From NCBI GenBank assembly GCA_004022145.1, contig RCNU01000001.1: a DNA stretch of 64,000 bases; one strand, written 5' to 3'. Source of the stretch: Paecilomyces variotii (Eukaryota). Made by a program: the position numbers and the translations under genes. Under the pieces are notes generated by a model. The model was not told the DNA's origin, searched no databases, and was given only the letters and a program-made list of their open reading frames with translations. Position 1 is the stretch's first letter. Each line of letters opens with the position of its first letter. This document shows positions 1-64,000 of this stretch, in pieces.

Positions 1-3000
1 GGTGGACAGAACAAGATAATGGAGCAGATCGGGAAGAAATTGCAAGAGCAATATGAAACTCTCAGCTTAAGAACCAGGTATAAGCAATACCTCGATCCTT
101 CGGTGGATGAAACGAAGAAATTTTGCATCTCTCTGCGTCGTAATGCAAAGGACGAGAGGGTGCTCTTTCACTATAACGGTCATGGAGTTCCGTTGCCGAC
201 GCAATCTGGCGAGATTTGGGTATTCAACAAGAATTACACCCAATACATCCCAGTCTCCCTATATGATCTGCAGTCTTGGCTTGCTGGCCCTAGCTTGTTC
301 GTATTTGATGTTTCTCATGCAGGCAATATTCTCTACAACTTTCATGCCTTTGTTGAGAAACATGAAAAGGAAAACATAGAGGCAAAGAAAAGGGATCCTA
401 ATGCAGTTGTCCAGAACTACGGTGACTGCATACTTCTAGCAGCTTGCCAAAAGAATGAGTCTCTCCCCACGAATCCTGACCTTCCAGCGGATCTTTTTAC
501 ATGTTGCCTGACAACTCCCATCGAGATTGCCCTTCGTTACTTTATCCTCCAAAATCCTCTTCAGAGCAACATCTCTGTGGATGAATTCAGAGTCCCTGGT
601 CGTCTTCAGGATCGAAGAAGTCCTCTGGGAGAGCTGAATTGGATCTTCACCGCAATAACCGACACTATTGCATGGAACACATTACCGCGAGCTCTGTTCA
701 AGAAACTCTTTCGTCAAGACCTCATGGTTGCGGCTCTTTTCAGAAACTTTCTGTTGAGTGAACGTATCATGCGGGCTTATCAGTGCCACCCGATGTCTTC
801 CCCTGAATTACCACCGACTCACAACCACCCCTTGTGGCAGAGCTGGGACCTGGCTATCGAGATGGTGCTTGCTCAGCTTCCCGCCCTGATCGATCATGAG
901 GAAGGGCGGAGGCATTATGAGTACCAGCATTCTACGTTCTTCGCTGAACAGCTCACTGCCTTCGAAGTTTATCTCTCATCCGGCCCCACGGAAAAGAATC
1001 CACCGGATCAGCTTCCGATTGTCTTGCAGGTTCTTCTGAGTCAGGCACATCGACTGAGAGCGTTGATCCTCCTCAGCAAATTTCTAGATCTTGGGCCGTG
1101 GGCGGTCCACCTAGCTCTGAGCATCGGTATCTTTCCTTACGTTGTCAAACTACTGCAGTCCGCTGCGCAGGAGTTAAAGCCTGTGATGGTCTTCATCTGG
1201 GCAAGGATCATGGCTGTCGACCATACGGTGCAGAATGATCTTCTCAAGGACAATGGCATCCATTATTTCATCAACATTCTGAACCCCTCTTCCCCCATAC
1301 CTGTTGGAAACGCCAGCGAGCATAGAGCCATGTGCGCATTCATCGTTTCGATATTCTGCAAGAACTATCCACAAGGACAGAACGTCTGCCTTTCGCCAGA
1401 ATTATTCGATGCATGTCTAAAGCACCTCACAGATGTAGAGAACCCTCTGCTGCGGCAATGGTCTTGCCTTTGTTTGAGTATGCTCTGGCTGGACTTCCCG
1501 GAAGCAAAATGGATGGGCATTCGCTGCGCTGCTCCAACTCGGCTCTGCGAACTCAATTTCGATCCTGTTCCAGAGGTTCGAGCTGCCGTGCTTCACGCAC
1601 TGACCAGCTTCCTCGGCATTCCTGACCTAACGGATCAGGTCGAACAGATCGAGGAAACTATCGCAATGGGAGTGCTACCAATGGCCGCGGATGGAAGTGC
1701 TCTGGTGAGAAAGGAGCTCCTGGTCTTCTTTTCTCAATTCGTGAAGCGATACCAGAATAAGTTCCTGGTTGCGGCGTATGAGGAGCTGATAGAGGAAAAG
1801 AAGACGTTGCTTGAGCGGCTACGAGACGAGAAATCGCAGTCTGTCTTTCTGAACGGTGCTGTGATGGATAAATCATCTGCGTCCCCCAAGGCAGCACTGT
1901 CACGAAACACTACGTTCGGGACTATCTGGAAGCAACTGCTCATTCTTTCCGTCGATCCACATCCTGACATTGCTCAAGATGGTAGTATCGTCGTTGACTA
2001 CATGCATCTTGCACTCTTGCAATCTCCTATGGCTGATATGACAGTAAAGCTCAAGGACGAAATCATGGACCTTACTAATCGCCTGCAATCTCAAAAACCA
2101 CAAGCAGCAGAGCTAGTAGAGAGTAAGAACTCACGGCCTGCAACCCCCCCGTCCCAGTCACCTGCGAAACAGGAAGGATACTTCTCTTTGAGTATGCGCA
2201 GGACTGCCAGCGTCGCCGCATCGCTGAAGAACCTCGCCTTTGGTGGTCCGACCCCGGACCAGCGACCTTCTTCCCCTCTGAAGAACTCACCACAGTCGAA
2301 GAGTCGAATGCCGATGACCCCTCGCGGACGCGCTCCTCCGGAATGGACACGACCTCCCGAAGTGAACGACCAAATGGCACCCACAGGAGCGTATCATCAA
2401 GCACCCACGCCAACCTCACGTGGTTTCGAGCCGAGAGATCCATCTTCTCCACCCGCTATACCCTTGAAGAGCAGATTCCTAGATTGGTCCACAGAGGTAA
2501 TCCCAGAACTCCTTGACGATATCAAACGTAAATCCCACAAGATTGTGAAGCAAATTCTTACCCCACCTCAGTATTTCCGGGAACCCCAGATGAAGCCGAA
2601 CGAACCCGACGAACCCGGTAGTGCGGACTACAATGAACGTCTATGGCGACGTAGCCGGAACGAGAAAATCATCGCTGAAACCCAGCCGTTGAAGGACAAA
2701 GCAGGCAGTAGCCGTTGGGATCATTCCGTCTCTCTCTTGACAAATGATGCTCAACCGATGAAGATGTGTTTCCATCAATTCGAAGACCATCTAGCCGTTT
2801 CTGACGATAGGGATACGATCTCGTGAGTATAAAAGACATGTCCTTTATATAGCCTTTCCTGGCTTCTCAAGTCATAGTTATCTTTCGGTACGCTGACCAT
2901 TTCTAGTATCTGGGACTGGCAACGTCACCGACGTCTGAATCGGTTCTCAAATGGAAACCCTCCAGGATCAAAGATTAATGAAATAAGATACATTAATGAG

Positions 3001-3873
3001 GATGACCAGGCACTGTTGATGACCGGCTCTTCAGACGGCATCCTCAAGGTGTTCCGGAATTATGAGTCCAGCAAGGGAGTGGAGGTTGTCACTGCCTTCC
3101 GCGCCTTGCCAGAACTTATTCCCAGTAACCGGAATGCCGGTCTTGTCTTTGACTGGCAACAGGGACAGGGCAAAGCACTTGTGGCAGGTGACGTAAAAGT
3201 AATCCGGGTGTGGAACGCAGCCACGGAAGTCTGTACCAACGTACGATTGCCTCTTTTTCCCCTGTCAGAGGACTGTCTAATGATATGTATAGGATATTCC
3301 CGCACGATCGGGCTCTTGTATCACATCCTTGACTTCAGACCAGGTTGCAGGCAATATTTTCATTGCAGGCTTCGGTGATGGTGCCATCCGCGTCTTTGAT
3401 CAGCGTCTCAAGCCTACAACATCTATGGTCAAAGTATGGCGTGAACATAAGCAGTGGATCACAAATGTACACATGCAGCGTGGTGGCGTACGAGAACTAG
3501 TTTCCGGTAGCCGAAACGGAGAGATCAGGCTGTGGGATCTTCGAATGAACGACCCGATCTCCACCATCTACGCCACCCGCGATACGCTGCGAACTCTGAG
3601 CGTCCACGAACACGCGCCCGTTTTCACTGTGTAAGTCGTCCCTGATATGTGACTTTGCTATCGAGGACTAACGTCAAATTAAGTGGCACGAACCGCCATG
3701 AGGTCAAGACATTCAACGTCGATGGAACTCATTTGTCGACCTTCGAGCCATACTCGAGTTTCCTTCACCATAATCGTTCTTCTCCCATTGCGAGCACCGC
3801 GTTCCATCCTCACCGTACTCTCCTCGCATGCTCGGCCCTTCATGACAATCACATCAACCTGGTCGCCTGCTAG
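1..3873 (+). CDS. KOG1: TORC1 subunit Kog1/Raptor (5' end lies upstream of the window)
   Basis: RNC-domain signature (ERVLFHYNGHGVP, GELNWIFTAITDTIAW), HEAT/ARM region and C-terminal WD40 repeats. Introns 2497-2571 (75 nt, in-frame, restores WSTE-YFREPQM), 2823-2906, 3241-3292 and 3631-3683. Stop TAG at 3871-3873. Confidence 0.97.
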
Positions 3874-5044
3874 GTATGGTGTGGCATACTCTAATCAATT
3901 TCTTCGTCTCCCATTTCAATTACATTCTGCGCCCCTTTATGGATTGATGGCAATATCCTACCTTGTCACTCAAGCTTTAAAAGGGTTACAGCACGAGGCT
4001 TGTCCTCAACATTTCCCCCCGTTCCTCCCGCAACTACGGCTTAACGGTACAATTTCTTTCTATTCATTCTCCATACCTTTCTTCCAGATTCTATCAGCTA
4101 GCACATTCCCCAAACGTTCTGCTGGCATATATTCAATTAGTTGTTTCTTTCTATCATCCCTTTTTTTCTTCTTCCCCTTTCTTCTTTACCCAGCCTACCT
4201 TTTCACATCTGGCTAGGAATGGAAGGAATCATGCAATGATTTCAGACATGCGTCATGAAGCACAAATTGTGAGAGGCCCTTCTTCGTTTTCTTCTTTTTT
4301 TTTTCTCTGCGTCATTTTGTGCTTATGGCTTGCTTGCACACATGAATGAGGCGTTACTTGGTCGTTGTGTTTGAAAGGTGTCTGTTTTTTAGCTCTTCTT
4401 TTGCTGCTTGCCTATATTTCATGGATGTACTTTTTCTTTCGTTGTACCGATGTAATCTACAGTGATTGACCGAGGTAGATATGGAGTATATTATAATCTT
4501 GTTGCCCAAACGAGCTCTACCTTGCAGCCCATAGATCCGGTGTGCTAACATGCAGACTTATGGTCCCCGTAGTAAACTCCGGGGTCTAGGTAGGCCTGAG
4601 AAGCATGGGAGAGAGAGACGGCTCAAAAATAAACATATTATCATTTGCTGTATGACTCACAACATCGTTGTAAAACTTGTAGAAGTACACATAAAATCGG
4701 GGAAAGTTGAAAACCTTTTGCTCTGCGGCCTAGTTGCCTAAGACCGGGCGAATAGGATATTAGAAAACCCGGCTGAGATGAGACAGGAGGAGAAAAAAAA
4801 AAACAAAAAAAACAGAGGAAAATGCACTTTTATCCCGCAGAGGGTCAAGTCCAGCCGCATTATATGTAGTAGCTCGTGAAATCTGCCTGTAACCTGAAGC
4901 CCCAGATGAGCTCTTTTTCTGCAAAAGCATCATGAAACATATTCCAGTTGCTCCCAATGAATGCGTTTAAAAGAACACACACAGAGATAGTTAGCTCAAT
5001 AGAGAGTCCGAGTGCCCACGGCCTTGATGGCTATGATACCAAAA

Positions 5045-7546
5045 TCACTGCAACCTGCGTGACCCCAGCAGCTTTGCCTCAGCGGCTCCCCCGTAAGGTC
5101 GATAAGGACGGTCAAAGGTAGCCCGTCCTGGTGGGAATCTCAACTGGTCCAGAGAAGGGTCTCGGTCGAAATAGCTGCGACGTCCACCGTGGCTAGGTTC
5201 GCAGCAGTGCGGTGGCACATCCCCAAAGTCGGCAAAGTCTCCACGAGATCGGCCAATGTAGGACTGAATATTGGCAATCACATCCCCTAAGAGCACGGTA
5301 GTTTGCACGGCAGCCACATCCCCTCTGTTAACATAAATATCCCCTCTAAGTCTCATGCGTCTTCCCACATCTTCTCGTGCTATCTGCCGGACTCTCTGTC
5401 GGAGTTGCTTCTCTCCACGGTTATCGGTATGGAACCAAGTATTTGATTCGACCAACCGCGAGTTTGCATGAGGAAAGTATTCGGCTGAAGCTGCGAGATC
5501 CATAGGTATCGCAGGTATCGGAAGCCCGGGTGGGGGGAATTTGACAGTATTGCCATTAGTGGCATGGCTTCCAGAAGCATCAGTTCCCATAGAAGTGATT
5601 TTGAGCTTGCTGGAGAAGCACCCAGGAGGCTCGGCTGATCTTTCGTTCACGTTCTCCTTGGGTGCTGCTGGCATCATCAAGGGCGCGCGTTTGTCTCTTT
5701 CCCCTGAACTGGGGTTGATGGGATCGTTCGCCAACACTTCCCTCGACTCCAAAATCGTGTGTTCATGAGCCAAGAATGAATATTCCAGCTTGTCTTGAGG
5801 GAGTTCCGGTGACATTTGTCCCACGTATGAGGTCCCTTTGTTCGCTGATACGGGATCACGAAGGACAGTACGGGCAGTGTTGGATTTGGATGCCTCGACC
5901 ACACCATTCAGATATGCAGCCATTTCCTTCTTCGTGTCATAGGGCTCGAGCTTTTTGGACGACTGAACACTCTCAATGAATGACGACTTAGCTTTCGTGC
6001 TACCGTATCGCTTTGCTGAGTTCGAGGATAGGGCAGACAAAGACTTTGGCGTCTGTGGATAACAAACAAATCCTGTGGATCCTACGTTGGTGTTGCCGAC
6101 AGGCGAGTCGGCATGACCATACACAGTGCTGTAGCGACTATGATCATCGCGAAATGCGTTTTCTGAGACCTGTGAGATATCGAGGGCTTCAAAGCGACGA
6201 CGGTATGTGTCGAGCTGTTCCTGTCGGATGGGCCGAGAAGCCACTTCGCGCCCACTGACCATTCTCAAATGATCAGAACCAGTGGCGCTGTAAGAGTCTG
6301 AGGCGTACAATGGTTGTTCAGACTGCGGCATGAAAGGGTCGTCTTGGAGGCGGTCCTGGTAAGTGACATTTTGCTGAAAACCTCTATAGGCTTGTTTGAT
6401 CTCCCGCTCTGGCGGGCTGGTTCTTTCACTCTGCATAGTCCTGGTGTAAACTGGGCTGACTGGTCCAGAAAAAGGTGCCACAGGAACATAATGATAATTG
6501 CTCTCTGAGGATGAACGGCCAGATGGGGAGTCAGACATCACGTATTGATTCAGAGGATTCTCGTGGAGACGGCCATCTATGTCATGGGTCCACTGTTGTG
6601 TACTGCCCAGATTCACGTTTCCTGAGATCTTAGGTTTATCGTGACGAACTGATGTCATAGAATTGTGCAGTTCAGCTGTTCTTTCAGTATCATTAACACG
6701 AGTTGTGCCATGGAGCGACGCAATACGGGTGCCAGAGACATCAGTGCTTATGGGGAAATTGACTTCTGCGACTGATTCCTCGACGTCCTGAAGAGAGAGT
6801 GGCCTCCACGACTTTGAGCCCTTGTTTCTCGAATGAGTTCTCATGGAGAGAGCTGTCAGAGGTATCGGCTGCGACGATGCAAGCTCGTTGAAGTCATCCA
6901 GCTCTCTGCTCATGTTCCTAGCCCTAGCGGCAGAAGCAGCGTTGAGCTCAGCAGCTCTAGCTTGGGAGCTCAAAGATGGTATGAATACACTCCCCATACC
7001 CAGAGAAACTGGCTGTGAGCCTGATGCAGATGAGGATGGACGTGTGGGAACGCTATCGACGAATCCTGTGGGTGTGCATCCGTCTGAGACAGATGTTGTT
7101 GCACTTGCTAACTGGGTAGTAGACAACGGATGTTGTGGGATATATGAGGCGTATTCTCCTATCCCTGAGAAAACTGGGGCGGGGTGTTGTTTGAAATGAG
7201 GAAGGGTAGCAGTTGTATCTGACTTGGATCGAGTGGTATCGTGGACTGATGAAAAGGAGTCCAACGGTGACAGCAATTTGATTCGCGCAGCTTCTAGGGA
7301 TTGAAATGGAACGGTTGAGGAAGAGACGACGGAACAGTTGCGATGACAACCTGGAGTTTCTACCAGAAGGGTAGAAGAGTCGTCCGATATGTCACTTGCG
7401 CATGAGATCTGATTTCTGCTGAGTCCATAATATGGCGTGTGCTCCAGTTCAGGAGGAATAAATCCTAGAGGAGCTCTTCCTGGGACAATGCTGTCGATCG
7501 TTGCTATCCTCTTCCTTCTGCCTGCTCTGTTTCCTGTGTTAGATGG
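5045..7546 (-). CDS. Hypothetical Ser/Pro-rich, probably disordered protein; 5' exon(s) unresolved
   Basis: Frame is open from 7546 to the stop at 5045 (over 800 codons). No recognisable domain; true start not determined. Confidence 0.7.
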   Translation of the reverse strand, partial: PSNTGNRAGRRKRIATIDSIVPGRAPLGFIPPELEHTPYYGLSRNQISCASDISDDSSTLLVETPGCHRNCSVVSSSTVPFQSLEAARIKLLSPLDSFSSVHDTTRSKSDTTATLPHFKQHPAPVFSGIGEYASYIPQHPLSTTQLASATTSVSDGCTPTGFVDSVPTRPSSSASGSQPVSLGMGSVFIPSLSSQARAAELNAASAARARNMSRELDDFNELASSQPIPLTALSMRTHSRNKGSKSWRPLSLQDVEESVAEVNFPISTDVSGTRIASLHGTTRVNDTERTAELHNSMTSVRHDKPKISGNVNLGSTQQWTHDIDGRLHENPLNQYVMSDSPSGRSSSESNYHYVPVAPFSGPVSPVYTRTMQSERTSPPEREIKQAYRGFQQNVTYQDRLQDDPFMPQSEQPLYASDSYSATGSDHLRMVSGREVASRPIRQEQLDTYRRRFEALDISQVSENAFRDDHSRYSTVYGHADSPVGNTNVGSTGFVCYPQTPKSLSALSSNSAKRYGSTKAKSSFIESVQSSKKLEPYDTKKEMAAYLNGVVEASKSNTARTVLRDPVSANKGTSYVGQMSPELPQDKLEYSFLAHEHTILESREVLANDPINPSSGERDKRAPLMMPAAPKENVNERSAEPPGCFSSKLKITSMGTDASGSHATNGNTVKFPPPGLPIPAIPMDLAASAEYFPHANSRLVESNTWFHTDNRGEKQLRQRVRQIAREDVGRRMRLRGDIYVNRGDVAAVQTTVLLGDVIANIQSYIGRSRGDFADFGDVPPHCCEPSHGGRRSYFDRDPSLDQLRFPPGRATFDRPYRPYGGAAEAKLLGSRRLQ

Positions 7547-8733
7547 TCAGAAATATGGACAGGTGAAAGGAAGGAGACGTGCTCCTCAATGTAACATAAA
7601 CAAATGGAGAGTCTCACGGCGGTGGTGTCTCTTGGGCCGAATAACGTCGGACATTGGGGGCTCCATAAGTCCGAAATATTGTGTTTGTTAGACACTAAGT
7701 CAAGCCTGTATATAGTCTGAGTATGATGGATATTGGGCGAGCTATGACAACGGCGTTCTCGATTCTGTTTAGCCTTCACCCGTTTTGCTAAAACAGGTCA
7801 TGTTCATGAGGTGATAGAGCTTGGTTTCACAAAGAAGGATGGAGGGAGAAAGAATTGCTGAAAGTCTTTACCAGGTTATCCGCGTAGCTGCGTTGGTAAA
7901 CTGGCAAGAGGGCCCGTCATTGTACCTTCCCAATCTGAGCAGTGAAGAAAACGCCCGATGTCCCATTGAAAGATCTCTTATAGCATTCATCTAGAAGGCT
8001 CTGTAGATAAAAGATACAGTTGTCAATAACTTTACAAGTAACTGCAGGATATCCATCGCCTTTGCACTTCCCTGGTTTTGCGAATAGCTGAGAGGCTATC
8101 GCAAGTAGATCGATCAATCTTCGATAAGTAAGAATGGAAATAGTCTGTGAAATACATTGGATATTCATCGACGATAGAACAGGTACATATACTAAACCTG
8201 GCTAGAAGTAAAGGTAGATTTCTGGAGGGACTACGTGAGAAGATCAGTCAAAGTCACAGATATGTTTACCAAAAGTGATTCCTGGTTAGACGGCCTTTAG
8301 AAGCTATTGATACTACACATATTCTGGTTCGATTCATGAGTCTAGGCACTACTATGCATTGAAGCTAGCATTGTTTTCCTATGTTTACGTAGATACTGGT
8401 CTGTATCGGATACCATAAAGAGTATCTAAGGTGTTCCAACTTAACTTTATCCATCTCCTTATCTCCTTACGTATGGAGACTAGCGGGAAAGCTGTTACTC
8501 GGTGCTACTATAACTTGTTGCTGTGCAAGAAAAAGATTTCCTGACCACAAATGTTCATGGCATTGTTGATAATTATGTCTGCAGTATGGTATAACCGAAA
8601 ATACTATCACAATCAAACAGAAATCACAAGGCATAACATCATAATACATGAACGCCACTCTGAATTGGGATTGGCGTCGTTGTAGCATCCATCAACAGCT
8701 GATATTGGATATCGAATCTATCGCGAAGCGACT

Positions 8734-9703
8734 CTAGTAGTTGGTGACATTTCCACCAACGGTACGGCTGTTGTCCAGATCGGAGTCGACGCGGGGGTCA
8801 AGCTTGTTGGCAAAGTCAGAGTCGTGCGGGCCAGCAGTCTTCCGAGTGTTTCCAGAGCCTGGGGTGTTGTAGCTGCTGCTGCCAAGGGCACCACCGCCGC
8901 CGAGTTGCTGGTGACGAGCTCGGTTGTCCCGGTCAGAGTCATATCTCGGGTCCAGCTTGTTGGCAACGTTGGAGCCATGTGGACCGTAGTTGTTAGAGCC
9001 AGAGCCGTAGTTGTCGGACGAGCCATAGGTGTTAGAAGATCCATGGCCGGCGCCAGCACCCGAGGATCCATAGCCACCGGTCGTACCGCGGTTGTCAAGG
9101 TCGCTATCGACACGAGGGTCTGCCTTGTTGGCAAGGTTGGAGTCGTAAGGACCATAGTTGGAAGAACCACTTCCATAGGCGTTGGACGAACCGCCATAAC
9201 CACCAGCAGCGCGGTTGTCACGGTCGCTATCGACACGAGGGTCTGCTTTGTTGGCAAGGTTGGAGTCGTGAGGACCGTAGTTCGAAGAACCGGTTCCGAA
9301 GGTATTGGAAGAACCGCCATATCCACCAGCAGCGCGGTTGTCCCTGTCGCTATCTACGCGAGGGTCGAGCTTGTTCGCAGTGTTGGAGTCATGAGGACCA
9401 TATTTGGAAGATCCGCTTCCATAGGTGTTAGAGCCATAAGTGTCGGAAGAGCCGCCTCCGTAGGTGTTGGAAGATCCATAGGTGCCAGCAGCACGGTTGT
9501 CTGTAAAGCCCTGTTAGCAGACTGCGACTGCATTCAGCTAGCTCATCTGGACATTGTTGTTACTTACCACGGTCACTATCAATGCGAGGGTCAACCTTGT
9601 TGGCGGTGTTAGAGCTGTGAGGGCCGGCGTTGGTTGAGGAAGGGTTGTCGGAGTGCTTGTCACCAGTGACAGCATCCTTGACCTTGTGCAGAAGGTGAGA
9701 CAT
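8734..9703 (-). CDS. Fungal dehydrin-like (DPR-repeat) hydrophilin, about 300 aa
   Basis: Correct frame is absent from the ORF track. ATG 9703 gives MSHLLHKVKDAVTG; intron 9501-9567 (GTAAGT...CTAAC...CAG). Six GPHxSxxANKxDPRxDSDxD repeats with Gly/Ser/Tyr-rich spacers; stop TAG at 8734-8736. Confidence 0.9.
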
Positions 9704-11554
9704 TTTGGAAAGATATGAATTGATAAGATACTAGGATTTATTGTTCCTGGGTCAAATTATGATTTGTTATCAATCTGCTGTTTTGAATTTCTGAAGATAT
9801 GGATTTAGACCTGAGCATCCGGGGGTATATATATCTCTCGAGCCGGAGAGACATCCCTATCCTCTGAAGTTCATGACACCATTTCCTTCCCCTCAAATGA
9901 GCCATGGGAGTCTGGTTCACAAGCATCGGAATCGATGCATTACTGGCTACAATGCGGAGTCATGACGTGCCGGTTACAAAGAAACCTTGGACATAATCCC
10001 AAACAAATATCTTGCCACACCTTGGAACGACGAGCAATGAGATGCCAATGCCTTACAACCTGGGAGAGAGAGAGCTGGTCAATAATAATAATAATGGCGT
10101 AGGAGGCTCCCAAGTCTGGAACTGGAGATGGTGGTGTTGTCATCTGTCGTCATATTTTCATATTATTATTATTATCCTACTTAACCAGCCACCTCAGCCT
10201 CTCACCAGCCACGGTGCCGCCACAGATCCCCATCACAAACATACTATGGAGTAAATTACCAGGTATTTTTATGATAGATACCAAGATAATATGGTTCCAC
10301 AGCAAAAGCGAAAACGAGATCCTTGTGCGATGGTTATCAGATGAGGTAACCTTATTTCTCCGCCATGACACGCATTTGAGCATCAATCTGGATTTGGGAA
10401 CGTGTTGAGATCTCTCTACTCTCTAAGAATAGAACCTCGCAGGCGCCACTAACAGTCGATCCTAGGGTGACTCTAATCTCGATGTATGGACGTGGAAGAT
10501 ATTTGCCATCACCAATGTCTACTGGTATGGCACAGGGCCATGATTTTAGTCGAGAGCCCAATAATAATGACAGACAGGAGCATCACTCGTTCAGTTCATG
10601 CCATCCCCATGAACGATGAGGTTGACTTGGTGTAACGGTAAGACAGGCAGAAGAAAATAGAATAGCATGACGTTTTCGAGCAGCGTGTGTGGTGAGGGTA
10701 TACCTATCATGACTGTTAGTTATGGTATGTGAGGATAAACCAGCTCAATGGCGTGACAGGACGGTGCAGCGTTCGACTGGAGGTTGATGGCGTGTACTCT
10801 TACTTGGATAGTTTAGTCGACGTTATGTAGTGACGGTAGAGTACGGCCTGGCGGTAGATCACCGTGGGGAGGGCCAGTGCGGGAAGCAGAAGACGGAATG
10901 CGGGCCGCTGATCATGACTTCAAGCGTCTTCCCCTGTCTCCAGAGTCCCAGATATCCATATTATTATTATTATCATTATCATCCTCTCCGTGTCGATGCT
11001 TCTCAGCCCCTCGCGTGAGGTGATCGTGGAGAGCGGAACGCACCAGCATCGGGCCCCTGACGGTGACGACGGCCAAGGGATCAGCCTGTAGAGTCGTTAT
11101 CTCACTAAGTACCTAGGTAAGTTAGTTAAGTTAGTTATGGTACCTAAGTTACCTATGTACCTTACCATAGGTAACTAACCAACTATCTACCATAGTTAAT
11201 TGGCTAAATACCCAAGTTAATCATCTTGGGCCTGAGGCCACCGCCACTGCCCCCCCAAAGGTCCCGTGACGGCGCCCGACGACACCCGACCAGGCGTGAT
11301 CCCGCCCTTCTCTCTCACTCGTTTGTCCTCGCTATGCTCGCTTCTATCGATCTGACCTCATCTGGATCCTCGCTGTTCCTGAACGCTTTCTCTTCGTCCA
11401 TAGTGCCAGAGCCCAGGCCTGGGTATCGACAGCCGTCGATCTTGCCTCTCTCCATGAGCGGCCGTCCGGCCTTCTAGACCTCAGTCTGGTCGGTCATAGG
11501 CAACTCTCCCGGTTCCCTATCCAACACTCCTCTACGCGGCCCTCGTTCGTCGAT

Positions 11555-14341
11555 ATGCGCCCTCCACGCTTGATCCTTCTCTTGCTATCTTTCATCTTCT
11601 TGCCTATTCTTCTCACTTGTCTCTCCCTCCTCTCGGCTCATCCCCGTCATGACGCCGCCGACTCATCACTCGCTGGCCGAACGAGTCGACTACGCGCCCT
11701 CTTCTCCTTTAATGCTCCCTCATCACTCTTTCCTCCGTCTGCCATCATCAGTCTGACGGACGATAATTCAACCTTCTTCTTGGCCCGACCTGCAGCGTTT
11801 GGGCCGTTGTTGCCGGCAAAAGGACTCAGCGGGCAGCTATGGATTGGAAGTGGCTTCGGTGAAGATAGCCTCCGTAAAGGAGGTGCCACTGCCCGAGCCG
11901 AGGGAGAACTTGGTTGCTCTGATGTTCCGGGATGGGGCGAAGGCGACCAGCAGCATCTGCCAGACTTGAGTGTCAGCAAGAACAGTGATAGAGATACGGC
12001 TCGCAAGCCGGCAGACGGGCCAGAGAACGTTATCACTGGAAGAAGCATCCACCGTAGAGGTGATGCTCTCAGTAATGCAGAACTCGCAAAGGACAGCTCA
12101 GGTGCTGGTACTGCCCCGTCAGCGGATGACGGTACAGACGACCATCTGCATCACCCTCTTCCTGGATCCGAGTCTCCGGACCCCTCAAGCCCCGACAACG
12201 GTGGAGATCATGCTGGAAAGAATACACATGCAGACATACAATCTCTGCAAGAGAGCGCAGAAATTGCGGGGAAGGTCGTCTTGCTGAGCAGAGGCGGCTG
12301 TGGTTTCCTAGAGAAAGTGAAATGGGTTCAACGACGCGGTGGTGTGGCTTTGATTGTTGGAGACGACACCAGGGGAGGAAACCTTGTCACTATGTATGCC
12401 CATGGCGACACTTCGAATGTGACCATCCCCGCTGTCTTTACCTCTCACACTACAGCACATCTGCTCTCTTCCCTGATCCCTCCTCAGACAGTCGACGACT
12501 CAGGTACTGGTCGCAAGCCCATGAAACTACCGGAGAGCAAAGGAAAAGGATCGGAGCAGGGATCCCGATCGACAAAAACAAGCGGTCCCATGTCAACACC
12601 AACTTCAACAGCGCGTTCGAGGAGCCTCGCAACTGTCTCGAGCTCGTCAGGATCAGAATCAGGATTCCTCGGTGCGATCTTGTCTGTTCTGGGTCTTGGC
12701 AGTAGCCGGAGCTACTCCTGGCATCTTCCCGAAGACAGTCGACGCCCACCCAGCAGTGGGAACATTGATTGGGTTATAGTCGATCACTGGGAAGAAGAAG
12801 AGACATCCAGCAATGCGAAAGCACCGGTCGATAAGACCAATCAGAAGAATGATAACGATGCCCAGTCTAGTGGCTCCAAGCAATCGGCCTCTGAGCCTAG
12901 CAAGTTCGATGGCGACGGCTTTGTGATCGGAGTACAGGACTGGCGCGATCCTGATTTGGTTGCTCCTCAGGGTTCACCAGCACCAAAGTCGAATATCTCC
13001 CCTGGACAGTCAGGATCTAAGGCACAGGATGGACAAGACATGAAAGGCAAATCTTCGTCTAATGCTGGTTCGAATGGTCCAAAAGGGGGTAGCATCATGC
13101 CTGGTAGCGGCGAATACGTGGATCCCGAGAAATCCTCTAAGAATAGCAAGTCGGGCAAGGGTTCTGCTAAGAACCAAGACCCTGCGGCAAACTCCAAGTC
13201 TGGTGAGTCCAAGACAGCGAAGAATTGGTTCAGGGGTCATTTCGGCTGGTCCGAAGACAAGGGATCTGTCTCTGATAGACCTTTAGATACGATGGATAGC
13301 CATGGACCTTCAAATGACGGGAAAGCCTCCAAATCAACTGGTTTCAGAAACCAGCCAGTTCGAAGCAAGGCAGATAAACCAGAAGAACATGAAGGCCTTT
13401 GGGTCACTTTAACTCCAACGACCATGTCAACAAGCCCGTTCTTCGATACTCTCCTTGTTCTGGTGGTGAGCCCCCTGATCACTCTGACGGTAGTCTATGC
13501 TCTCCTACTGTTGCGATCTCGCATCCGACGTCGCCGCTGGCGGGCTCCTAAGTCGGTCGTCGATCGCCTGCCGGTGAGAACTTACCATACGATCTCACCT
13601 TACTCTTCCGCATGTAACACCCCTCGGCCACCAAGCCCGGGTTCCTCATCTCCCACGTCGCCTCTCCTTTCCTCCGAGTCGCATCCAGCACCTTCTAGAT
13701 CTAGACCCCGGTCGCAGACTGCGTCTGGAGTGGTTCTGAGTACATCGGAATCGGCAAAGGATGCTCGCACAGCAGGCGAGAAATCAAGTTCGGGATCTAC
13801 TCTTTGGCGGCGTAAATACACGGGACGACAGGTGGAATGTGTTGTCTGTCTTGAAGAATACGTGGATGGACAAAGCAGGGTAATGAGCTTGCCGTGTGGA
13901 CATGAATTCCACGTCGAGTGCATGTGAGTATGATGTTAATTGTCTTTCGGTAATCCGTACTAACTTTGTTTTCTCAGCACTCCTTGGCTCACCACCCGTC
14001 GTCGCACATGTCCCATTTGCAAAGGAGACGTAGTTCGCTCCATGTCACAATACAACAACGTACCTGAGCAGCGTGAGAGGAATGAACAGACCGCGGATGA
14101 TATTCAAACTCGTGCCCTCGAGGCTCGCAACGACTCTCCATCCGCAGCTGTTCCCATTTCGGGATTGATGGAAGATGAGGCCTCGGATCTGGAGCGTGGC
14201 GATGACTCTTCCGTTCCTCTCCTCGACGAGCATGCATATTCTGCGCCGCAGTCAAACTGGCGGCAATTCGCTTCTCTTAGCCTATCAGCCCTCAGCGGTG
14301 ACACTATTTGGCACCAGGCCAGGGCCGACAGGAGCAGATAG
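11555..14341 (+). CDS. PA-domain, transmembrane, RING-H2 E3 ubiquitin ligase
   Basis: N-terminal hydrophobic segment, PA motif (VLLSRGGCGFLEKV) and a TM helix. RING-H2 CVVC...LPCGHEFHVECI-TPWL...CPIC is completed across intron 13924-13977. Confidence 0.92.
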
Positions 14342-14873
14342 ACTATGCTTTTCAGTTCTCCACTCTGCCTCCGCTCAACCTCGACAGACTTGATAAGAAA
14401 AGCCTTTTCAGCGGCCTTTCAGACCCCTGCCTATGAATGAGTTCCTATCGTGCTGCATTAGCGATTTTTCGTTTGCCTCTGTTTATGGAACGGCGTGGCG
14501 TTTGACGGATAACCAGGGGTTCGGATAAGGATCAAAGCAACAACTTTGGAAGTAGTTGCGGCAGGCGGCTGGAATACGCTTGTACCCTTCTACACTTTAG
14601 TCGACGGTTTTCATTTTTCTTCTTCTCTTCAACTGCATAAACCTAGTTGATACCATCGCTGGAACGCGCTGTAAATGATTCCTCTGTTGCTATCCGGCTT
14701 GATCCATCTAGCTATATGATATTGTGTGTCCGGTAAACTTCGCTCATTGCTTCTCAAGACTAAACTCTCTGTGTCAAAACAGTGCACCACGAGGCATATA
14801 TTTTGTACAGAGAAAATATTAGTCGATGCGATATTCAACGTCTAGAATATATTCTTAAAAAAATGCCTCGTAT

Positions 14874-16502
14874 CTATCCAGTCAGCGAGTATAAAGTGAT
14901 AGCTTTAATGATTGGCAGCCGGGTCTCTCTGGAATCAAAAACCTGAGCGTGATCCAAAGCATCGTACCAAAGAATTTCAAGGCCAGACCCCTGCCACTGT
15001 CTCCTTTTCCATGATGACGGGTCTCTTTCAGGATAACCTATTGATAACCGTGAATGCTGCTTTGCCACTTTCTCTGTCGTGGATTGGAGGTATTGGCCCA
15101 CGGCCTCAGAATCCACGATCAAATCTTGGCCACTGAGAGCCACGGTGACTTTCCTTCCTTTCTTTCGACTGGGTCGTGCTTCTTCCACACCGAGGTCTTC
15201 CTTCCAGATTATGTTATCGCTCCATGAGAACCGTTTGGCTAAGGTATGTGCTACTCCCATATCCTTGCTCGCGAAGTACCATAACTGATGCTCATTTGCA
15301 TGTACCGGCTTGCGAACGGTAAAATTGTATGCAACATCTGGCAGATGGAGGAGGAAGCATACGGGGTCAATAAACACGGCGGGGCCAACGTATGGGGCCG
15401 TGACGGGCGACTTGATCAGATGCGTAGCGACGACCGTCCCGTAGGAGTGCGATACCAGAACAACTTTATCCCAACGGTGCTTTTTGAGAATGGCGTGGAT
15501 CTCAGATACCATCTGATCCTTTTTGGTGGCCGGCTGGGTCATTCGAGAGCTTATGGGCATCATCTCAAGAGCAATGATGCCGATGTCTTCGTTCTTTCCA
15601 TCTCTGATCAGCTCGCCCAAAAACTTTGTGTAAGGCCATAAACCAACACCGATTCCATGGAGGAATAATACCGGTAATCGGTCCTTTGCTTTATGCTCGC
15701 GATACCAGTAGGTAAGATGTGGTGCTGGAGACTTCCTAGAGGAGAAGAGAGTGTAAGGGCGCAGAGGGAAGACTCTGAAAAAGCGGGTGAGAGTCGTTCT
15801 GTAGAATGAGAAACCATTGTACATCATTGAGGAATAGGTGATGGCGTCAACAACAAAGATGACCTGTTGATATTTATTAGAGGGCTATCATGTTGAAATG
15901 AGAGAGCTAGTTATAGAGGGGGGTTCACCAACCAGATACCAGAGAAGACTTCGATGTAAGCCATCAGTTTTTTCGAGTCTTTGTCCCAAGTGTTCCAAGC
16001 TACTGTTTTTCCCTGGAGGGAACCGTCGACCTTGTAACTCCTCCAACTGTCTTGTATATGACTCGATATCATCCTCTGTCTCCCTGCCTCCAGGTAAGTT
16101 ATTGAAGAATCCCCATCGAATAAAACCTTTAACATTCTCTCTTCTGATCTCATCGATCTCTGAAACCACAAACCATCCCTTGAGGAACCGTTCCATTTCT
16201 GGAATGTTCATGCTGCAACGTCTGAAGAGCTCATCTCTCTCCGTTTCTGCGATCGGCTCAATATCAATGGTCGAGCGACTTAGAAGGTACTTATGTGGGA
16301 GAAAGATTATGGAAAAGAAAATCGCCTCTGCTGCAAGCCATATTTGAATCGGTAGGGGAACGCGATGCAGCTGAATGCCTGGTAGGATCGATTGACTGAA
16401 CACAAGTAGAATACAGTAGAGCACACTAACAGGAGCGATGTTATGTAGAAAAAGAATGCTACAACGAATGAACACATATTCTGGGGTGGATTTCCCGATC
16501 AT
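14874..16502 (-). CDS. Membrane-associated alpha/beta-hydrolase fold protein
   Basis: Two exons (intron 15864-15932, phase 0). LFLHGIG oxyanion motif, VSHSYGT nucleophile elbow, C-terminal DHAQ; N-terminal hydrophobic helices. Confidence 0.85.
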
Positions 16503-17036
16503 GATGAGCTATGTGCAGAGTTAAGGGGCATGCTTTGCCCATTGGGTAAGTCGGTTAATTACATGTAAAAATATAAATGCCATCTCTTATCAGGATTATT
16601 GGAACTTGTGGGGGAACTTGTTGGAGGACGTGTTTCTGTTGATTATTACCGGAAGTGAAGGCGGTAAATCACCTGATACTATCAATAGATGGGGCCAATC
16701 AGGGGATTCTGCCGTCTATTTTTTTGGGGAGATTTCTTTACCTTCAATGCAACATGTATGTCCCCTAATCAAACAAGTGCCACGAAGGATCGAATAACAA
16801 TAGTTCTTGGGTAGGCTGGAACGGCCTGATGCTTGGATTCTCTAGCAAGCTTACTGTAGGCCATTTATCCCCTGGGTGGAACTCGCTAATGAGAACTCGT
16901 GGTGGATCACCGCCAAGAATTTCCTATTTCGGTAGGTATGTTGCGAGACTCCTTAAATGTATCATTTAAGGCCATAATTCTTATTGACCAACTTCTGGCA
17001 ACGCTGAGTCCTACCATCACGGCGCCTGGTTCTGAC

Positions 17037-18349
17037 ATGGCGTCTCCGTTACCCTTTCTGACTCGTCAGGACAAGATCGTGCTCGAGAGTCTGCAAGATG
17101 ACATCACGGCCGGCGAGCACGCGCGCGAAAATGTCGCTGCAGACGATGCGCGGATAGAGCAATTGGCCGCCATGGCCGATAGCTCCGACGAGCGATTCGA
17201 GCCAACGGTCTTCACGGGATATGATTTGCAGTGGGATACGAAGGATCCGATGTTGTTGACCCTGGTAAAGAAGTATGTATTGCGTCCGTACATCAATTGG
17301 GCGCAGACGGTCGTGCGGCGGCCGACCGATGTGGTGTTTCTCACTCATATTTTGCTCTACATCTCGATACTGCCCCTGAGCGCAGCCATTCTCTTCTACC
17401 GGTTCACCTGGATCCATGCGGTTCTACACGGGGTGATGGTAGGAGCTTCCTGCGGGCCGTTTACCCTACTGCTCCACAACCACATTCACAACGGCGGCAT
17501 CTTCAATCGAAGTTACGCCTGGTTCGACCACGCTTTTCCCTACATCTTGGAGCCGCTGCTGGGCCACACATGGGACTCTTACTACTACCACCATGTCAAA
17601 CATCACCATGTCGAAGGCAACGGTCCGGGCGACCTGTCATCCACGATCCGGTACCAGCGAGATGAGCTCCTCGATTTCCTGATCTACACCGGTCGATTTT
17701 TGCTCTTTATCTGGATCGAGTTGCCTCTCTATTTCTATCGCAAAGGCCAGTTGCGGATGGCGGCGCAATCGTTCTTTTCAGAGCAGTTTTCATACTTCAC
17801 GATCTTTGCGCTATCTCGGGTGAACTTTCGCGCGACGATGGTGACCTTACTGGTGCCGTTAATATTGATGCGGATTGGCATGATGGTTGGGAACTGGGGA
17901 CAACACGCACTTGTGGATGAGATAGACCCAGATTCGGATTTCCGATCCAGCATTACTCTGATTGATGTGCCGGTATGCAATAATGACCTTTCTTTCCTGA
18001 AGACAATCTGATGAATGGACAGAGCAACCGTTTCTGCTTCAACGACGGATATCACACATCGCACCACCTGAACCCCCGCCGGCATTGGCGAGACCACCCG
18101 ATCAGCTTCCTGAAGGCTAAGAACAAGTATTCTGCGGAGGGCGCCCTGGTCTTCCAGAATATCGACTACTTGATGATGACATACCACCTGATTCGAAAAA
18201 ACTACGACCACCTAGCGACCTGTCTTATACCGATCGGCGATCAAATTGGAAAGAGCCCGGAGGAACTGGCGGCCTTACTGCGCACGAAGACGCGCCGGTT
18301 CACAGAGGAGGACATTCAGCGGAAATACCGGAAGACGGTCTCTAAATGA
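17037..18349 (+). CDS. Membrane fatty-acid desaturase/hydroxylase superfamily protein
   Basis: Three His boxes (HNHIH, HHVKHHH, HTSHH) and TM segments. Intron 17973-18022; ATG at 17037 (MASPLPF). Confidence 0.85.
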
Positions 18350-18980
18350 CTGGATCTTGCAAGATCTATGACGCTTCAGGCGGCTCTCTCCAGATACTCC
18401 CCGCATATGCCGTTCGATTACCTTCAATAATCTCATGTGCGGTCAGCATTACTGTAAATACAATAACGCAAGTCTATATCCAAGGAGGCGAAGAAAGAGA
18501 AGATGATTGTAAGAGGCTCAGCCTTGCCTCTAGGCTCTTACGCCCAAAAAACAAAAGCTTTTCAGCTGGCATCCGTCATATAGCTATATGGCCCCGGGGA
18601 ATTGGTGATGAATTAGACATATTTGAATAATGTTAAAAGGATAACCTAGAGTGTAGGCTCAGTGACAACTTATCTATCCTTATATGATGCTTAATATAGA
18701 AGAAGTTTATATACCAAAGTCAGCGAAATAATTAGAATTCAACATGCTAGCTATGTTTATTACTTGTAGTTTGGGCTGAAGGGAGATTTAAGCTACGGTG
18801 TGGTGACGTCATGAACATCGATCTCCGGAAATAGACGACCTTCCAAGTTCAAGCATCAAAATAGTCTGCCCAGCTGCTTTTGCAGCCTTTGACTGTCTCT
18901 CTCTCTCTCACACACAAACTCACTCTATCTCGCTCACTCGCTCGCTCTTTCAACCCAAGCCATACAGGCATACGCGTACA

Positions 18981-19930
18981 ATGGCGGACAAGGTCAGGCA
19001 AGTTGCCTTAGAAGAGGCACAGCAGTTGAAGTCGCAAGCGCAGAAGGCCGTCCGCTCAGGGGCATGGCTGTATCCGTTTAGGGTGAGCTTCCATCAGCAG
19101 ACGTCAGCTATGTCTAGGCTGCGCTAATCGAGTATGTCAAAGGGTATCATCTATTTCCTCACTCATCGGAGCCTATGGCAACCGTTGCTGTCACGAATTG
19201 TGCCGACAATCACTCTCGGGCTGAGTGTCACGTCGGCCATGTTTTTCTTCACTTATGTGCCCCAAGCGGCCATGTTAGCCTTTACCAGTGGACCATTAGC
19301 CCCTATATCTGCAGCGCTGCTCGTGCTGAGCGAAAGCTCTACGATCACCAGCGCCCTGTCGCGATCGTTGCTGCTCCAGGAAGCCTTGGTTGACACCTTC
19401 GATGGGACACTACTTAGTCGAGGGCAGGCTGCCCTCGTCGCCAATACCCGTCAGCTCAAAAGTGGTTCTATTGATCCCATTTACCGACTGGGGAAGTTGA
19501 TCAAAAAGCCGTTTGCGAGATTTTCGCCGCGCGCCCTGATTCGATCAGTGCTTTATCTTCCACTCAACTTTATTCCAGTGGTGGGAAGTATCGCGTACAT
19601 CCTGATCCAAGGGAAGAAATTGGGGCCTGTCGCACACGAGCGGTATTTCCAGATGAAGGGTTGGAACGCGAGACAGAAGGAGGAATGGGTGGAGAAGAAC
19701 AAGGCTGCTTATACTAGGTGAGTAGACCGCGCTAGCATCACATGCACTATACTTTTTTTGCTGACGACTGCAGCTTCGGTGTCGCCGCCTTTGTCTTAGA
19801 GATGATACCATTTGCATCCTTGGCGTTTGCGTACACGAATACAGTTGGTGCCGCTATATGGGCAACGGATATCGAGAAATCAGAATCAACGGCGCCAGGT
19901 TTGCGAGAGCAAGCCGAAAAGGCCAAGTAG
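18981..19930 (+). CDS. EI24/Rrt8(Lds)-like membrane protein
   Basis: Exons 18981-19082, 19143-19717 and 19774-19930. Motifs AWLYPFRGIIYF, LPLNFIPVVG, HERYFQMKG, FAYTNTVGAAIWA. Confidence 0.8.
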
Positions 19931-21520
19931 AAGGATCCAGGGTTTCTAAGAGCACCATTTATGGACATAATCGACCTCTACTGCTATATATCATGAGATG
20001 ATGCCCTTTTCGAAACGTGATCTATACCATATCTACCCGCATCCATATGTCATGAAATCTTGGTTCCTTAATTCACTCTTGCCATCTGTATAATGCTGAT
20101 AAACTATGCTCTTAACAATATGAAAGGGTTGCATCTTCTAAAATCTTACTTCGTGGTACTCCAACTGAATACTCCTTTAATGCCAATGAAATATCGTTGG
20201 TTTACTTGGCAGCTGATACTACAGTACTTTGGCTTCTGGTAGCACAACAGGACGGTACTCGCTCTTCACCATCCTCAGCCACTTCCGAAAATCACCCTTT
20301 TGCCCTTCATTTGTTGTCTCGAAGCGCCTAATTTATGCGCGCATACTAAGACGGTATCACCCGCCTGCCAATATCATGTTCTTGGGACAATCCTAGTAGC
20401 ACACGTGGTTCGATGCGGAGATATGGAAACCGAATCTGATCACACCTAAATCACCTCTTTGCTGTACACAGGGCGATGGCAGTGTATTACCATCTGGAGC
20501 GATGTATTCTAAGCTGAGTGGTTCTGCGGCTGAAAGCTCGCGTGACTCGGTCTGCGTCTTGTTGGTCTATACTTGCAGCCTCTCCCAGTGTTGAACAATG
20601 ACTTGAACAATGAGGGTGGTTTGTATCCCCTTGCACCTGCACCCACCATATTAAACTTTAATGAGATTTTGTCCGATTTGGGAGTGACATGCTTCCATGG
20701 TTTCAGAATCTCAATTGCTGCGGTTCACATCTCCGTCTGGCCCGGCAGTTTCGACTGCTTTAGGTTATGCTAACATACGTACCGTACATCACAGGGCGAC
20801 GATTCAGAGTCACCAAGACCATGAAAGCCGTCAATTGTATGGCTACGCTTCTTACTTCTCCTTAATTCGGTAGCGGTAGTCTGTCATGTCCACATAAGCA
20901 ATGACCCATGGACTTCTTGACGACCACGCTCAAAGGAAACAAAGGAACTGGGCGCACGTATCACCTCCCTCCGGCGGTCTCCGCTTCACCAACACGAGGT
21001 ACTCAAGGGATGGTTGATTGCCTGACTATTTAACCAGAAACAGAAACCGAATCACTGAAAGACAGAATCGATGTAGTGCTCCCTTATTAAGCGGAATTCC
21101 AAGAATCGAATACTTATTAAGAGGTACAGTGCCGCGCAAATTCCGTGGAGGAGAAAAGTACAGAGACCACGGTGAGAAATTCACAACAAAGAGTACAGAA
21201 GTTTCACTACTCATCATAAAGATCACTAATAATAAACTACATAGAAGACGAGAACAATCTCTTTAACATATCGAATATTTCGAGTCTATATCCACATAAT
21301 CGATTTCCCGACCTTCCCGGCTGAACCAAAGTATATATATACATATTTCCAGCCAAGGGCCTTGTTGCGAAAGGAAAAACCATGCATTCAATCCGTTCCT
21401 CAGCGTCCGAATCAACAAGGTACTACTATCACTTCTCATCTCCTTCTGTTGCTGTCGAAGTCGAAGTGACCGACACGCGCCCTCTCTACTCCTTCGAATC
21501 AACAACCAACAGGAACAACC

Positions 21521-21805
21521 ATGCGTCATCTTTCTCTCACCGCCACGAACCTTCTTTTACCTCTCGTTGCGATGACCAGTACCACGGTGTTGGTGGATGC
21601 CATCACCACCACAGTCAGCATCGCGCGGACGAGTTTTCCTGTTCACGACGACGGATTGCGGCGCCGTCACGGGGGCACTGTTTTAGACAATCCCCGTGTG
21701 TGCTGTCGCGGAAGTGGCTTTGAGTGCAGATGTACCATACCCCCGAACACAAATGGTGATGATCCTTGCTGTAGGGAGTGTTCACAGTTCGCGGGGTGCG
21801 TTTGA
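21521..21805 (+). CDS. Small putatively secreted Cys-rich peptide (94 aa, 8 Cys)
   Basis: CAACC-ATG context, hydrophobic N-terminus and basic RRR site. C-terminal pattern CC-x6-C-x-C-x11-CC-x2-C-x5-C. Confidence 0.6.
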   Translation: MRHLSLTATNLLLPLVAMTSTTVLVDAITTTVSIARTSFPVHDDGLRRRHGGTVLDNPRVCCRGSGFECRCTIPPNTNGDDPCCRECSQFAGCV

Positions 21806-22259
21806 ATGGAGTAATCATATCTTCGGTTTTCTGTGTGGGCTCTTTCCCTTCATTGGGGTCATATGATGATCTCTATCCATGTTATTTGCAATTTTGGTTC
21901 ATTTAATACGTTATTCTTACTGAAGAGCTATTTGCATCCCTTCAAGTACTAATCTATTGAATCTCGCATGTCATTTTAGCTATTTCATTTTTCAGGGTAA
22001 GCTGGAGCTCGTGGCATGTGGGCGACAGATTTCAATGAGACAATTTAGGGATGGAAAGAAAACAGAGAATATGCAGAGCCATGAAGCGATTTGTACGTTT
22101 ATACGGTTTACACGTTATTCCGTGGTGTTATGTTTCAACCGTTTAATGCAATTGAACTATCCAAGCATCAAAAACTAGACTGCTCTACCAACTAACGGAA
22201 AATCCCTAAGATCCATAACTTGCGAATTCTAACCAAGATGATCCAATCCATCCCTCTGC

Positions 22260-23899
22260 TTAGACTTTAGCAGCCGCCTTGTCTCCTTCATCCTTTGTCT
22301 CTTTCTTGCCCTGAACAAGACCACCATTCCACGAGCCATCCGGCGACCGTGTCCATTCGACAGAACCGAAGCTGGATGCTCGTAGAATTGTCATCTTGAA
22401 AGTCTCAAGACGTGGGAGATGAGCCAGTAGGTCGCTCATGTCGGATTGTGAGGGGAAGATTTGTTTGAGTACTTCGTCGGTGTTGGCTTGTGTGGAATCG
22501 GAGGAGACCTGATAGTAGGATGGGTTGTTAGTCTTGGAGTGTTCTGCCTACCTACGTGACCTTCCCCTTACGTGGGATGGATGATTCTCCCATGGTGATA
22601 TAGAACAAGACAGCAACGATGATTAAGATGAGGGATAGTAGTTAAGTAATGAGGAAATATGTATTAACTTACCGCCTGACTGAATTCTGCATCCGGAACA
22701 CCCACGATCTCAACAACCTCGAGATCCTTTCCAACCGATCCATTTTGACCTCCATGGAGACTATCCAGAAGAGCCTTCTTAGAAGCTTCTGTCGCACTGA
22801 CGATGACGCTCGCACTCAAGATGGCCAATTCCTTCTGCGCGCGAAGGATATGCGCCAGCTGTTCCGTGTTCAGGGTATAGAGGGTAGAATCGAGCATTTT
22901 CAAATTTCGCGGTCCAGGACCGGTACCAGGAATATGGATCTTGGGTTCTTTATCTTCTCCTTTTTGTTGTTTTTGTTGTTGTTCTTCTTGCTTTCTATCA
23001 TCCTGCTTGACGATTTCCAGACCTTCGTGATCGACTTCACTACCCGTGAGCTTTCGCATGAGCAGAGCAGTTCCCGCATTCGCTGGACTAAACGGGACGA
23101 CGCCCTCTGGTCTACGTCCTGGGATCGGCACGCCATTCTCATCGACATACAGAGGATCATCAACCAAGTCAGACGACGAATCCTCAGGCCGTTCCGGAGG
23201 CGCAGCCAGACTGAACGACGCAGCTAGCAGAGACGGTACCAGCATGGCAGGGAGTTCATCTGCGGGGATTCGCTCCAAGAAGCTTGCATCCGCATGACCA
23301 CGATATGTATAAGATACTTCAAGGAAGCGCATCGCGCTTCGTACACCATACTTGCTCTGAGATTCTGGGTCGTTGAGTTGTTCGAGAATGCCACCCAGAC
23401 CGGCCATGAAGCCCTTCCTGCAGAAGGCATCGAGGAGATGCAACTCCCGCAATCCGCCGCCGTTCTCTTTCTTTCCCGTCAGGATGTCGTTGAAGAACTC
23501 ACCCGCATCTTTCCTGGAGCCGTCGCCAACGCCATCGATGAGTTGGCTGTAGAGCGTGAGGGTCTTGAGTTTAGGCAGGGCTTTGCCCAGTGTTGTTAGG
23601 AAAGGAGGTGGGAAGCCCAGAGAAAAGAGCTCGAGAGTGAGTGCTTCGATGCCCTTGGGAAGAGTGGGCGGGACAGCTTCCGGATCAAGAGCCGTGGCTA
23701 GCTGATCTGAGTAGTCTGTTGGTTTGATGTCTGATGTGAGAGTCAGAGCTTGTAGAGCCGCTGCCTGGGCTGGGAAAGTAGGCAGTTTGAAGCTCTCCAG
23801 CGGTATTTGAGCAGCGTTGGGAAGAGGTTCCGGGACCTCTGTCGCTGCAGGAGGCTTGATTACCTCTGGAGGTTGTCCGTGATGAGCGACTGTTGTCAT
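22260..23899 (-). CDS. Hypothetical fungal protein, about 491 aa
   Basis: Exon 23899-22673, intron 22509-22672 (GTAAGT...CAG), exon 22508-22260 open to TAA. Leu-rich, weakly LRR-like (LPKLKTLTLY, LRELHLL). Confidence 0.8.
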
Positions 23900-24867
23900 G
23901 ATTATATACCACTATAGATATGGGAGGAGCTTTTAAACGATCTCAACGATGAAGATGAAATGAAGCTGGAGGACTTGATTGATTGATTGATCGAAAGGAG
24001 AAGTCAAAGGACCATAGCATCTTCTCTGCTCCTCCTTTCAATCGACCTCCTCCTCCTCCGCGTCTCGCTAACCGAGCCCAGCTCTTGGATGTGCATAGCT
24101 ATTGTGCGGGGTTACGTCTGTCATGTCAGTCCGGGGGCGGAGAAAATGCGGACGGAGCAAATGGAAGATCAAGCAGAAACAAGACGCCCAGCGATAAAGA
24201 GCGACCTGTGCATGGATCGGTCATGATTGGATCTGATAGCATTTTACCCCTCATCTGATATCCTTATATGGTTATCCTCGGGCGTTGCGACTAAGCTTAC
24301 TATCCTGTATGTAGTTGGCAAATCAGTATTATTACATGTTCCACAGAGCGGGGAGTCGAGGAAAAACTGGGGTAAACGTGGAGAAGGCGGAGCCCCACGG
24401 ACTTGATGGAGATCATTGCTTGGATGCTAGTATGGTATGGTGTGAACTTCAACCATGAGCATTGGATAGAGAATAAATAGAACGCAATACTGTGTTATTC
24501 AATAACTAGCTGTGGTTTACTGTCTAGAATAATCTTTGCGGGAAAACGGGCTCCTATTCCCAAGGTGTGCACAGCCTCCTAATAAAAATGTACCGTACAT
24601 TGAAATACATACAATAGCCTCAGTAAGAATGCACGAATCACGCATATCACCTGTGTCAAAATGGTCACTGGTCGAGAATATCCATCGCTGAAAGCCGTGA
24701 AAGTGAAAATATTTCTACGCTGATCAGCTCAACAATATACACGAACGTAGACTGTCCCTTGTCGCAAGCGAGGAAAGTCAAGTTGGAACTAAGCGTCTTC
24801 GAAGAACGTAGCTCATGTAAAGCGGGTAGATAGAGGGTTCTAGTCCCTCGTGGAAATCTCTCGCTGA

Positions 24868-26505
24868 TTACCGCTTCCCGGGGTGTTTTCTCTCTGTAAG
24901 GTCCTTGTCGGCACCAGGAACACAGGCCCAGCTGCAACCCCGTCGCAGGAACGGTAAAGGACGCAGCTTCTCTTTGGATGGCCGGGGTCCTTTAAGACCG
25001 GACTCGTAGGTTGTACAGTCCCACCACTCAATCCACTGCGTACGCGGAACCACGAAGCTGCGGTGGCACACGGAACAGGAGCGGCCACCAACATCTCTAA
25101 TATCCCGAGCCTGCTGGAGTAATCGCACCACGGGACTCGGGAAGTATGAGAGGTCTGAGGCAAGAAGCTGGTCAAAGTACGGGTTTTGGTTGCATGCCAA
25201 AAGGGAGAGCTCGCGTAAAGACGGCACCCGCGAGGTATTTGTGGAGTTTTTGTACTTGTTAAAGCTCTTCCCCTCTGCCACAGGCAGCCCTTCCATGTTG
25301 AAAAAGCTGACTGGGCCCGTGGCAACGTGGATCGGGGCCCACGCTTCTTCTGGCGCCGGACCTTCGTACTCGAAGAGTCGGGTGTCTTCCTTGGAAGGTA
25401 TCTGACCGTCCGGATTCCTGTAATGCCACTCTTCAATGGTAGCATCTTCAATCTGGAGGAATGGATTTGGGCGCAATGTCACATGTTTGAGATCGCCCTT
25501 CCAAATCAGCCACAGGAGCTCCCAGGGTAGGTATTGAAGCCTGTTAACTGAAACATTGATCTCCTGTAACATGGTCAACTTTCGGATAGCGGCCGGAAGC
25601 TCGTGGAGTTTGTTGTTGCGCAAACTGAGGACCTTCAAGCTCCCCAGTTCAAAAAGTTCCGCGGGTAGACTTGTCAGCAGATTGCCCGACAAGAATAGCT
25701 GTAGAAACGGCTCTAAGGAACTATAGACTTCTTCCGTGACCGGTGCCTCTTTGACACAAGGCTGCTTCGTCAGATGAAGCAATGGTCGAAGGAGACCGTT
25801 TGGAATTGTCTTCAGATCCCCGTGGCTGAGAATAGCCCATTAGCAAAGCTTCAAAAGAGATAGGAGAGGAACCAACCTCAAGTCAATGCCATCTTGGCCC
25901 TTGTCCAGACAGTCATTCACAATGGACCGCGCCACCTGATGCTCCTTGGGCTCCTCCCGTCGAAACGCAGCACGAGGCTGAACGACGGGGCCATTGCGCG
26001 ACTCCTGGTGTCCCTTGGAGATCGCATCCGTGATGGCATTGGAAGAAGACCATCTGGTTGCCTTCGAGTCCGTTGCATTCTTGAGAAAGTCCTCGCCGCA
26101 CGAGTTGGCATCTTCCGACGTAGACGAGAAAAGCTCCACAGACGAGTCATCGCTCGCCATCCAAACACCACTGTCAACGTTTCTCTTTTCCTTGAAATCC
26201 GCCCTCTTGCGTTTCGGATCCATCACCATCTCCCCCCACCAGGTGCCTCGATACCGCCTCTTCCGCGATAGTCCTCCACAGCTGATGCCATGGTGGTAAT
26301 TCTCGAGACCGGACGCGGGCGTGTCATCGCTGGAAAACAGCGCGGGGTCGCTGGAAGGCTGACTCGAGAGGTCATCGAGTCGTGAGCGCGATGGATGATG
26401 CGGCTTGTGGAAGAATGCTTCAGGGATCGACTGCGCGGACGCTTGCTTCGTAGGTGAGCGGTGGCGGATCCGCCGCGGCGGAGGAAGAGGAATTTCGCTA
26501 TCCAT
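24868..26505 (-). CDS. Leucine-rich repeat protein
   Basis: ATG 26505 (MDSEIPLPPP); intron 25826-25876. LRRs LFLSGNLLTSLP, LSLRNNKLHELP, INVSVNRLQYLP; C-terminal CxxC...CSWAC. Confidence 0.85.
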
Positions 26506-27791
26506 AGTATCCTCGAGGCCGTTGAGCTGCAAAAAGGGCCAGTCTCGATAAAAGTCCAACGGTCACGGAGCGCACCGTTGAAGCGCACGCGCGCAACTGT
26601 ACCGTGAGGACTTGACAGACGGTCGCAGCAATCGCACTATCAACCCACGAGGTCGCGCCCCAGAATCAATGGGCGGCGATGGAGAAGATCACAGCGGACG
26701 GCGCATTATAAAAGCGCGAGAAATGCAGCGATCAGAACGAAGTGAAATGCTCGTGTGATCCCCCAGTGTCTCGAGTGTTTATCCCGCAATTCCGGACGCG
26801 TCGGGCGCGCCAATCAGTGGCGTGAGCGATTGATAAGACAGCCGGGACGTCATCCGCGTCTCCGCCAGTTCGTCTAGAATTATTAGATTATCTGAAGTTC
26901 GAGTTATCAAAGGATGATCTTCGCTGGACCAGCGCCGTTCACCGTCCTTGTCATCCTTGGCTCCTTATTGATGGGATTGGGATGAGGGACGGTGCTCCCG
27001 ACTCCAGAAGCCCTGATGAACACGGATGAACATCCCCTAAGATCGTCCCAACACCGCTCATCATCATCGGCTGCCGAGATGGAGGTCCACCGTCGATCGA
27101 CACTGTCAATCTCGTTCGCGGTCGATCCTGACGTTGGGAAAGGATTAAAGTCGACTACCTGCCAACTTCATGAATACTTTGATGATGCATTCATTCAGTC
27201 TTACGTCCTTTCTACTGCTGAAAACATGACCGCGATGTGATCTGATACAAAGGTGATATTAACTAGATACCGACAACTTCACAAACGGTTGAGAGGTTGC
27301 CACACGATATCAAAAATAAAAGAGGCCACATCTCGAAAGAGATAAAAAGGATGGGCCTTCTCCGTTCCAACAAAACGCCCACGCTTTTTTCTTCGATCAC
27401 TTCCGTTTGCTCATACACCTCACTGAGGTGATCCAAGATCTTCGCGAGCTACCGCGATGTATGGGTCAAAAGCAGCATGGACTCATGACAGTCAGAGAAA
27501 TCATATTCGAAGGGGTATAATCAAAAAGAAGTAACCAACAGGAGTCCCCCGCTTCCACGTCTCATTGGGACCGTCTGCTGATCAAAGAAGAGAAGTTGAA
27601 TCGTTGAAATAACCCCGTCCACTCACTCTCCAGGAGAATCAAGGATAAAAGGCCCCGCCAGATCTGGCACAAAAGTTATAAACAGGATAGAAGAAGAAAA
27701 GGGCCAATGTATCCAAAAGAGGCCGGCATCAGCAATTGACGATACCGCCTCCTGGTTTCATAGTTCCGCCCCGGTTGCCTAGAAGGGTAAC

Positions 27792-28145
27792 CTAAACAGC
27801 CACACCCATGATGAGCGCAAAAGAGCCAGCAACGAGTGCAGCAGGAATACTGCCCGTGCCAACACTCATGGCAGCGTTGGCGTGGCTTGGGCTTGCCGAA
27901 GCCTGGGTGCTGCTAGCAGAGACAGAGGCCGAGGCCGAGGCGCTAGCCGCGCGAGAGGGTGTGACAGCAGCAGAGCTGGATGCGACGGCGACGGAGGAAG
28001 ACGGTGTCACTGTGGCCGTGGCCACGGCGCGGACAAGAGTCTTGGTGAGCGTCCGGGTGGTGGTCATGGTGGACGATGCGTCCTCCGCAGCGACAAGCTG
28101 GGTTCCAGCCAGGAAGATGGCAGTCAAGATAGCACCCACGCGCAT
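27792..28145 (-). CDS. Small Ser/Thr/Ala-rich GPI-anchored cell-surface protein (117 aa)
   Basis: Signal peptide MRVGAILTAIFLAG, S/T/A-rich body, NAA omega-like site and hydrophobic C-terminal tail. Confidence 0.85.
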   Translation of the reverse strand: MRVGAILTAIFLAGTQLVAAEDASSTMTTTRTLTKTLVRAVATATVTPSSSVAVASSSAAVTPSRAASASASASVSASSTQASASPSHANAAMSVGTGSIPAALVAGSFALIMGVAV

Positions 28146-28944
28146 TTTGCTTGGTTGGAGGCTATATACAACAGACGATATATCTGGATTTGTTTTGTTG
28201 TTCAAGGGACGTTTCACCGCTGAGATACTCGACAGGAAGGCCGCGAAGAGGCTAGAGGTCGAGACTGCTCAGTTGAATAAGACGCTAAGAAACGTGGCAA
28301 GGACCGAGAAGAGCTTTCGATGGGAAGCTTTGTTCAATGTGACACCGTGCGGCTTAGATGAGACTGGACAAGACAGCGCAAAGAGCCGGTGAGTCTGTTG
28401 ACAGGTGAGAACAGGATTCCGGGACAGCTACGCAAGAGAATGAAGCGTTGCAGTCAACCTGTATCTTGGTAAAGAGTGTTGAGGGGAGCACTGCTCGACT
28501 GAGGTAAAAGAGCGAATGGAGCTTGCAACTATCGGCTTTCAGGTGCGTTGGCAGAGTGAGCGCAGAGGTGAGTATATAACGGGGGCGGAAGGGGAGTTTT
28601 ATGATGGTTTGGGGCTACACCGTCCTACAGGTCTATGCTTGTCAAGCGCCCTCCGGGGAAGGCCCGCCTTCCAATAGCTCCCAAACAAGCTCGATGCGAA
28701 GGAGATTTCGTTCCTCTCCTCATCATCATTGGACCGCTTACTCCTGCTGTGGCCACCGTTGATACCATCCCTTTAACCTCGCCCCAGATCAGGCCATCAA
28801 TTTGGCCTCCATCTCAGAGGTGGGGCCCATACGGGGGTATCCTCTCCCAGTCTCCAGAAGCCTCGCAAAACAACAAGCCTCTCAAGTCCCGGCAAAGAGA
28901 CGCGCCCAATTCTGCCAAGAGGTCATGTCGAGCGTTGTACACTA

Positions 28945-30878
28945 TCCATGACTAAGCTCACCCACACGCCTTCCGGGCGTGTGGGTGAGCCACAGCGTAC
29001 TAATAATTAACACCCTAATCAAAAAATCTTCATATTTTTCAACTCCAAAGCTCTTCAACCCACCTACCATGGCTGAAGCTACTAGTCTTAATAATCTTAA
29101 TATTATTTAGGCTGTCGCCTTCGCCTAGAGCCAAAAAAAACCTAATCTTATAAAAATTGCGCATAAATTTAGTATTTCTTATTAGATCCTACAGAGTTGC
29201 GTTAAGAACCTTTACTAACCTTATACCGCTAGAATACCGGTTAATAAAGCGCTTAAAAATCATTAAGAGAAGGCTTTAATCTAGTAGATTATATTTATAT
29301 AAGGAGTTTATATATTAGTAACTCCTAAGCTGCTGGAGGCATAAGCTAATTAAACCCTTACTTGCACAGGTAAGGAATACTATATTAATAAGATATAGAT
29401 ATATCGCTTTAAAAAAAAGCTTTCTAATAAACTTAAATTGGGTTCAGTTAAGTAAAAGATTAAAAAATTAAAATATATTTAAGCTAAGGATGCTGGATTT
29501 TTTTGTTATTAGTATACTTAGCTTAAAGGCGTGCTTAAGGATATACCTCTATATCTAGTCTACAACTTTAATAAATGTGGATTCTAACCTGGCAAAGGTT
29601 AAGATAAGAATATAATTAGCTCTAAAGATTACTATACAAACCTTACTAAAGCTAAAAAGGGTAAAATTATTACTGTTATTAAATATATTGCTGCTAATAA
29701 TTAATAAATAAATTCTTTTTTTATTTTTAAAAGTAATAAGATCTTTATAAAAGATTAGTTCTATAGCAATAAAGAATTCCCCCCTAATATTATTATAGCA
29801 ATATCTCCAACTAGCTAGATTAATAATAAAATAGTATTAAAATAGCTGAACTATTTTATTACAGCAACAAACCCCTAAATAAGAAAAAAAGAATATTGAG
29901 TTCTTCTATTTAACAATTATAGATCCTATCTTATACTTAAATTCTTCTAGATATATAAATACTGGAATATTACTCCCTTTAGCTTCCTACCTTATATAAT
30001 ATATTTTTGCTAACTGCTTAATAATAAGCCCTATTTAAATTATAAGTAATATTAGCGGAGGATAAATAATAAGCTATTATACTAGGCTAGTAAGCCTATA
30101 AAGAAGTTGGAGTTTTTATAAATAATTAGACCTATATAAGCTAAAGCTTTTAATACTCAAATTATCTGTAACTCCTTTTATAAGTATAATATTTATCTAG
30201 TTAATAGCAATGATATTATTAATAAATTGGCTAATTAATATAAATTAACCCTTGAGCTCTACTAGCCTAAAAAGAGAACTCTATCTTTAACGCCTATAAA
30301 TATCTTATTATCTAATATTAAACCTTCTCCACCTAAGTTAGCTGAAGCTCTTAAGAGGAATTAGATAAAGCTATTAAAGTATATTAACTTTTTAATACTA
30401 AAGTTATAATAAAATCTATAAAGAGTTTATAAATATAGTTAAATTATAAGCAAAGAGTTAGCTATAGTCAGCAATATAGTTAAGTAGATTAAAGCAGCCT
30501 AAGTACTTCTATATTACCCCTATACTAACTAATAGGTTAAATATTTTAATAGCAGTGGGATATTAGCTATATAAGATATAAATTGCTTAATTACTGATAA
30601 GAAGGCAAAAATGCTTAAAGTAAAGGAGCAGAAGTTAAAGAAATAACATAATAAAGTCTTTGGTATAATGCTAATCCTAGCCCCTATATAAAAAATATAG
30701 GTGCTAATTAGATCGGCAGAAGCAGCAGAATATAACAGTACCCTTTTTAAATAGATAATTACCCAATTAGGTTAAAGATATGCAAATATCCTCAAATTTT
30801 TATTAATAAGGTGTTAATTATTACTACGCCATGGCTCACCCACACCGCTTCCGCGGTGTGGGTGAGCCTAGTCACGGA
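28945..30878 (+). mobile_element. pogo/Fot1-family DNA transposon, RIP-inactivated
   Basis: TA at 28943-44 and 30879-80; imperfect TIRs (TCCRTGACTARGCTCACCCACAC...TAATAATTAACACC). Relic ORF from ATG 29069 with HTH-like region and DDD motifs VYNF(D>N)(E>K)CGF at ~29558, LLF(D>N) at ~29900 and FLP..C(Q>*)xL(D>N) at ~29984-30020. Extreme TpA richness and many TAA/TAG stops. Confidence 0.93.
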
Positions 30879-33495
30879 TATGCGCTAGTGGGCCAAGGGA
30901 AGCCGTGCAATTTCTTTTGCGACAGGGAGTCTATGATTTGTTGCAGCCCCTGGCGCCGACGGCCGCTAAGACACGTAGCGACCACTGTAAGGGCAGACGT
31001 TCCTGGGAACTCGAGAGTACGAAGACCATAGCGGCCGTAGTCTCCGGGAGATTGAGTATGGTTAAAAGGCGCCAATATGCGTGGTCCATGGAAAGTCCAG
31101 AAAACCCTCTTAGGCGGGTCTTCGGTTCAAGCCATGCGACGGTGGGTCATGAGATGATCTTCCGGATATGGTATGAAGACGGAGATGGAGGGGAAAATTC
31201 GGTTAGATTCTGAAGAGAAGCTCGGCGCGGGCGAAAGGCCCACCGTTTTTGGTCTTTGCTTGCAGGGCGACGTGCGCTTCGCACATCGTCTATCCAGGAA
31301 CAACGACTCGTGCGTCTTCATAACAGGAAGGTGAGCCATTTGGGAGTTGTGGTCGTATTGCAAGCGGGGGGGCGACTTTTCAGGCACAAAACGCTACTAT
31401 TGTCTCCCTGAAGGCGCTGCCCGGAAACATTATTATTGTTTTCATCCTGGCGCTGTGCTGGTATTTCCCCCTGGCGCCAGCTCCTGCTGTTGTATGGGTT
31501 GCGCGATCGTCGTTTTATCTCGATCCGCGCCTGGCCATTGGTTGGACAGAAGCGTCTCATTTTAAGAATGGCCTTATATTGCACTATTATACTGTTCGTC
31601 CAACACCGGCTGTCCTGAACAGCAGACCGCTACTGATTCAGGAAAGGAGAGTAACAGCGCTTACCCCCGCCCAATCTCATTTCCGGAGCTATTCGAGATA
31701 CAGCATGGCAGTCATGGGACTACTAAGGGCGGTCAAATGTCGCTGTCAAGATCGCCCTGTCTGTCGGAAATCGAAGCTTTCAACTGAACCACCCTATGAA
31801 GGGCTCAATGGGTCTGAAAAGAGGAAAGATTTTTCTTCCTGCTTTGCCTTCCCTGCAACGTAAGAGGCGCATGCGGCCAACACGAGCGGTTGCGGTGTGG
31901 CAATCAGACTGCATGAAGCCCAACTCGCCTCTCTGTGCGATTGATGAATAATAATACGGAGCACCACTGTCGGGCCACGGCCGACATGCTCGTATAGCCG
32001 TTGCTGGCTCAACTCAATTGTTGTTGGCGCCGGGTCCGTGGTTCAACTGTTCGGGTTCCTGAAGAGGTCCACAAAAGAGAGATCGCCATCACTAGAACGA
32101 ACAGCTGCTCGGCTGGACGACATCTAGACCCAAAGATCATCTGGGAGCTCCTTGCATAGTCGCGCGCGCTGTTGATGAAGCAATATAACTTGCAAAGACG
32201 TGCGATTCAATAATGCTTTCAACTGCTAAGCGAAGGGGCGAATGTCTCCAGGAGTCAATAATAATGTCCATAACTACTGGGGACCGAAGTCGGAATGTCA
32301 CGTGACATACATAAGGCTGAGCGTTCGCCTCCATCGGCACAGCCGGGTTGGACTGTGCGGAATCTGTGGAATCTGGATAGACGGTTGACTGACGTCCTGT
32401 CTGCCATCCGTGGTAGTTCGGCTGGGTCCAAATAATAATAATAATGGCGAACCGTTGGGCCGTTCATCCTGCTTGAGAAGGGCTGCCCTCAACGCTTATT
32501 ATTGCTGAGCAAGAGTTCTGTGATGCCATTCAGATCCCATTTTTCTCTTCAAAACCCGCGGACTCGCCACCTGCTGCGACATCAGCGTCGAATCAGAGTA
32601 CAATTCATGCAAAGCCAGAATATACTGTTCTGTAGACTTTAAGAGTATGTCGTTCCTTCGGCTCGTTCATCGACCGGCCCAGAACACTCACCCACTGCAA
32701 AGCAGAAAAAAATCTTCCAATGGCAGACAGCGGAGCTTTTTCACCCGCACAGTACCGCATGTACCGGATATGGTCTTGTCGTCCATGGAATGCAATGAGA
32801 AAGATCTGAAGCGGACTGGATCTTACGCGTAAGCAATACTTGGCTGAATTCTGAGTGTAAGCTTGGAGGTGAATGTTCTATTCTTGCAGTGCCCCATCAA
32901 CGAAAAGTCTATAACTCTATCATCGCTATTGTAGCCGAATACGCACTACTAATCACAAGGCAATTACATATGTTCAACCGGGTTATCTCGGAATCAATGC
33001 TTAACGATTTCACTCTCTTCAAGACTTCATTCTTTCTTGCGCCTCGACTGTGTGCGTCCGCTTAGTAACCAAAGCACAGCAGTGTCATGCCTCAAGCATT
33101 TTATGGAAGTCAACTAAATTCAATCTGATAACGAGGGTAATCTGCTTTCTCAGACGGTTTATATTGACCTTGTCCGGGCACTGGCTTTATATATGTACAG
33201 TAGTAGTCCTTAGAATATATCCTCTGAGATTGCACTAGGTACGTTACTAGGTAATTCGATATACGTCACAGAACATAGAAGCGCATACATCTTGTAGAGT
33301 TAATATGTGCTTCGAATACATATCACATGAGCAGATAGAGCTACACAATCTTGTCAGATTATGCTTCGCAGTATGTGTATGATAGGAACTATGTGCTCTT
33401 TAGCAGTAGTTCTCAGTGGTTACCGGATCTCCACGACTACATGTCTAAGAGGGTAATAGAACTGAATTTGACTCAAGTACGAGAACATATCAATT

Positions 33496-33614
33496 GCATA
33501 CGACCATAGGGTGTGGAAAACAGGGCTTCCCGTCCGCTCAGCCGTACTTAAGCCACACGCCGGCAGGTTAGTAGTTGGGTGGGTGACCACCAGCGAATCC
33601 CTGCTGTTGTATGT
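33496..33614 (+). rRNA. Dispersed 5S rRNA gene
   Basis: 119 nt GCATACGACCATAGGGTGTGGAAAACAGGGCTTCCCGTCCGCTCAGCC...CAGCGAATCCCTGCTGTTGTATGT, matching the ascomycete 5S consensus. The two ends pair. Confidence 0.97.
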
Positions 33615-33620
33615 TTTTTT
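33614..33620 (+). terminator. RNA polymerase III T-run terminator of the 5S gene
   Basis: T7 run directly at the 5S 3' end, with a second T run just after. Confidence 0.85.
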
Positions 33621-34525
33621 GTCTTTTTTTCTTCTTGGTCCATTGTCGTTGCATCTAGTTTTTGATAGATCTTGGTCTACCTATTATTGACCAGGTGGTG
33701 ACCACATCACCAGACATGGTTAAGCTGACCCTGCGGTGGCCGTCAGATTAGAAGAAAAAAATTAGATCTACATAGTCACACACCTGCTTGGACTAGGCTC
33801 CGGAGGGTATCTTATTTTGGAATTCAGTATTTATCTTTATCTCCCGAATAGGTAAATAATAGATCATAGATCATATAGATCTACTAGTCAGCACCCACCT
33901 GCCATGCTGCAAGCCGGGCTATATCCCCATATCACTGCAGTAAAACCCGTCAAAGGAGATGTGCAGCCGGGTTGGGACACTCTTACACAGTAGATGAAAC
34001 AGCATGTGAGCCCTCTACAGACCCCAGGGCATTTATAAGTAACAGCTAGATTGGCAGATTTAGTCCTTCAAGCAATCTAGAGCAATTCTATCATAGACCC
34101 ATGTTCGGCTCCCATCTTTGTAGTATCTGTAATACTTAGCCTGTTGTATAGAAAAGTATTGAATTACAACCTTTATCCCAAATTGACCTTTTACTACTAA
34201 CATTTTTACCCTTGATGCCGAACCTCCCGCACGGAATCCCTATACCATAGACCAGGATGTCTGATTGTAATGCCTCAGCGGGGCTTCGGTGCGGCCCCCG
34301 AGCCCAGGGAGTCCAAAGACGGACCGACCGGAGCGAAGTGCATCATTGTACTCCCTTGCGACATGTCAGATCCTCATAGCGTCTTACCTATGGCATAGTT
34401 ATGCTATGGTGCCAGTGCCCGATCTTCTTGTTCTTGAAAGACAAAGTGGGTGCACTAGCCGCCGTACTGTAGTATGCTGATCTGAACATCTTGGGACAAA
34501 ATCACAAGCACCTCAAACCACCAGC

Positions 34526-36304
34526 ATGAATCTTTTAGGGTATAATTTTGGTGTTTTGTATATTGGTGCAGCAGCAGCAGTGTATTTCAAGCCAGAATAT
34601 ACTATCTACGACTCGAGACTGTTGACCCTTCTTGCTGTGTTTTCTATCATCACCCTCTTCAAGTTGATATACAATGTGTCGTTATACCCAGCTCTTTTCA
34701 CCCCACTAAAAGAGATACAAACGCCGTCAGTAAGTGGGTCGAGTTAAGCATACCATACTGCCTATTAATATATTTGAAACTGACATTATTATTTTCATAG
34801 GGTCGACACTGGCTTAGAGGAAACGGCGTGTCTTTCTTTGTTGATACACCATTTGAACCAATGAGGAAATGGGCACGCAGTATGCCGAATGACGGTCTGA
34901 TCCGTTACTATACTGTCGGAAATTTGGAGAGGGTCTTTCCGACAAGCACTGCAGCCTTGAGAGAAGTATTGGTAAACAAGGCTTATGATTTTGCCAAACC
35001 TCGAATCATACAACAATTCTTGTACCCTATAGTTGGAAATGGCCTTCTACTTGCAGAGGGGGAAGAACATAAGGTACGTCATGATTATTATGTCGATTCT
35101 ATGTATGTATGTATGTATGTATTGACTCACTTTTCTTCTGTTCCAGGTTCAACGCAAAAGCTTGATGCCAGCGTTCTCATACCGCCACATCAAAGATCTC
35201 TATCCGATTTTCTGGACGAAGAGCATAGAGATGGTGAAAGGAATAGAACAGGATCTGCAGCGCAGAGGGCCCGATGAAGATAACACGATACAAGTCCGCA
35301 ACTGGGTTGGACGAGCAGCGCTCGATATAATCGGCGTGGCGGGCATGGATCAAGACTTCGACTCGCTACGCAACCCTTCTGGAAGATTAAACGAGTCTTA
35401 TCACAAAGTATTTACCCTGCCTTCCTTTGGAACAAAGATGCTTCTGTTACTTGGCAGAATCATCGGTGATATCGCATGGGTCCAGTCCCTGCCAACGAAG
35501 CGAAACAAGGACATCCAGGATGGAAGACAAACGATCCGCGATGTCGCGCGGCAAATGATTCGAGAAAAGAGGGAAAAACTGAAAAATGCCGACTCAAAGA
35601 CCGGCCTGGATATTATCTCTGTTGCCATGTCTGGTGACTCTACCTTCGAAGAAGAAAGATTGGTCGACCAACTCATGACGTTCCTCGCGGCGGGACATGA
35701 AACCACCGCCAGCGCTATGCAGTGGGCTGTCTACGCGCTCTCCAAAAGACCAGAGATGCAAACGCGCCTACGCGAAGAGATTCGCGCAAATCTTCCCTCC
35801 ATTTCTGTAGAAAGACCGGAGCAGATCGACGCCGTCACAATCGACAACCTGCCTTACCTCCACGCTGTCTGCAACGAGGTCCTCCGTTTTCACCCAGTTG
35901 TACCCAACACCAATCGTGTCGCTCTCAAAGACACCACTTTGGTGGGCAAGCCCATTCCAAAAGGTACAACCATTGTCCTAGTACCGGAGGTCATTAATAA
36001 ACTTGAGGAGCTATGGGGTCCGGATGCGGACGAGTTCAACCCAGATCGATTCATGGGTCAGGGTATGGCGAATACGGGTGGTGCAAGCAGTAACTACGCT
36101 CTTCTCACATTCCTTCATGGCCCTCGTAGCTGCATCGGACAGGGCTTTGCAAAAGGCGAGCTAGCCTGTTTGCTTGCTGCTACAGTCGGTCGTTTCAAAT
36201 TCGAATTGAAGTACCCGGATGCTAAGCTGGAAGTGCAGGAAGGTGCTACTCGCGCGCCTAAAGATGGTGTTTTGGCGAAGTTTACGCCAGTGGAAGGGTG
36301 GTAA
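34526..36304 (+). CDS. sphH: Cytochrome P450 monooxygenase (SphH-like)
   Basis: Introns 34730-34800 and 35074-35146. N-terminal anchor, AGHETT, EVLR, PDRF and heme motif FLHGPRSCIG. Symbol from cluster context. Confidence 0.9.
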
Positions 36305-36330
36305 AACTGATACTGGCGAGTCTTTTAGAC

Positions 36331-37911
36331 TGTCACGAACCAGGGTTACGGCGGACCTGCCTAGTCTTGGAGAAGAGATATACGTGTAATAGTTAGATCA
36401 GCTAGTCATACGATACAGCTGTCAAGACTAGGTCGTTCTAATGACCTAGTAAGATAAACCCCCTAGAGAATGGAAGTTAGACGGATCAGCGCCTCTTAAC
36501 TAGTTCGACTGGTCACCCCCATCAAAGAGCTTCCACACCCCAGCTCTTTACAGTTCGAATCGCTCGACCAGCAGTATGTCGGGAAGAGGAGAGACACCAG
36601 GAAGTAGTGCTGAAAATCAGCATGGAGAACCATTGGAATATAGCCCGAGACGTGCGGTGCAGCCCAAATCCGAATACAGCCCGGAACCTGAAGCTCAACC
36701 CGGACCAGCAAGCAGTATTGGTCCTGGGGATCCAACGAACCCAGGAAGTAATACGGATCCTGATGCTCAACAGGAATCAAATACTGTTGATCCCGGACCC
36801 TCTACTTCCACGGCTTTACAGCAGCAAACTGCTTTTGCAACAGCCGAAGCTATGAGAGATACAGCTAAGGGGACGTCAGAGCACAGCACCCTAGCCGTCT
36901 TTCTCAGACTGATGGACAAGTTGATACCTAGTCCAGGAACTACGGCCAATCCAGGAACTGTGGCCAATTCAGGAACTGTGGTCGGTCAAACAACTGTGGC
37001 CAAGCTTCCTGAACCTCATCGGTACCGAGCTACAAATTTGGATGCCCATTACCGTTGGTGCTGCTATATGGATCAATACTTTATCTATAATGCTCACACG
37101 TTTCAAACTGAAAAAAGCAAGGTAAACTACGCCGCCGCGTTGCTTGGAGATGAACACGGAATAGCCTGGAGTCACAGACCCCCTGCTTCGGCCACGACTT
37201 CATGGCAGGGATTTCAACAGTGGTTGTTGGATCGTATCGAGGATCCAAGATATCGGCCATGGACAGCAGCCGTACGATTCTACCGGCTAAGGCAACAGCC
37301 AGGACAGACTGCTCGGAGCTTCCTCAATGAATTCGAGCTTCGCCGAGGCGAATTGGACCCGGATACCATATATCAGCCGGATCACCCTAGTTGGACCCGG
37401 ATATTTTTTTCTATGTTACGGGAAGAAGTACGGAGTCAGCTATTCGAATGTACGGAGATTCCGACAAACTTGTTACAGTTAGCTTGGCAAGCTACAGTCG
37501 TCGAGCAGAATCCTGAAAGCTCAGTCAAATCCCGGACGTCGCGTCCTCTTCGGAGGTCGAAACGCGGTCGTGGCGACGCCGCTCTTACTGTGCCCGCAGC
37601 GGAGGGAACTCCTGCTCGGCCAGTTAAGAAATTGCGAAGGAGGTCAAAGGCGAAGGAGGTTCCTAGTAAGGAGACCCCAAGAGTTCAGGCCGCCGTCGAG
37701 GCCAGGAGATGTGGCCGCCGTCGAGACGCCCGCTCCTGAGTCTGAACCGGCTGCCGTTGAGACGCCGGTGACGACGATTACTGTTGCCGATGCTGATACA
37801 GTAGTTGGGGATCGTCCTGCTGCCTCCGAGGAGGACCCCGTTGCGGATCCTTCTTGCCCAGAGGGTTCGACCGAAGACTTTCCCAGGGGTCTCATCACCC
37901 AGAAAGAATGA
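36331..37911 (+). mobile_element. Ty3/gypsy-type gag-only retroelement relic
   Basis: Begins TGTCACG (LTR-like start). ORF 36576-37739 has a retrotransposon capsid-like pattern (KVNYAAALL...W...SWQGFQQWLL...LRQQPGQTARSFLNEF); frameshifted tail to 37911. No pol or second LTR found. Confidence 0.65.
36933..37004 (+). repeat. Four degenerate 18-bp tandem repeats within gag
   Basis: CCAGGAACTACGGCCAAT / CCAGGAACTGTGGCCAAT / TCAGGAACTGTGGTCGGT / CAAACAACTGTGGCCAAG. Confidence 0.75.
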
Positions 37912-38857
37912 AACGCGCTTCGAGCGCGTGGGAGGCATTGCTACGCCAATTAGCTTTGTCACATGGAGTTGCAGAATTACAACTTACGTCAAAACGCACG
38001 CGCCAGACCACGGGAAAAACAACTCGAAAATCCGATTTTTTGATAGGTCTGTATAATCGTTAGCACTTTTCCATATTCAGATTGTCGAAAACAACGCCAA
38101 ATAAACCGCGGAAACAGGGAGACCACAGCTCAACGTACAGGCAGGAGGATGGGAGTTGGTGGGTGAAGACGAAGAACACTCCAGATCCCCCAGAGGAAAA
38201 TATCAAAACAAAGCCAACATCAGATGAATTCACATGCCGAGCACGCCTCGACGGCGACTCCCTACTACTACTACAGCTACGCCCAAACCTCCAGATCTAT
38301 ACAACGAACTTCACACCGCTCGGGACGAGCCTTTTCACGACAAAATCAGGGGTTGGGGTAAATACAAGAATCAAATACTAGCCCAAGGCTTGACCGGTAT
38401 ATATCCTCTCATTGAATAATAGAGTGTCTTTCCGACCCAGTGGGATGTTGTATCGCAGTGCGAGACATCGGAACAGAGGTACTCCCGCAACGTGTCAACA
38501 CAGGCAAAAGCACGGTGATCACTATGTAGGTGGAAAGTTCGGTGGAAATATCGGGATAATGTCAGAAGGAATTTGACCGATATCTTGAAGTAGGGTGCAT
38601 TACGCATGGAAAGAGTTTGATCAATTGTGGTCCAGCATACAAGACGTGGACGGATTCTATAAACGAAACGACCATAAGTCATCAAGATGGTCAAACCCAT
38701 TCTGGTTCTAACATAGAACCCCGGTATTTTGCATCGAGTGGATGATGATGGATGTATCCCCACCCCCTTTTTGTTTTGTTTTTTTTTTTTTTTTTTTTTA
38801 AAGCATAGCTAAATGGACCATATATAATGGATTGAAATCCTTACGCCAAGGAACCCT

Positions 38858-41250
38858 TTAAGAAAAGATCCGCAAGTGCGGCATAAAGTCATCTGAGCCC
38901 GGAGCCGGGTCAACAGTTGTAGAATTAAGCGAATTCAGGAACACAAATGAGGTATCCGAATCTTGGAGCGCAAAGGAGGCGTCTGGCTCTTGGAACACAG
39001 AATTGTCAAACCCTGAACTGTTAATTTCTTTAAGTTCCGACCCTATGTAGCCGTAGCCGCTTCCAAGGGGAGAGAGAAGATCTGTTATAGAGCACATGTT
39101 TGTTGATGATTCCGGGCTTGGCTTTTGCCGTTTGTATTGGGTGTTTCGAACGCTTGTTACGTCTTTCACAATAACTGATAATTGGTAGAGCTTACTGTTG
39201 TAAGAGTTTTCGGATCGGCCGTCTGTGATTGCTTCAAGCATGTCGATATAGTCTTGGAGCATGCTGAAATCGGACTTTGAATCCTTGTTGCTGAGGATGG
39301 ATGAAAGAACTTCGTAGAGATACAGTGGAGGAAGCGAGGCAACAAAGCTATGGGCGTGGCATCATTAGTCATCTGTGTTGAGAGCAGTTATGGGTTACTT
39401 CAATACTGACGATGGGAAAACAGCGTGCTTGCCTTCGTCGGGTGGTGAGTTCCAAAGGCTTAGCACAAGTTTCATGCACATCCTAGCGACCTCTTTACAT
39501 CGTTGATATATGGTATCTGGGTGGTGTTTGTGGGGCCAGATTAGTAGCAATTGAACATTTAGGTACCTGATCGTCAACTGAAGCTTATCAGCAGAGGTCT
39601 CAGGCGGGGTTTGAATCATATTCAAGTCAATTCCCGAGTTCGTCAGCCAGACTTGAAGTTTTGATAACATCATGGCTGCGAAAGCCCTAATCTCATCTTC
39701 CCTTTTAGGCTTGACCTGGCTTGCGTATATTTCCAAGTATATCGTCTCTTCAATCCTAGCCAGCTCGGATTTTGCGATGAGAGATGATGCAAGACTAACT
39801 TCAGAGGACACGGCGTATGTCTCGAAATGAATATCCGATGCGGGCATGTTAGGAGACAAACCAGTTGTCCAGCACACTGTTTTATCAATCGTGTACAAAC
39901 AATACGAGATGGTCTGGCGCTCTCTAATGTCTTCGTCGCTGAGGTGACCTTGGAAAGAGTGCCATTGATGGATACCTGTCAACTTTGCGCATCGGGAAGC
40001 GAGATCAAACAATCTCTCGGATTCAACGATGGAAAAATGCTCCTGAGCCACCATGTACTGCATATGGTAAGCCTCACGCTAGGTAGCTACAGAGATAATA
40101 TGTATTTATTTGAAACGCACCAGAGATAAGAGAGCCTGAACATTGATCAGACGAGGTAAAAGAAGCTGATCAATATTTTGAATAGCTCGCTTTGCGTTGG
40201 CACGGAATCCCGCGATCATGTCAAATTCCATTGACGAAACCTTTGTCCCTTGTCTGTTCTGCGTTGACTCGCCACGGTTGGAGCACAATGAGTCTGCCGA
40301 CATGGCCATGAGGATAAGGTTATTGCAGCAGATAATTGACGCAAAGTCTCGTTCCGATGATGGAGATTGTCGCAGCGTGGTTGCCATGTCAATAAATTTC
40401 TCTTTTGTCCAGATGGGGAAGTGAGGGTTGATTGAGGAAAAGTATGGCTCAATCATAGCATCCAAAATAGCAAATGGAGGTGTGGTCGGTGGTAATATAT
40501 CCTTGGCACATTCTCCCTCCTCCTGTTTAACAAGAAGATCGATTTTCCATTGTGCTTGTGAGATGCATTCCTTGAACGTGTGGCTTTCACTGTCGCATCC
40601 ATCTGTCATGTCGTCCTTGATCTTGAGCATGAGTGACTCGAGAGACGTGGATCCAAAGTACCTTTCATCATTATTGTGACCCAAGAGAAATCGACCAGGA
40701 GGCGGCGCAAAGTCCGTCGTTTCCAAAGTGTCCGCGGATTGCTCCGGAGAAAACTGGGGTCTCTGTCCTGGAGGGCTGGACGAATGTCGTGCAGAATTTG
40801 GCGGGGTTACCCATTGCCCATCAAAGAGTCGTTTCAATGATCTTTGCGTGTCTGCTATTGTATTCTTTTATCTAATCAGTAACAGGCGGCTTGAGAGGTA
40901 TATTATTAGCATTATGCTTGACCTACCTCAAGGTGTTGGAGGCGACTTCCCATTCCAAGAATCGTGTGGCTTCTGTGAAATTGTGGGTTAAGTATCACCA
41001 CGCATCAGAAACATGGCAGACATACAGGAGCGTTGTTTGATTGCGCTTTTTGCCCTGACCAGACCACTCGCATTGTATTCCAAGGCGGGTACAATTTCTG
41101 CATGATGGTTTCTCTCTACTGCAGCGAATTTTCCTGGATCGACATTGGTCGCAGACTTGGAAGTGATTGGCCACATTAGCTTTCCTCTCATTGACTGAAA
41201 CTGACATGCTACCTACCAGTGTACTCATCTCTACTGACCTCTCTCGTCAT
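38858..41250 (-). CDS. sphG: Zn(II)2Cys6 pathway-specific transcription factor (SphG-like), about 696 aa
   Basis: CDQCRSRKIRCSREKPSCRNCTRLGIQC plus fungal TF middle region (YFSSINPHFP, CLYTIDK). Exons 41250-41217, 41155-41026, 40972-40927, 40864-40121, 40057-39411 and 39347-38858 are phase-consistent. Confidence 0.9.
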
Positions 41251-41789
41251 TTTGCTGGGCTTCCTAGGGACCGGTTGATAGTCACGTAAGGTTGTTTTCT
41301 CACTAGAAATTATGACAAGGCTGTGCGCAGAGCATAATTATAGCCAAGTTGTGAATGGGGGCCATTCGGAATACTGCTTTTTGTTCTTGTTTTTTGATAA
41401 ATACCACCTTCAGATGACATGCATTTTCCTGTCTAGTATGGTCTTGGATGCAGCGTTCGGTTCTTGAATTGGATGATCCAGGAGGTCGTCAGCTTACATG
41501 CGTCAGCGTTAGCTTGAGCTGATCTCAGAAGCCCAGCCTCGCCAGGCGTTCATATGCAAGACGATGGAATGTGAAGATCGTATGGACAACGATGTTACAC
41601 CAAGTGACGGGAACTATTATTCCTTACCTTACGTCCTAGTAAATACTGCAAGGATTATAACATATTCAAACGTAGTGCCGGTAAGGTTTCTCAGCTATCA
41701 AAAGGTCGAAGTTATCATGCGATCTGTAAACCTTCCTTCGCTCGACAAGTGAATTGAAAGACCGCATGGGGGTAGAACTGAGGCCAGGC

Positions 41790-42620
41790 TATGGAGTATA
41801 GAAACATGCACTGCTTGGTATATCCAAATCGCATAGTCATAAATCTAGTCATTCAGACACGTAACTGGATGAGGCTGAAGACTTTATTGTTGGATCTAAG
41901 GAGGGGTCGTCGCATGCCATATCGAAAATTGCTTCAAGTGCTAGAGTCTGATGTCTCAGAGAATTTCTTGCGCCGGCACTTATGAAAGAAGCTATTCAGA
42001 CTGTGTTGCCCTTCCCGAACCACCTATCTCTAAGAAAAACGGCCCGCGAGCACTTGAGCTGGTCCCTGGAGCGATTGTATACAGTGCTTTGGAATGATGA
42101 GACCTGGGTGTGTCCTAGACATCATATTAGAATCGTCTTCCAGAGAGGGAGGGTCGGATGTTCTTGGGTCCTTTAGGGGCAATAAAAAGGGTCCATCTGT
42201 TTTCTGGGAAAACACTTAGGGTTCAATTGAAGGGGAGTCTTATTGTCAAAGGATAACTCGTCCCTTTAATTGACAAGTATATGCATCTGAAACCTCATCT
42301 TCTCCCAATGCAAGACGGTGCACCAGGACATAGTGCCAGATTGTCCCAGGAGGAGCTTCAATATCGCGCAATTGAAACGATCTTCTGGCCACCCTATTCG
42401 CCAGACCCGAGTCCGGTCGAGACAGTATCGGATGAAACTCGGGATTGAATAGATCAGCACTATTCTCATCGTAGAAAGCTGCATACAGTCAGCTTTGCTA
42501 GGTGGATCAAGAAGGGTGCAAATGCTATATCATGATGGCGCCACCTGTACTACCAAGCTTACCAAGGGTAACACAGGAAATAAAGTAGTTTAGGTTCGAA
42601 AAGTTTGATAACATCCATGA
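41790..42620 (+). mobile_element. Decayed Tc1-type (DD34E) transposase remnant; boundaries approximate
   Basis: Fragments in changing frames: VLWNDETWV (D at 42096), KKGPSVFWE, MQDGAPGHSA (D at 42314) and WPPYSPDPSPVE (E at 42419). Exactly 34 residues separate the second D and the E. Confidence 0.85.
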
Positions 42621-43143
42621 GGAGGCGTCCGGCCCGGCCCAGATTTGAAAGTGTCAAGGGCTCCTACTGGAGGTCACGCAATCTAGGCCAGGATATGTTA
42701 GAGGTCCAGGTAGAGTCTCGCCAACTAGGAGTTCTCCTTTTTGGTCGAGTGGCAGAAAGCCGTCAGGATATATGCCTGCCTGCCACTAGTTGGTATTTAA
42801 TCAAACAAGCTTACAACTTCCTTCAAAATCAAAGATGACAAAGCGGTAGAATGCCAGCAGCAATGCAGAAAGCTATCCATGATATCTCGTATTCTCCCGC
42901 AAATCGGGGACGGGATCCGGGGCTGGTTTCTCGATCTGCTCGGCGCCCGGGCCCCGATTGGCTCACGGGACGTTAAGTATAGGTAGCCCTTTTTGTAAAA
43001 CTTGATTCCCATGGTCGATGTCCCGACGGATTAATATTATTCTTCATTGAATGCAACTCATACATTAGAATCTGGTAATAGAGTTCCACCTATACTTTGT
43101 CGGCTTGAACAGATTTTCGGACTACTCTCTCAACGACCAAAGT

Positions 43144-44388
43144 ATGAAGCCTAACCAGGATCTATTTGGCAAAGTAATCGTCGAGTTCACACATATCAAA
43201 GGATATACATTGACATGATTGGCAGACAGCCTTTGTAACTGGTGGCTCTGGCGGGTTAGGGAAAGCTATATCTAATGCCCTTGCTTCCCGAGGTCAGTTG
43301 GGTCGTCGAATACCTATCTACATCGATATTTGTTCACTTAAAATCAACTTAGGTGCACATGTAACTATATTTTCGCGACGACTCGGCCCTCTAGAAGATG
43401 CAAAGAATGAGATAGTCACAAATTGTGCTGATGCTAGTCGGCAAGAGATCAATGCGGTGCCTCTTGATCTGGCAGATGCAGGGGCAGTACGTGATCCTGG
43501 GATACTTTTTCCCTGGTGAATTCTTCTAACTGGCAAATACTACTCAAGGTATCCGAAGCCTTCAAATCTCAACCTCGAATCGCCGATATCTTATACTGCT
43601 CAGCGGGTGGAAACCATGCCGAAAACGGATTCTTCGTCGACCTCAGTGCCTCACAGCTAGATGCTTGCATGAAGAATAACTACTATTCTACAGCTTACGC
43701 CGCAAAAGCCATGCTGGAAATCTGGGTTGAAAATGACAAGAAGTCCTCCAGTATAGATACCCAGAAACAGCCCAAAGGACATACTACGCGGAAGATGGTT
43801 TTCATCAACAGTGCAGCAGCGTTCCTGGGCCTACCAGGTAGCGTCGCGTATACTCGTGAGTCCACTTTTTTTTGCCTCGAATATGCCTCTGAATTCCCGT
43901 TGAATGACTTACTCTTACTAACATAACACGTCGACTCAGCCGCCAAAAGCGCTGTCCGAGCTCTCGCAGATACCCTTCGCTTCGAAGTCCTCCGCCACAA
44001 CTCCGCAACGACAACCTACACGATCCACATCGCCTTCCCAGCAGACTTTGTGTCTCCTGGATTCAGACTAGAACAAAACACCAAGCCGGATCTTACAAAA
44101 CGTATCCAAGGAACGAACCTTGCATCATTGGCAGAGCTGGAGAAGAAATTCCCATCGTCAGAGAAGGTCGCGCTTGGGGTTATCGCGAGGGTCGATAAGG
44201 GGGACTTTATTATATGTGAGGACTCGCTCGCTGCTAGTTGTCTGTTCACAAATATGATTGGGTTGAGTCCAAAGAGGGGGCTTGGGATCATGGATTCGCT
44301 GATGGGTGTTGTTGTTGGGTGGTTGGTTATGCCTTTTTTGAGACGGAAATGGGAGCGGATGTGCAGGGAGGATGGGGAGAGGATGTGA
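43144..44388 (+). CDS. sphF: 3-ketosphinganine reductase (Tsc10/KDSR)-like SDR (SphF-like)
   Basis: TGGSGGLG, INSAAA, YTPAK (spliced) and a C-terminal hydrophobic anchor. Introns 43174-43225, 43293-43352, 43487-43548, 43856-43939. Confidence 0.88.
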
Positions 44389-44595
44389 GATATAGACCTG
44401 GGAGAGCGTCATTTGTTAGCATATCTATTATCATATACTATTTTCTAGGTCCAATATGTGTGTATGTGAGAGCTTTATCAACATATATCTTTATGTAATG
44501 CCGCATCAATGTTGAGCAGTGTATGCTACTGTGAGGCGATGTACTGGTAGCTTAGCGTATTACTATTGTAGTGATATTCGCAAAACTATATTCTA

Positions 44596-46104
44596 TTATT
44601 CATCGGACATCTGGCGAAGCTGCTGTTCCACAGCCGGCCAGAGGTCTTTGCGTAAGGAATACAAGCACCAAACATTGCCAGCGGCATCCTTGCCAATAAC
44701 CACGCCAGTATTGCGCGTTGCATATCCCTTTGTTCCAGTGCCCTGGATAGAGGACGGTTTGCCTAGCGAATTGATCCGGCTCTTCAATGGCAATCCTTCC
44801 TCTTGGACAGCAGCCGAGAAATCAAGTTCGAAAAGCTTCGATTTGGCCCAATTGGAGATCATGATCATGTACATACTGGGTTTCCCAAATAGCGCCGGAT
44901 GATGTGTATTGTCCAGTATTTCCTTTTGAATAGAAACCAATGCCTGGAGTTGCTCTGTGTTCCGTTGTTGAATCAAAGATTTGCGAATCTCGGATGCGGT
45001 GAAACTCAACGGTTCTTCAATGACTTGGCGGACGGAGAGGAAAGTCAAGGTTGCAAAGACAGCGTTGGTTACCAAAGCAGAACTAGCAGACGGAATATGG
45101 CCAAGATCTGCCAAAAGCGATCTACAACAGTATGTATTCCGCATGTTGATCGTGCGGTTGGGTGATGGTTTATCCGCTCGAAGAATAACTCGTGTCCACC
45201 AAGCGAACAGGACATCACCTTCGCTGACGAAACTGGGGGTATTGCTCTCATCGGTATGCCTGGCTGCCAGGTCTCCCATTGCCTTCTCATGCATCCTTTT
45301 CACATGTTTCGCTGGCAAGAAAATGACCCTTTCTTCCTCACGATACTGCCAGAATAGCTCGACCCCGAGAATGTAGCGCACGGCAAACAACAACCAAGCC
45401 CAACCGATAATCACTGTATCAGCAAAGACATATTTCTGCACGACTCTTGTCCTTGTCTCACTGAGGCCAGCCAATGGATCATGAGCGAATCCCTCAAAGG
45501 GCTTCACCTCCTGTTCTCGTCCGTCCAGTACAGCAGTCCAGGCATCCAGTACCGCATTGAGACCCATCATATCCATGAGGCTATGAAGAAAGGAAATAGT
45601 AACAAGCGTGCCGTCTTCAAAGGCGATTATGCGAATTCCAAGTTGTGGACTATCTGAGGACAGCCAATCTTCCAGGTACTCCGGGAAACCAGGAGTCCGA
45701 ATGAAGGATCTGAACTCCGGCTTCCTCGCAAATGCAACACTAAGAACAGATGCCTGTCCCTCTTGATGAATCTGATGAGGGTTCGCTAATTGCGATGCCT
45801 GTGGATGGTCGGCTATCGTGGTGTTGTATGCGACCGTGGAGTATGCAAAGCCTGGCCGTTTGTCGTCGAACCTCTGTGGCACATGATATTCGAGCCCGCC
45901 CTTTTCATTTCTGCGTATTCGAGCCCCAAGTTTTCGCCAGTTTCCAATTTCGAGAAGCCGGGCTAGCGAGGCTCGAAGCTTTTCATGGTCCAAAACATCG
46001 TCGAAGCGGAACGTGATATCGAACGAGAGGCCTCGCGTGTGGGGGTCGTCATCCCAGTAATGGAATGGGATGACGGTGTCCGCTGGGTTCGGGGCATATC
46101 CCAT
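44596..46104 (-). CDS. sphE: CoA-dependent HxxxD (BAHD/Tri101-like) acyltransferase (SphE-like)
   Basis: Intronless 502 aa; HSLMD catalytic motif and ISNW...LDFS motif. Confidence 0.85.
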   Translation of the reverse strand: MGYAPNPADTVIPFHYWDDDPHTRGLSFDITFRFDDVLDHEKLRASLARLLEIGNWRKLGARIRRNEKGGLEYHVPQRFDDKRPGFAYSTVAYNTTIADHPQASQLANPHQIHQEGQASVLSVAFARKPEFRSFIRTPGFPEYLEDWLSSDSPQLGIRIIAFEDGTLVTISFLHSLMDMMGLNAVLDAWTAVLDGREQEVKPFEGFAHDPLAGLSETRTRVVQKYVFADTVIIGWAWLLFAVRYILGVELFWQYREEERVIFLPAKHVKRMHEKAMGDLAARHTDESNTPSFVSEGDVLFAWWTRVILRADKPSPNRTINMRNTYCCRSLLADLGHIPSASSALVTNAVFATLTFLSVRQVIEEPLSFTASEIRKSLIQQRNTEQLQALVSIQKEILDNTHHPALFGKPSMYMIMISNWAKSKLFELDFSAAVQEEGLPLKSRINSLGKPSSIQGTGTKGYATRNTGVVIGKDAAGNVWCLYSLRKDLWPAVEQQLRQMSDE

Positions 46105-46721
46105 TGTGAAGGGTAAATAACTTACTTAGAGCTTCGCAAAGGGAAAATACATCCAACATATCTACCTAATTACTATATACGTACGGAATACATGTATGGT
46201 TCAAGAAGACCGGAAAGCGCCACCGGATCGGCCCGATTGAGTAATTACGGGGTTTAGTTATCTACTTATGGCAGTCACCACATATTTCCTACTTCGGCGT
46301 AGCTTCGCCGACCGGAACCCGGAACCCGGTGATCCGGCCCCGTGTCAGATAAGCCCTAAAGCGATCCCGGGGATGTCCAAGTATCTACAGCCAACAATGG
46401 AGATTCTTTGTACGCAGTAGGTACTGTACATGTACATGTAAATGTGTATTGGGTCGTATCATACCGTACCAAAATTACCCTTTCCTCCTGTTCAGGATGC
46501 TCCACGTGATGATTCATGCTGAGAGCGATTTTCCAGACTCCTTAGCATGGAAATGTTCTTCTGTCCGAACGTTCAAAGATCACTGCAGACACACTCAAAC
46601 ACATGGCCCAAGCTTGACAGGGTGCTAGCAGCTACCAATCGAGCCACTGCATATTCTATCTCTGCCTTCAACTTTGGCCCTGACCCTGGCCCTGACACGA
46701 GCGGTGGGATACTGTGTCAAA

Positions 46722-48512
46722 ATGGGCTCCTCTCATTCCGGCACCGACGGGCCTGAGATATCTGCTCCCGAGGTTTCAGTTCAATCAGACGCGGAACTTG
46801 GATCAGGGAATACAGGTACTGCAGAGAAGGAGGTGAATAATTCCACAGAAGCCAACAGTGTGAGCGATGAAGCGAAGTCGCCAAAGAAACCACTGTCTTT
46901 CCACTTGGCATTCATTGGCCTCGCCGCCAGCGTTTTTGTCTTCCAGATGGACGCAACATGTCTGGGGTTGGTGCTGCCTGTAAGCCACGAAGATGCCTCT
47001 TTGGCTCCAAGCGTATTCCCTCGAGGATGAGGATGATGCAAAGGCTAACCCGTTTAACAGACTATAGCCGGTAACTTAGGCGGCTCAAATTTACAGTCTT
47101 TCTGGGCGAATCTGGCCTACACGCTATGTGGCCTTTCCATGCAACCAGTATGGGCAAGTATCTCCGACGCATTTGGAAGGAAACCACCTCTCTTCGTATC
47201 CATGGCATTATTCTTCGTTGGATCTATTGTTTTCGCCACCTCCAAAAACATGAACACGATCATCGCTAGCCGAGTACTGCAGGGCTTCGGCGGTGGAGGA
47301 ATCGACGTTTTGGCCGAAGTCATTTTGGCCGACATGACAACGCTACAAGAGCGCTCGACATACCTTGGCTTAATGGGGATTCCCGCGGCTATTGGTAATA
47401 TTCTGGGACCATCGGTTGGTGCGCTGTTCGCTACTTACGCTAGCTGGCGGTGGATTGGATGGATGAATTTGCCCTTTCTCGGGGTTGCTACACCGTTGCT
47501 GTTTCTCTTCCTCAACCTACGGCCGGTCAAGTTTGATGCTTCTCTCCGCGGCAATCTGGCTCGCCTTGATTGGATTGGTATGATGTTGATGATTATCGGT
47601 ATTACGATCTTCGTGTTGCCTCTCAGTTGGGCGGGTTCTCTGTTCCCGTGGGCTTCGTGGCAGACGCTTCTTCCGATGCTTCTGGGAGTGGTGGTGCTCA
47701 TTGCCTTTGCGTTTTACGAAAAGTACCCAGCGTCGCCGATCGTTCCTCATCGACTATTCCATTCAACGACTGCGAATATGACACTTGTAGGGGTGTTCTT
47801 TCATGGTGCAGTTCTAGTATCTATTTTGCAATATCTACCTTTGCTATATCAAGCTGTGCAGCTCGAAACACCAATTCTCTCTGCCGTCTCCTTACTACCC
47901 GCTGTCATCACCAGTGTGGTATTTGCAGCTATTTCAATGATGATGGTCCCGTTATTTGGAGGATACGCGTGGCTCCTTCGGTTCTCGTGGCTCATCCTTA
48001 CACTGGGCACTGGTTTACTCGCTTTGTTCCGTGTCGGATCATCGAAATCAATGGGTTATGGGCTTCCGATCTTGTGGGGAACGGGTGTTGCTTTACTTCG
48101 TCTCAGTATCCTTCCAATGCAAGCGAGTGTCAAGGATATCAATGACACCGGCCTCGCAATCGGCTTACTGTTAGGTGTTCGCATGTTCGGAGGTCTGGTA
48201 GGTCTCACCATCGCTTCAACAATTTTCAATACAACCTTTTCAACCTCGATATCTTCCTCTTCGATAAAGCTTACCGGATCACTGGCTCCTCTTCAGAACG
48301 CTGCCAATGCTGTCAGCTTCATTGACAAGCTGAGGTTGTTAGACATTTCAGTTGCAACTCTCGATCCCGTCTTGAGAGTTTATCTCAAATGTTTCCAGAC
48401 CATCTTTTATACAATGACGGGCCTGAGTGGTCTTGGTTTAGTGACTTCATTCTTCGTTGCCGAAATTGATTTGTATCGGAGAAATCTTGGCAACCAACGG
48501 TTCGAAGAATAG
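46722..48512 (+). CDS. sphD: MFS drug:H+ antiporter-type transporter (SphD-like)
   Basis: Intron 46980-47060. ISDAFGRK, RVLQGFGGGG, WRWIGWMNLP; many TM helices. Confidence 0.92.
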
Positions 48513-48706
48513 TTGATTCCAGCAAAATGGAGATCACGCGACCTACCGTCGAAACACATTGAGACTACACAGCTTTATCGAGTTACGGGTACAGTGTATA
48601 ATCTTATTTTCGTCTGTTATATTTTTGTCCAGATAAGTATATTGTCATGTACTTTCCAACAGGCAATGTAATGCAAACATCATAGAGAGGCCTGCAATTC
48701 TAATCT

Positions 48707-49684
48707 CTAAACATTCTCATAGTCAATGGTATCCCACTGCTTAGGCTGATTGATAACATCCTGTAACTGCTCCATAGCTCCCTGAAGATCATCCAGCCCC
48801 AGATGCAACGCCAACTCCAGATAATCTTTAGTCCAAAGCCCCGGGGAGCCACGCGGATACTGTGACCTAAAGCCAACAAACCTCTGCGCCCTCTTTGACA
48901 ATTTTTTCGCCGTCTCCAACGTAATAATAAACGGATGCGCCTCAGACGGCGTCAAGAAACTCGGGATAACAGTAAGCTGGATACACTTCCGCTCCATCTC
49001 GGTCTTGTTCTCGCCCATGGCATGAATCACCTTCCCACCAATAAGCAAACAATCACCCGTCTTCATCTCCGCCGGAATAGTCTGTCCCATATTGCCACGT
49101 TGGTCAAATGGCCACTTATTGCTCCCAGGAATAATCCTCGTCGCACCCTTCTCCTCCGTGAAATCCGAAAACGCAAAGAGAAAATTGATCTGCGGCTCCG
49201 TGCCTTCAGGCCCCAGCTGTGCATACGGTGGGTAAGATGTCAGATCTCGATGCAGGACCTGTCCCGGCTGAGGCCCCAAAGCATTCAACGTCGTTGCTGC
49301 AGAAAGCCAGTAATCGCCATTATGACCGCCTTCGCTGAAGGTGCGCCTGCAGATGGCGTGGATAAAGTCATTTTCCACGATGAGCTCGCGGAACGTCGGA
49401 CTGTGATTGATTATGTCGCCGGCGCGCTTGGTCTTTGTGCCATGGAAGGCAGCTAGTTCTGGATGCGGCACTCGCGAGCCCCGTTGGACGGAGTCTAGAC
49501 GGGCTTCGAGTTCGTGGGTGATTTGGTTTGCTTGTGCTTCTGTGAGCATATTCTTGAGAATTACGCCGCCGCTTTCTTTCCAGTGTTTGAAGACTTCGTC
49601 TAGTGGGGTGTTCGATGTGACTTCGGCGAGTTTGAGGCCATTGGGGACGGCAATTTGGGGGGTGTCTGTTGGGATGCGCCACAT
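48707..49684 (-). CDS. sphC: PhyH-family Fe(II)/2-oxoglutarate dioxygenase (SphC-like)
   Basis: Intronless 325 aa; LHRD (HxD), GATRIIPGS and distal H plus R (IHAMGEN...R). Confidence 0.92.
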   Translation of the reverse strand: MWRIPTDTPQIAVPNGLKLAEVTSNTPLDEVFKHWKESGGVILKNMLTEAQANQITHELEARLDSVQRGSRVPHPELAAFHGTKTKRAGDIINHSPTFRELIVENDFIHAICRRTFSEGGHNGDYWLSAATTLNALGPQPGQVLHRDLTSYPPYAQLGPEGTEPQINFLFAFSDFTEEKGATRIIPGSNKWPFDQRGNMGQTIPAEMKTGDCLLIGGKVIHAMGENKTEMERKCIQLTVIPSFLTPSEAHPFIITLETAKKLSKRAQRFVGFRSQYPRGSPGLWTKDYLELALHLGLDDLQGAMEQLQDVINQPKQWDTIDYENV

Positions 49685-50584
49685 TTTTTGAGATTAATCG
49701 GGTGTGACTCGAACGGTTGGTTGGAGAGAGCAAGAAAGAAAAGAAGACGTTTGGACGACTGAGTTGAAGTCACTGTGCTTTGCTTTATTGTGAAGTATAT
49801 GAATAAATAACATGAGCACCGTTCAGAGGTTGTAAGGTGTTATCCACCCTCTCCAGTGAATCATTACTCAATTACTCTTTTAGTCCATAGCCTCATGTTG
49901 TCAGCATCGGGTTCCGTCCCCCGTTGCCCGTACGTAGTCGGACCCGAGTCGCGTACGCGGTTTTTCGTCTTTCTCAGGTCGTACGATTCGGGAGATCTTA
50001 CATTATGCATCAAGTAAAACCGTACGGGAATTGGACTGTGATTTCGGGTTTCAAGACGATAGGTTCTGGGTCATATATGGTAGGTAGCTAGGCAGCTATG
50101 TGTCCTTGAGCCATATGGACCAGGCGCTGGATCAACCTAGTATTGGCCTCTACATATCTAGGTACAGTGGATGCTAGTAATGAGGTATTGTTAGTGGTCG
50201 ACTTGGCTCTAATACAAAAATGAAAATGGAAATGAAAATGAAAAAACAAAGTCATTCATTCCAAGATGATGTACTCCTCTTAGTGAATGAGTTTGATAAC
50301 CTTGGTATTCACTAAAAAGGTCAACTCACAGGGCTTTCTCCTTTTTTATTTTATTTTATTTTATTTTTTTTTTGGAAAAGATTCCCTTAATCATTTATCT
50401 ATGGTGATTGGTGTCTAGGGTAACGGCTCATGACATTTACTTTAGCAAGAGGTCTAAGATTTCTGGCGATGCGGTTTTCTTACTCAAGTATCGAGTTAAA
50501 AAGCAATTTGTTTTGTAGTAAGTATATGACACAAAAGGTACATCCTTTTCCCCTAAGACGACATCTAAAAAGAAGACAGACCAT

Positions 50585-53500
50585 CTAGCCCTGATTGTTC
50601 TCGGTTGCAATCCGGAACATCTCATTGGCAGCATGTTGACCGAGGATATCAAGAGATCCAATACTCATCATCTCCAACACAGGAAGATCGAATGCAAGCA
50701 CCTGCTTAATCCAAGCACGCAGCTCCAGAGCAACCAAAGAGTCAAGTCCAAGGTCGAGCAGCGGCAAGCTGGTGTTGAGATCCTCCTGGGGCTTGAGCAG
50801 CAGATCCAAGAGCTTCTTGCCGATCTCAACAGCAAAGAGCTTTGATGCCTCAGCGGACTTCAGAATCGAGGGGTCCGCCTGGGCGTTGGCCAAGAAAGAC
50901 TTGAGGACATCGGTAGAGCCAGCAGTGATGCCAACCACGGAGTTGTTGTGGTAAGAGGCCATGCGGCGGTCCTTCTTCCAGATCACGTAGTTGCTAGGGT
51001 CGTGTAGGGGAATGAGTAGAGCTAGACCAACGAGGAAGGTGTTCTTGTGGAGGAAATAGAAGTTGTTCTTGGACGAAGTAGCAAGTACCTTCTTAGCAGC
51101 TTGATCGGGCTTGTTGTGAGCCAACATGGCGATCGCCATGGCATCAATGACCTCCTGCTCCGACACAGGCTTGAAACCGCTGCGGGACATTTTGCCCATC
51201 ATACCCTGGTGCTCTGAAATCCAACCGACGTCCTCGACAGCACCCATGTCAACTACGGAAGCTGCTAGGCCCATATCGTTGCGATATTGGGCGAAAGCAT
51301 CAAGGAAACTGTTTCCACTGGCGTAGTTTGCTTGACCAGCCTGTCCGACGATTCCGGAGACAGAACTGAACATCAGGAAAAAGTCGAGGTCCAAGCCTGC
51401 GGCCACAGACGCATTGTGCAGATTCCAAGTTCCCTGGACCTTTGGTGCCACCGATGCGGTCCACTCGGAGAAACTCATCCTGGTGTAGTTCTCGTTGGCG
51501 ACGACCATGGACATCTGCACAATACCTTTCAGGGGGGATGTCGCGGCAGCAATGGCCTCATTGACGTCCTCAAGCTTTGTGACATCTCCACTGACCAGCT
51601 TGACAGAGCAGCCCATGCTCTGGAGTTCGTGGATGAAGGCATCATCCTTGTTGGTGAGGCCAGCGCTGCGGGACATGTAGATAATCTCGCGGGCGCCGTG
51701 GTCAACCATCCACGTGGAGACAGCGCGCCCAATGCCGCCAAGCCCGCCAATCATCAGGTACGACGCGCTTCCGGGGAACGACACCGCCAGCGCCCTCTTC
51801 GTGGTTGGGAAAGCAATGCCCGTCTCCTCTGCTGCTTCTTTGATCGCTACACCAACGCGACCAATGTGAAGACCCTTCTCCATGAAGCGGAACGCATCCT
51901 GGGTCTGAGCTGCAGGGAAGATCGTCGTTGGCAATGGAGAGATGTGTCCCTTGCCATAGAGGTCTAAGATGGTGAAGATGAGGGCTCTGGCGATGTGGAT
52001 TCTCTTCCACAAGCCGTCGATGTCCACACAGCAGTAGTTGCGGTTAGCCAGGAAAGGCTTCATGTCGAGCTTACTGGAGCCGATCAGATCTCGCTTTCCA
52101 ATCTCAAGCAGCGTTCCAAACTCCGCAACACAGCTCCAGGTAGCGTGCAGAAGCTCACCGGACAGGGAGTTCAGGATGAAGTCCATGCCACGGCCTCTAG
52201 TTTCCCGCATGACCCCATCAACGAAGGACTTGTCACGGGAGTTAAAAATGCGGTTTCTCGGTATGTTATAATTGTCCATCAGATACTTCACCTTCTCCTC
52301 ATTGCCAACTGTGACATACAGCTCTACCTCCAACATCTGGGCGACCTGGATAGCTGCCAGGCCAACACCACCGCAGGCACTGTGGATCATGACAGACTAG
52401 AGGAAGTGAAGTTGTCAGTCATTTCTCAATTACGAGTGGAAGTGTTATGCAACTTACTTGGCCCTTGGTGACCCGTCCAACGTTGATCATCGAGTGGATT
52501 GCAGTGAAATAAGGTATAAGCATCGTTCCAGCCTGGTTGAAGGTCAGGCTGTCGGGAATGCGAACACAGACATCAGCCAGGGTAGTGGTGTATGTCGAGA
52601 AAGCATCCTTTCGGCAGAAGCAAACGACGCGATCACCAACTTGGAGATTGTCAGGGCTGACGTCGGCTCCAACGCGCCTAACAATACCAGCGGCCTCGAT
52701 GCCGAAGAGACGGACAGGAAGCTCAACGATTCCGAGAGCGACCAGAATATCCTAAACATGTTTTGTCAGAATCATATCTTGAAGATTAAACCTTTTATTG
52801 CATTGACTTACGCGGAAGTTCAAACCGGCAGAGTATACTTCGACTTCAACTTCGTCCTTGTCAAGATCCTGTCGTGCATGACGTTGGTAGTGCAGACTGT
52901 TGACACGACCAGGAGTGCGAACATTCAGAGTAGCCATCTCGTTTGAGTCCTCTGGGACCAATAGGTTGTCTGTCAAAACAAAAGGATGGAAACGAGCAAC
53001 CTGAATGCGCTCATTGGAGATTACCCATTCAAAATCAGGATTCAGCTCCTGGTCGCCCTGTCGGGTCTGGAACTTGCCAAGTACTTGGATGAGATACTCG
53101 ACGGACTTGGGGTTCTCGAAACTGTCAACCTGGCAGGTAGCCAGGTCAGCCAGCTGCTCTGTGCGAACTGTTCTGGCGAAACCAAGAACCTGAGCATAGC
53201 GAGGATCGTGGCAGCCGATGTCAACAAGATGGGTGGCCCAGAGCATTCCGGCGTCACGCCCCTGGAGGCTAAGAAGGAAAGTCTTGAATGACAGGAATCG
53301 GTCCTCATCCATATCGTGGAAGAATGGCTTTTCGATGTCCAAGAGTGAAATAACATCCTGTCCGACGGGCGCCTCGTCGCCCAACTGGCACTTGCTCACC
53401 TCGTAACCTTGCTTCTCGAGTTCTCTCAGAACCTGGATGACAGCAGGGCCTTCTTGTTCGAAAAGAACAGTGATCTTGTTCGAGGGCTTTTCAAGAACAT

Positions 53501-56500
53501 TTCTTACGATCATGGTTGTGGTAACTTGGTGAGGCTCTTCTCCATCGGCGGTGACAGCTTGCACGTTGCCAAAGCCGGCGGCAATAAGTCTTGTTTCCCA
53601 CTCACTCTGTCTCAGGTAAGGGATGTCGGTGCGCTCGTCAGTAGCACCCCAGGTCGTGGGAAGCAAACCGAGCACATAGTTCACCCACTTGGATGACGGG
53701 CACAGCTCTTGCAGAAGGAGGCGACCTTCTGGACTCAAGAGCTTCTTGATGTTGACCAAGCTTTCCTGAACATTCTTCGTCTCATAAAGAACATTGGAAG
53801 CAACGATGAGATCGAAGCCGACTTCCTCGAATCCTTGGTCGAAAGGATCACGGCTGATGTCCAAACTAGCAAAGACCATGTTGGGGAATAGCTTTTCTTG
53901 GGATTCAGAGACGACGTATCCCGGCGCGGTTAGCGTGTAGTTGGAGCAGAGAACATCTCCATTTGCGTGGGTCAACTCAGCGATGATTTCGCCATGGAGC
54001 GAAACGCCCTTTCCTGTTCCAATTTCCAGAATACGGAGGTTGGGCTTCGAGTGGCCCAGGGCCCGGATGAACTCGCCCCGTTCGAGCTGTCCCAAGAACC
54101 CATAGACTCGGGCGAGATCACCCTCTTGCAAAACACCCTCCAAAGGTTCACCAGCGAGTAGGGCATCGATCTTATTGCAGATCTGATGGATGACATTGGC
54201 GACTGGGGCTGCAGAAGTATCAGCAAGCTGGGCCTTGATGCTTTCAATCCGGGCTGAGATGGCCTGGGTGTCAAGGCCTGTCCAGGTTGAAGGCAGCTTG
54301 GTCACTATCGATGTTGATTGAGCTCGAATCCAAGCAATATACTTTTGCAGATGGGGCAGAGTTGAATGGCTTGCGGTTTCAGTGAAATGACGCTGGGACA
54401 ACAACAAGCAGATTTCTCCGAGTTCTTCAAGCAAGCGCGATTGCTCTGAATGGTCTGATGGGATATGAATAAGATCATTCACGTCCAGGAAGTCGATGTC
54501 TGGCTTCCACTCGCATCGCGAAGCAGCGTGGTCATCATTCGAATCAGCTGAGCCGGCGCCATCAGCTAGAGACATCCGGATTCCGGTGGCTTCGACGACT
54601 TCTTTGCCCTCGGCTATGCAGCGGCTATCTCCAACGACGGAGAAGTTGCTTGAAAGCTTCGCGGCCGAACTGATTAGCATGTCCGAGGAGCATCGGTGAA
54701 TGGTCACTTTGTCGATGCTAGTCGGCAGCCAGGTCTTGGTCTTGCGAGCATAGCCGTTGACGGCAGCCGCGCCCAGAATCTGAAGTGTGCCGTCGAGCGC
54801 GGTGGGATGGATGAAATAGTTGCCCTCGTCGCCTTGTCTTCCATTGGCGATGTTTCCAAGAGCCTGCTGTTCAGAAGTTGAAGTGGCAATAGTCTCCAAG
54901 GTCTGGAAAGACTGTCCAAGATTCAATCCACCTTTAATCATCTTCTCATACCATTTTCTGACATTAATCTTTCGAGGCAGGGGCTCGGGCTCTACAGCAT
55001 CTTCAGGGGTGGAGGGCAGAGCGCAGACCTCTCCGGAGCAGTGTTTGGTCCAGTTCCGTCCGTTGTAGGCTGAGACGGAGAACTCCCACCATGAGCTATT
55101 CAAGGAGTTTGTCAGACGGTGCGGCCGGAAGTTAGTCATAATCTCCGTTGGCTTGCCTTCGCTGAGCACCAGAGCTGTGCTGACGATGATGTTGCGGATG
55201 CTGAATCCCCCATTCACATTTGTCAACTGTCTGATGGCCTCGCCTGCAAGAGCAATATAGCCACAGAATGGGTAGACGATGTTCTCCCCGACCTTGTGGT
55301 CACGAATCCATGGCACGTTCGTAACGTGGAGCAGATTCCGCCAGGCAGGCTCAGTGTCGCTGCTCTCAGCCACCCTTACACCGAGAAGGTCATGGTGAGG
55401 AGCTTTGCGGTTGCGCCATTCTTTGCTGAGGCGAGACTCATACCAGTAGCTGCCTTCATGGTTCCAGGGGTAGCGCGGAAGGTCTGGCAAACAGATACCA
55501 CTTGGGAAGAGGGCCTCGAGATCAATGTTGACGTTGAGTGAGTGGAGTCCTCCAATAGCGGACAGGAACGAGGCGGTGCAGTCCTGGTTACGCGCCATTG
55601 TAGAAATATAGGGAGCAGAAGAGCGAGCTTGAGAGAGGATTTGTCGCAATGGTCCAGCGAGAGCTCCGTGGGGTCCGACCTCAAGGAAGACAGCATTTTG
55701 GCCAACCTCGTGCTTCAGAATGGCAGTGACAGCCTCGCGGAATCGAACAGGCGACTCCAAATTGTCCTGCCAGTACTTGGGTCCGATGGTGTCCTCGGCA
55801 CCCAGGATTCTTCCACTCACACTGGAAAAGAAGAGCTTTGATGGGGTTTTTCCAACCACTTGTTCGCCAATCAAAGCTTGGTAGTCACTTCCAATCTCCT
55901 CCATGTGGTATGAGTGGTAAGCCTTGTCGACCTGGAGCTGCCTGGCGAGCATTTGAGGCTGCTTCTGCTTGATAGCAGTGATGACAGATTTGACAGCATC
56001 AACATCGCCAGAGATAGTAACGCTCTTAGGAGAGTTGTCGCAAGCGATGGAGACGTGCGGGATAAGATACTTCTCAGTCTCACTCCAACCCATTCCAACC
56101 GCAGCCATGGCTCCTGGCCTTTTCTGCTTGGTAGTCACGGCTCCACGATGGTGAGCAGCGGTAATGGCCTCCTTAGCAGTGAGAGCACCGGAGGCATAGG
56201 CGGCAGCGATCTCACCACTGGAATGACCCACGACGGCGGCCGGGACAACTCCAGCGGCTGCGAGGGTATCGACCAAAGCAATCTGGATAGCAGTGCACAT
56301 TGGCTGAGAGAATTCCGCCATGCCGATACGGCTCTTCTTAGCTGGCTTCTTGAGTTCCGCCTCAATCGAGTATTGCGGCTTTTCACCGGAAATGGTCTGC
56401 AGGTGCGCATCGAGGGCTCGGATGCTTGCCTTGAAAGTCTTGTTCGATTGCAGCAGCTCACGTCCCATCTGGGGCCATTGAGCGCCCTGGCCAGTGAAGA

Positions 56501-58286
56501 TCATCACAACGTTGGGCGCTTTCGTAGACTTGAGGTTTGCGGGCTGCGACACGCTCTCGATAGCCCCGTTGGTGACGATAGCATAGGCTCGGTGCGGCAA
56601 ATGCTCACGTCTTCTTGCCAAAGTGTAGGCCAAATCGCTTATCTTGTCTGGATTTTTCTCAATCCACTCCTTGCAGTTGTCGACCACCCTCGTTATCGAC
56701 TTGGCCGAATTAGCTGTGAAGAGCAGGAGCTGGGGTTCCTCTGGCGTTTCGTAAATTGCATCCGGAACGTTATAAGTAGCCGCAGACTCGAGAACAACAT
56801 GGGCGTTAGCACCTCCAATGCCGAAGGAGTTGACACTAACACGTTCCAGCTTGTCCTTAGGCCAAGGCATGGGCTCAGTGGGAACTGTGAGCTTGGCCTC
56901 ATCGAATGGAATGCTGGGATTTGGAGTGGTGAATTTGATATTCGGTGGAATGGTGCGATGTTCGAGTGCTTTCACCATCTTCAAAAGGGACACAAGACCG
57001 GATGCTGCTTCTGTGTGGCCGAGATTCGGTTTCACTGATCCGATATAAACACCCTTCTCTCCAAAGACGCGGGCCACAGCATTTGCCTCGATTGGGTCTC
57101 CAGTCGGGGTCCCAGTTCCGTGACATTCAACCATTGCAGTCTCGCCAAAATCAGTAATACCACCAAGCTCGTATGCTCTCCGAATCAGGGCTTCTTGTGC
57201 TTGTGTGCTGGGCTGTGATAGTGTTGGGGTCTTTCCATCCACGTTGTGGGATGTGGATCTCACGACAGCTCGAATAGGGTTACCGTCCCTAATTGCATCT
57301 GCAAGCGGCTTGATATAGACTGCGGTGACTGCTTCTCCGCGGGCGTACCCATTGGCATCAGCAGAGAATGTCTTGCAAGAGCCATCGCTTGACAAAACAC
57401 CCTGCTCTTGCATGGCCATGGACATTCCTGGTGCAAGGATCAGGTTCACACCACCGACCAAGGCTGACCCGCAGTCGCCTCGGTTGATGGCAGCACATGC
57501 CTCATTTAAAGCGACCAGGGCAGAGGAGCACGCTGTACGGATGGTCATACTGTTCGAAATGTGAGTGAATTGCTCTTTGGGCTCTGGTTGATGAACGTAC
57601 CTTGGTCCTTGTAGATCGAATTCGTAAGAAATACGGTTGGCGACAACGAAATCGCCAGAACCGGAGATACGATGAATACCCCATGGCTGACTCTCCTTTC
57701 CAAGCATCTCCAGCCAGTCTTCTCCGAAGTTACCGATATAAGTACCGATAGTCTTGCCTCTCCAATTGGTCACACCGGCGTCTTCAAATGCCTCTCGTGC
57801 GACTTCCAGCATGAGCCGTTGCTGAGGGTCAGCTCGCTCTACCTCTGTTCGCGTCATGGTGAAAAAGGACATGTCCAAGGCGCCGAGATCGACGTTCTCA
57901 TCGAGGAAGTATCCATACTCCGTCGATACAGTTCCAGGCTTCTTTGTGTTTGAATAATATGAATCTACATTGTACCGCGATTCAGGAACACGACATCGAC
58001 CGTCTTTTTTTTCAATGAGGAAGTCCCAGAGTTCTTCGGGTGTAGTCAAGCCTCCTGGGAGACGACAGGCCATACCACAGATAGCGATGGGGATTTGGCC
58101 ATTAGTATGAGTTGCAGTGCCCAAAACACCGTTCCTGCTGTTGATATCGGCAGAGACTCCGTTCGTGGACTCACCATTAACCGGCACATTGGCGACATCG
58201 TCGCTGGAATGCCCGTTGGTGAACCCATTGGTCGAAGCCACGGGCACTCTACGGCCCTCGAATGTGTTGCTGTTATCGATAGTCAT
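50585..58286 (-). CDS. sphB: Highly reducing iterative type I PKS, KS-AT-DH-(psi)MT-ER-KR-ACP, about 2509 aa (SphB-like)
   Basis: KS TACSS/ECHGTGT/NLGH; AT GHSSG/AYHS; DH HKVGENIVYP/HPTALD; ER IHSACGGVG; KR GGLGGIG/YASGN; ACP LGLDSL. Introns 57550-57600, 52752-52811, 52397-52457. Probable ATG at 58286 (MTIDNSN). Confidence 0.96.
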
Positions 58287-58692
58287 GGCGGGCCTGTTCG
58301 TGAATGTAGATCGAAAATGCAAATGGCCTGTCTCATCGCAGAGAGATCTGCACTTGACTTTAGAGTAAAACATAACAAGCCCAACAACGTGTATACGTCT
58401 TGTATGCTCTTCGGGGTCGGCTCGGCAAGCCGGGGTCGGCAAGCCACGCCGTCGCCTCGGTTTACCGATCAACAGGGCCCGCCGGGACCCGTTCAGCGCC
58501 CCGCGTTGGCAAAACGCCGTCTCTCGGGCCGGAGCGCCGGTGGGGGCCATTATTTTTAGTTGACACTCCCGATTTGGACATAAATGGGATTGAGATGGGA
58601 CTGAAACGAAGAACGTCGTATTTGTCGAATCATAAAGGGTTTTCATTACGTTCGCTCGGTCGCATCTTAGTCGAAGAATTCACTATCTCGTC
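58287..58692. promoter_or_regulatory. GC-rich bidirectional promoter between PKS and oxoamine synthase
   Basis: About 400 bp between divergent ATGs. Dense CGG triplets at 58410-58540, including CGGGACCCG at 58483 and two copies of TCGGCAAGCC. Confidence 0.7.
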
Positions 58693-60220
58693 ATGGCAGT
58701 CCCTGACAAAATCGTCTCGGAGCTGGCCTCCTGGATGAAGGACCAGAAGCTAGTGGCTCCCCAGATGAAGGACGCCACAGCATTCTACAGGAATCTTGAG
58801 GAAGCTCTGGATGTTCGACGATCCACCCAGTCCATGAACACCCGAGGACAGAATACATGGAAGGATGGGAGCGCCATCGACTTCTGCTCCAACGACCTTC
58901 TGTCCTTGGGACGCACTGGAGAATTGAGAACTGAGTTCCTCTCAGAACTTGCCAAATACCCCGACTTTGCGCTGTACTCAGGTGGATCGCGTGTGCTGGG
59001 TGGCAACTACGACTACATCGAGAAGGTGGAGCAGGAAATCGCTGACTTCCTCGGTGCAGAGACCGCTCTCATGTTCGACTCAGGATTCAATGGAAATGTT
59101 GCTATCTACACTTCTATTCCTCGTCCTGGAGACGCCATTGTGTACGATGAGCTGGTTCACTTGAGCACACACACCGGTATGGCCGCGTCGTTGGCTGCGA
59201 CTAAGGTTGCTTTCCGTCACAACGACATCGATGCCTTTCGTGAGGCAATGATTTCCGTTATGGAGTCTCAGCCCATGATCCAGGATGGTTCGCGCTCTAT
59301 TCTTGTTTCTGTCGAGTCGGTATACAGCATGGATGGCGATGTTTGCCCTCTCGTGGAGATGCTCGAGATTGCCAGGGAGATTTGCCCTAAGAAAAACTTC
59401 GCCTTCATTACGGACGAGGCTCATGCAACTGGAATTATTGGTCCCAAGGGTGTTGGTCTTGTTAAGCACCTCGGTCTTGAGAAAGAGATTGCCGTTCGCC
59501 TGAACACATCTGGAAAGGCTCTAGCCTGCACTGGATGTGAGAACCCCTTTACATAACTCCCATGTTGGGCGACATAACTGACAATTTCAAAAGCGGTGGT
59601 TCTTGGAAGCGCCACTGTCCGAAACGCAATGCTGAACTTTGCTGGCTCTGTGACAAATACCACAGCTCCCTCCTTCCCTTCTGTTGCCGTTGTTCGATCG
59701 GCTTATAACTTGCTGCGGACTGGTGCTACCCAGAAGGTATGCAATCCATATATTGAAGTGAATCTTTACATGTCATACTCACAGGTTTTTCCAGGCTCAA
59801 GACAACATCCAGCATCTGGTAAGATACTTCTTCAAGAGCGTCAGCTCCCACACTCTTTGGGACCAAGCGAACGATATGGGTCTTCTTTCCATTCCCATCA
59901 TCGAGGAATCAAAGGATCGCGATTTCGTGACGCACATCGTTCCAATCTGGACCAGACAAAAGTACAACTGGTGGCTGTTCTTCCACCTGCAACTGGCTAA
60001 GATCGCCGTTGTTCCCATCAATTATCCCCAGGTTCCCAAAGGTAAGGCTCGCCTAAGAATCATGATTCACGCTACAAACACTGAATCAGAGGTCGATTAC
60101 CTTGTTTCTATGATTTACGGCTTCGTTAAGGAGATGATGGATATCGAGGAGAGTGGGGAGAAGGGAAAGATTCCCAAGGCTGCGCAGAAGATTTACGCGT
60201 TGATGGCCGCAAATGCGTAA
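58693..60220 (+). CDS. sphA: PLP-dependent alpha-oxoamine synthase (SPT/AONS family) for polyketide release (SphA-like)
   Basis: DFCSNDLLSL, SGGSR, SGFNGN, VESVYSMDGD, DEAH and NTSGKAL (PLP Lys). Introns 59537-59593 and 59737-59794. Confidence 0.93.
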
Positions 60221-61223
60221 GGCACGGGCTATGTTGACAACGCCCTATATAAGGGGTTTTGAGGGGCAAGAAAGTATAATCACCTATAGATACTGCTAGA
60301 TTTGAAACGCGGTAAAGCGTGTTGGAGCCAAGCCCAGTTATGAAAAATGTCGTGTTTGCAGGGTCAGTGAACTATGACAAAGCGAGAGAAGTGCCCATGG
60401 ACTGGGATTTTATCTTCAGCTGTGGTACAGGGTGGGGTTAGACCCTCTCGCCCGGACTGAGAGGACCCTGTTGCCTGAGCGGTTGCGGGAACATAAATGG
60501 GAGTAACTCCTATATAGATTATCAACCCATATTCTCTAGGGGAATCGTGAAAATATGCCATCGATAATTCGGTTTCGTATATATTCAAATTATATAAAGT
60601 ATGAGGCTTTCAATATAAGATAGATAGAGACGTACCTGTGATAAAGCGAAAGGTATTAATATTTTTTTTTTCAAGCAGAATAAGCTTAATCTTATTCTAA
60701 AACTTTACTCATTCGCAAAGTTCTACGTATCTAGAAGAAAGTGTCGAATCCAAAGGCACGGAAGCAAACAGTTCTTCAACCATCTAGCTAGCAGCGATAT
60801 TAGCTAGCTACTGCTTGATGGATTCTAGGATCTGGGGGGTAATGCCCATATTTGTCTCGTAATTGCACCACGAAATTAAATCCTAGGGATCTAGTAGGTC
60901 CTATCTTATATGAAAGAACCTGATGCAAATGGCAATATGGCAGGTTGTCAACATATAGGGGCCCTTACTCAAAACACTCGATTCTAAGAAACAACTCTCT
61001 TGGCACCATGAAATGTCATTGGGACTAAGTTGTCTATGCAAAGACCCTCTTTGCCGGGCAAGCGGTCCGACCCTTCGGGTTGACGGCCCGAGCAGCGTCA
61101 GTGGCAGGGATTCTTGGACAATTGAGGATAGCTTATAACTTTGAGCTTTATTGTATTTCGATAGTACCACGCTAGAACAGAATCTCCTCAGGTTCTGAAG
61201 TCCCAAATACGCATTGATTCAAA

Positions 61224-62461
61224 ATGGATGACAAAGCATACGCTCTCCCTCCAGGTTCTCGAGTTCTTGTGACTGGAGCAGATGGCTATATCGCTTCACA
61301 GATAATCAATCTATTGCTAAGTCGTGGGTATCATGTCCGTGGGCAAGTGCTTGAACATCGACAATGGCTTGACGAGCATTTCAAGGGGAAATATGGCAAT
61401 CTTTTCAAGTCTGTCATCTTGTCTGACTTGGATGATCGCGAGGGCATAGTCCCTTTGCTAGACGATGTAGCTGGCGTGATCTTGGTGGTATGGGAGTAAA
61501 GTTAGTACCGAAGTGGAAATGGTGCGGGACTGACTATTGTTAGGCAATGGATATGTCCTTTGGAGATGACCCGAGCATTGTCGAGAAAACAGTGAAAAGC
61601 ACTCTGACTTGGCTCGAGGTCGCTGCGGAATCGTCCTCAGTGAAACGCGTGGTATTGACGTCTTCTTCCTCTGCATGTGTGACGCCCGTGGCGAATTCAC
61701 CCGCTCGATTTGACAAAGGCATGTCCCAGAGATCAGGATACGACAATGTGCTAACAAGTACCAGATTCATTCAACCATGCAGCCGTCGCTGCTGTCCAGA
61801 ACAACACAGCTGAGATCCCAGGTATGATGTCCGCGTCGATATATGCCGCCTCAAAGACAGAGGCAGAAAGACAAGCCGTGAAATGGGTACAGGATCATGA
61901 ACCCTCTTTCGTTCTTAATATGGTTTTGCCTTATTGGTGTGTGAGTATTGCCAATTTGCTTTTAGCTATAACGCATTATTGACTTTATATAAGCTCGGAC
62001 CTCGCGTTCACCCCGAGGCCGGTAGTCCAATGGGAAGTATGGGCATGGCAAGTGCGCTCGTAAAGGGTTACGGGGACTTTATGTATAGGTTCCCACCCAG
62101 TGAGTGAATTTCCAACTCTCTCTCTCTCTCTCTTATACTGTTCTAACGGTATTCAGTGTGGTATGTGAGTGTCGAAGATGTAGCATACCTTCACATTGCC
62201 GCTCTTCTTCATCCAGACCTAAAGCTGGAACGCATTTTTGCTATGGCAGCACCGTTCAACTGGACTGATGTTGTGGAGATCATTCGCAAACTCCAACCGG
62301 ATAACGATAAGATTCCAGATCCACCAGCTGACGAAGGCCGCTGTCTGCACGAGTTCCTCGAGGCTGGCAAGGCAGAGAAGCTTTTACAGGAATTCTGTGG
62401 ACGGTCTGGTTGGACCTCGTTGGAGGATTGCCTTGTTGTTGGATTGCCAACATACGACTGA
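61224..62461 (+). CDS. Extended SDR / aldehyde reductase II-like NAD(P)-dependent reductase
   Basis: VLVTGADGYIA, KRVVLTSSS, YAASK, VSVEDVA. Introns 61488-61543, 61719-61764 (GC-AG), 61941-61993, 62100-62156. Confidence 0.88.
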
Positions 62462-62559
62462 TAGTATATTGAGAATGAGATGGATTTTTAAAGCTAAGTG
62501 GGAACTATTTGACGCGTTCCTGGTTTCTCAAGCGCAAATAGAACCTCCTACGTAGTACG

Positions 62560-62692
62560 GAGTAATATTTATTTCTATTTATTACTTAAAAGAGTGTAAA
62601 AAAATAACTAAAGTATCTATATATTAAATTGTATTTAAACTATTTAATTGTAGTTAAGTTATAAAGGTTTAATTTTACTAATTTTCTATAGG
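62560..62692. repeat. Short AT/TpA-rich block, probable RIP relic
   Basis: Abrupt block of about 130 bp almost devoid of C/G, similar in composition to 29-30.8 kb. Confidence 0.5.
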
Positions 62693-63021
62693 GAAAATGT
62701 GGTCGTCAGCTGACTAAACACGGTATTCTGCCATAGTTAGATGTAGTCTATGATGTCGCCTTCGACCCGCCATATCTACATAGTTTCGGGTAGATAGCTT
62801 TCTTCAAGAATCAACATGCATCACACAGTATTTTGACAGTCTTCTCACACCGCTACCAACCAGCCGTCACTATCAACCAGTCGTCCATCTGCCGCTGTCC
62901 GCTACATGTGTTACGTCTTTTACTGCTGCGACTCGATCTGATCCTGTCATTATTAAGTTATTCGTTCCAGTCAGTCAACGAGCAGATTGATCTATATTGC
63001 GAGGTCCATTTCATCACAGCC

Positions 63022-64000
63022 ATGTCCTCATCACAGGAAGGACGTGCCGTAGAGGCAACGGCTCGTATGACTTTAGATGAGATGCTCGCAAAATACCCAA
63101 AGCGTTCCGTTGAACAGGCCGTGATCCACAGGAACTACAAGGAGTATGGACTCTTATTCCCCCCTGTGAATGTCTAATCCACCTTTTGACGTCTAATAGA
63201 GGAAGAGAACAGACGATTCGCAAGTTTGAGGAACAGATCTGTCGAGGGATTCACGTCGAAACATGCATGGCGGGACTGAAGGGTTTCTTGGAGAATACGC
63301 CGCCAGCACCCCCGTATGAATCTGTCTCCGAAATCCGTGTCCGCCGCTAATAAACAGGATAGGTTCGATCCAGAAGAGCCCGAAGACTTGGATGAAGACG
63401 TCCAGTGGCGGCTTCGAGTCCTCAAATACATGGATCGCGTTGGAGAGGGTTCTGATGCGGGTTCTGATGAGAGAGACTTGAAAAATCGTAACGCCATAGT
63501 GAAAGCTTATCGTCAACAGAAGCTGAAGGTACAAGATGGTCAGATTACGGTGTGGTTTGCAGGCCACATGGTCATGGGTCCATTGTCACAGCGTGATTTT
63601 GACTTTCAAGATATCATCGACGATATATCCAAGTGGACAGAACAGTATGGGCCGGGTCGTATCTGGGTTGAGGACGTATGCCATCCTGATATTATAAGAT
63701 TTAAAGGTTCTGACATATTCAATAGGCTACTCTACCTCTCGCAAAAATGCAATCAGCGGCCATTGCGCCGTATGGGCAATGTTTACAACACGTGGTGTGT
63801 TGAATTATGTCCTTATTTTATTTATCTGATTCTCATCACATGTAGCATGAAATAAGGGCCCGCTTGATAGGAACAGTTCAATTTATAACTTTGCAGAATA
63901 TTCTAGATGATACAGGTTCGACATATCTTGAACTATTTCGTGGCGACGACTGTCAGCAGCTTGGTCTTACTCCAAATTATCAGTTCTCGAGGGGCCAGGC
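63022..64000 (+). CDS. Hypothetical multi-exon protein, probably running off the window
   Basis: ATG 63022. Plausible introns 63144-63199 and 63314-63362 join onto the FDPEEPEDLDEDVQW frame. No known domain; 3' structure uncertain. Confidence 0.5.

What the first reader, a model, noticed from the sequence alone, without database searches (positions are those of the whole stretch)
34526..62461. Complete sphingolipid-mimic (sphingofungin-type) biosynthetic gene cluster
Seen: HR-PKS with no TE/R domain, divergent from a PLP alpha-oxoamine synthase, plus KDSR-like reductase, PhyH dioxygenase, P450, HxxxD acyltransferase, MFS and Zn2Cys6 TF. Established: AOS-mediated condensation of an amino acid onto a PKS chain followed by 3-keto reduction is the fumonisin/sphingofungin logic and mirrors SPT plus Tsc10. 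The order AOS-PKS-dioxygenase-MFS-acyltransferase-KR-TF-P450 matches sphA-H as I recall it from Aspergillus fumigatus; a related cluster is described in Paecilomyces variotii. Inference: the product is an SPT-inhibiting sphingofungin congener. It is new only if this host or congener is unreported.
Basis: partly seen in the sequence, partly recalled or inferred. Interest (0 to 1): 0.8.

Follow-up and report, generated by a model that had tools for sequence, protein, structure and literature searches.

The report
Known Paecilomyces variotii sphingofungin cluster
This stretch is the sphingofungin biosynthetic gene cluster of the mould Paecilomyces variotii, which is intact and transcribed but has already been published, so it is correctly read and not new.

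Summary
Window 34526-62461 carries eight intact genes of the sphingofungin (sph) cluster plus a ninth reductase gene. In window order they are sphH (P450), sphG (Zn2Cys6 regulator), sphF (3-ketoreductase), sphE (acyltransferase), sphD (MFS), sphC (PhyH dioxygenase), sphB (2509-aa HR-PKS with no release domain), sphA (PLP alpha-oxoamine synthase, divergent from sphB) and an aldehyde-reductase-II-like gene.

The host is Paecilomyces variotii (Byssochlamys spectabilis). The spliced SphA is 470/470 identical to Swiss-Prot SPHA_BYSSP and to solved structure 9PEP. SphC, SphE, SphF and SphH are also 100% identical to deposited P. variotii proteins. The first 66 residues of SphH equal the published PvSphH peptide.

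Identity to Aspergillus Sph proteins is 80% for SphA, 78.5% for SphB, 77-78% for SphF and 57-64% for SphH. Gene order matches the published A. fumigatus sphA-H order. Spliced RNA contigs from one public run confirm 10 introns.

P. variotii is the original source of sphingofungins E and F, and papers state that its sph cluster and PvSphA are already characterised.

Minor unreported details: the sphI-like reductase lies beside sphA rather than sphH, two transposon relics sit inside the cluster, and there is a candidate promoter motif, AATCGGG.

The parts
34526..36304 (+). sphH, cytochrome P450 monooxygenase, 544 aa. Exons 34526-34729, 34801-35073, 35147-36304.
   Evidence: The spliced map reproduces deposited P. 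variotii protein P0362 exactly. Pfam p450 E 5e-75. Heme motif FLHGPRSCIG. Residues 1-66 equal the published 'SphH (Pv)' peptide, compared by eye. 64% identical to A. thermomutatus 'sphH'.
36576..37739 (+). ORF-X, a 387-aa retrotransposon gag-like open frame inserted between sphH and sphG. Not a pathway gene.
   Evidence: No Pfam hit. The exact sequence is not in the protein collection. Atlas feature search gives Retrotrans_gag clusters at 0.92-0.93, which is a lead only. No gene is numbered here in deposited annotations.
38858..41228 (-). sphG, Zn2Cys6 transcription factor. My own model is 720 aa, exons 41228-41026, 40972-40927, 40864-40121, 40078-39399, 39347-38858.
   Evidence: Zn_clus E 1.7e-10 on exon 1. 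Fungal_trans E 2e-5. The model was built by hand and is not validated by a deposited protein or by RNA.
42257..42448 (+). Relic of a DDE-type transposase in the sphG-sphF spacer.
   Evidence: Pfam DDE_3 E 9.4e-6, below the gathering score, on a 63-aa fragment.
43144..44388 (+). sphF, KDSR/Tsc10-like short-chain 3-ketoreductase, 328 aa, 5 exons (43144-43173, 43226-43292, 43353-43486, 43549-43855, 43940-44388).
   Evidence: Exact map to deposited protein P0376. adh_short E 1.8e-22. TGGSGGLG and YTPAK motifs. 77-78% identical to A. fumigatus proteins P0392 and P0388. More distant relatives are named 3-dehydrosphinganine reductase. 3 of 4 introns are seen as joints in run X1.
44596..46104 (-). sphE, acyltransferase (Transferase family, HxxxD), 502 aa, single exon.
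   Evidence: The exact sequence is in the collection within a cluster of P. variotii proteins. Pfam Transferase E 2e-9. HSLMD at residues 174-178.
46722..48512 (+). sphD, MFS transporter, 569 aa. Exons 46722-46979, 47061-48512.
   Evidence: MFS_1 E 1.4e-28 and TRI12 E 1.6e-21. My own model. Its single intron is confirmed by joint 46979/47061 in run X1.
48707..49684 (-). sphC, PhyH-family Fe(II)/2-oxoglutarate dioxygenase, 325 aa, single exon.
   Evidence: The exact sequence is in the collection. PhyH E 1.2e-25. HRD motif. 87.6% identical to 'Fum3p' of Nannizzia gypsea.
50585..58286 (-). sphB, highly reducing PKS, 2509 aa, KS-AT-DH-cMT-ER-KR-ACP with no release domain. Exons 58286-57601, 57549-52812, 52751-52458, 52396-50585.
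   Evidence: Pfam domains. Introns placed by hand. The spliced frame is open, with motifs and 51 residues after the ACP serine. 78.5% identical to A. fumigatus P0166 and 79.9% to A. udagawae 'reducing polyketide synthase sphB'. 1 of 3 introns is seen as a joint in X1.
58287..58692 (.). 406-bp divergent promoter region between sphB and sphA.
   Evidence: Defined by the coordinates of the two ATGs. Holds one AATCGGG and one CGGGACCCG site.
58693..60220 (+). sphA, PLP-dependent alpha-oxoamine synthase (aminoacyl transferase), 470 aa. Exons 58693-59536, 59594-59736, 59795-60220.
   Evidence: Exact map to P0124, which is SPHA_BYSSP. 470/470 identical to PDB 9PEP 'Aminoacyl transferase sphA'. 80% identical to SPHA_ASPFC. 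Both introns are seen as joints in X1.
61224..62461 (+). Aldehyde-reductase-II-like extended SDR, a candidate sphI counterpart, 341 aa. Exons 61224-61487, 61544-61718, 61765-61940, 61994-62099, 62157-62461. One intron is GC-AG.
   Evidence: Best PDB relatives are Aldehyde reductase II/2, E 9e-9 for exon 1 and 6e-11 for exon 5. Model built by hand. 3 of 4 introns, including the GC-AG one, are seen as joints in X1. A. fumigatus sphI is listed as a putative aldehyde reductase. Orthology was not tested.

Best explanation
This is the sphingofungin (sph) biosynthetic gene cluster of Paecilomyces variotii, complete and transcribed.

Shown here:
- Gene content, intact frames and catalytic motifs.
- Identity to deposited and solved P. 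variotii proteins.
- Collinearity with the A. fumigatus sph cluster.
- Splicing in one RNA run.

Taken from papers on the A. fumigatus enzymes and on PvSphA, and inferred for this locus:
- SphB, an iterative highly reducing PKS, builds a C18 chain that stays on its ACP because the enzyme has no release domain.
- SphA, a PLP enzyme of the AONS/SPT family, off-loads the chain by decarboxylative Claisen condensation with aminomalonate. The P. variotii enzyme also accepts substituted aminomalonates, which would give the C2-hydroxymethyl and C2-methyl head groups of sphingofungins E and F.
- SphF reduces the 3-keto group.
- SphH (P450) and SphC (PhyH dioxygenase) hydroxylate C14 and C4.
- SphE acylates, SphD exports and SphG activates the cluster.
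- The products mimic sphingoid bases and inhibit serine palmitoyltransferase. SphA and SphF also back up the host's own sphingolipid synthesis.
For: -: exon 1 of the AOS is 99% identical to a P. variotii protein.
- that protein's cluster includes P0124, named 'Aminoacyl transferase sphA ... SPHA_BYSSP'.
- GT-AG spliced maps reproduce 5 of 5 deposited P. variotii proteins exactly (SphA, SphF, SphH, SphE, SphC).
- PDB 9PEP 'Aminoacyl transferase sphA' is identical over all 470 residues.
- the SphH N-terminus equals the published PvSphH peptide.
- identity to Aspergillus Sph proteins is 80% (SphA), 78.5-79.9% (SphB), 77-78% (SphF) and 57-64% (SphH).
- accession numbers are spaced identically in P. 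variotii and A. fumigatus (SphA to SphF five apart). Eight consecutive numbers run from the P450 to SphA.
- the published order is sphA-I.
- 10 of the 14 joints listed match my exon borders in sphF, sphD, sphB, sphA and the reductase gene.
- Papers, passages read: PMC10936153 (enzyme roles; SphF complements tsc10; dual role of SphA and SphF), PMC13612406 (cluster described in A. fumigatus and P. variotii; PvSphA takes aminomalonate derivatives), PMC9603476 (the sphA-Pv swap yields sphingofungins C3 and C4), PMC13351049 (native decarboxylative Claisen condensation).
Against: - I could not read the paper that first described the cluster (Bissell et al. 2022, not held). Which P. variotii genes it delimited, and whether any were deleted in P. 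variotii, I know only at second hand.
- SphD and SphG were assigned by family, position and, for SphD, a by-eye match to a published N-terminal peptide. They were not aligned to A. fumigatus proteins.
- SphH is only 57-64% identical to its Aspergillus namesakes.
- Nothing in the gene content explains where substituted aminomalonates come from.
- In run X1, one sphB intron is retained in a contig and another is contradicted by a different joint. Two of my three sphB introns therefore rest on homology alone.
- Product formation by this particular locus was not and cannot be tested here.
Confidence: 0.96

Rival explanations
1. The cluster belongs to a different sphinganine-analogue class, such as fumonisin/AAL-type (alanine or glycine condensation, tricarballylic esters, ceramide-synthase inhibition) or myriocin itself, rather than sphingofungin.
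For: All of these share the PKS + AOS + KDSR-like reductase core. Some relatives carry FUM-style names: 'Fum3p' for the SphC homologue and 'FUM15' for P450 relatives. Myriocin MyrA is reported as more than 60% identical to PvSphA.
Against: SphA is identical to the protein named and characterised as sphingofungin SphA. The Pfam scans of the region found no NRPS-like, acyl-CoA-synthetase, tricarboxylate-transporter or ceramide-synthase ORF. The myriocin AOS is said to be under 20% identical to Fum8, and the sph clusters fall in a separate Eurotiales clade from the myriocin clusters. The producer species is known for sphingofungins E and F.
Confidence: 0.02
2. The genes are the sph cluster, but in this strain they are silent or non-productive, so no sphingofungin is made.
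For: The A. fumigatus cluster needed overexpression of sphG to be linked to its product. Two transposon-derived relics sit inside the cluster. Not every P. variotii isolate has been shown to make sphingofungins.
Against: All nine frames are intact with catalytic motifs. Spliced contigs of sphF, sphD, sphB, sphA and the reductase gene occur in run X1, which carries the same coded organism label as the best DNA holders.
Confidence: 0.1
3. The cluster ends at sphA, and the aldehyde-reductase-like gene at 61224-62461 is an unrelated neighbour.
For: In A. fumigatus the gene next to sphA is a phospholipase-B-like gene, and sphI lies at the other end. No function could be assigned to SphI. The reductase promoter has none of the AATCGGG sites or CGG(G/A)(A/T)(T/C)CCG-type sites.
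Against: It belongs to the same enzyme class as the putative function given for sphI. It lies 1 kb from sphA and is spliced in the same run as the sph genes.
Confidence: 0.55

Closest known systems
Sphingofungin (sph) cluster of Paecilomyces variotii / Byssochlamys spectabilis (SPHA_BYSSP; PvSphA, PvSphH; PDB 9PEP)
   Same: It is the same locus. SphA, SphC, SphE, SphF and SphH are 100% identical to deposited P. variotii proteins. SphA is identical to the solved structure. The SphH N-terminus is identical to the published peptide.
   Different: Nothing at the protein level for the five proteins tested. The deposited annotations I saw number eight genes from the P450 to SphA and do not call ORF-X. 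I could not see how the original paper drew the cluster borders.
Sphingofungin cluster sphA-sphI of Aspergillus fumigatus (AFUB_034530 to AFUB_034450)
   Same: Same eight gene families in the same order, A to H. Identities are 80% for SphA, 78.5% for SphB and 77-78% for SphF. The PKS lacks a release domain, sphA and sphB are divergent, and the chemical logic is the same.
   Different: SphH is only 57-64% identical. The aldehyde-reductase-type gene lies beside sphA here, whereas sphI lies beside sphH there. Here there are gag-like and DDE relics between sphH/sphG and between sphG/sphF. PvSphA is reported to be less specific than AfSphA and to accept substituted aminomalonates. The products are E and F rather than B, C and D.
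Putative myriocin cluster myrA-H of Isaria sinclairii and Mycelia sterilia
   Same: Same BGC family by the MyrB phylogeny. MyrA is reported as more than 60% identical to PvSphA. The AOS prefers aminomalonate and the product inhibits SPT.
   Different: Different clade (Sordariomycetes against Eurotiales) and different gene order. No sphE homologue is reported outside clade II. I made no sequence comparison here because no Myr proteins were in hand.
Fumonisin FUM cluster (Fum1 PKS, Fum8 AOS, Fum13 reductase, Fum3 dioxygenase)
   Same: PKS chain released by an AOS and followed by 3-keto reduction. A PhyH-type dioxygenase is present. The cluster reductase can replace Tsc10.
   Different: Fum8 uses alanine and is said to be under 20% identical to the MyrA/SphA type. 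No genes for tricarballylic esters and no ceramide synthases are found here. The target is ceramide synthase rather than SPT.

Membership tests
Sphingofungin (sph) biosynthetic gene cluster | SphA-type PLP alpha-oxoamine synthase with the catalytic lysine and PLP-pocket residues | tested here: met
   470/470 identical to SPHA_BYSSP and to PDB 9PEP. K275, H156, S158, N135 and D241 are present. In a 9-sequence alignment K275 is conserved in 8 of 9 and the other four in 9 of 9. Residue names match those quoted in PMC13351049.
Sphingofungin (sph) biosynthetic gene cluster | Highly reducing iterative PKS without a thioesterase or reductase release domain, adjacent to and divergent from sphA | tested here: met
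   KS-AT-DH-cMT-ER-KR-ACP, with 51 residues after the ACP serine. 78.5-79.9% identical to Aspergillus SphB. The two ATGs are 406 bp apart on opposite strands.
Sphingofungin (sph) biosynthetic gene cluster | KDSR/Tsc10-like 3-ketoreductase SphF | tested here: met
   Exact match to deposited P. variotii SDR P0376. 77-78% identical to A. fumigatus proteins whose accession numbers are five from SphA. Relatives are named 3-dehydrosphinganine reductase or tsc10. Catalytic Tyr-Lys is present. Enzyme activity was not tested.
Sphingofungin (sph) biosynthetic gene cluster | P450 SphH with the N-terminal helix-loop-helix ER signal | tested here: met
   Residues 1-66 equal the published PvSphH HLH peptide, compared by eye. 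64% identical to A. thermomutatus 'sphH'.
Sphingofungin (sph) biosynthetic gene cluster | PhyH dioxygenase SphC, acyltransferase SphE, MFS SphD and Zn2Cys6 SphG | tested here: met
   Pfam families are present. SphC and SphE are exact matches to deposited P. variotii proteins. For SphD and SphG only family and position were tested. No alignment to the A. fumigatus proteins was possible.
Sphingofungin (sph) biosynthetic gene cluster | Gene order sphA-B-C-D-E-F-G-H | tested here: met
   Read right to left, the window order equals Fig. S1 of PMC10936153. Accession spacing is the same in both species.
Sphingofungin (sph) biosynthetic gene cluster | Production of sphingofungins that depends on the cluster | not testable with these tools
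   Known only from the literature: P. variotii makes sphingofungins E and F, and PvSphA swapped into A. fumigatus gives C3 and C4.
Fumonisin/AAL-type SAM cluster | Tricarballylic-ester genes (NRPS-like, acyl-CoA synthetase, transporter) and cluster ceramide synthases | tested here: not met
   No such Pfam family appears among the 52 ORF translations scanned across the window. ORFs under 100 aa were not scanned systematically.

The most novel reading that the evidence does not exclude
The P. variotii cluster differs functionally from the A. fumigatus one in two unreported ways. First, the aldehyde-reductase-II-like gene beside sphA is a relocated sphI counterpart. It acts as a tailoring oxidoreductase on the sphingofungin chain, for example interconverting the C14 alcohol and the C14 ketone. 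That E and F carry a 14-oxo group is recalled from memory, not taken from any call. Second, AATCGGG together with CGG(G/A)(A/T)(T/C)CCG-type sites is the SphG response element that co-regulates sphA-F.
Probability: 0.12. Interest if true: 0.3.

Novelty: already known. Interest (0 to 1): 0.08.

Why it matters
Sphingofungins are nanomolar inhibitors of serine palmitoyltransferase, and SphA has become an engineered biocatalyst. That is why the locus is already well studied. For the scan, the value is a clean positive control. A tool-free reading of raw sequence placed the cluster borders on the right ATG and stop codon and named the right family. Nothing here changes what is known about the pathway. 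The small unreported details (position of the sphI-like gene, transposon relics, candidate promoter motif, antisense joints in sphB) interest only people who work on this cluster.

Tried and rejected
- **Synteny of the reductase gene in other species.** A scan of metagenome contigs with a 9-sequence SphA alignment kept 79 loci. All were 27-50% identical AONS/SPT-type relatives and none was an sph cluster, so it said nothing.
- **Whole genome of the window.** Not held. Copy number of ORF-X and of the DDE relic could not be checked.
- **Bissell et al. 2022 (ACS Chem Biol).** Not held.
- **Earlier scan notes.** None for this genome.
- **First splice-mapping script.** It failed for 2 of 6 maps because it ignored donors inside a codon. 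After the fix, 5 of 5 mapped.
- **Automatic intron finder.** It worked for sphD but failed for sphG and the reductase gene. Those two were modelled by hand.
- **Plain sharing of 7-mers and 8-mers among six promoters.** No better than shuffles.
- **Runs X2 and X3 (metatranscriptomes).** These gave long, unspliced contigs 95-99% alike, running through introns and spacers. They show a related strain's DNA-like sequence, not transcription. X4 covers only parts.
- **Contig depths.** Not used to rank genes.
- **Fourth intron of the reductase gene.** It lies in a skipped CT repeat and was not assessed.
- **ORF-X as a pathway enzyme.** Considered and rejected: no Pfam family, gag-like by Atlas, and not annotated.
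- **ORFs at 30.8-34.5 kb as a further cluster gene.** Considered and rejected: only short broken frames.

Full report
**What is in the window.** I read all six frames of 30-64 kb stop to stop and scanned 25 ORF translations against Pfam. Ten had hits.
- A P450 at 35126-36304.
- A Fungal_trans fragment at 39395-40078.
- Two SDR fragments at 43214-43926.
- A Transferase-family protein at 44596-46125.
- An MFS at 47058-48512.
- A PhyH dioxygenase at 48707-49693.
- A PKS split over two frames at 50585-58679, with KS, AT, DH, methyltransferase, ER, KR and ACP.
- A class I/II aminotransferase-fold protein at 58636-59556.

A Zn2Cys6 domain sits on the regulator's first exon. Position 34526 is the ATG of the P450.

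**Whose DNA it is.**
- The first exon of the AOS is 99% identical to a Paecilomyces variotii protein.
- That protein's 90% cluster contains P0124, named by UniRef 'Aminoacyl transferase sphA ... Byssochlamys spectabilis ... SPHA_BYSSP'.
- A script threads a protein through the DNA with canonical introns. It reproduced 5 of 5 deposited P. variotii proteins letter for letter: SphA (470 aa, 3 exons), SphF (328 aa, 5 exons), SphH (544 aa, 3 exons), SphE (502 aa) and SphC (325 aa). An earlier version failed on 2 of 6 maps.
- The PDB holds a chain, 9PEP, 'Aminoacyl transferase sphA', identical to the window's SphA over all 470 residues. A second SphA structure set is 9DOS, 9DRI and 9DS0.
- The first 66 residues of the window's P450 equal, by eye, the peptide printed as 'SphH (Pv)' in Fig. 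S10 of PMC10936153.

**Comparison with Aspergillus.**
- SphA is 80% identical to SPHA_ASPFC.
- My spliced SphB has four exons and 2509 aa in one open frame. It is 78.5% identical to A. fumigatus P0166 and 79.9% to A. udagawae 'reducing polyketide synthase sphB'.
- SphF is 77-78% identical to A. fumigatus proteins.
- SphH is 64% identical to A. thermomutatus 'sphH', 61% to A. clavatus 'sphH' and 57% to an A. fumigatus Z5 model.
- Fig. S1 of PMC10936153 gives the A. fumigatus order as phospholipase-B-like | sphA B C D E F G H I | shikimate dehydrogenase, with sphI a putative aldehyde reductase.
- Read from right to left, the window has sphA, B, C, D, E, F, G, H in that order.
- Accession numbers agree. 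SphA and SphF are five apart in both species. In P. variotii, eight consecutive numbers run from the P450 to SphA.

**Integrity.**
- The PKS has TACSS, HGTGT, GHSSG, EIGTGKG, HSACGGVG, GGLGGIG, YASGN and GLDSL. It stops 51 residues after the ACP serine, so it has no release domain.
- The usual DH pattern HxxxGxxxxP is not matched literally. The sequence reads HKVGENIVYP.
- SphA has K275, H156, S158, N135 and D241. SphF has TGGSGGLG and YTPAK. SphE has HSLMD, SphC has HRD and SphH has FLHGPRSCIG.

**Transcription.** One search for runs and one laying of four runs on 43001-63000 gave 14 joints.
- Ten match my exon borders: three of four sphF introns, the single sphD intron, one of three sphB introns (52752-52811), both sphA introns, and three of four reductase introns, including a GC-AG intron at 61719-61764.
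- All ten are from run X1, whose kind is only guessed to be RNA. The splicing itself shows that it holds cDNA.
- Against my models, the sphB intron at 52397-52457 is retained in one X1 contig. The intron at 57550-57600 is not seen, and instead a joint 57560/57705 appears.
- Four joints do not fit any sense gene model: 49831/49884, 54898/54979 (seen in both X1 and X4), 57560/57705 and 59996/60101. The three that read GT..AG on the plus strand lie inside or beside minus-strand genes. 59996/60101, seen in X4 only, reads CT..AC on the plus strand inside plus-strand sphA. All four therefore point to antisense transcripts or assembly artefacts.
- Runs X2 and X3 gave unspliced contigs 95-99% alike and show no transcription.

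**How it works.** The mechanism is taken from papers, of which I read passages and one supplement.
- SphB with SphA makes the first intermediate. SphF is the 3-ketoreductase, SphH the P450, SphC the C4 hydroxylase and SphE the acetyltransferase.
- SphA uses aminomalonate rather than serine with the polyketide-like substrate, and SphF complements yeast tsc10.
- SphA and SphF lessen self-poisoning (PMC10936153).
- PvSphA is less specific and accepts aminomalonate derivatives. The sph cluster is described in A. fumigatus and P. variotii (PMC13612406).
- Swapping in sphA-Pv gives sphingofungins C3 and C4 (PMC9603476).
- The native reaction is a decarboxylative Claisen condensation (PMC13351049).
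- P. variotii yields sphingofungins E and F, with IC50 of 7.2 and 57 nM on SPT (PMC7663581).
- For this window these steps are inferred from sequence identity. Only gene content, motifs and splicing are shown here.

**What differs from A. fumigatus.**
- The ninth gene (61224-62461, 341 aa, five exons) is nearest to Aldehyde reductase II/2 structures 1UJM and 8JQK.
- That is the class given for sphI, but it lies beside sphA, not sphH. I had no SphI sequence, so orthology is untested.
- Between sphH and sphG lies a 387-aa open frame with no Pfam hit. Its best Atlas matches are Retrotrans_gag clusters at 0.92-0.93, which is a lead only.
- A DDE_3 fragment lies between sphG and sphF.
- A RIP-like block of 27-32% G+C lies at 29-31 kb, and no gene-like frame lies between it and sphH.

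**Promoters.**
- AATCGGG occurs six times in the window. Five of those are in the sphF, sphE/D, sphC and sphB/A upstream regions. In a control with randomly placed segments, 6 of 300 trials scored as high.
- CGGNNNCCG occurs 22 times against 9.5 expected, and 0 of 100 shuffles reached 22. Eight of the 22 lie in the six promoter segments.
- Neither motif was tested in other species.

**Verdict.** Novelty is 'already known' and interest is low.

Noticed in passing
window 42902, 42953, 46232, 49696, 58568 (AATCGGG); 42911, 46313, 46320, 49908, 58483 (CGG-N3-CCG type): Five of the six AATCGGG sites in the window lie in sph promoters. 6 of 300 random-placement controls score as high. CGGNNNCCG is twice as frequent as expected. 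These are possible SphG sites. None lies upstream of sphH, sphG or the reductase gene.
   Followed up: partly
window 36576-37739 (+): An intact 387-aa gag-like open frame sits between sphH and sphG. It has no Pfam hit, is not in the protein collection and is not numbered in deposited annotations. No pol follows it.
   Followed up: partly
window 42257-42448 (+): A 63-aa fragment resembling a DDE_3 transposase (E 9.4e-6, below the Pfam cutoff) lies in the sphG-sphF spacer.
   Followed up: no
window 29001-31000: An AT-rich block (27-32% G+C, TpA/ApT 1.4, RIP-like indices) lies 3.5 kb upstream of sphH. It may mark the left edge of the cluster.
   Followed up: partly
window 54898/54979, 57560/57705, 49831/49884, 59996/60101: Four joints in RNA-derived contigs do not fit the sense gene models. 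54898/54979 is seen in runs of two studies and reads GT..AG on the plus strand inside minus-strand sphB. This hints at spliced antisense RNA or an assembly artefact.
   Followed up: no
window 61719-61764: The second intron of the aldehyde-reductase-like gene has a GC donor (GC-AG, 46 nt). A joint in run X1 confirms it.
   Followed up: yes
protein P0006 (Trichophyton soudanense SphA homologue): It has Glu in place of the PLP-binding Lys275, alone among 9 aligned SphA homologues. The dermatophyte copy may be inactive.
   Followed up: no
window 16893-18011 (+): A histidine-box protein with a weak FA_desaturase match (E 1.9e-6, below the cutoff) lies 16.5 kb upstream of sphH. Several unrelated genes lie between, and nothing links it to the cluster.
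   Followed up: no
protein cluster 2: The 90% protein cluster holding the 325-aa SphC also holds about 2500-aa A. fumigatus SphB proteins. This looks like a clustering artefact, perhaps from a fused gene model. It usefully supplied SphB sequences.
   Followed up: no
window 1-2826 (+): A Raptor/KOG1 N-terminal domain gene runs off the left end of the window.
   Followed up: no
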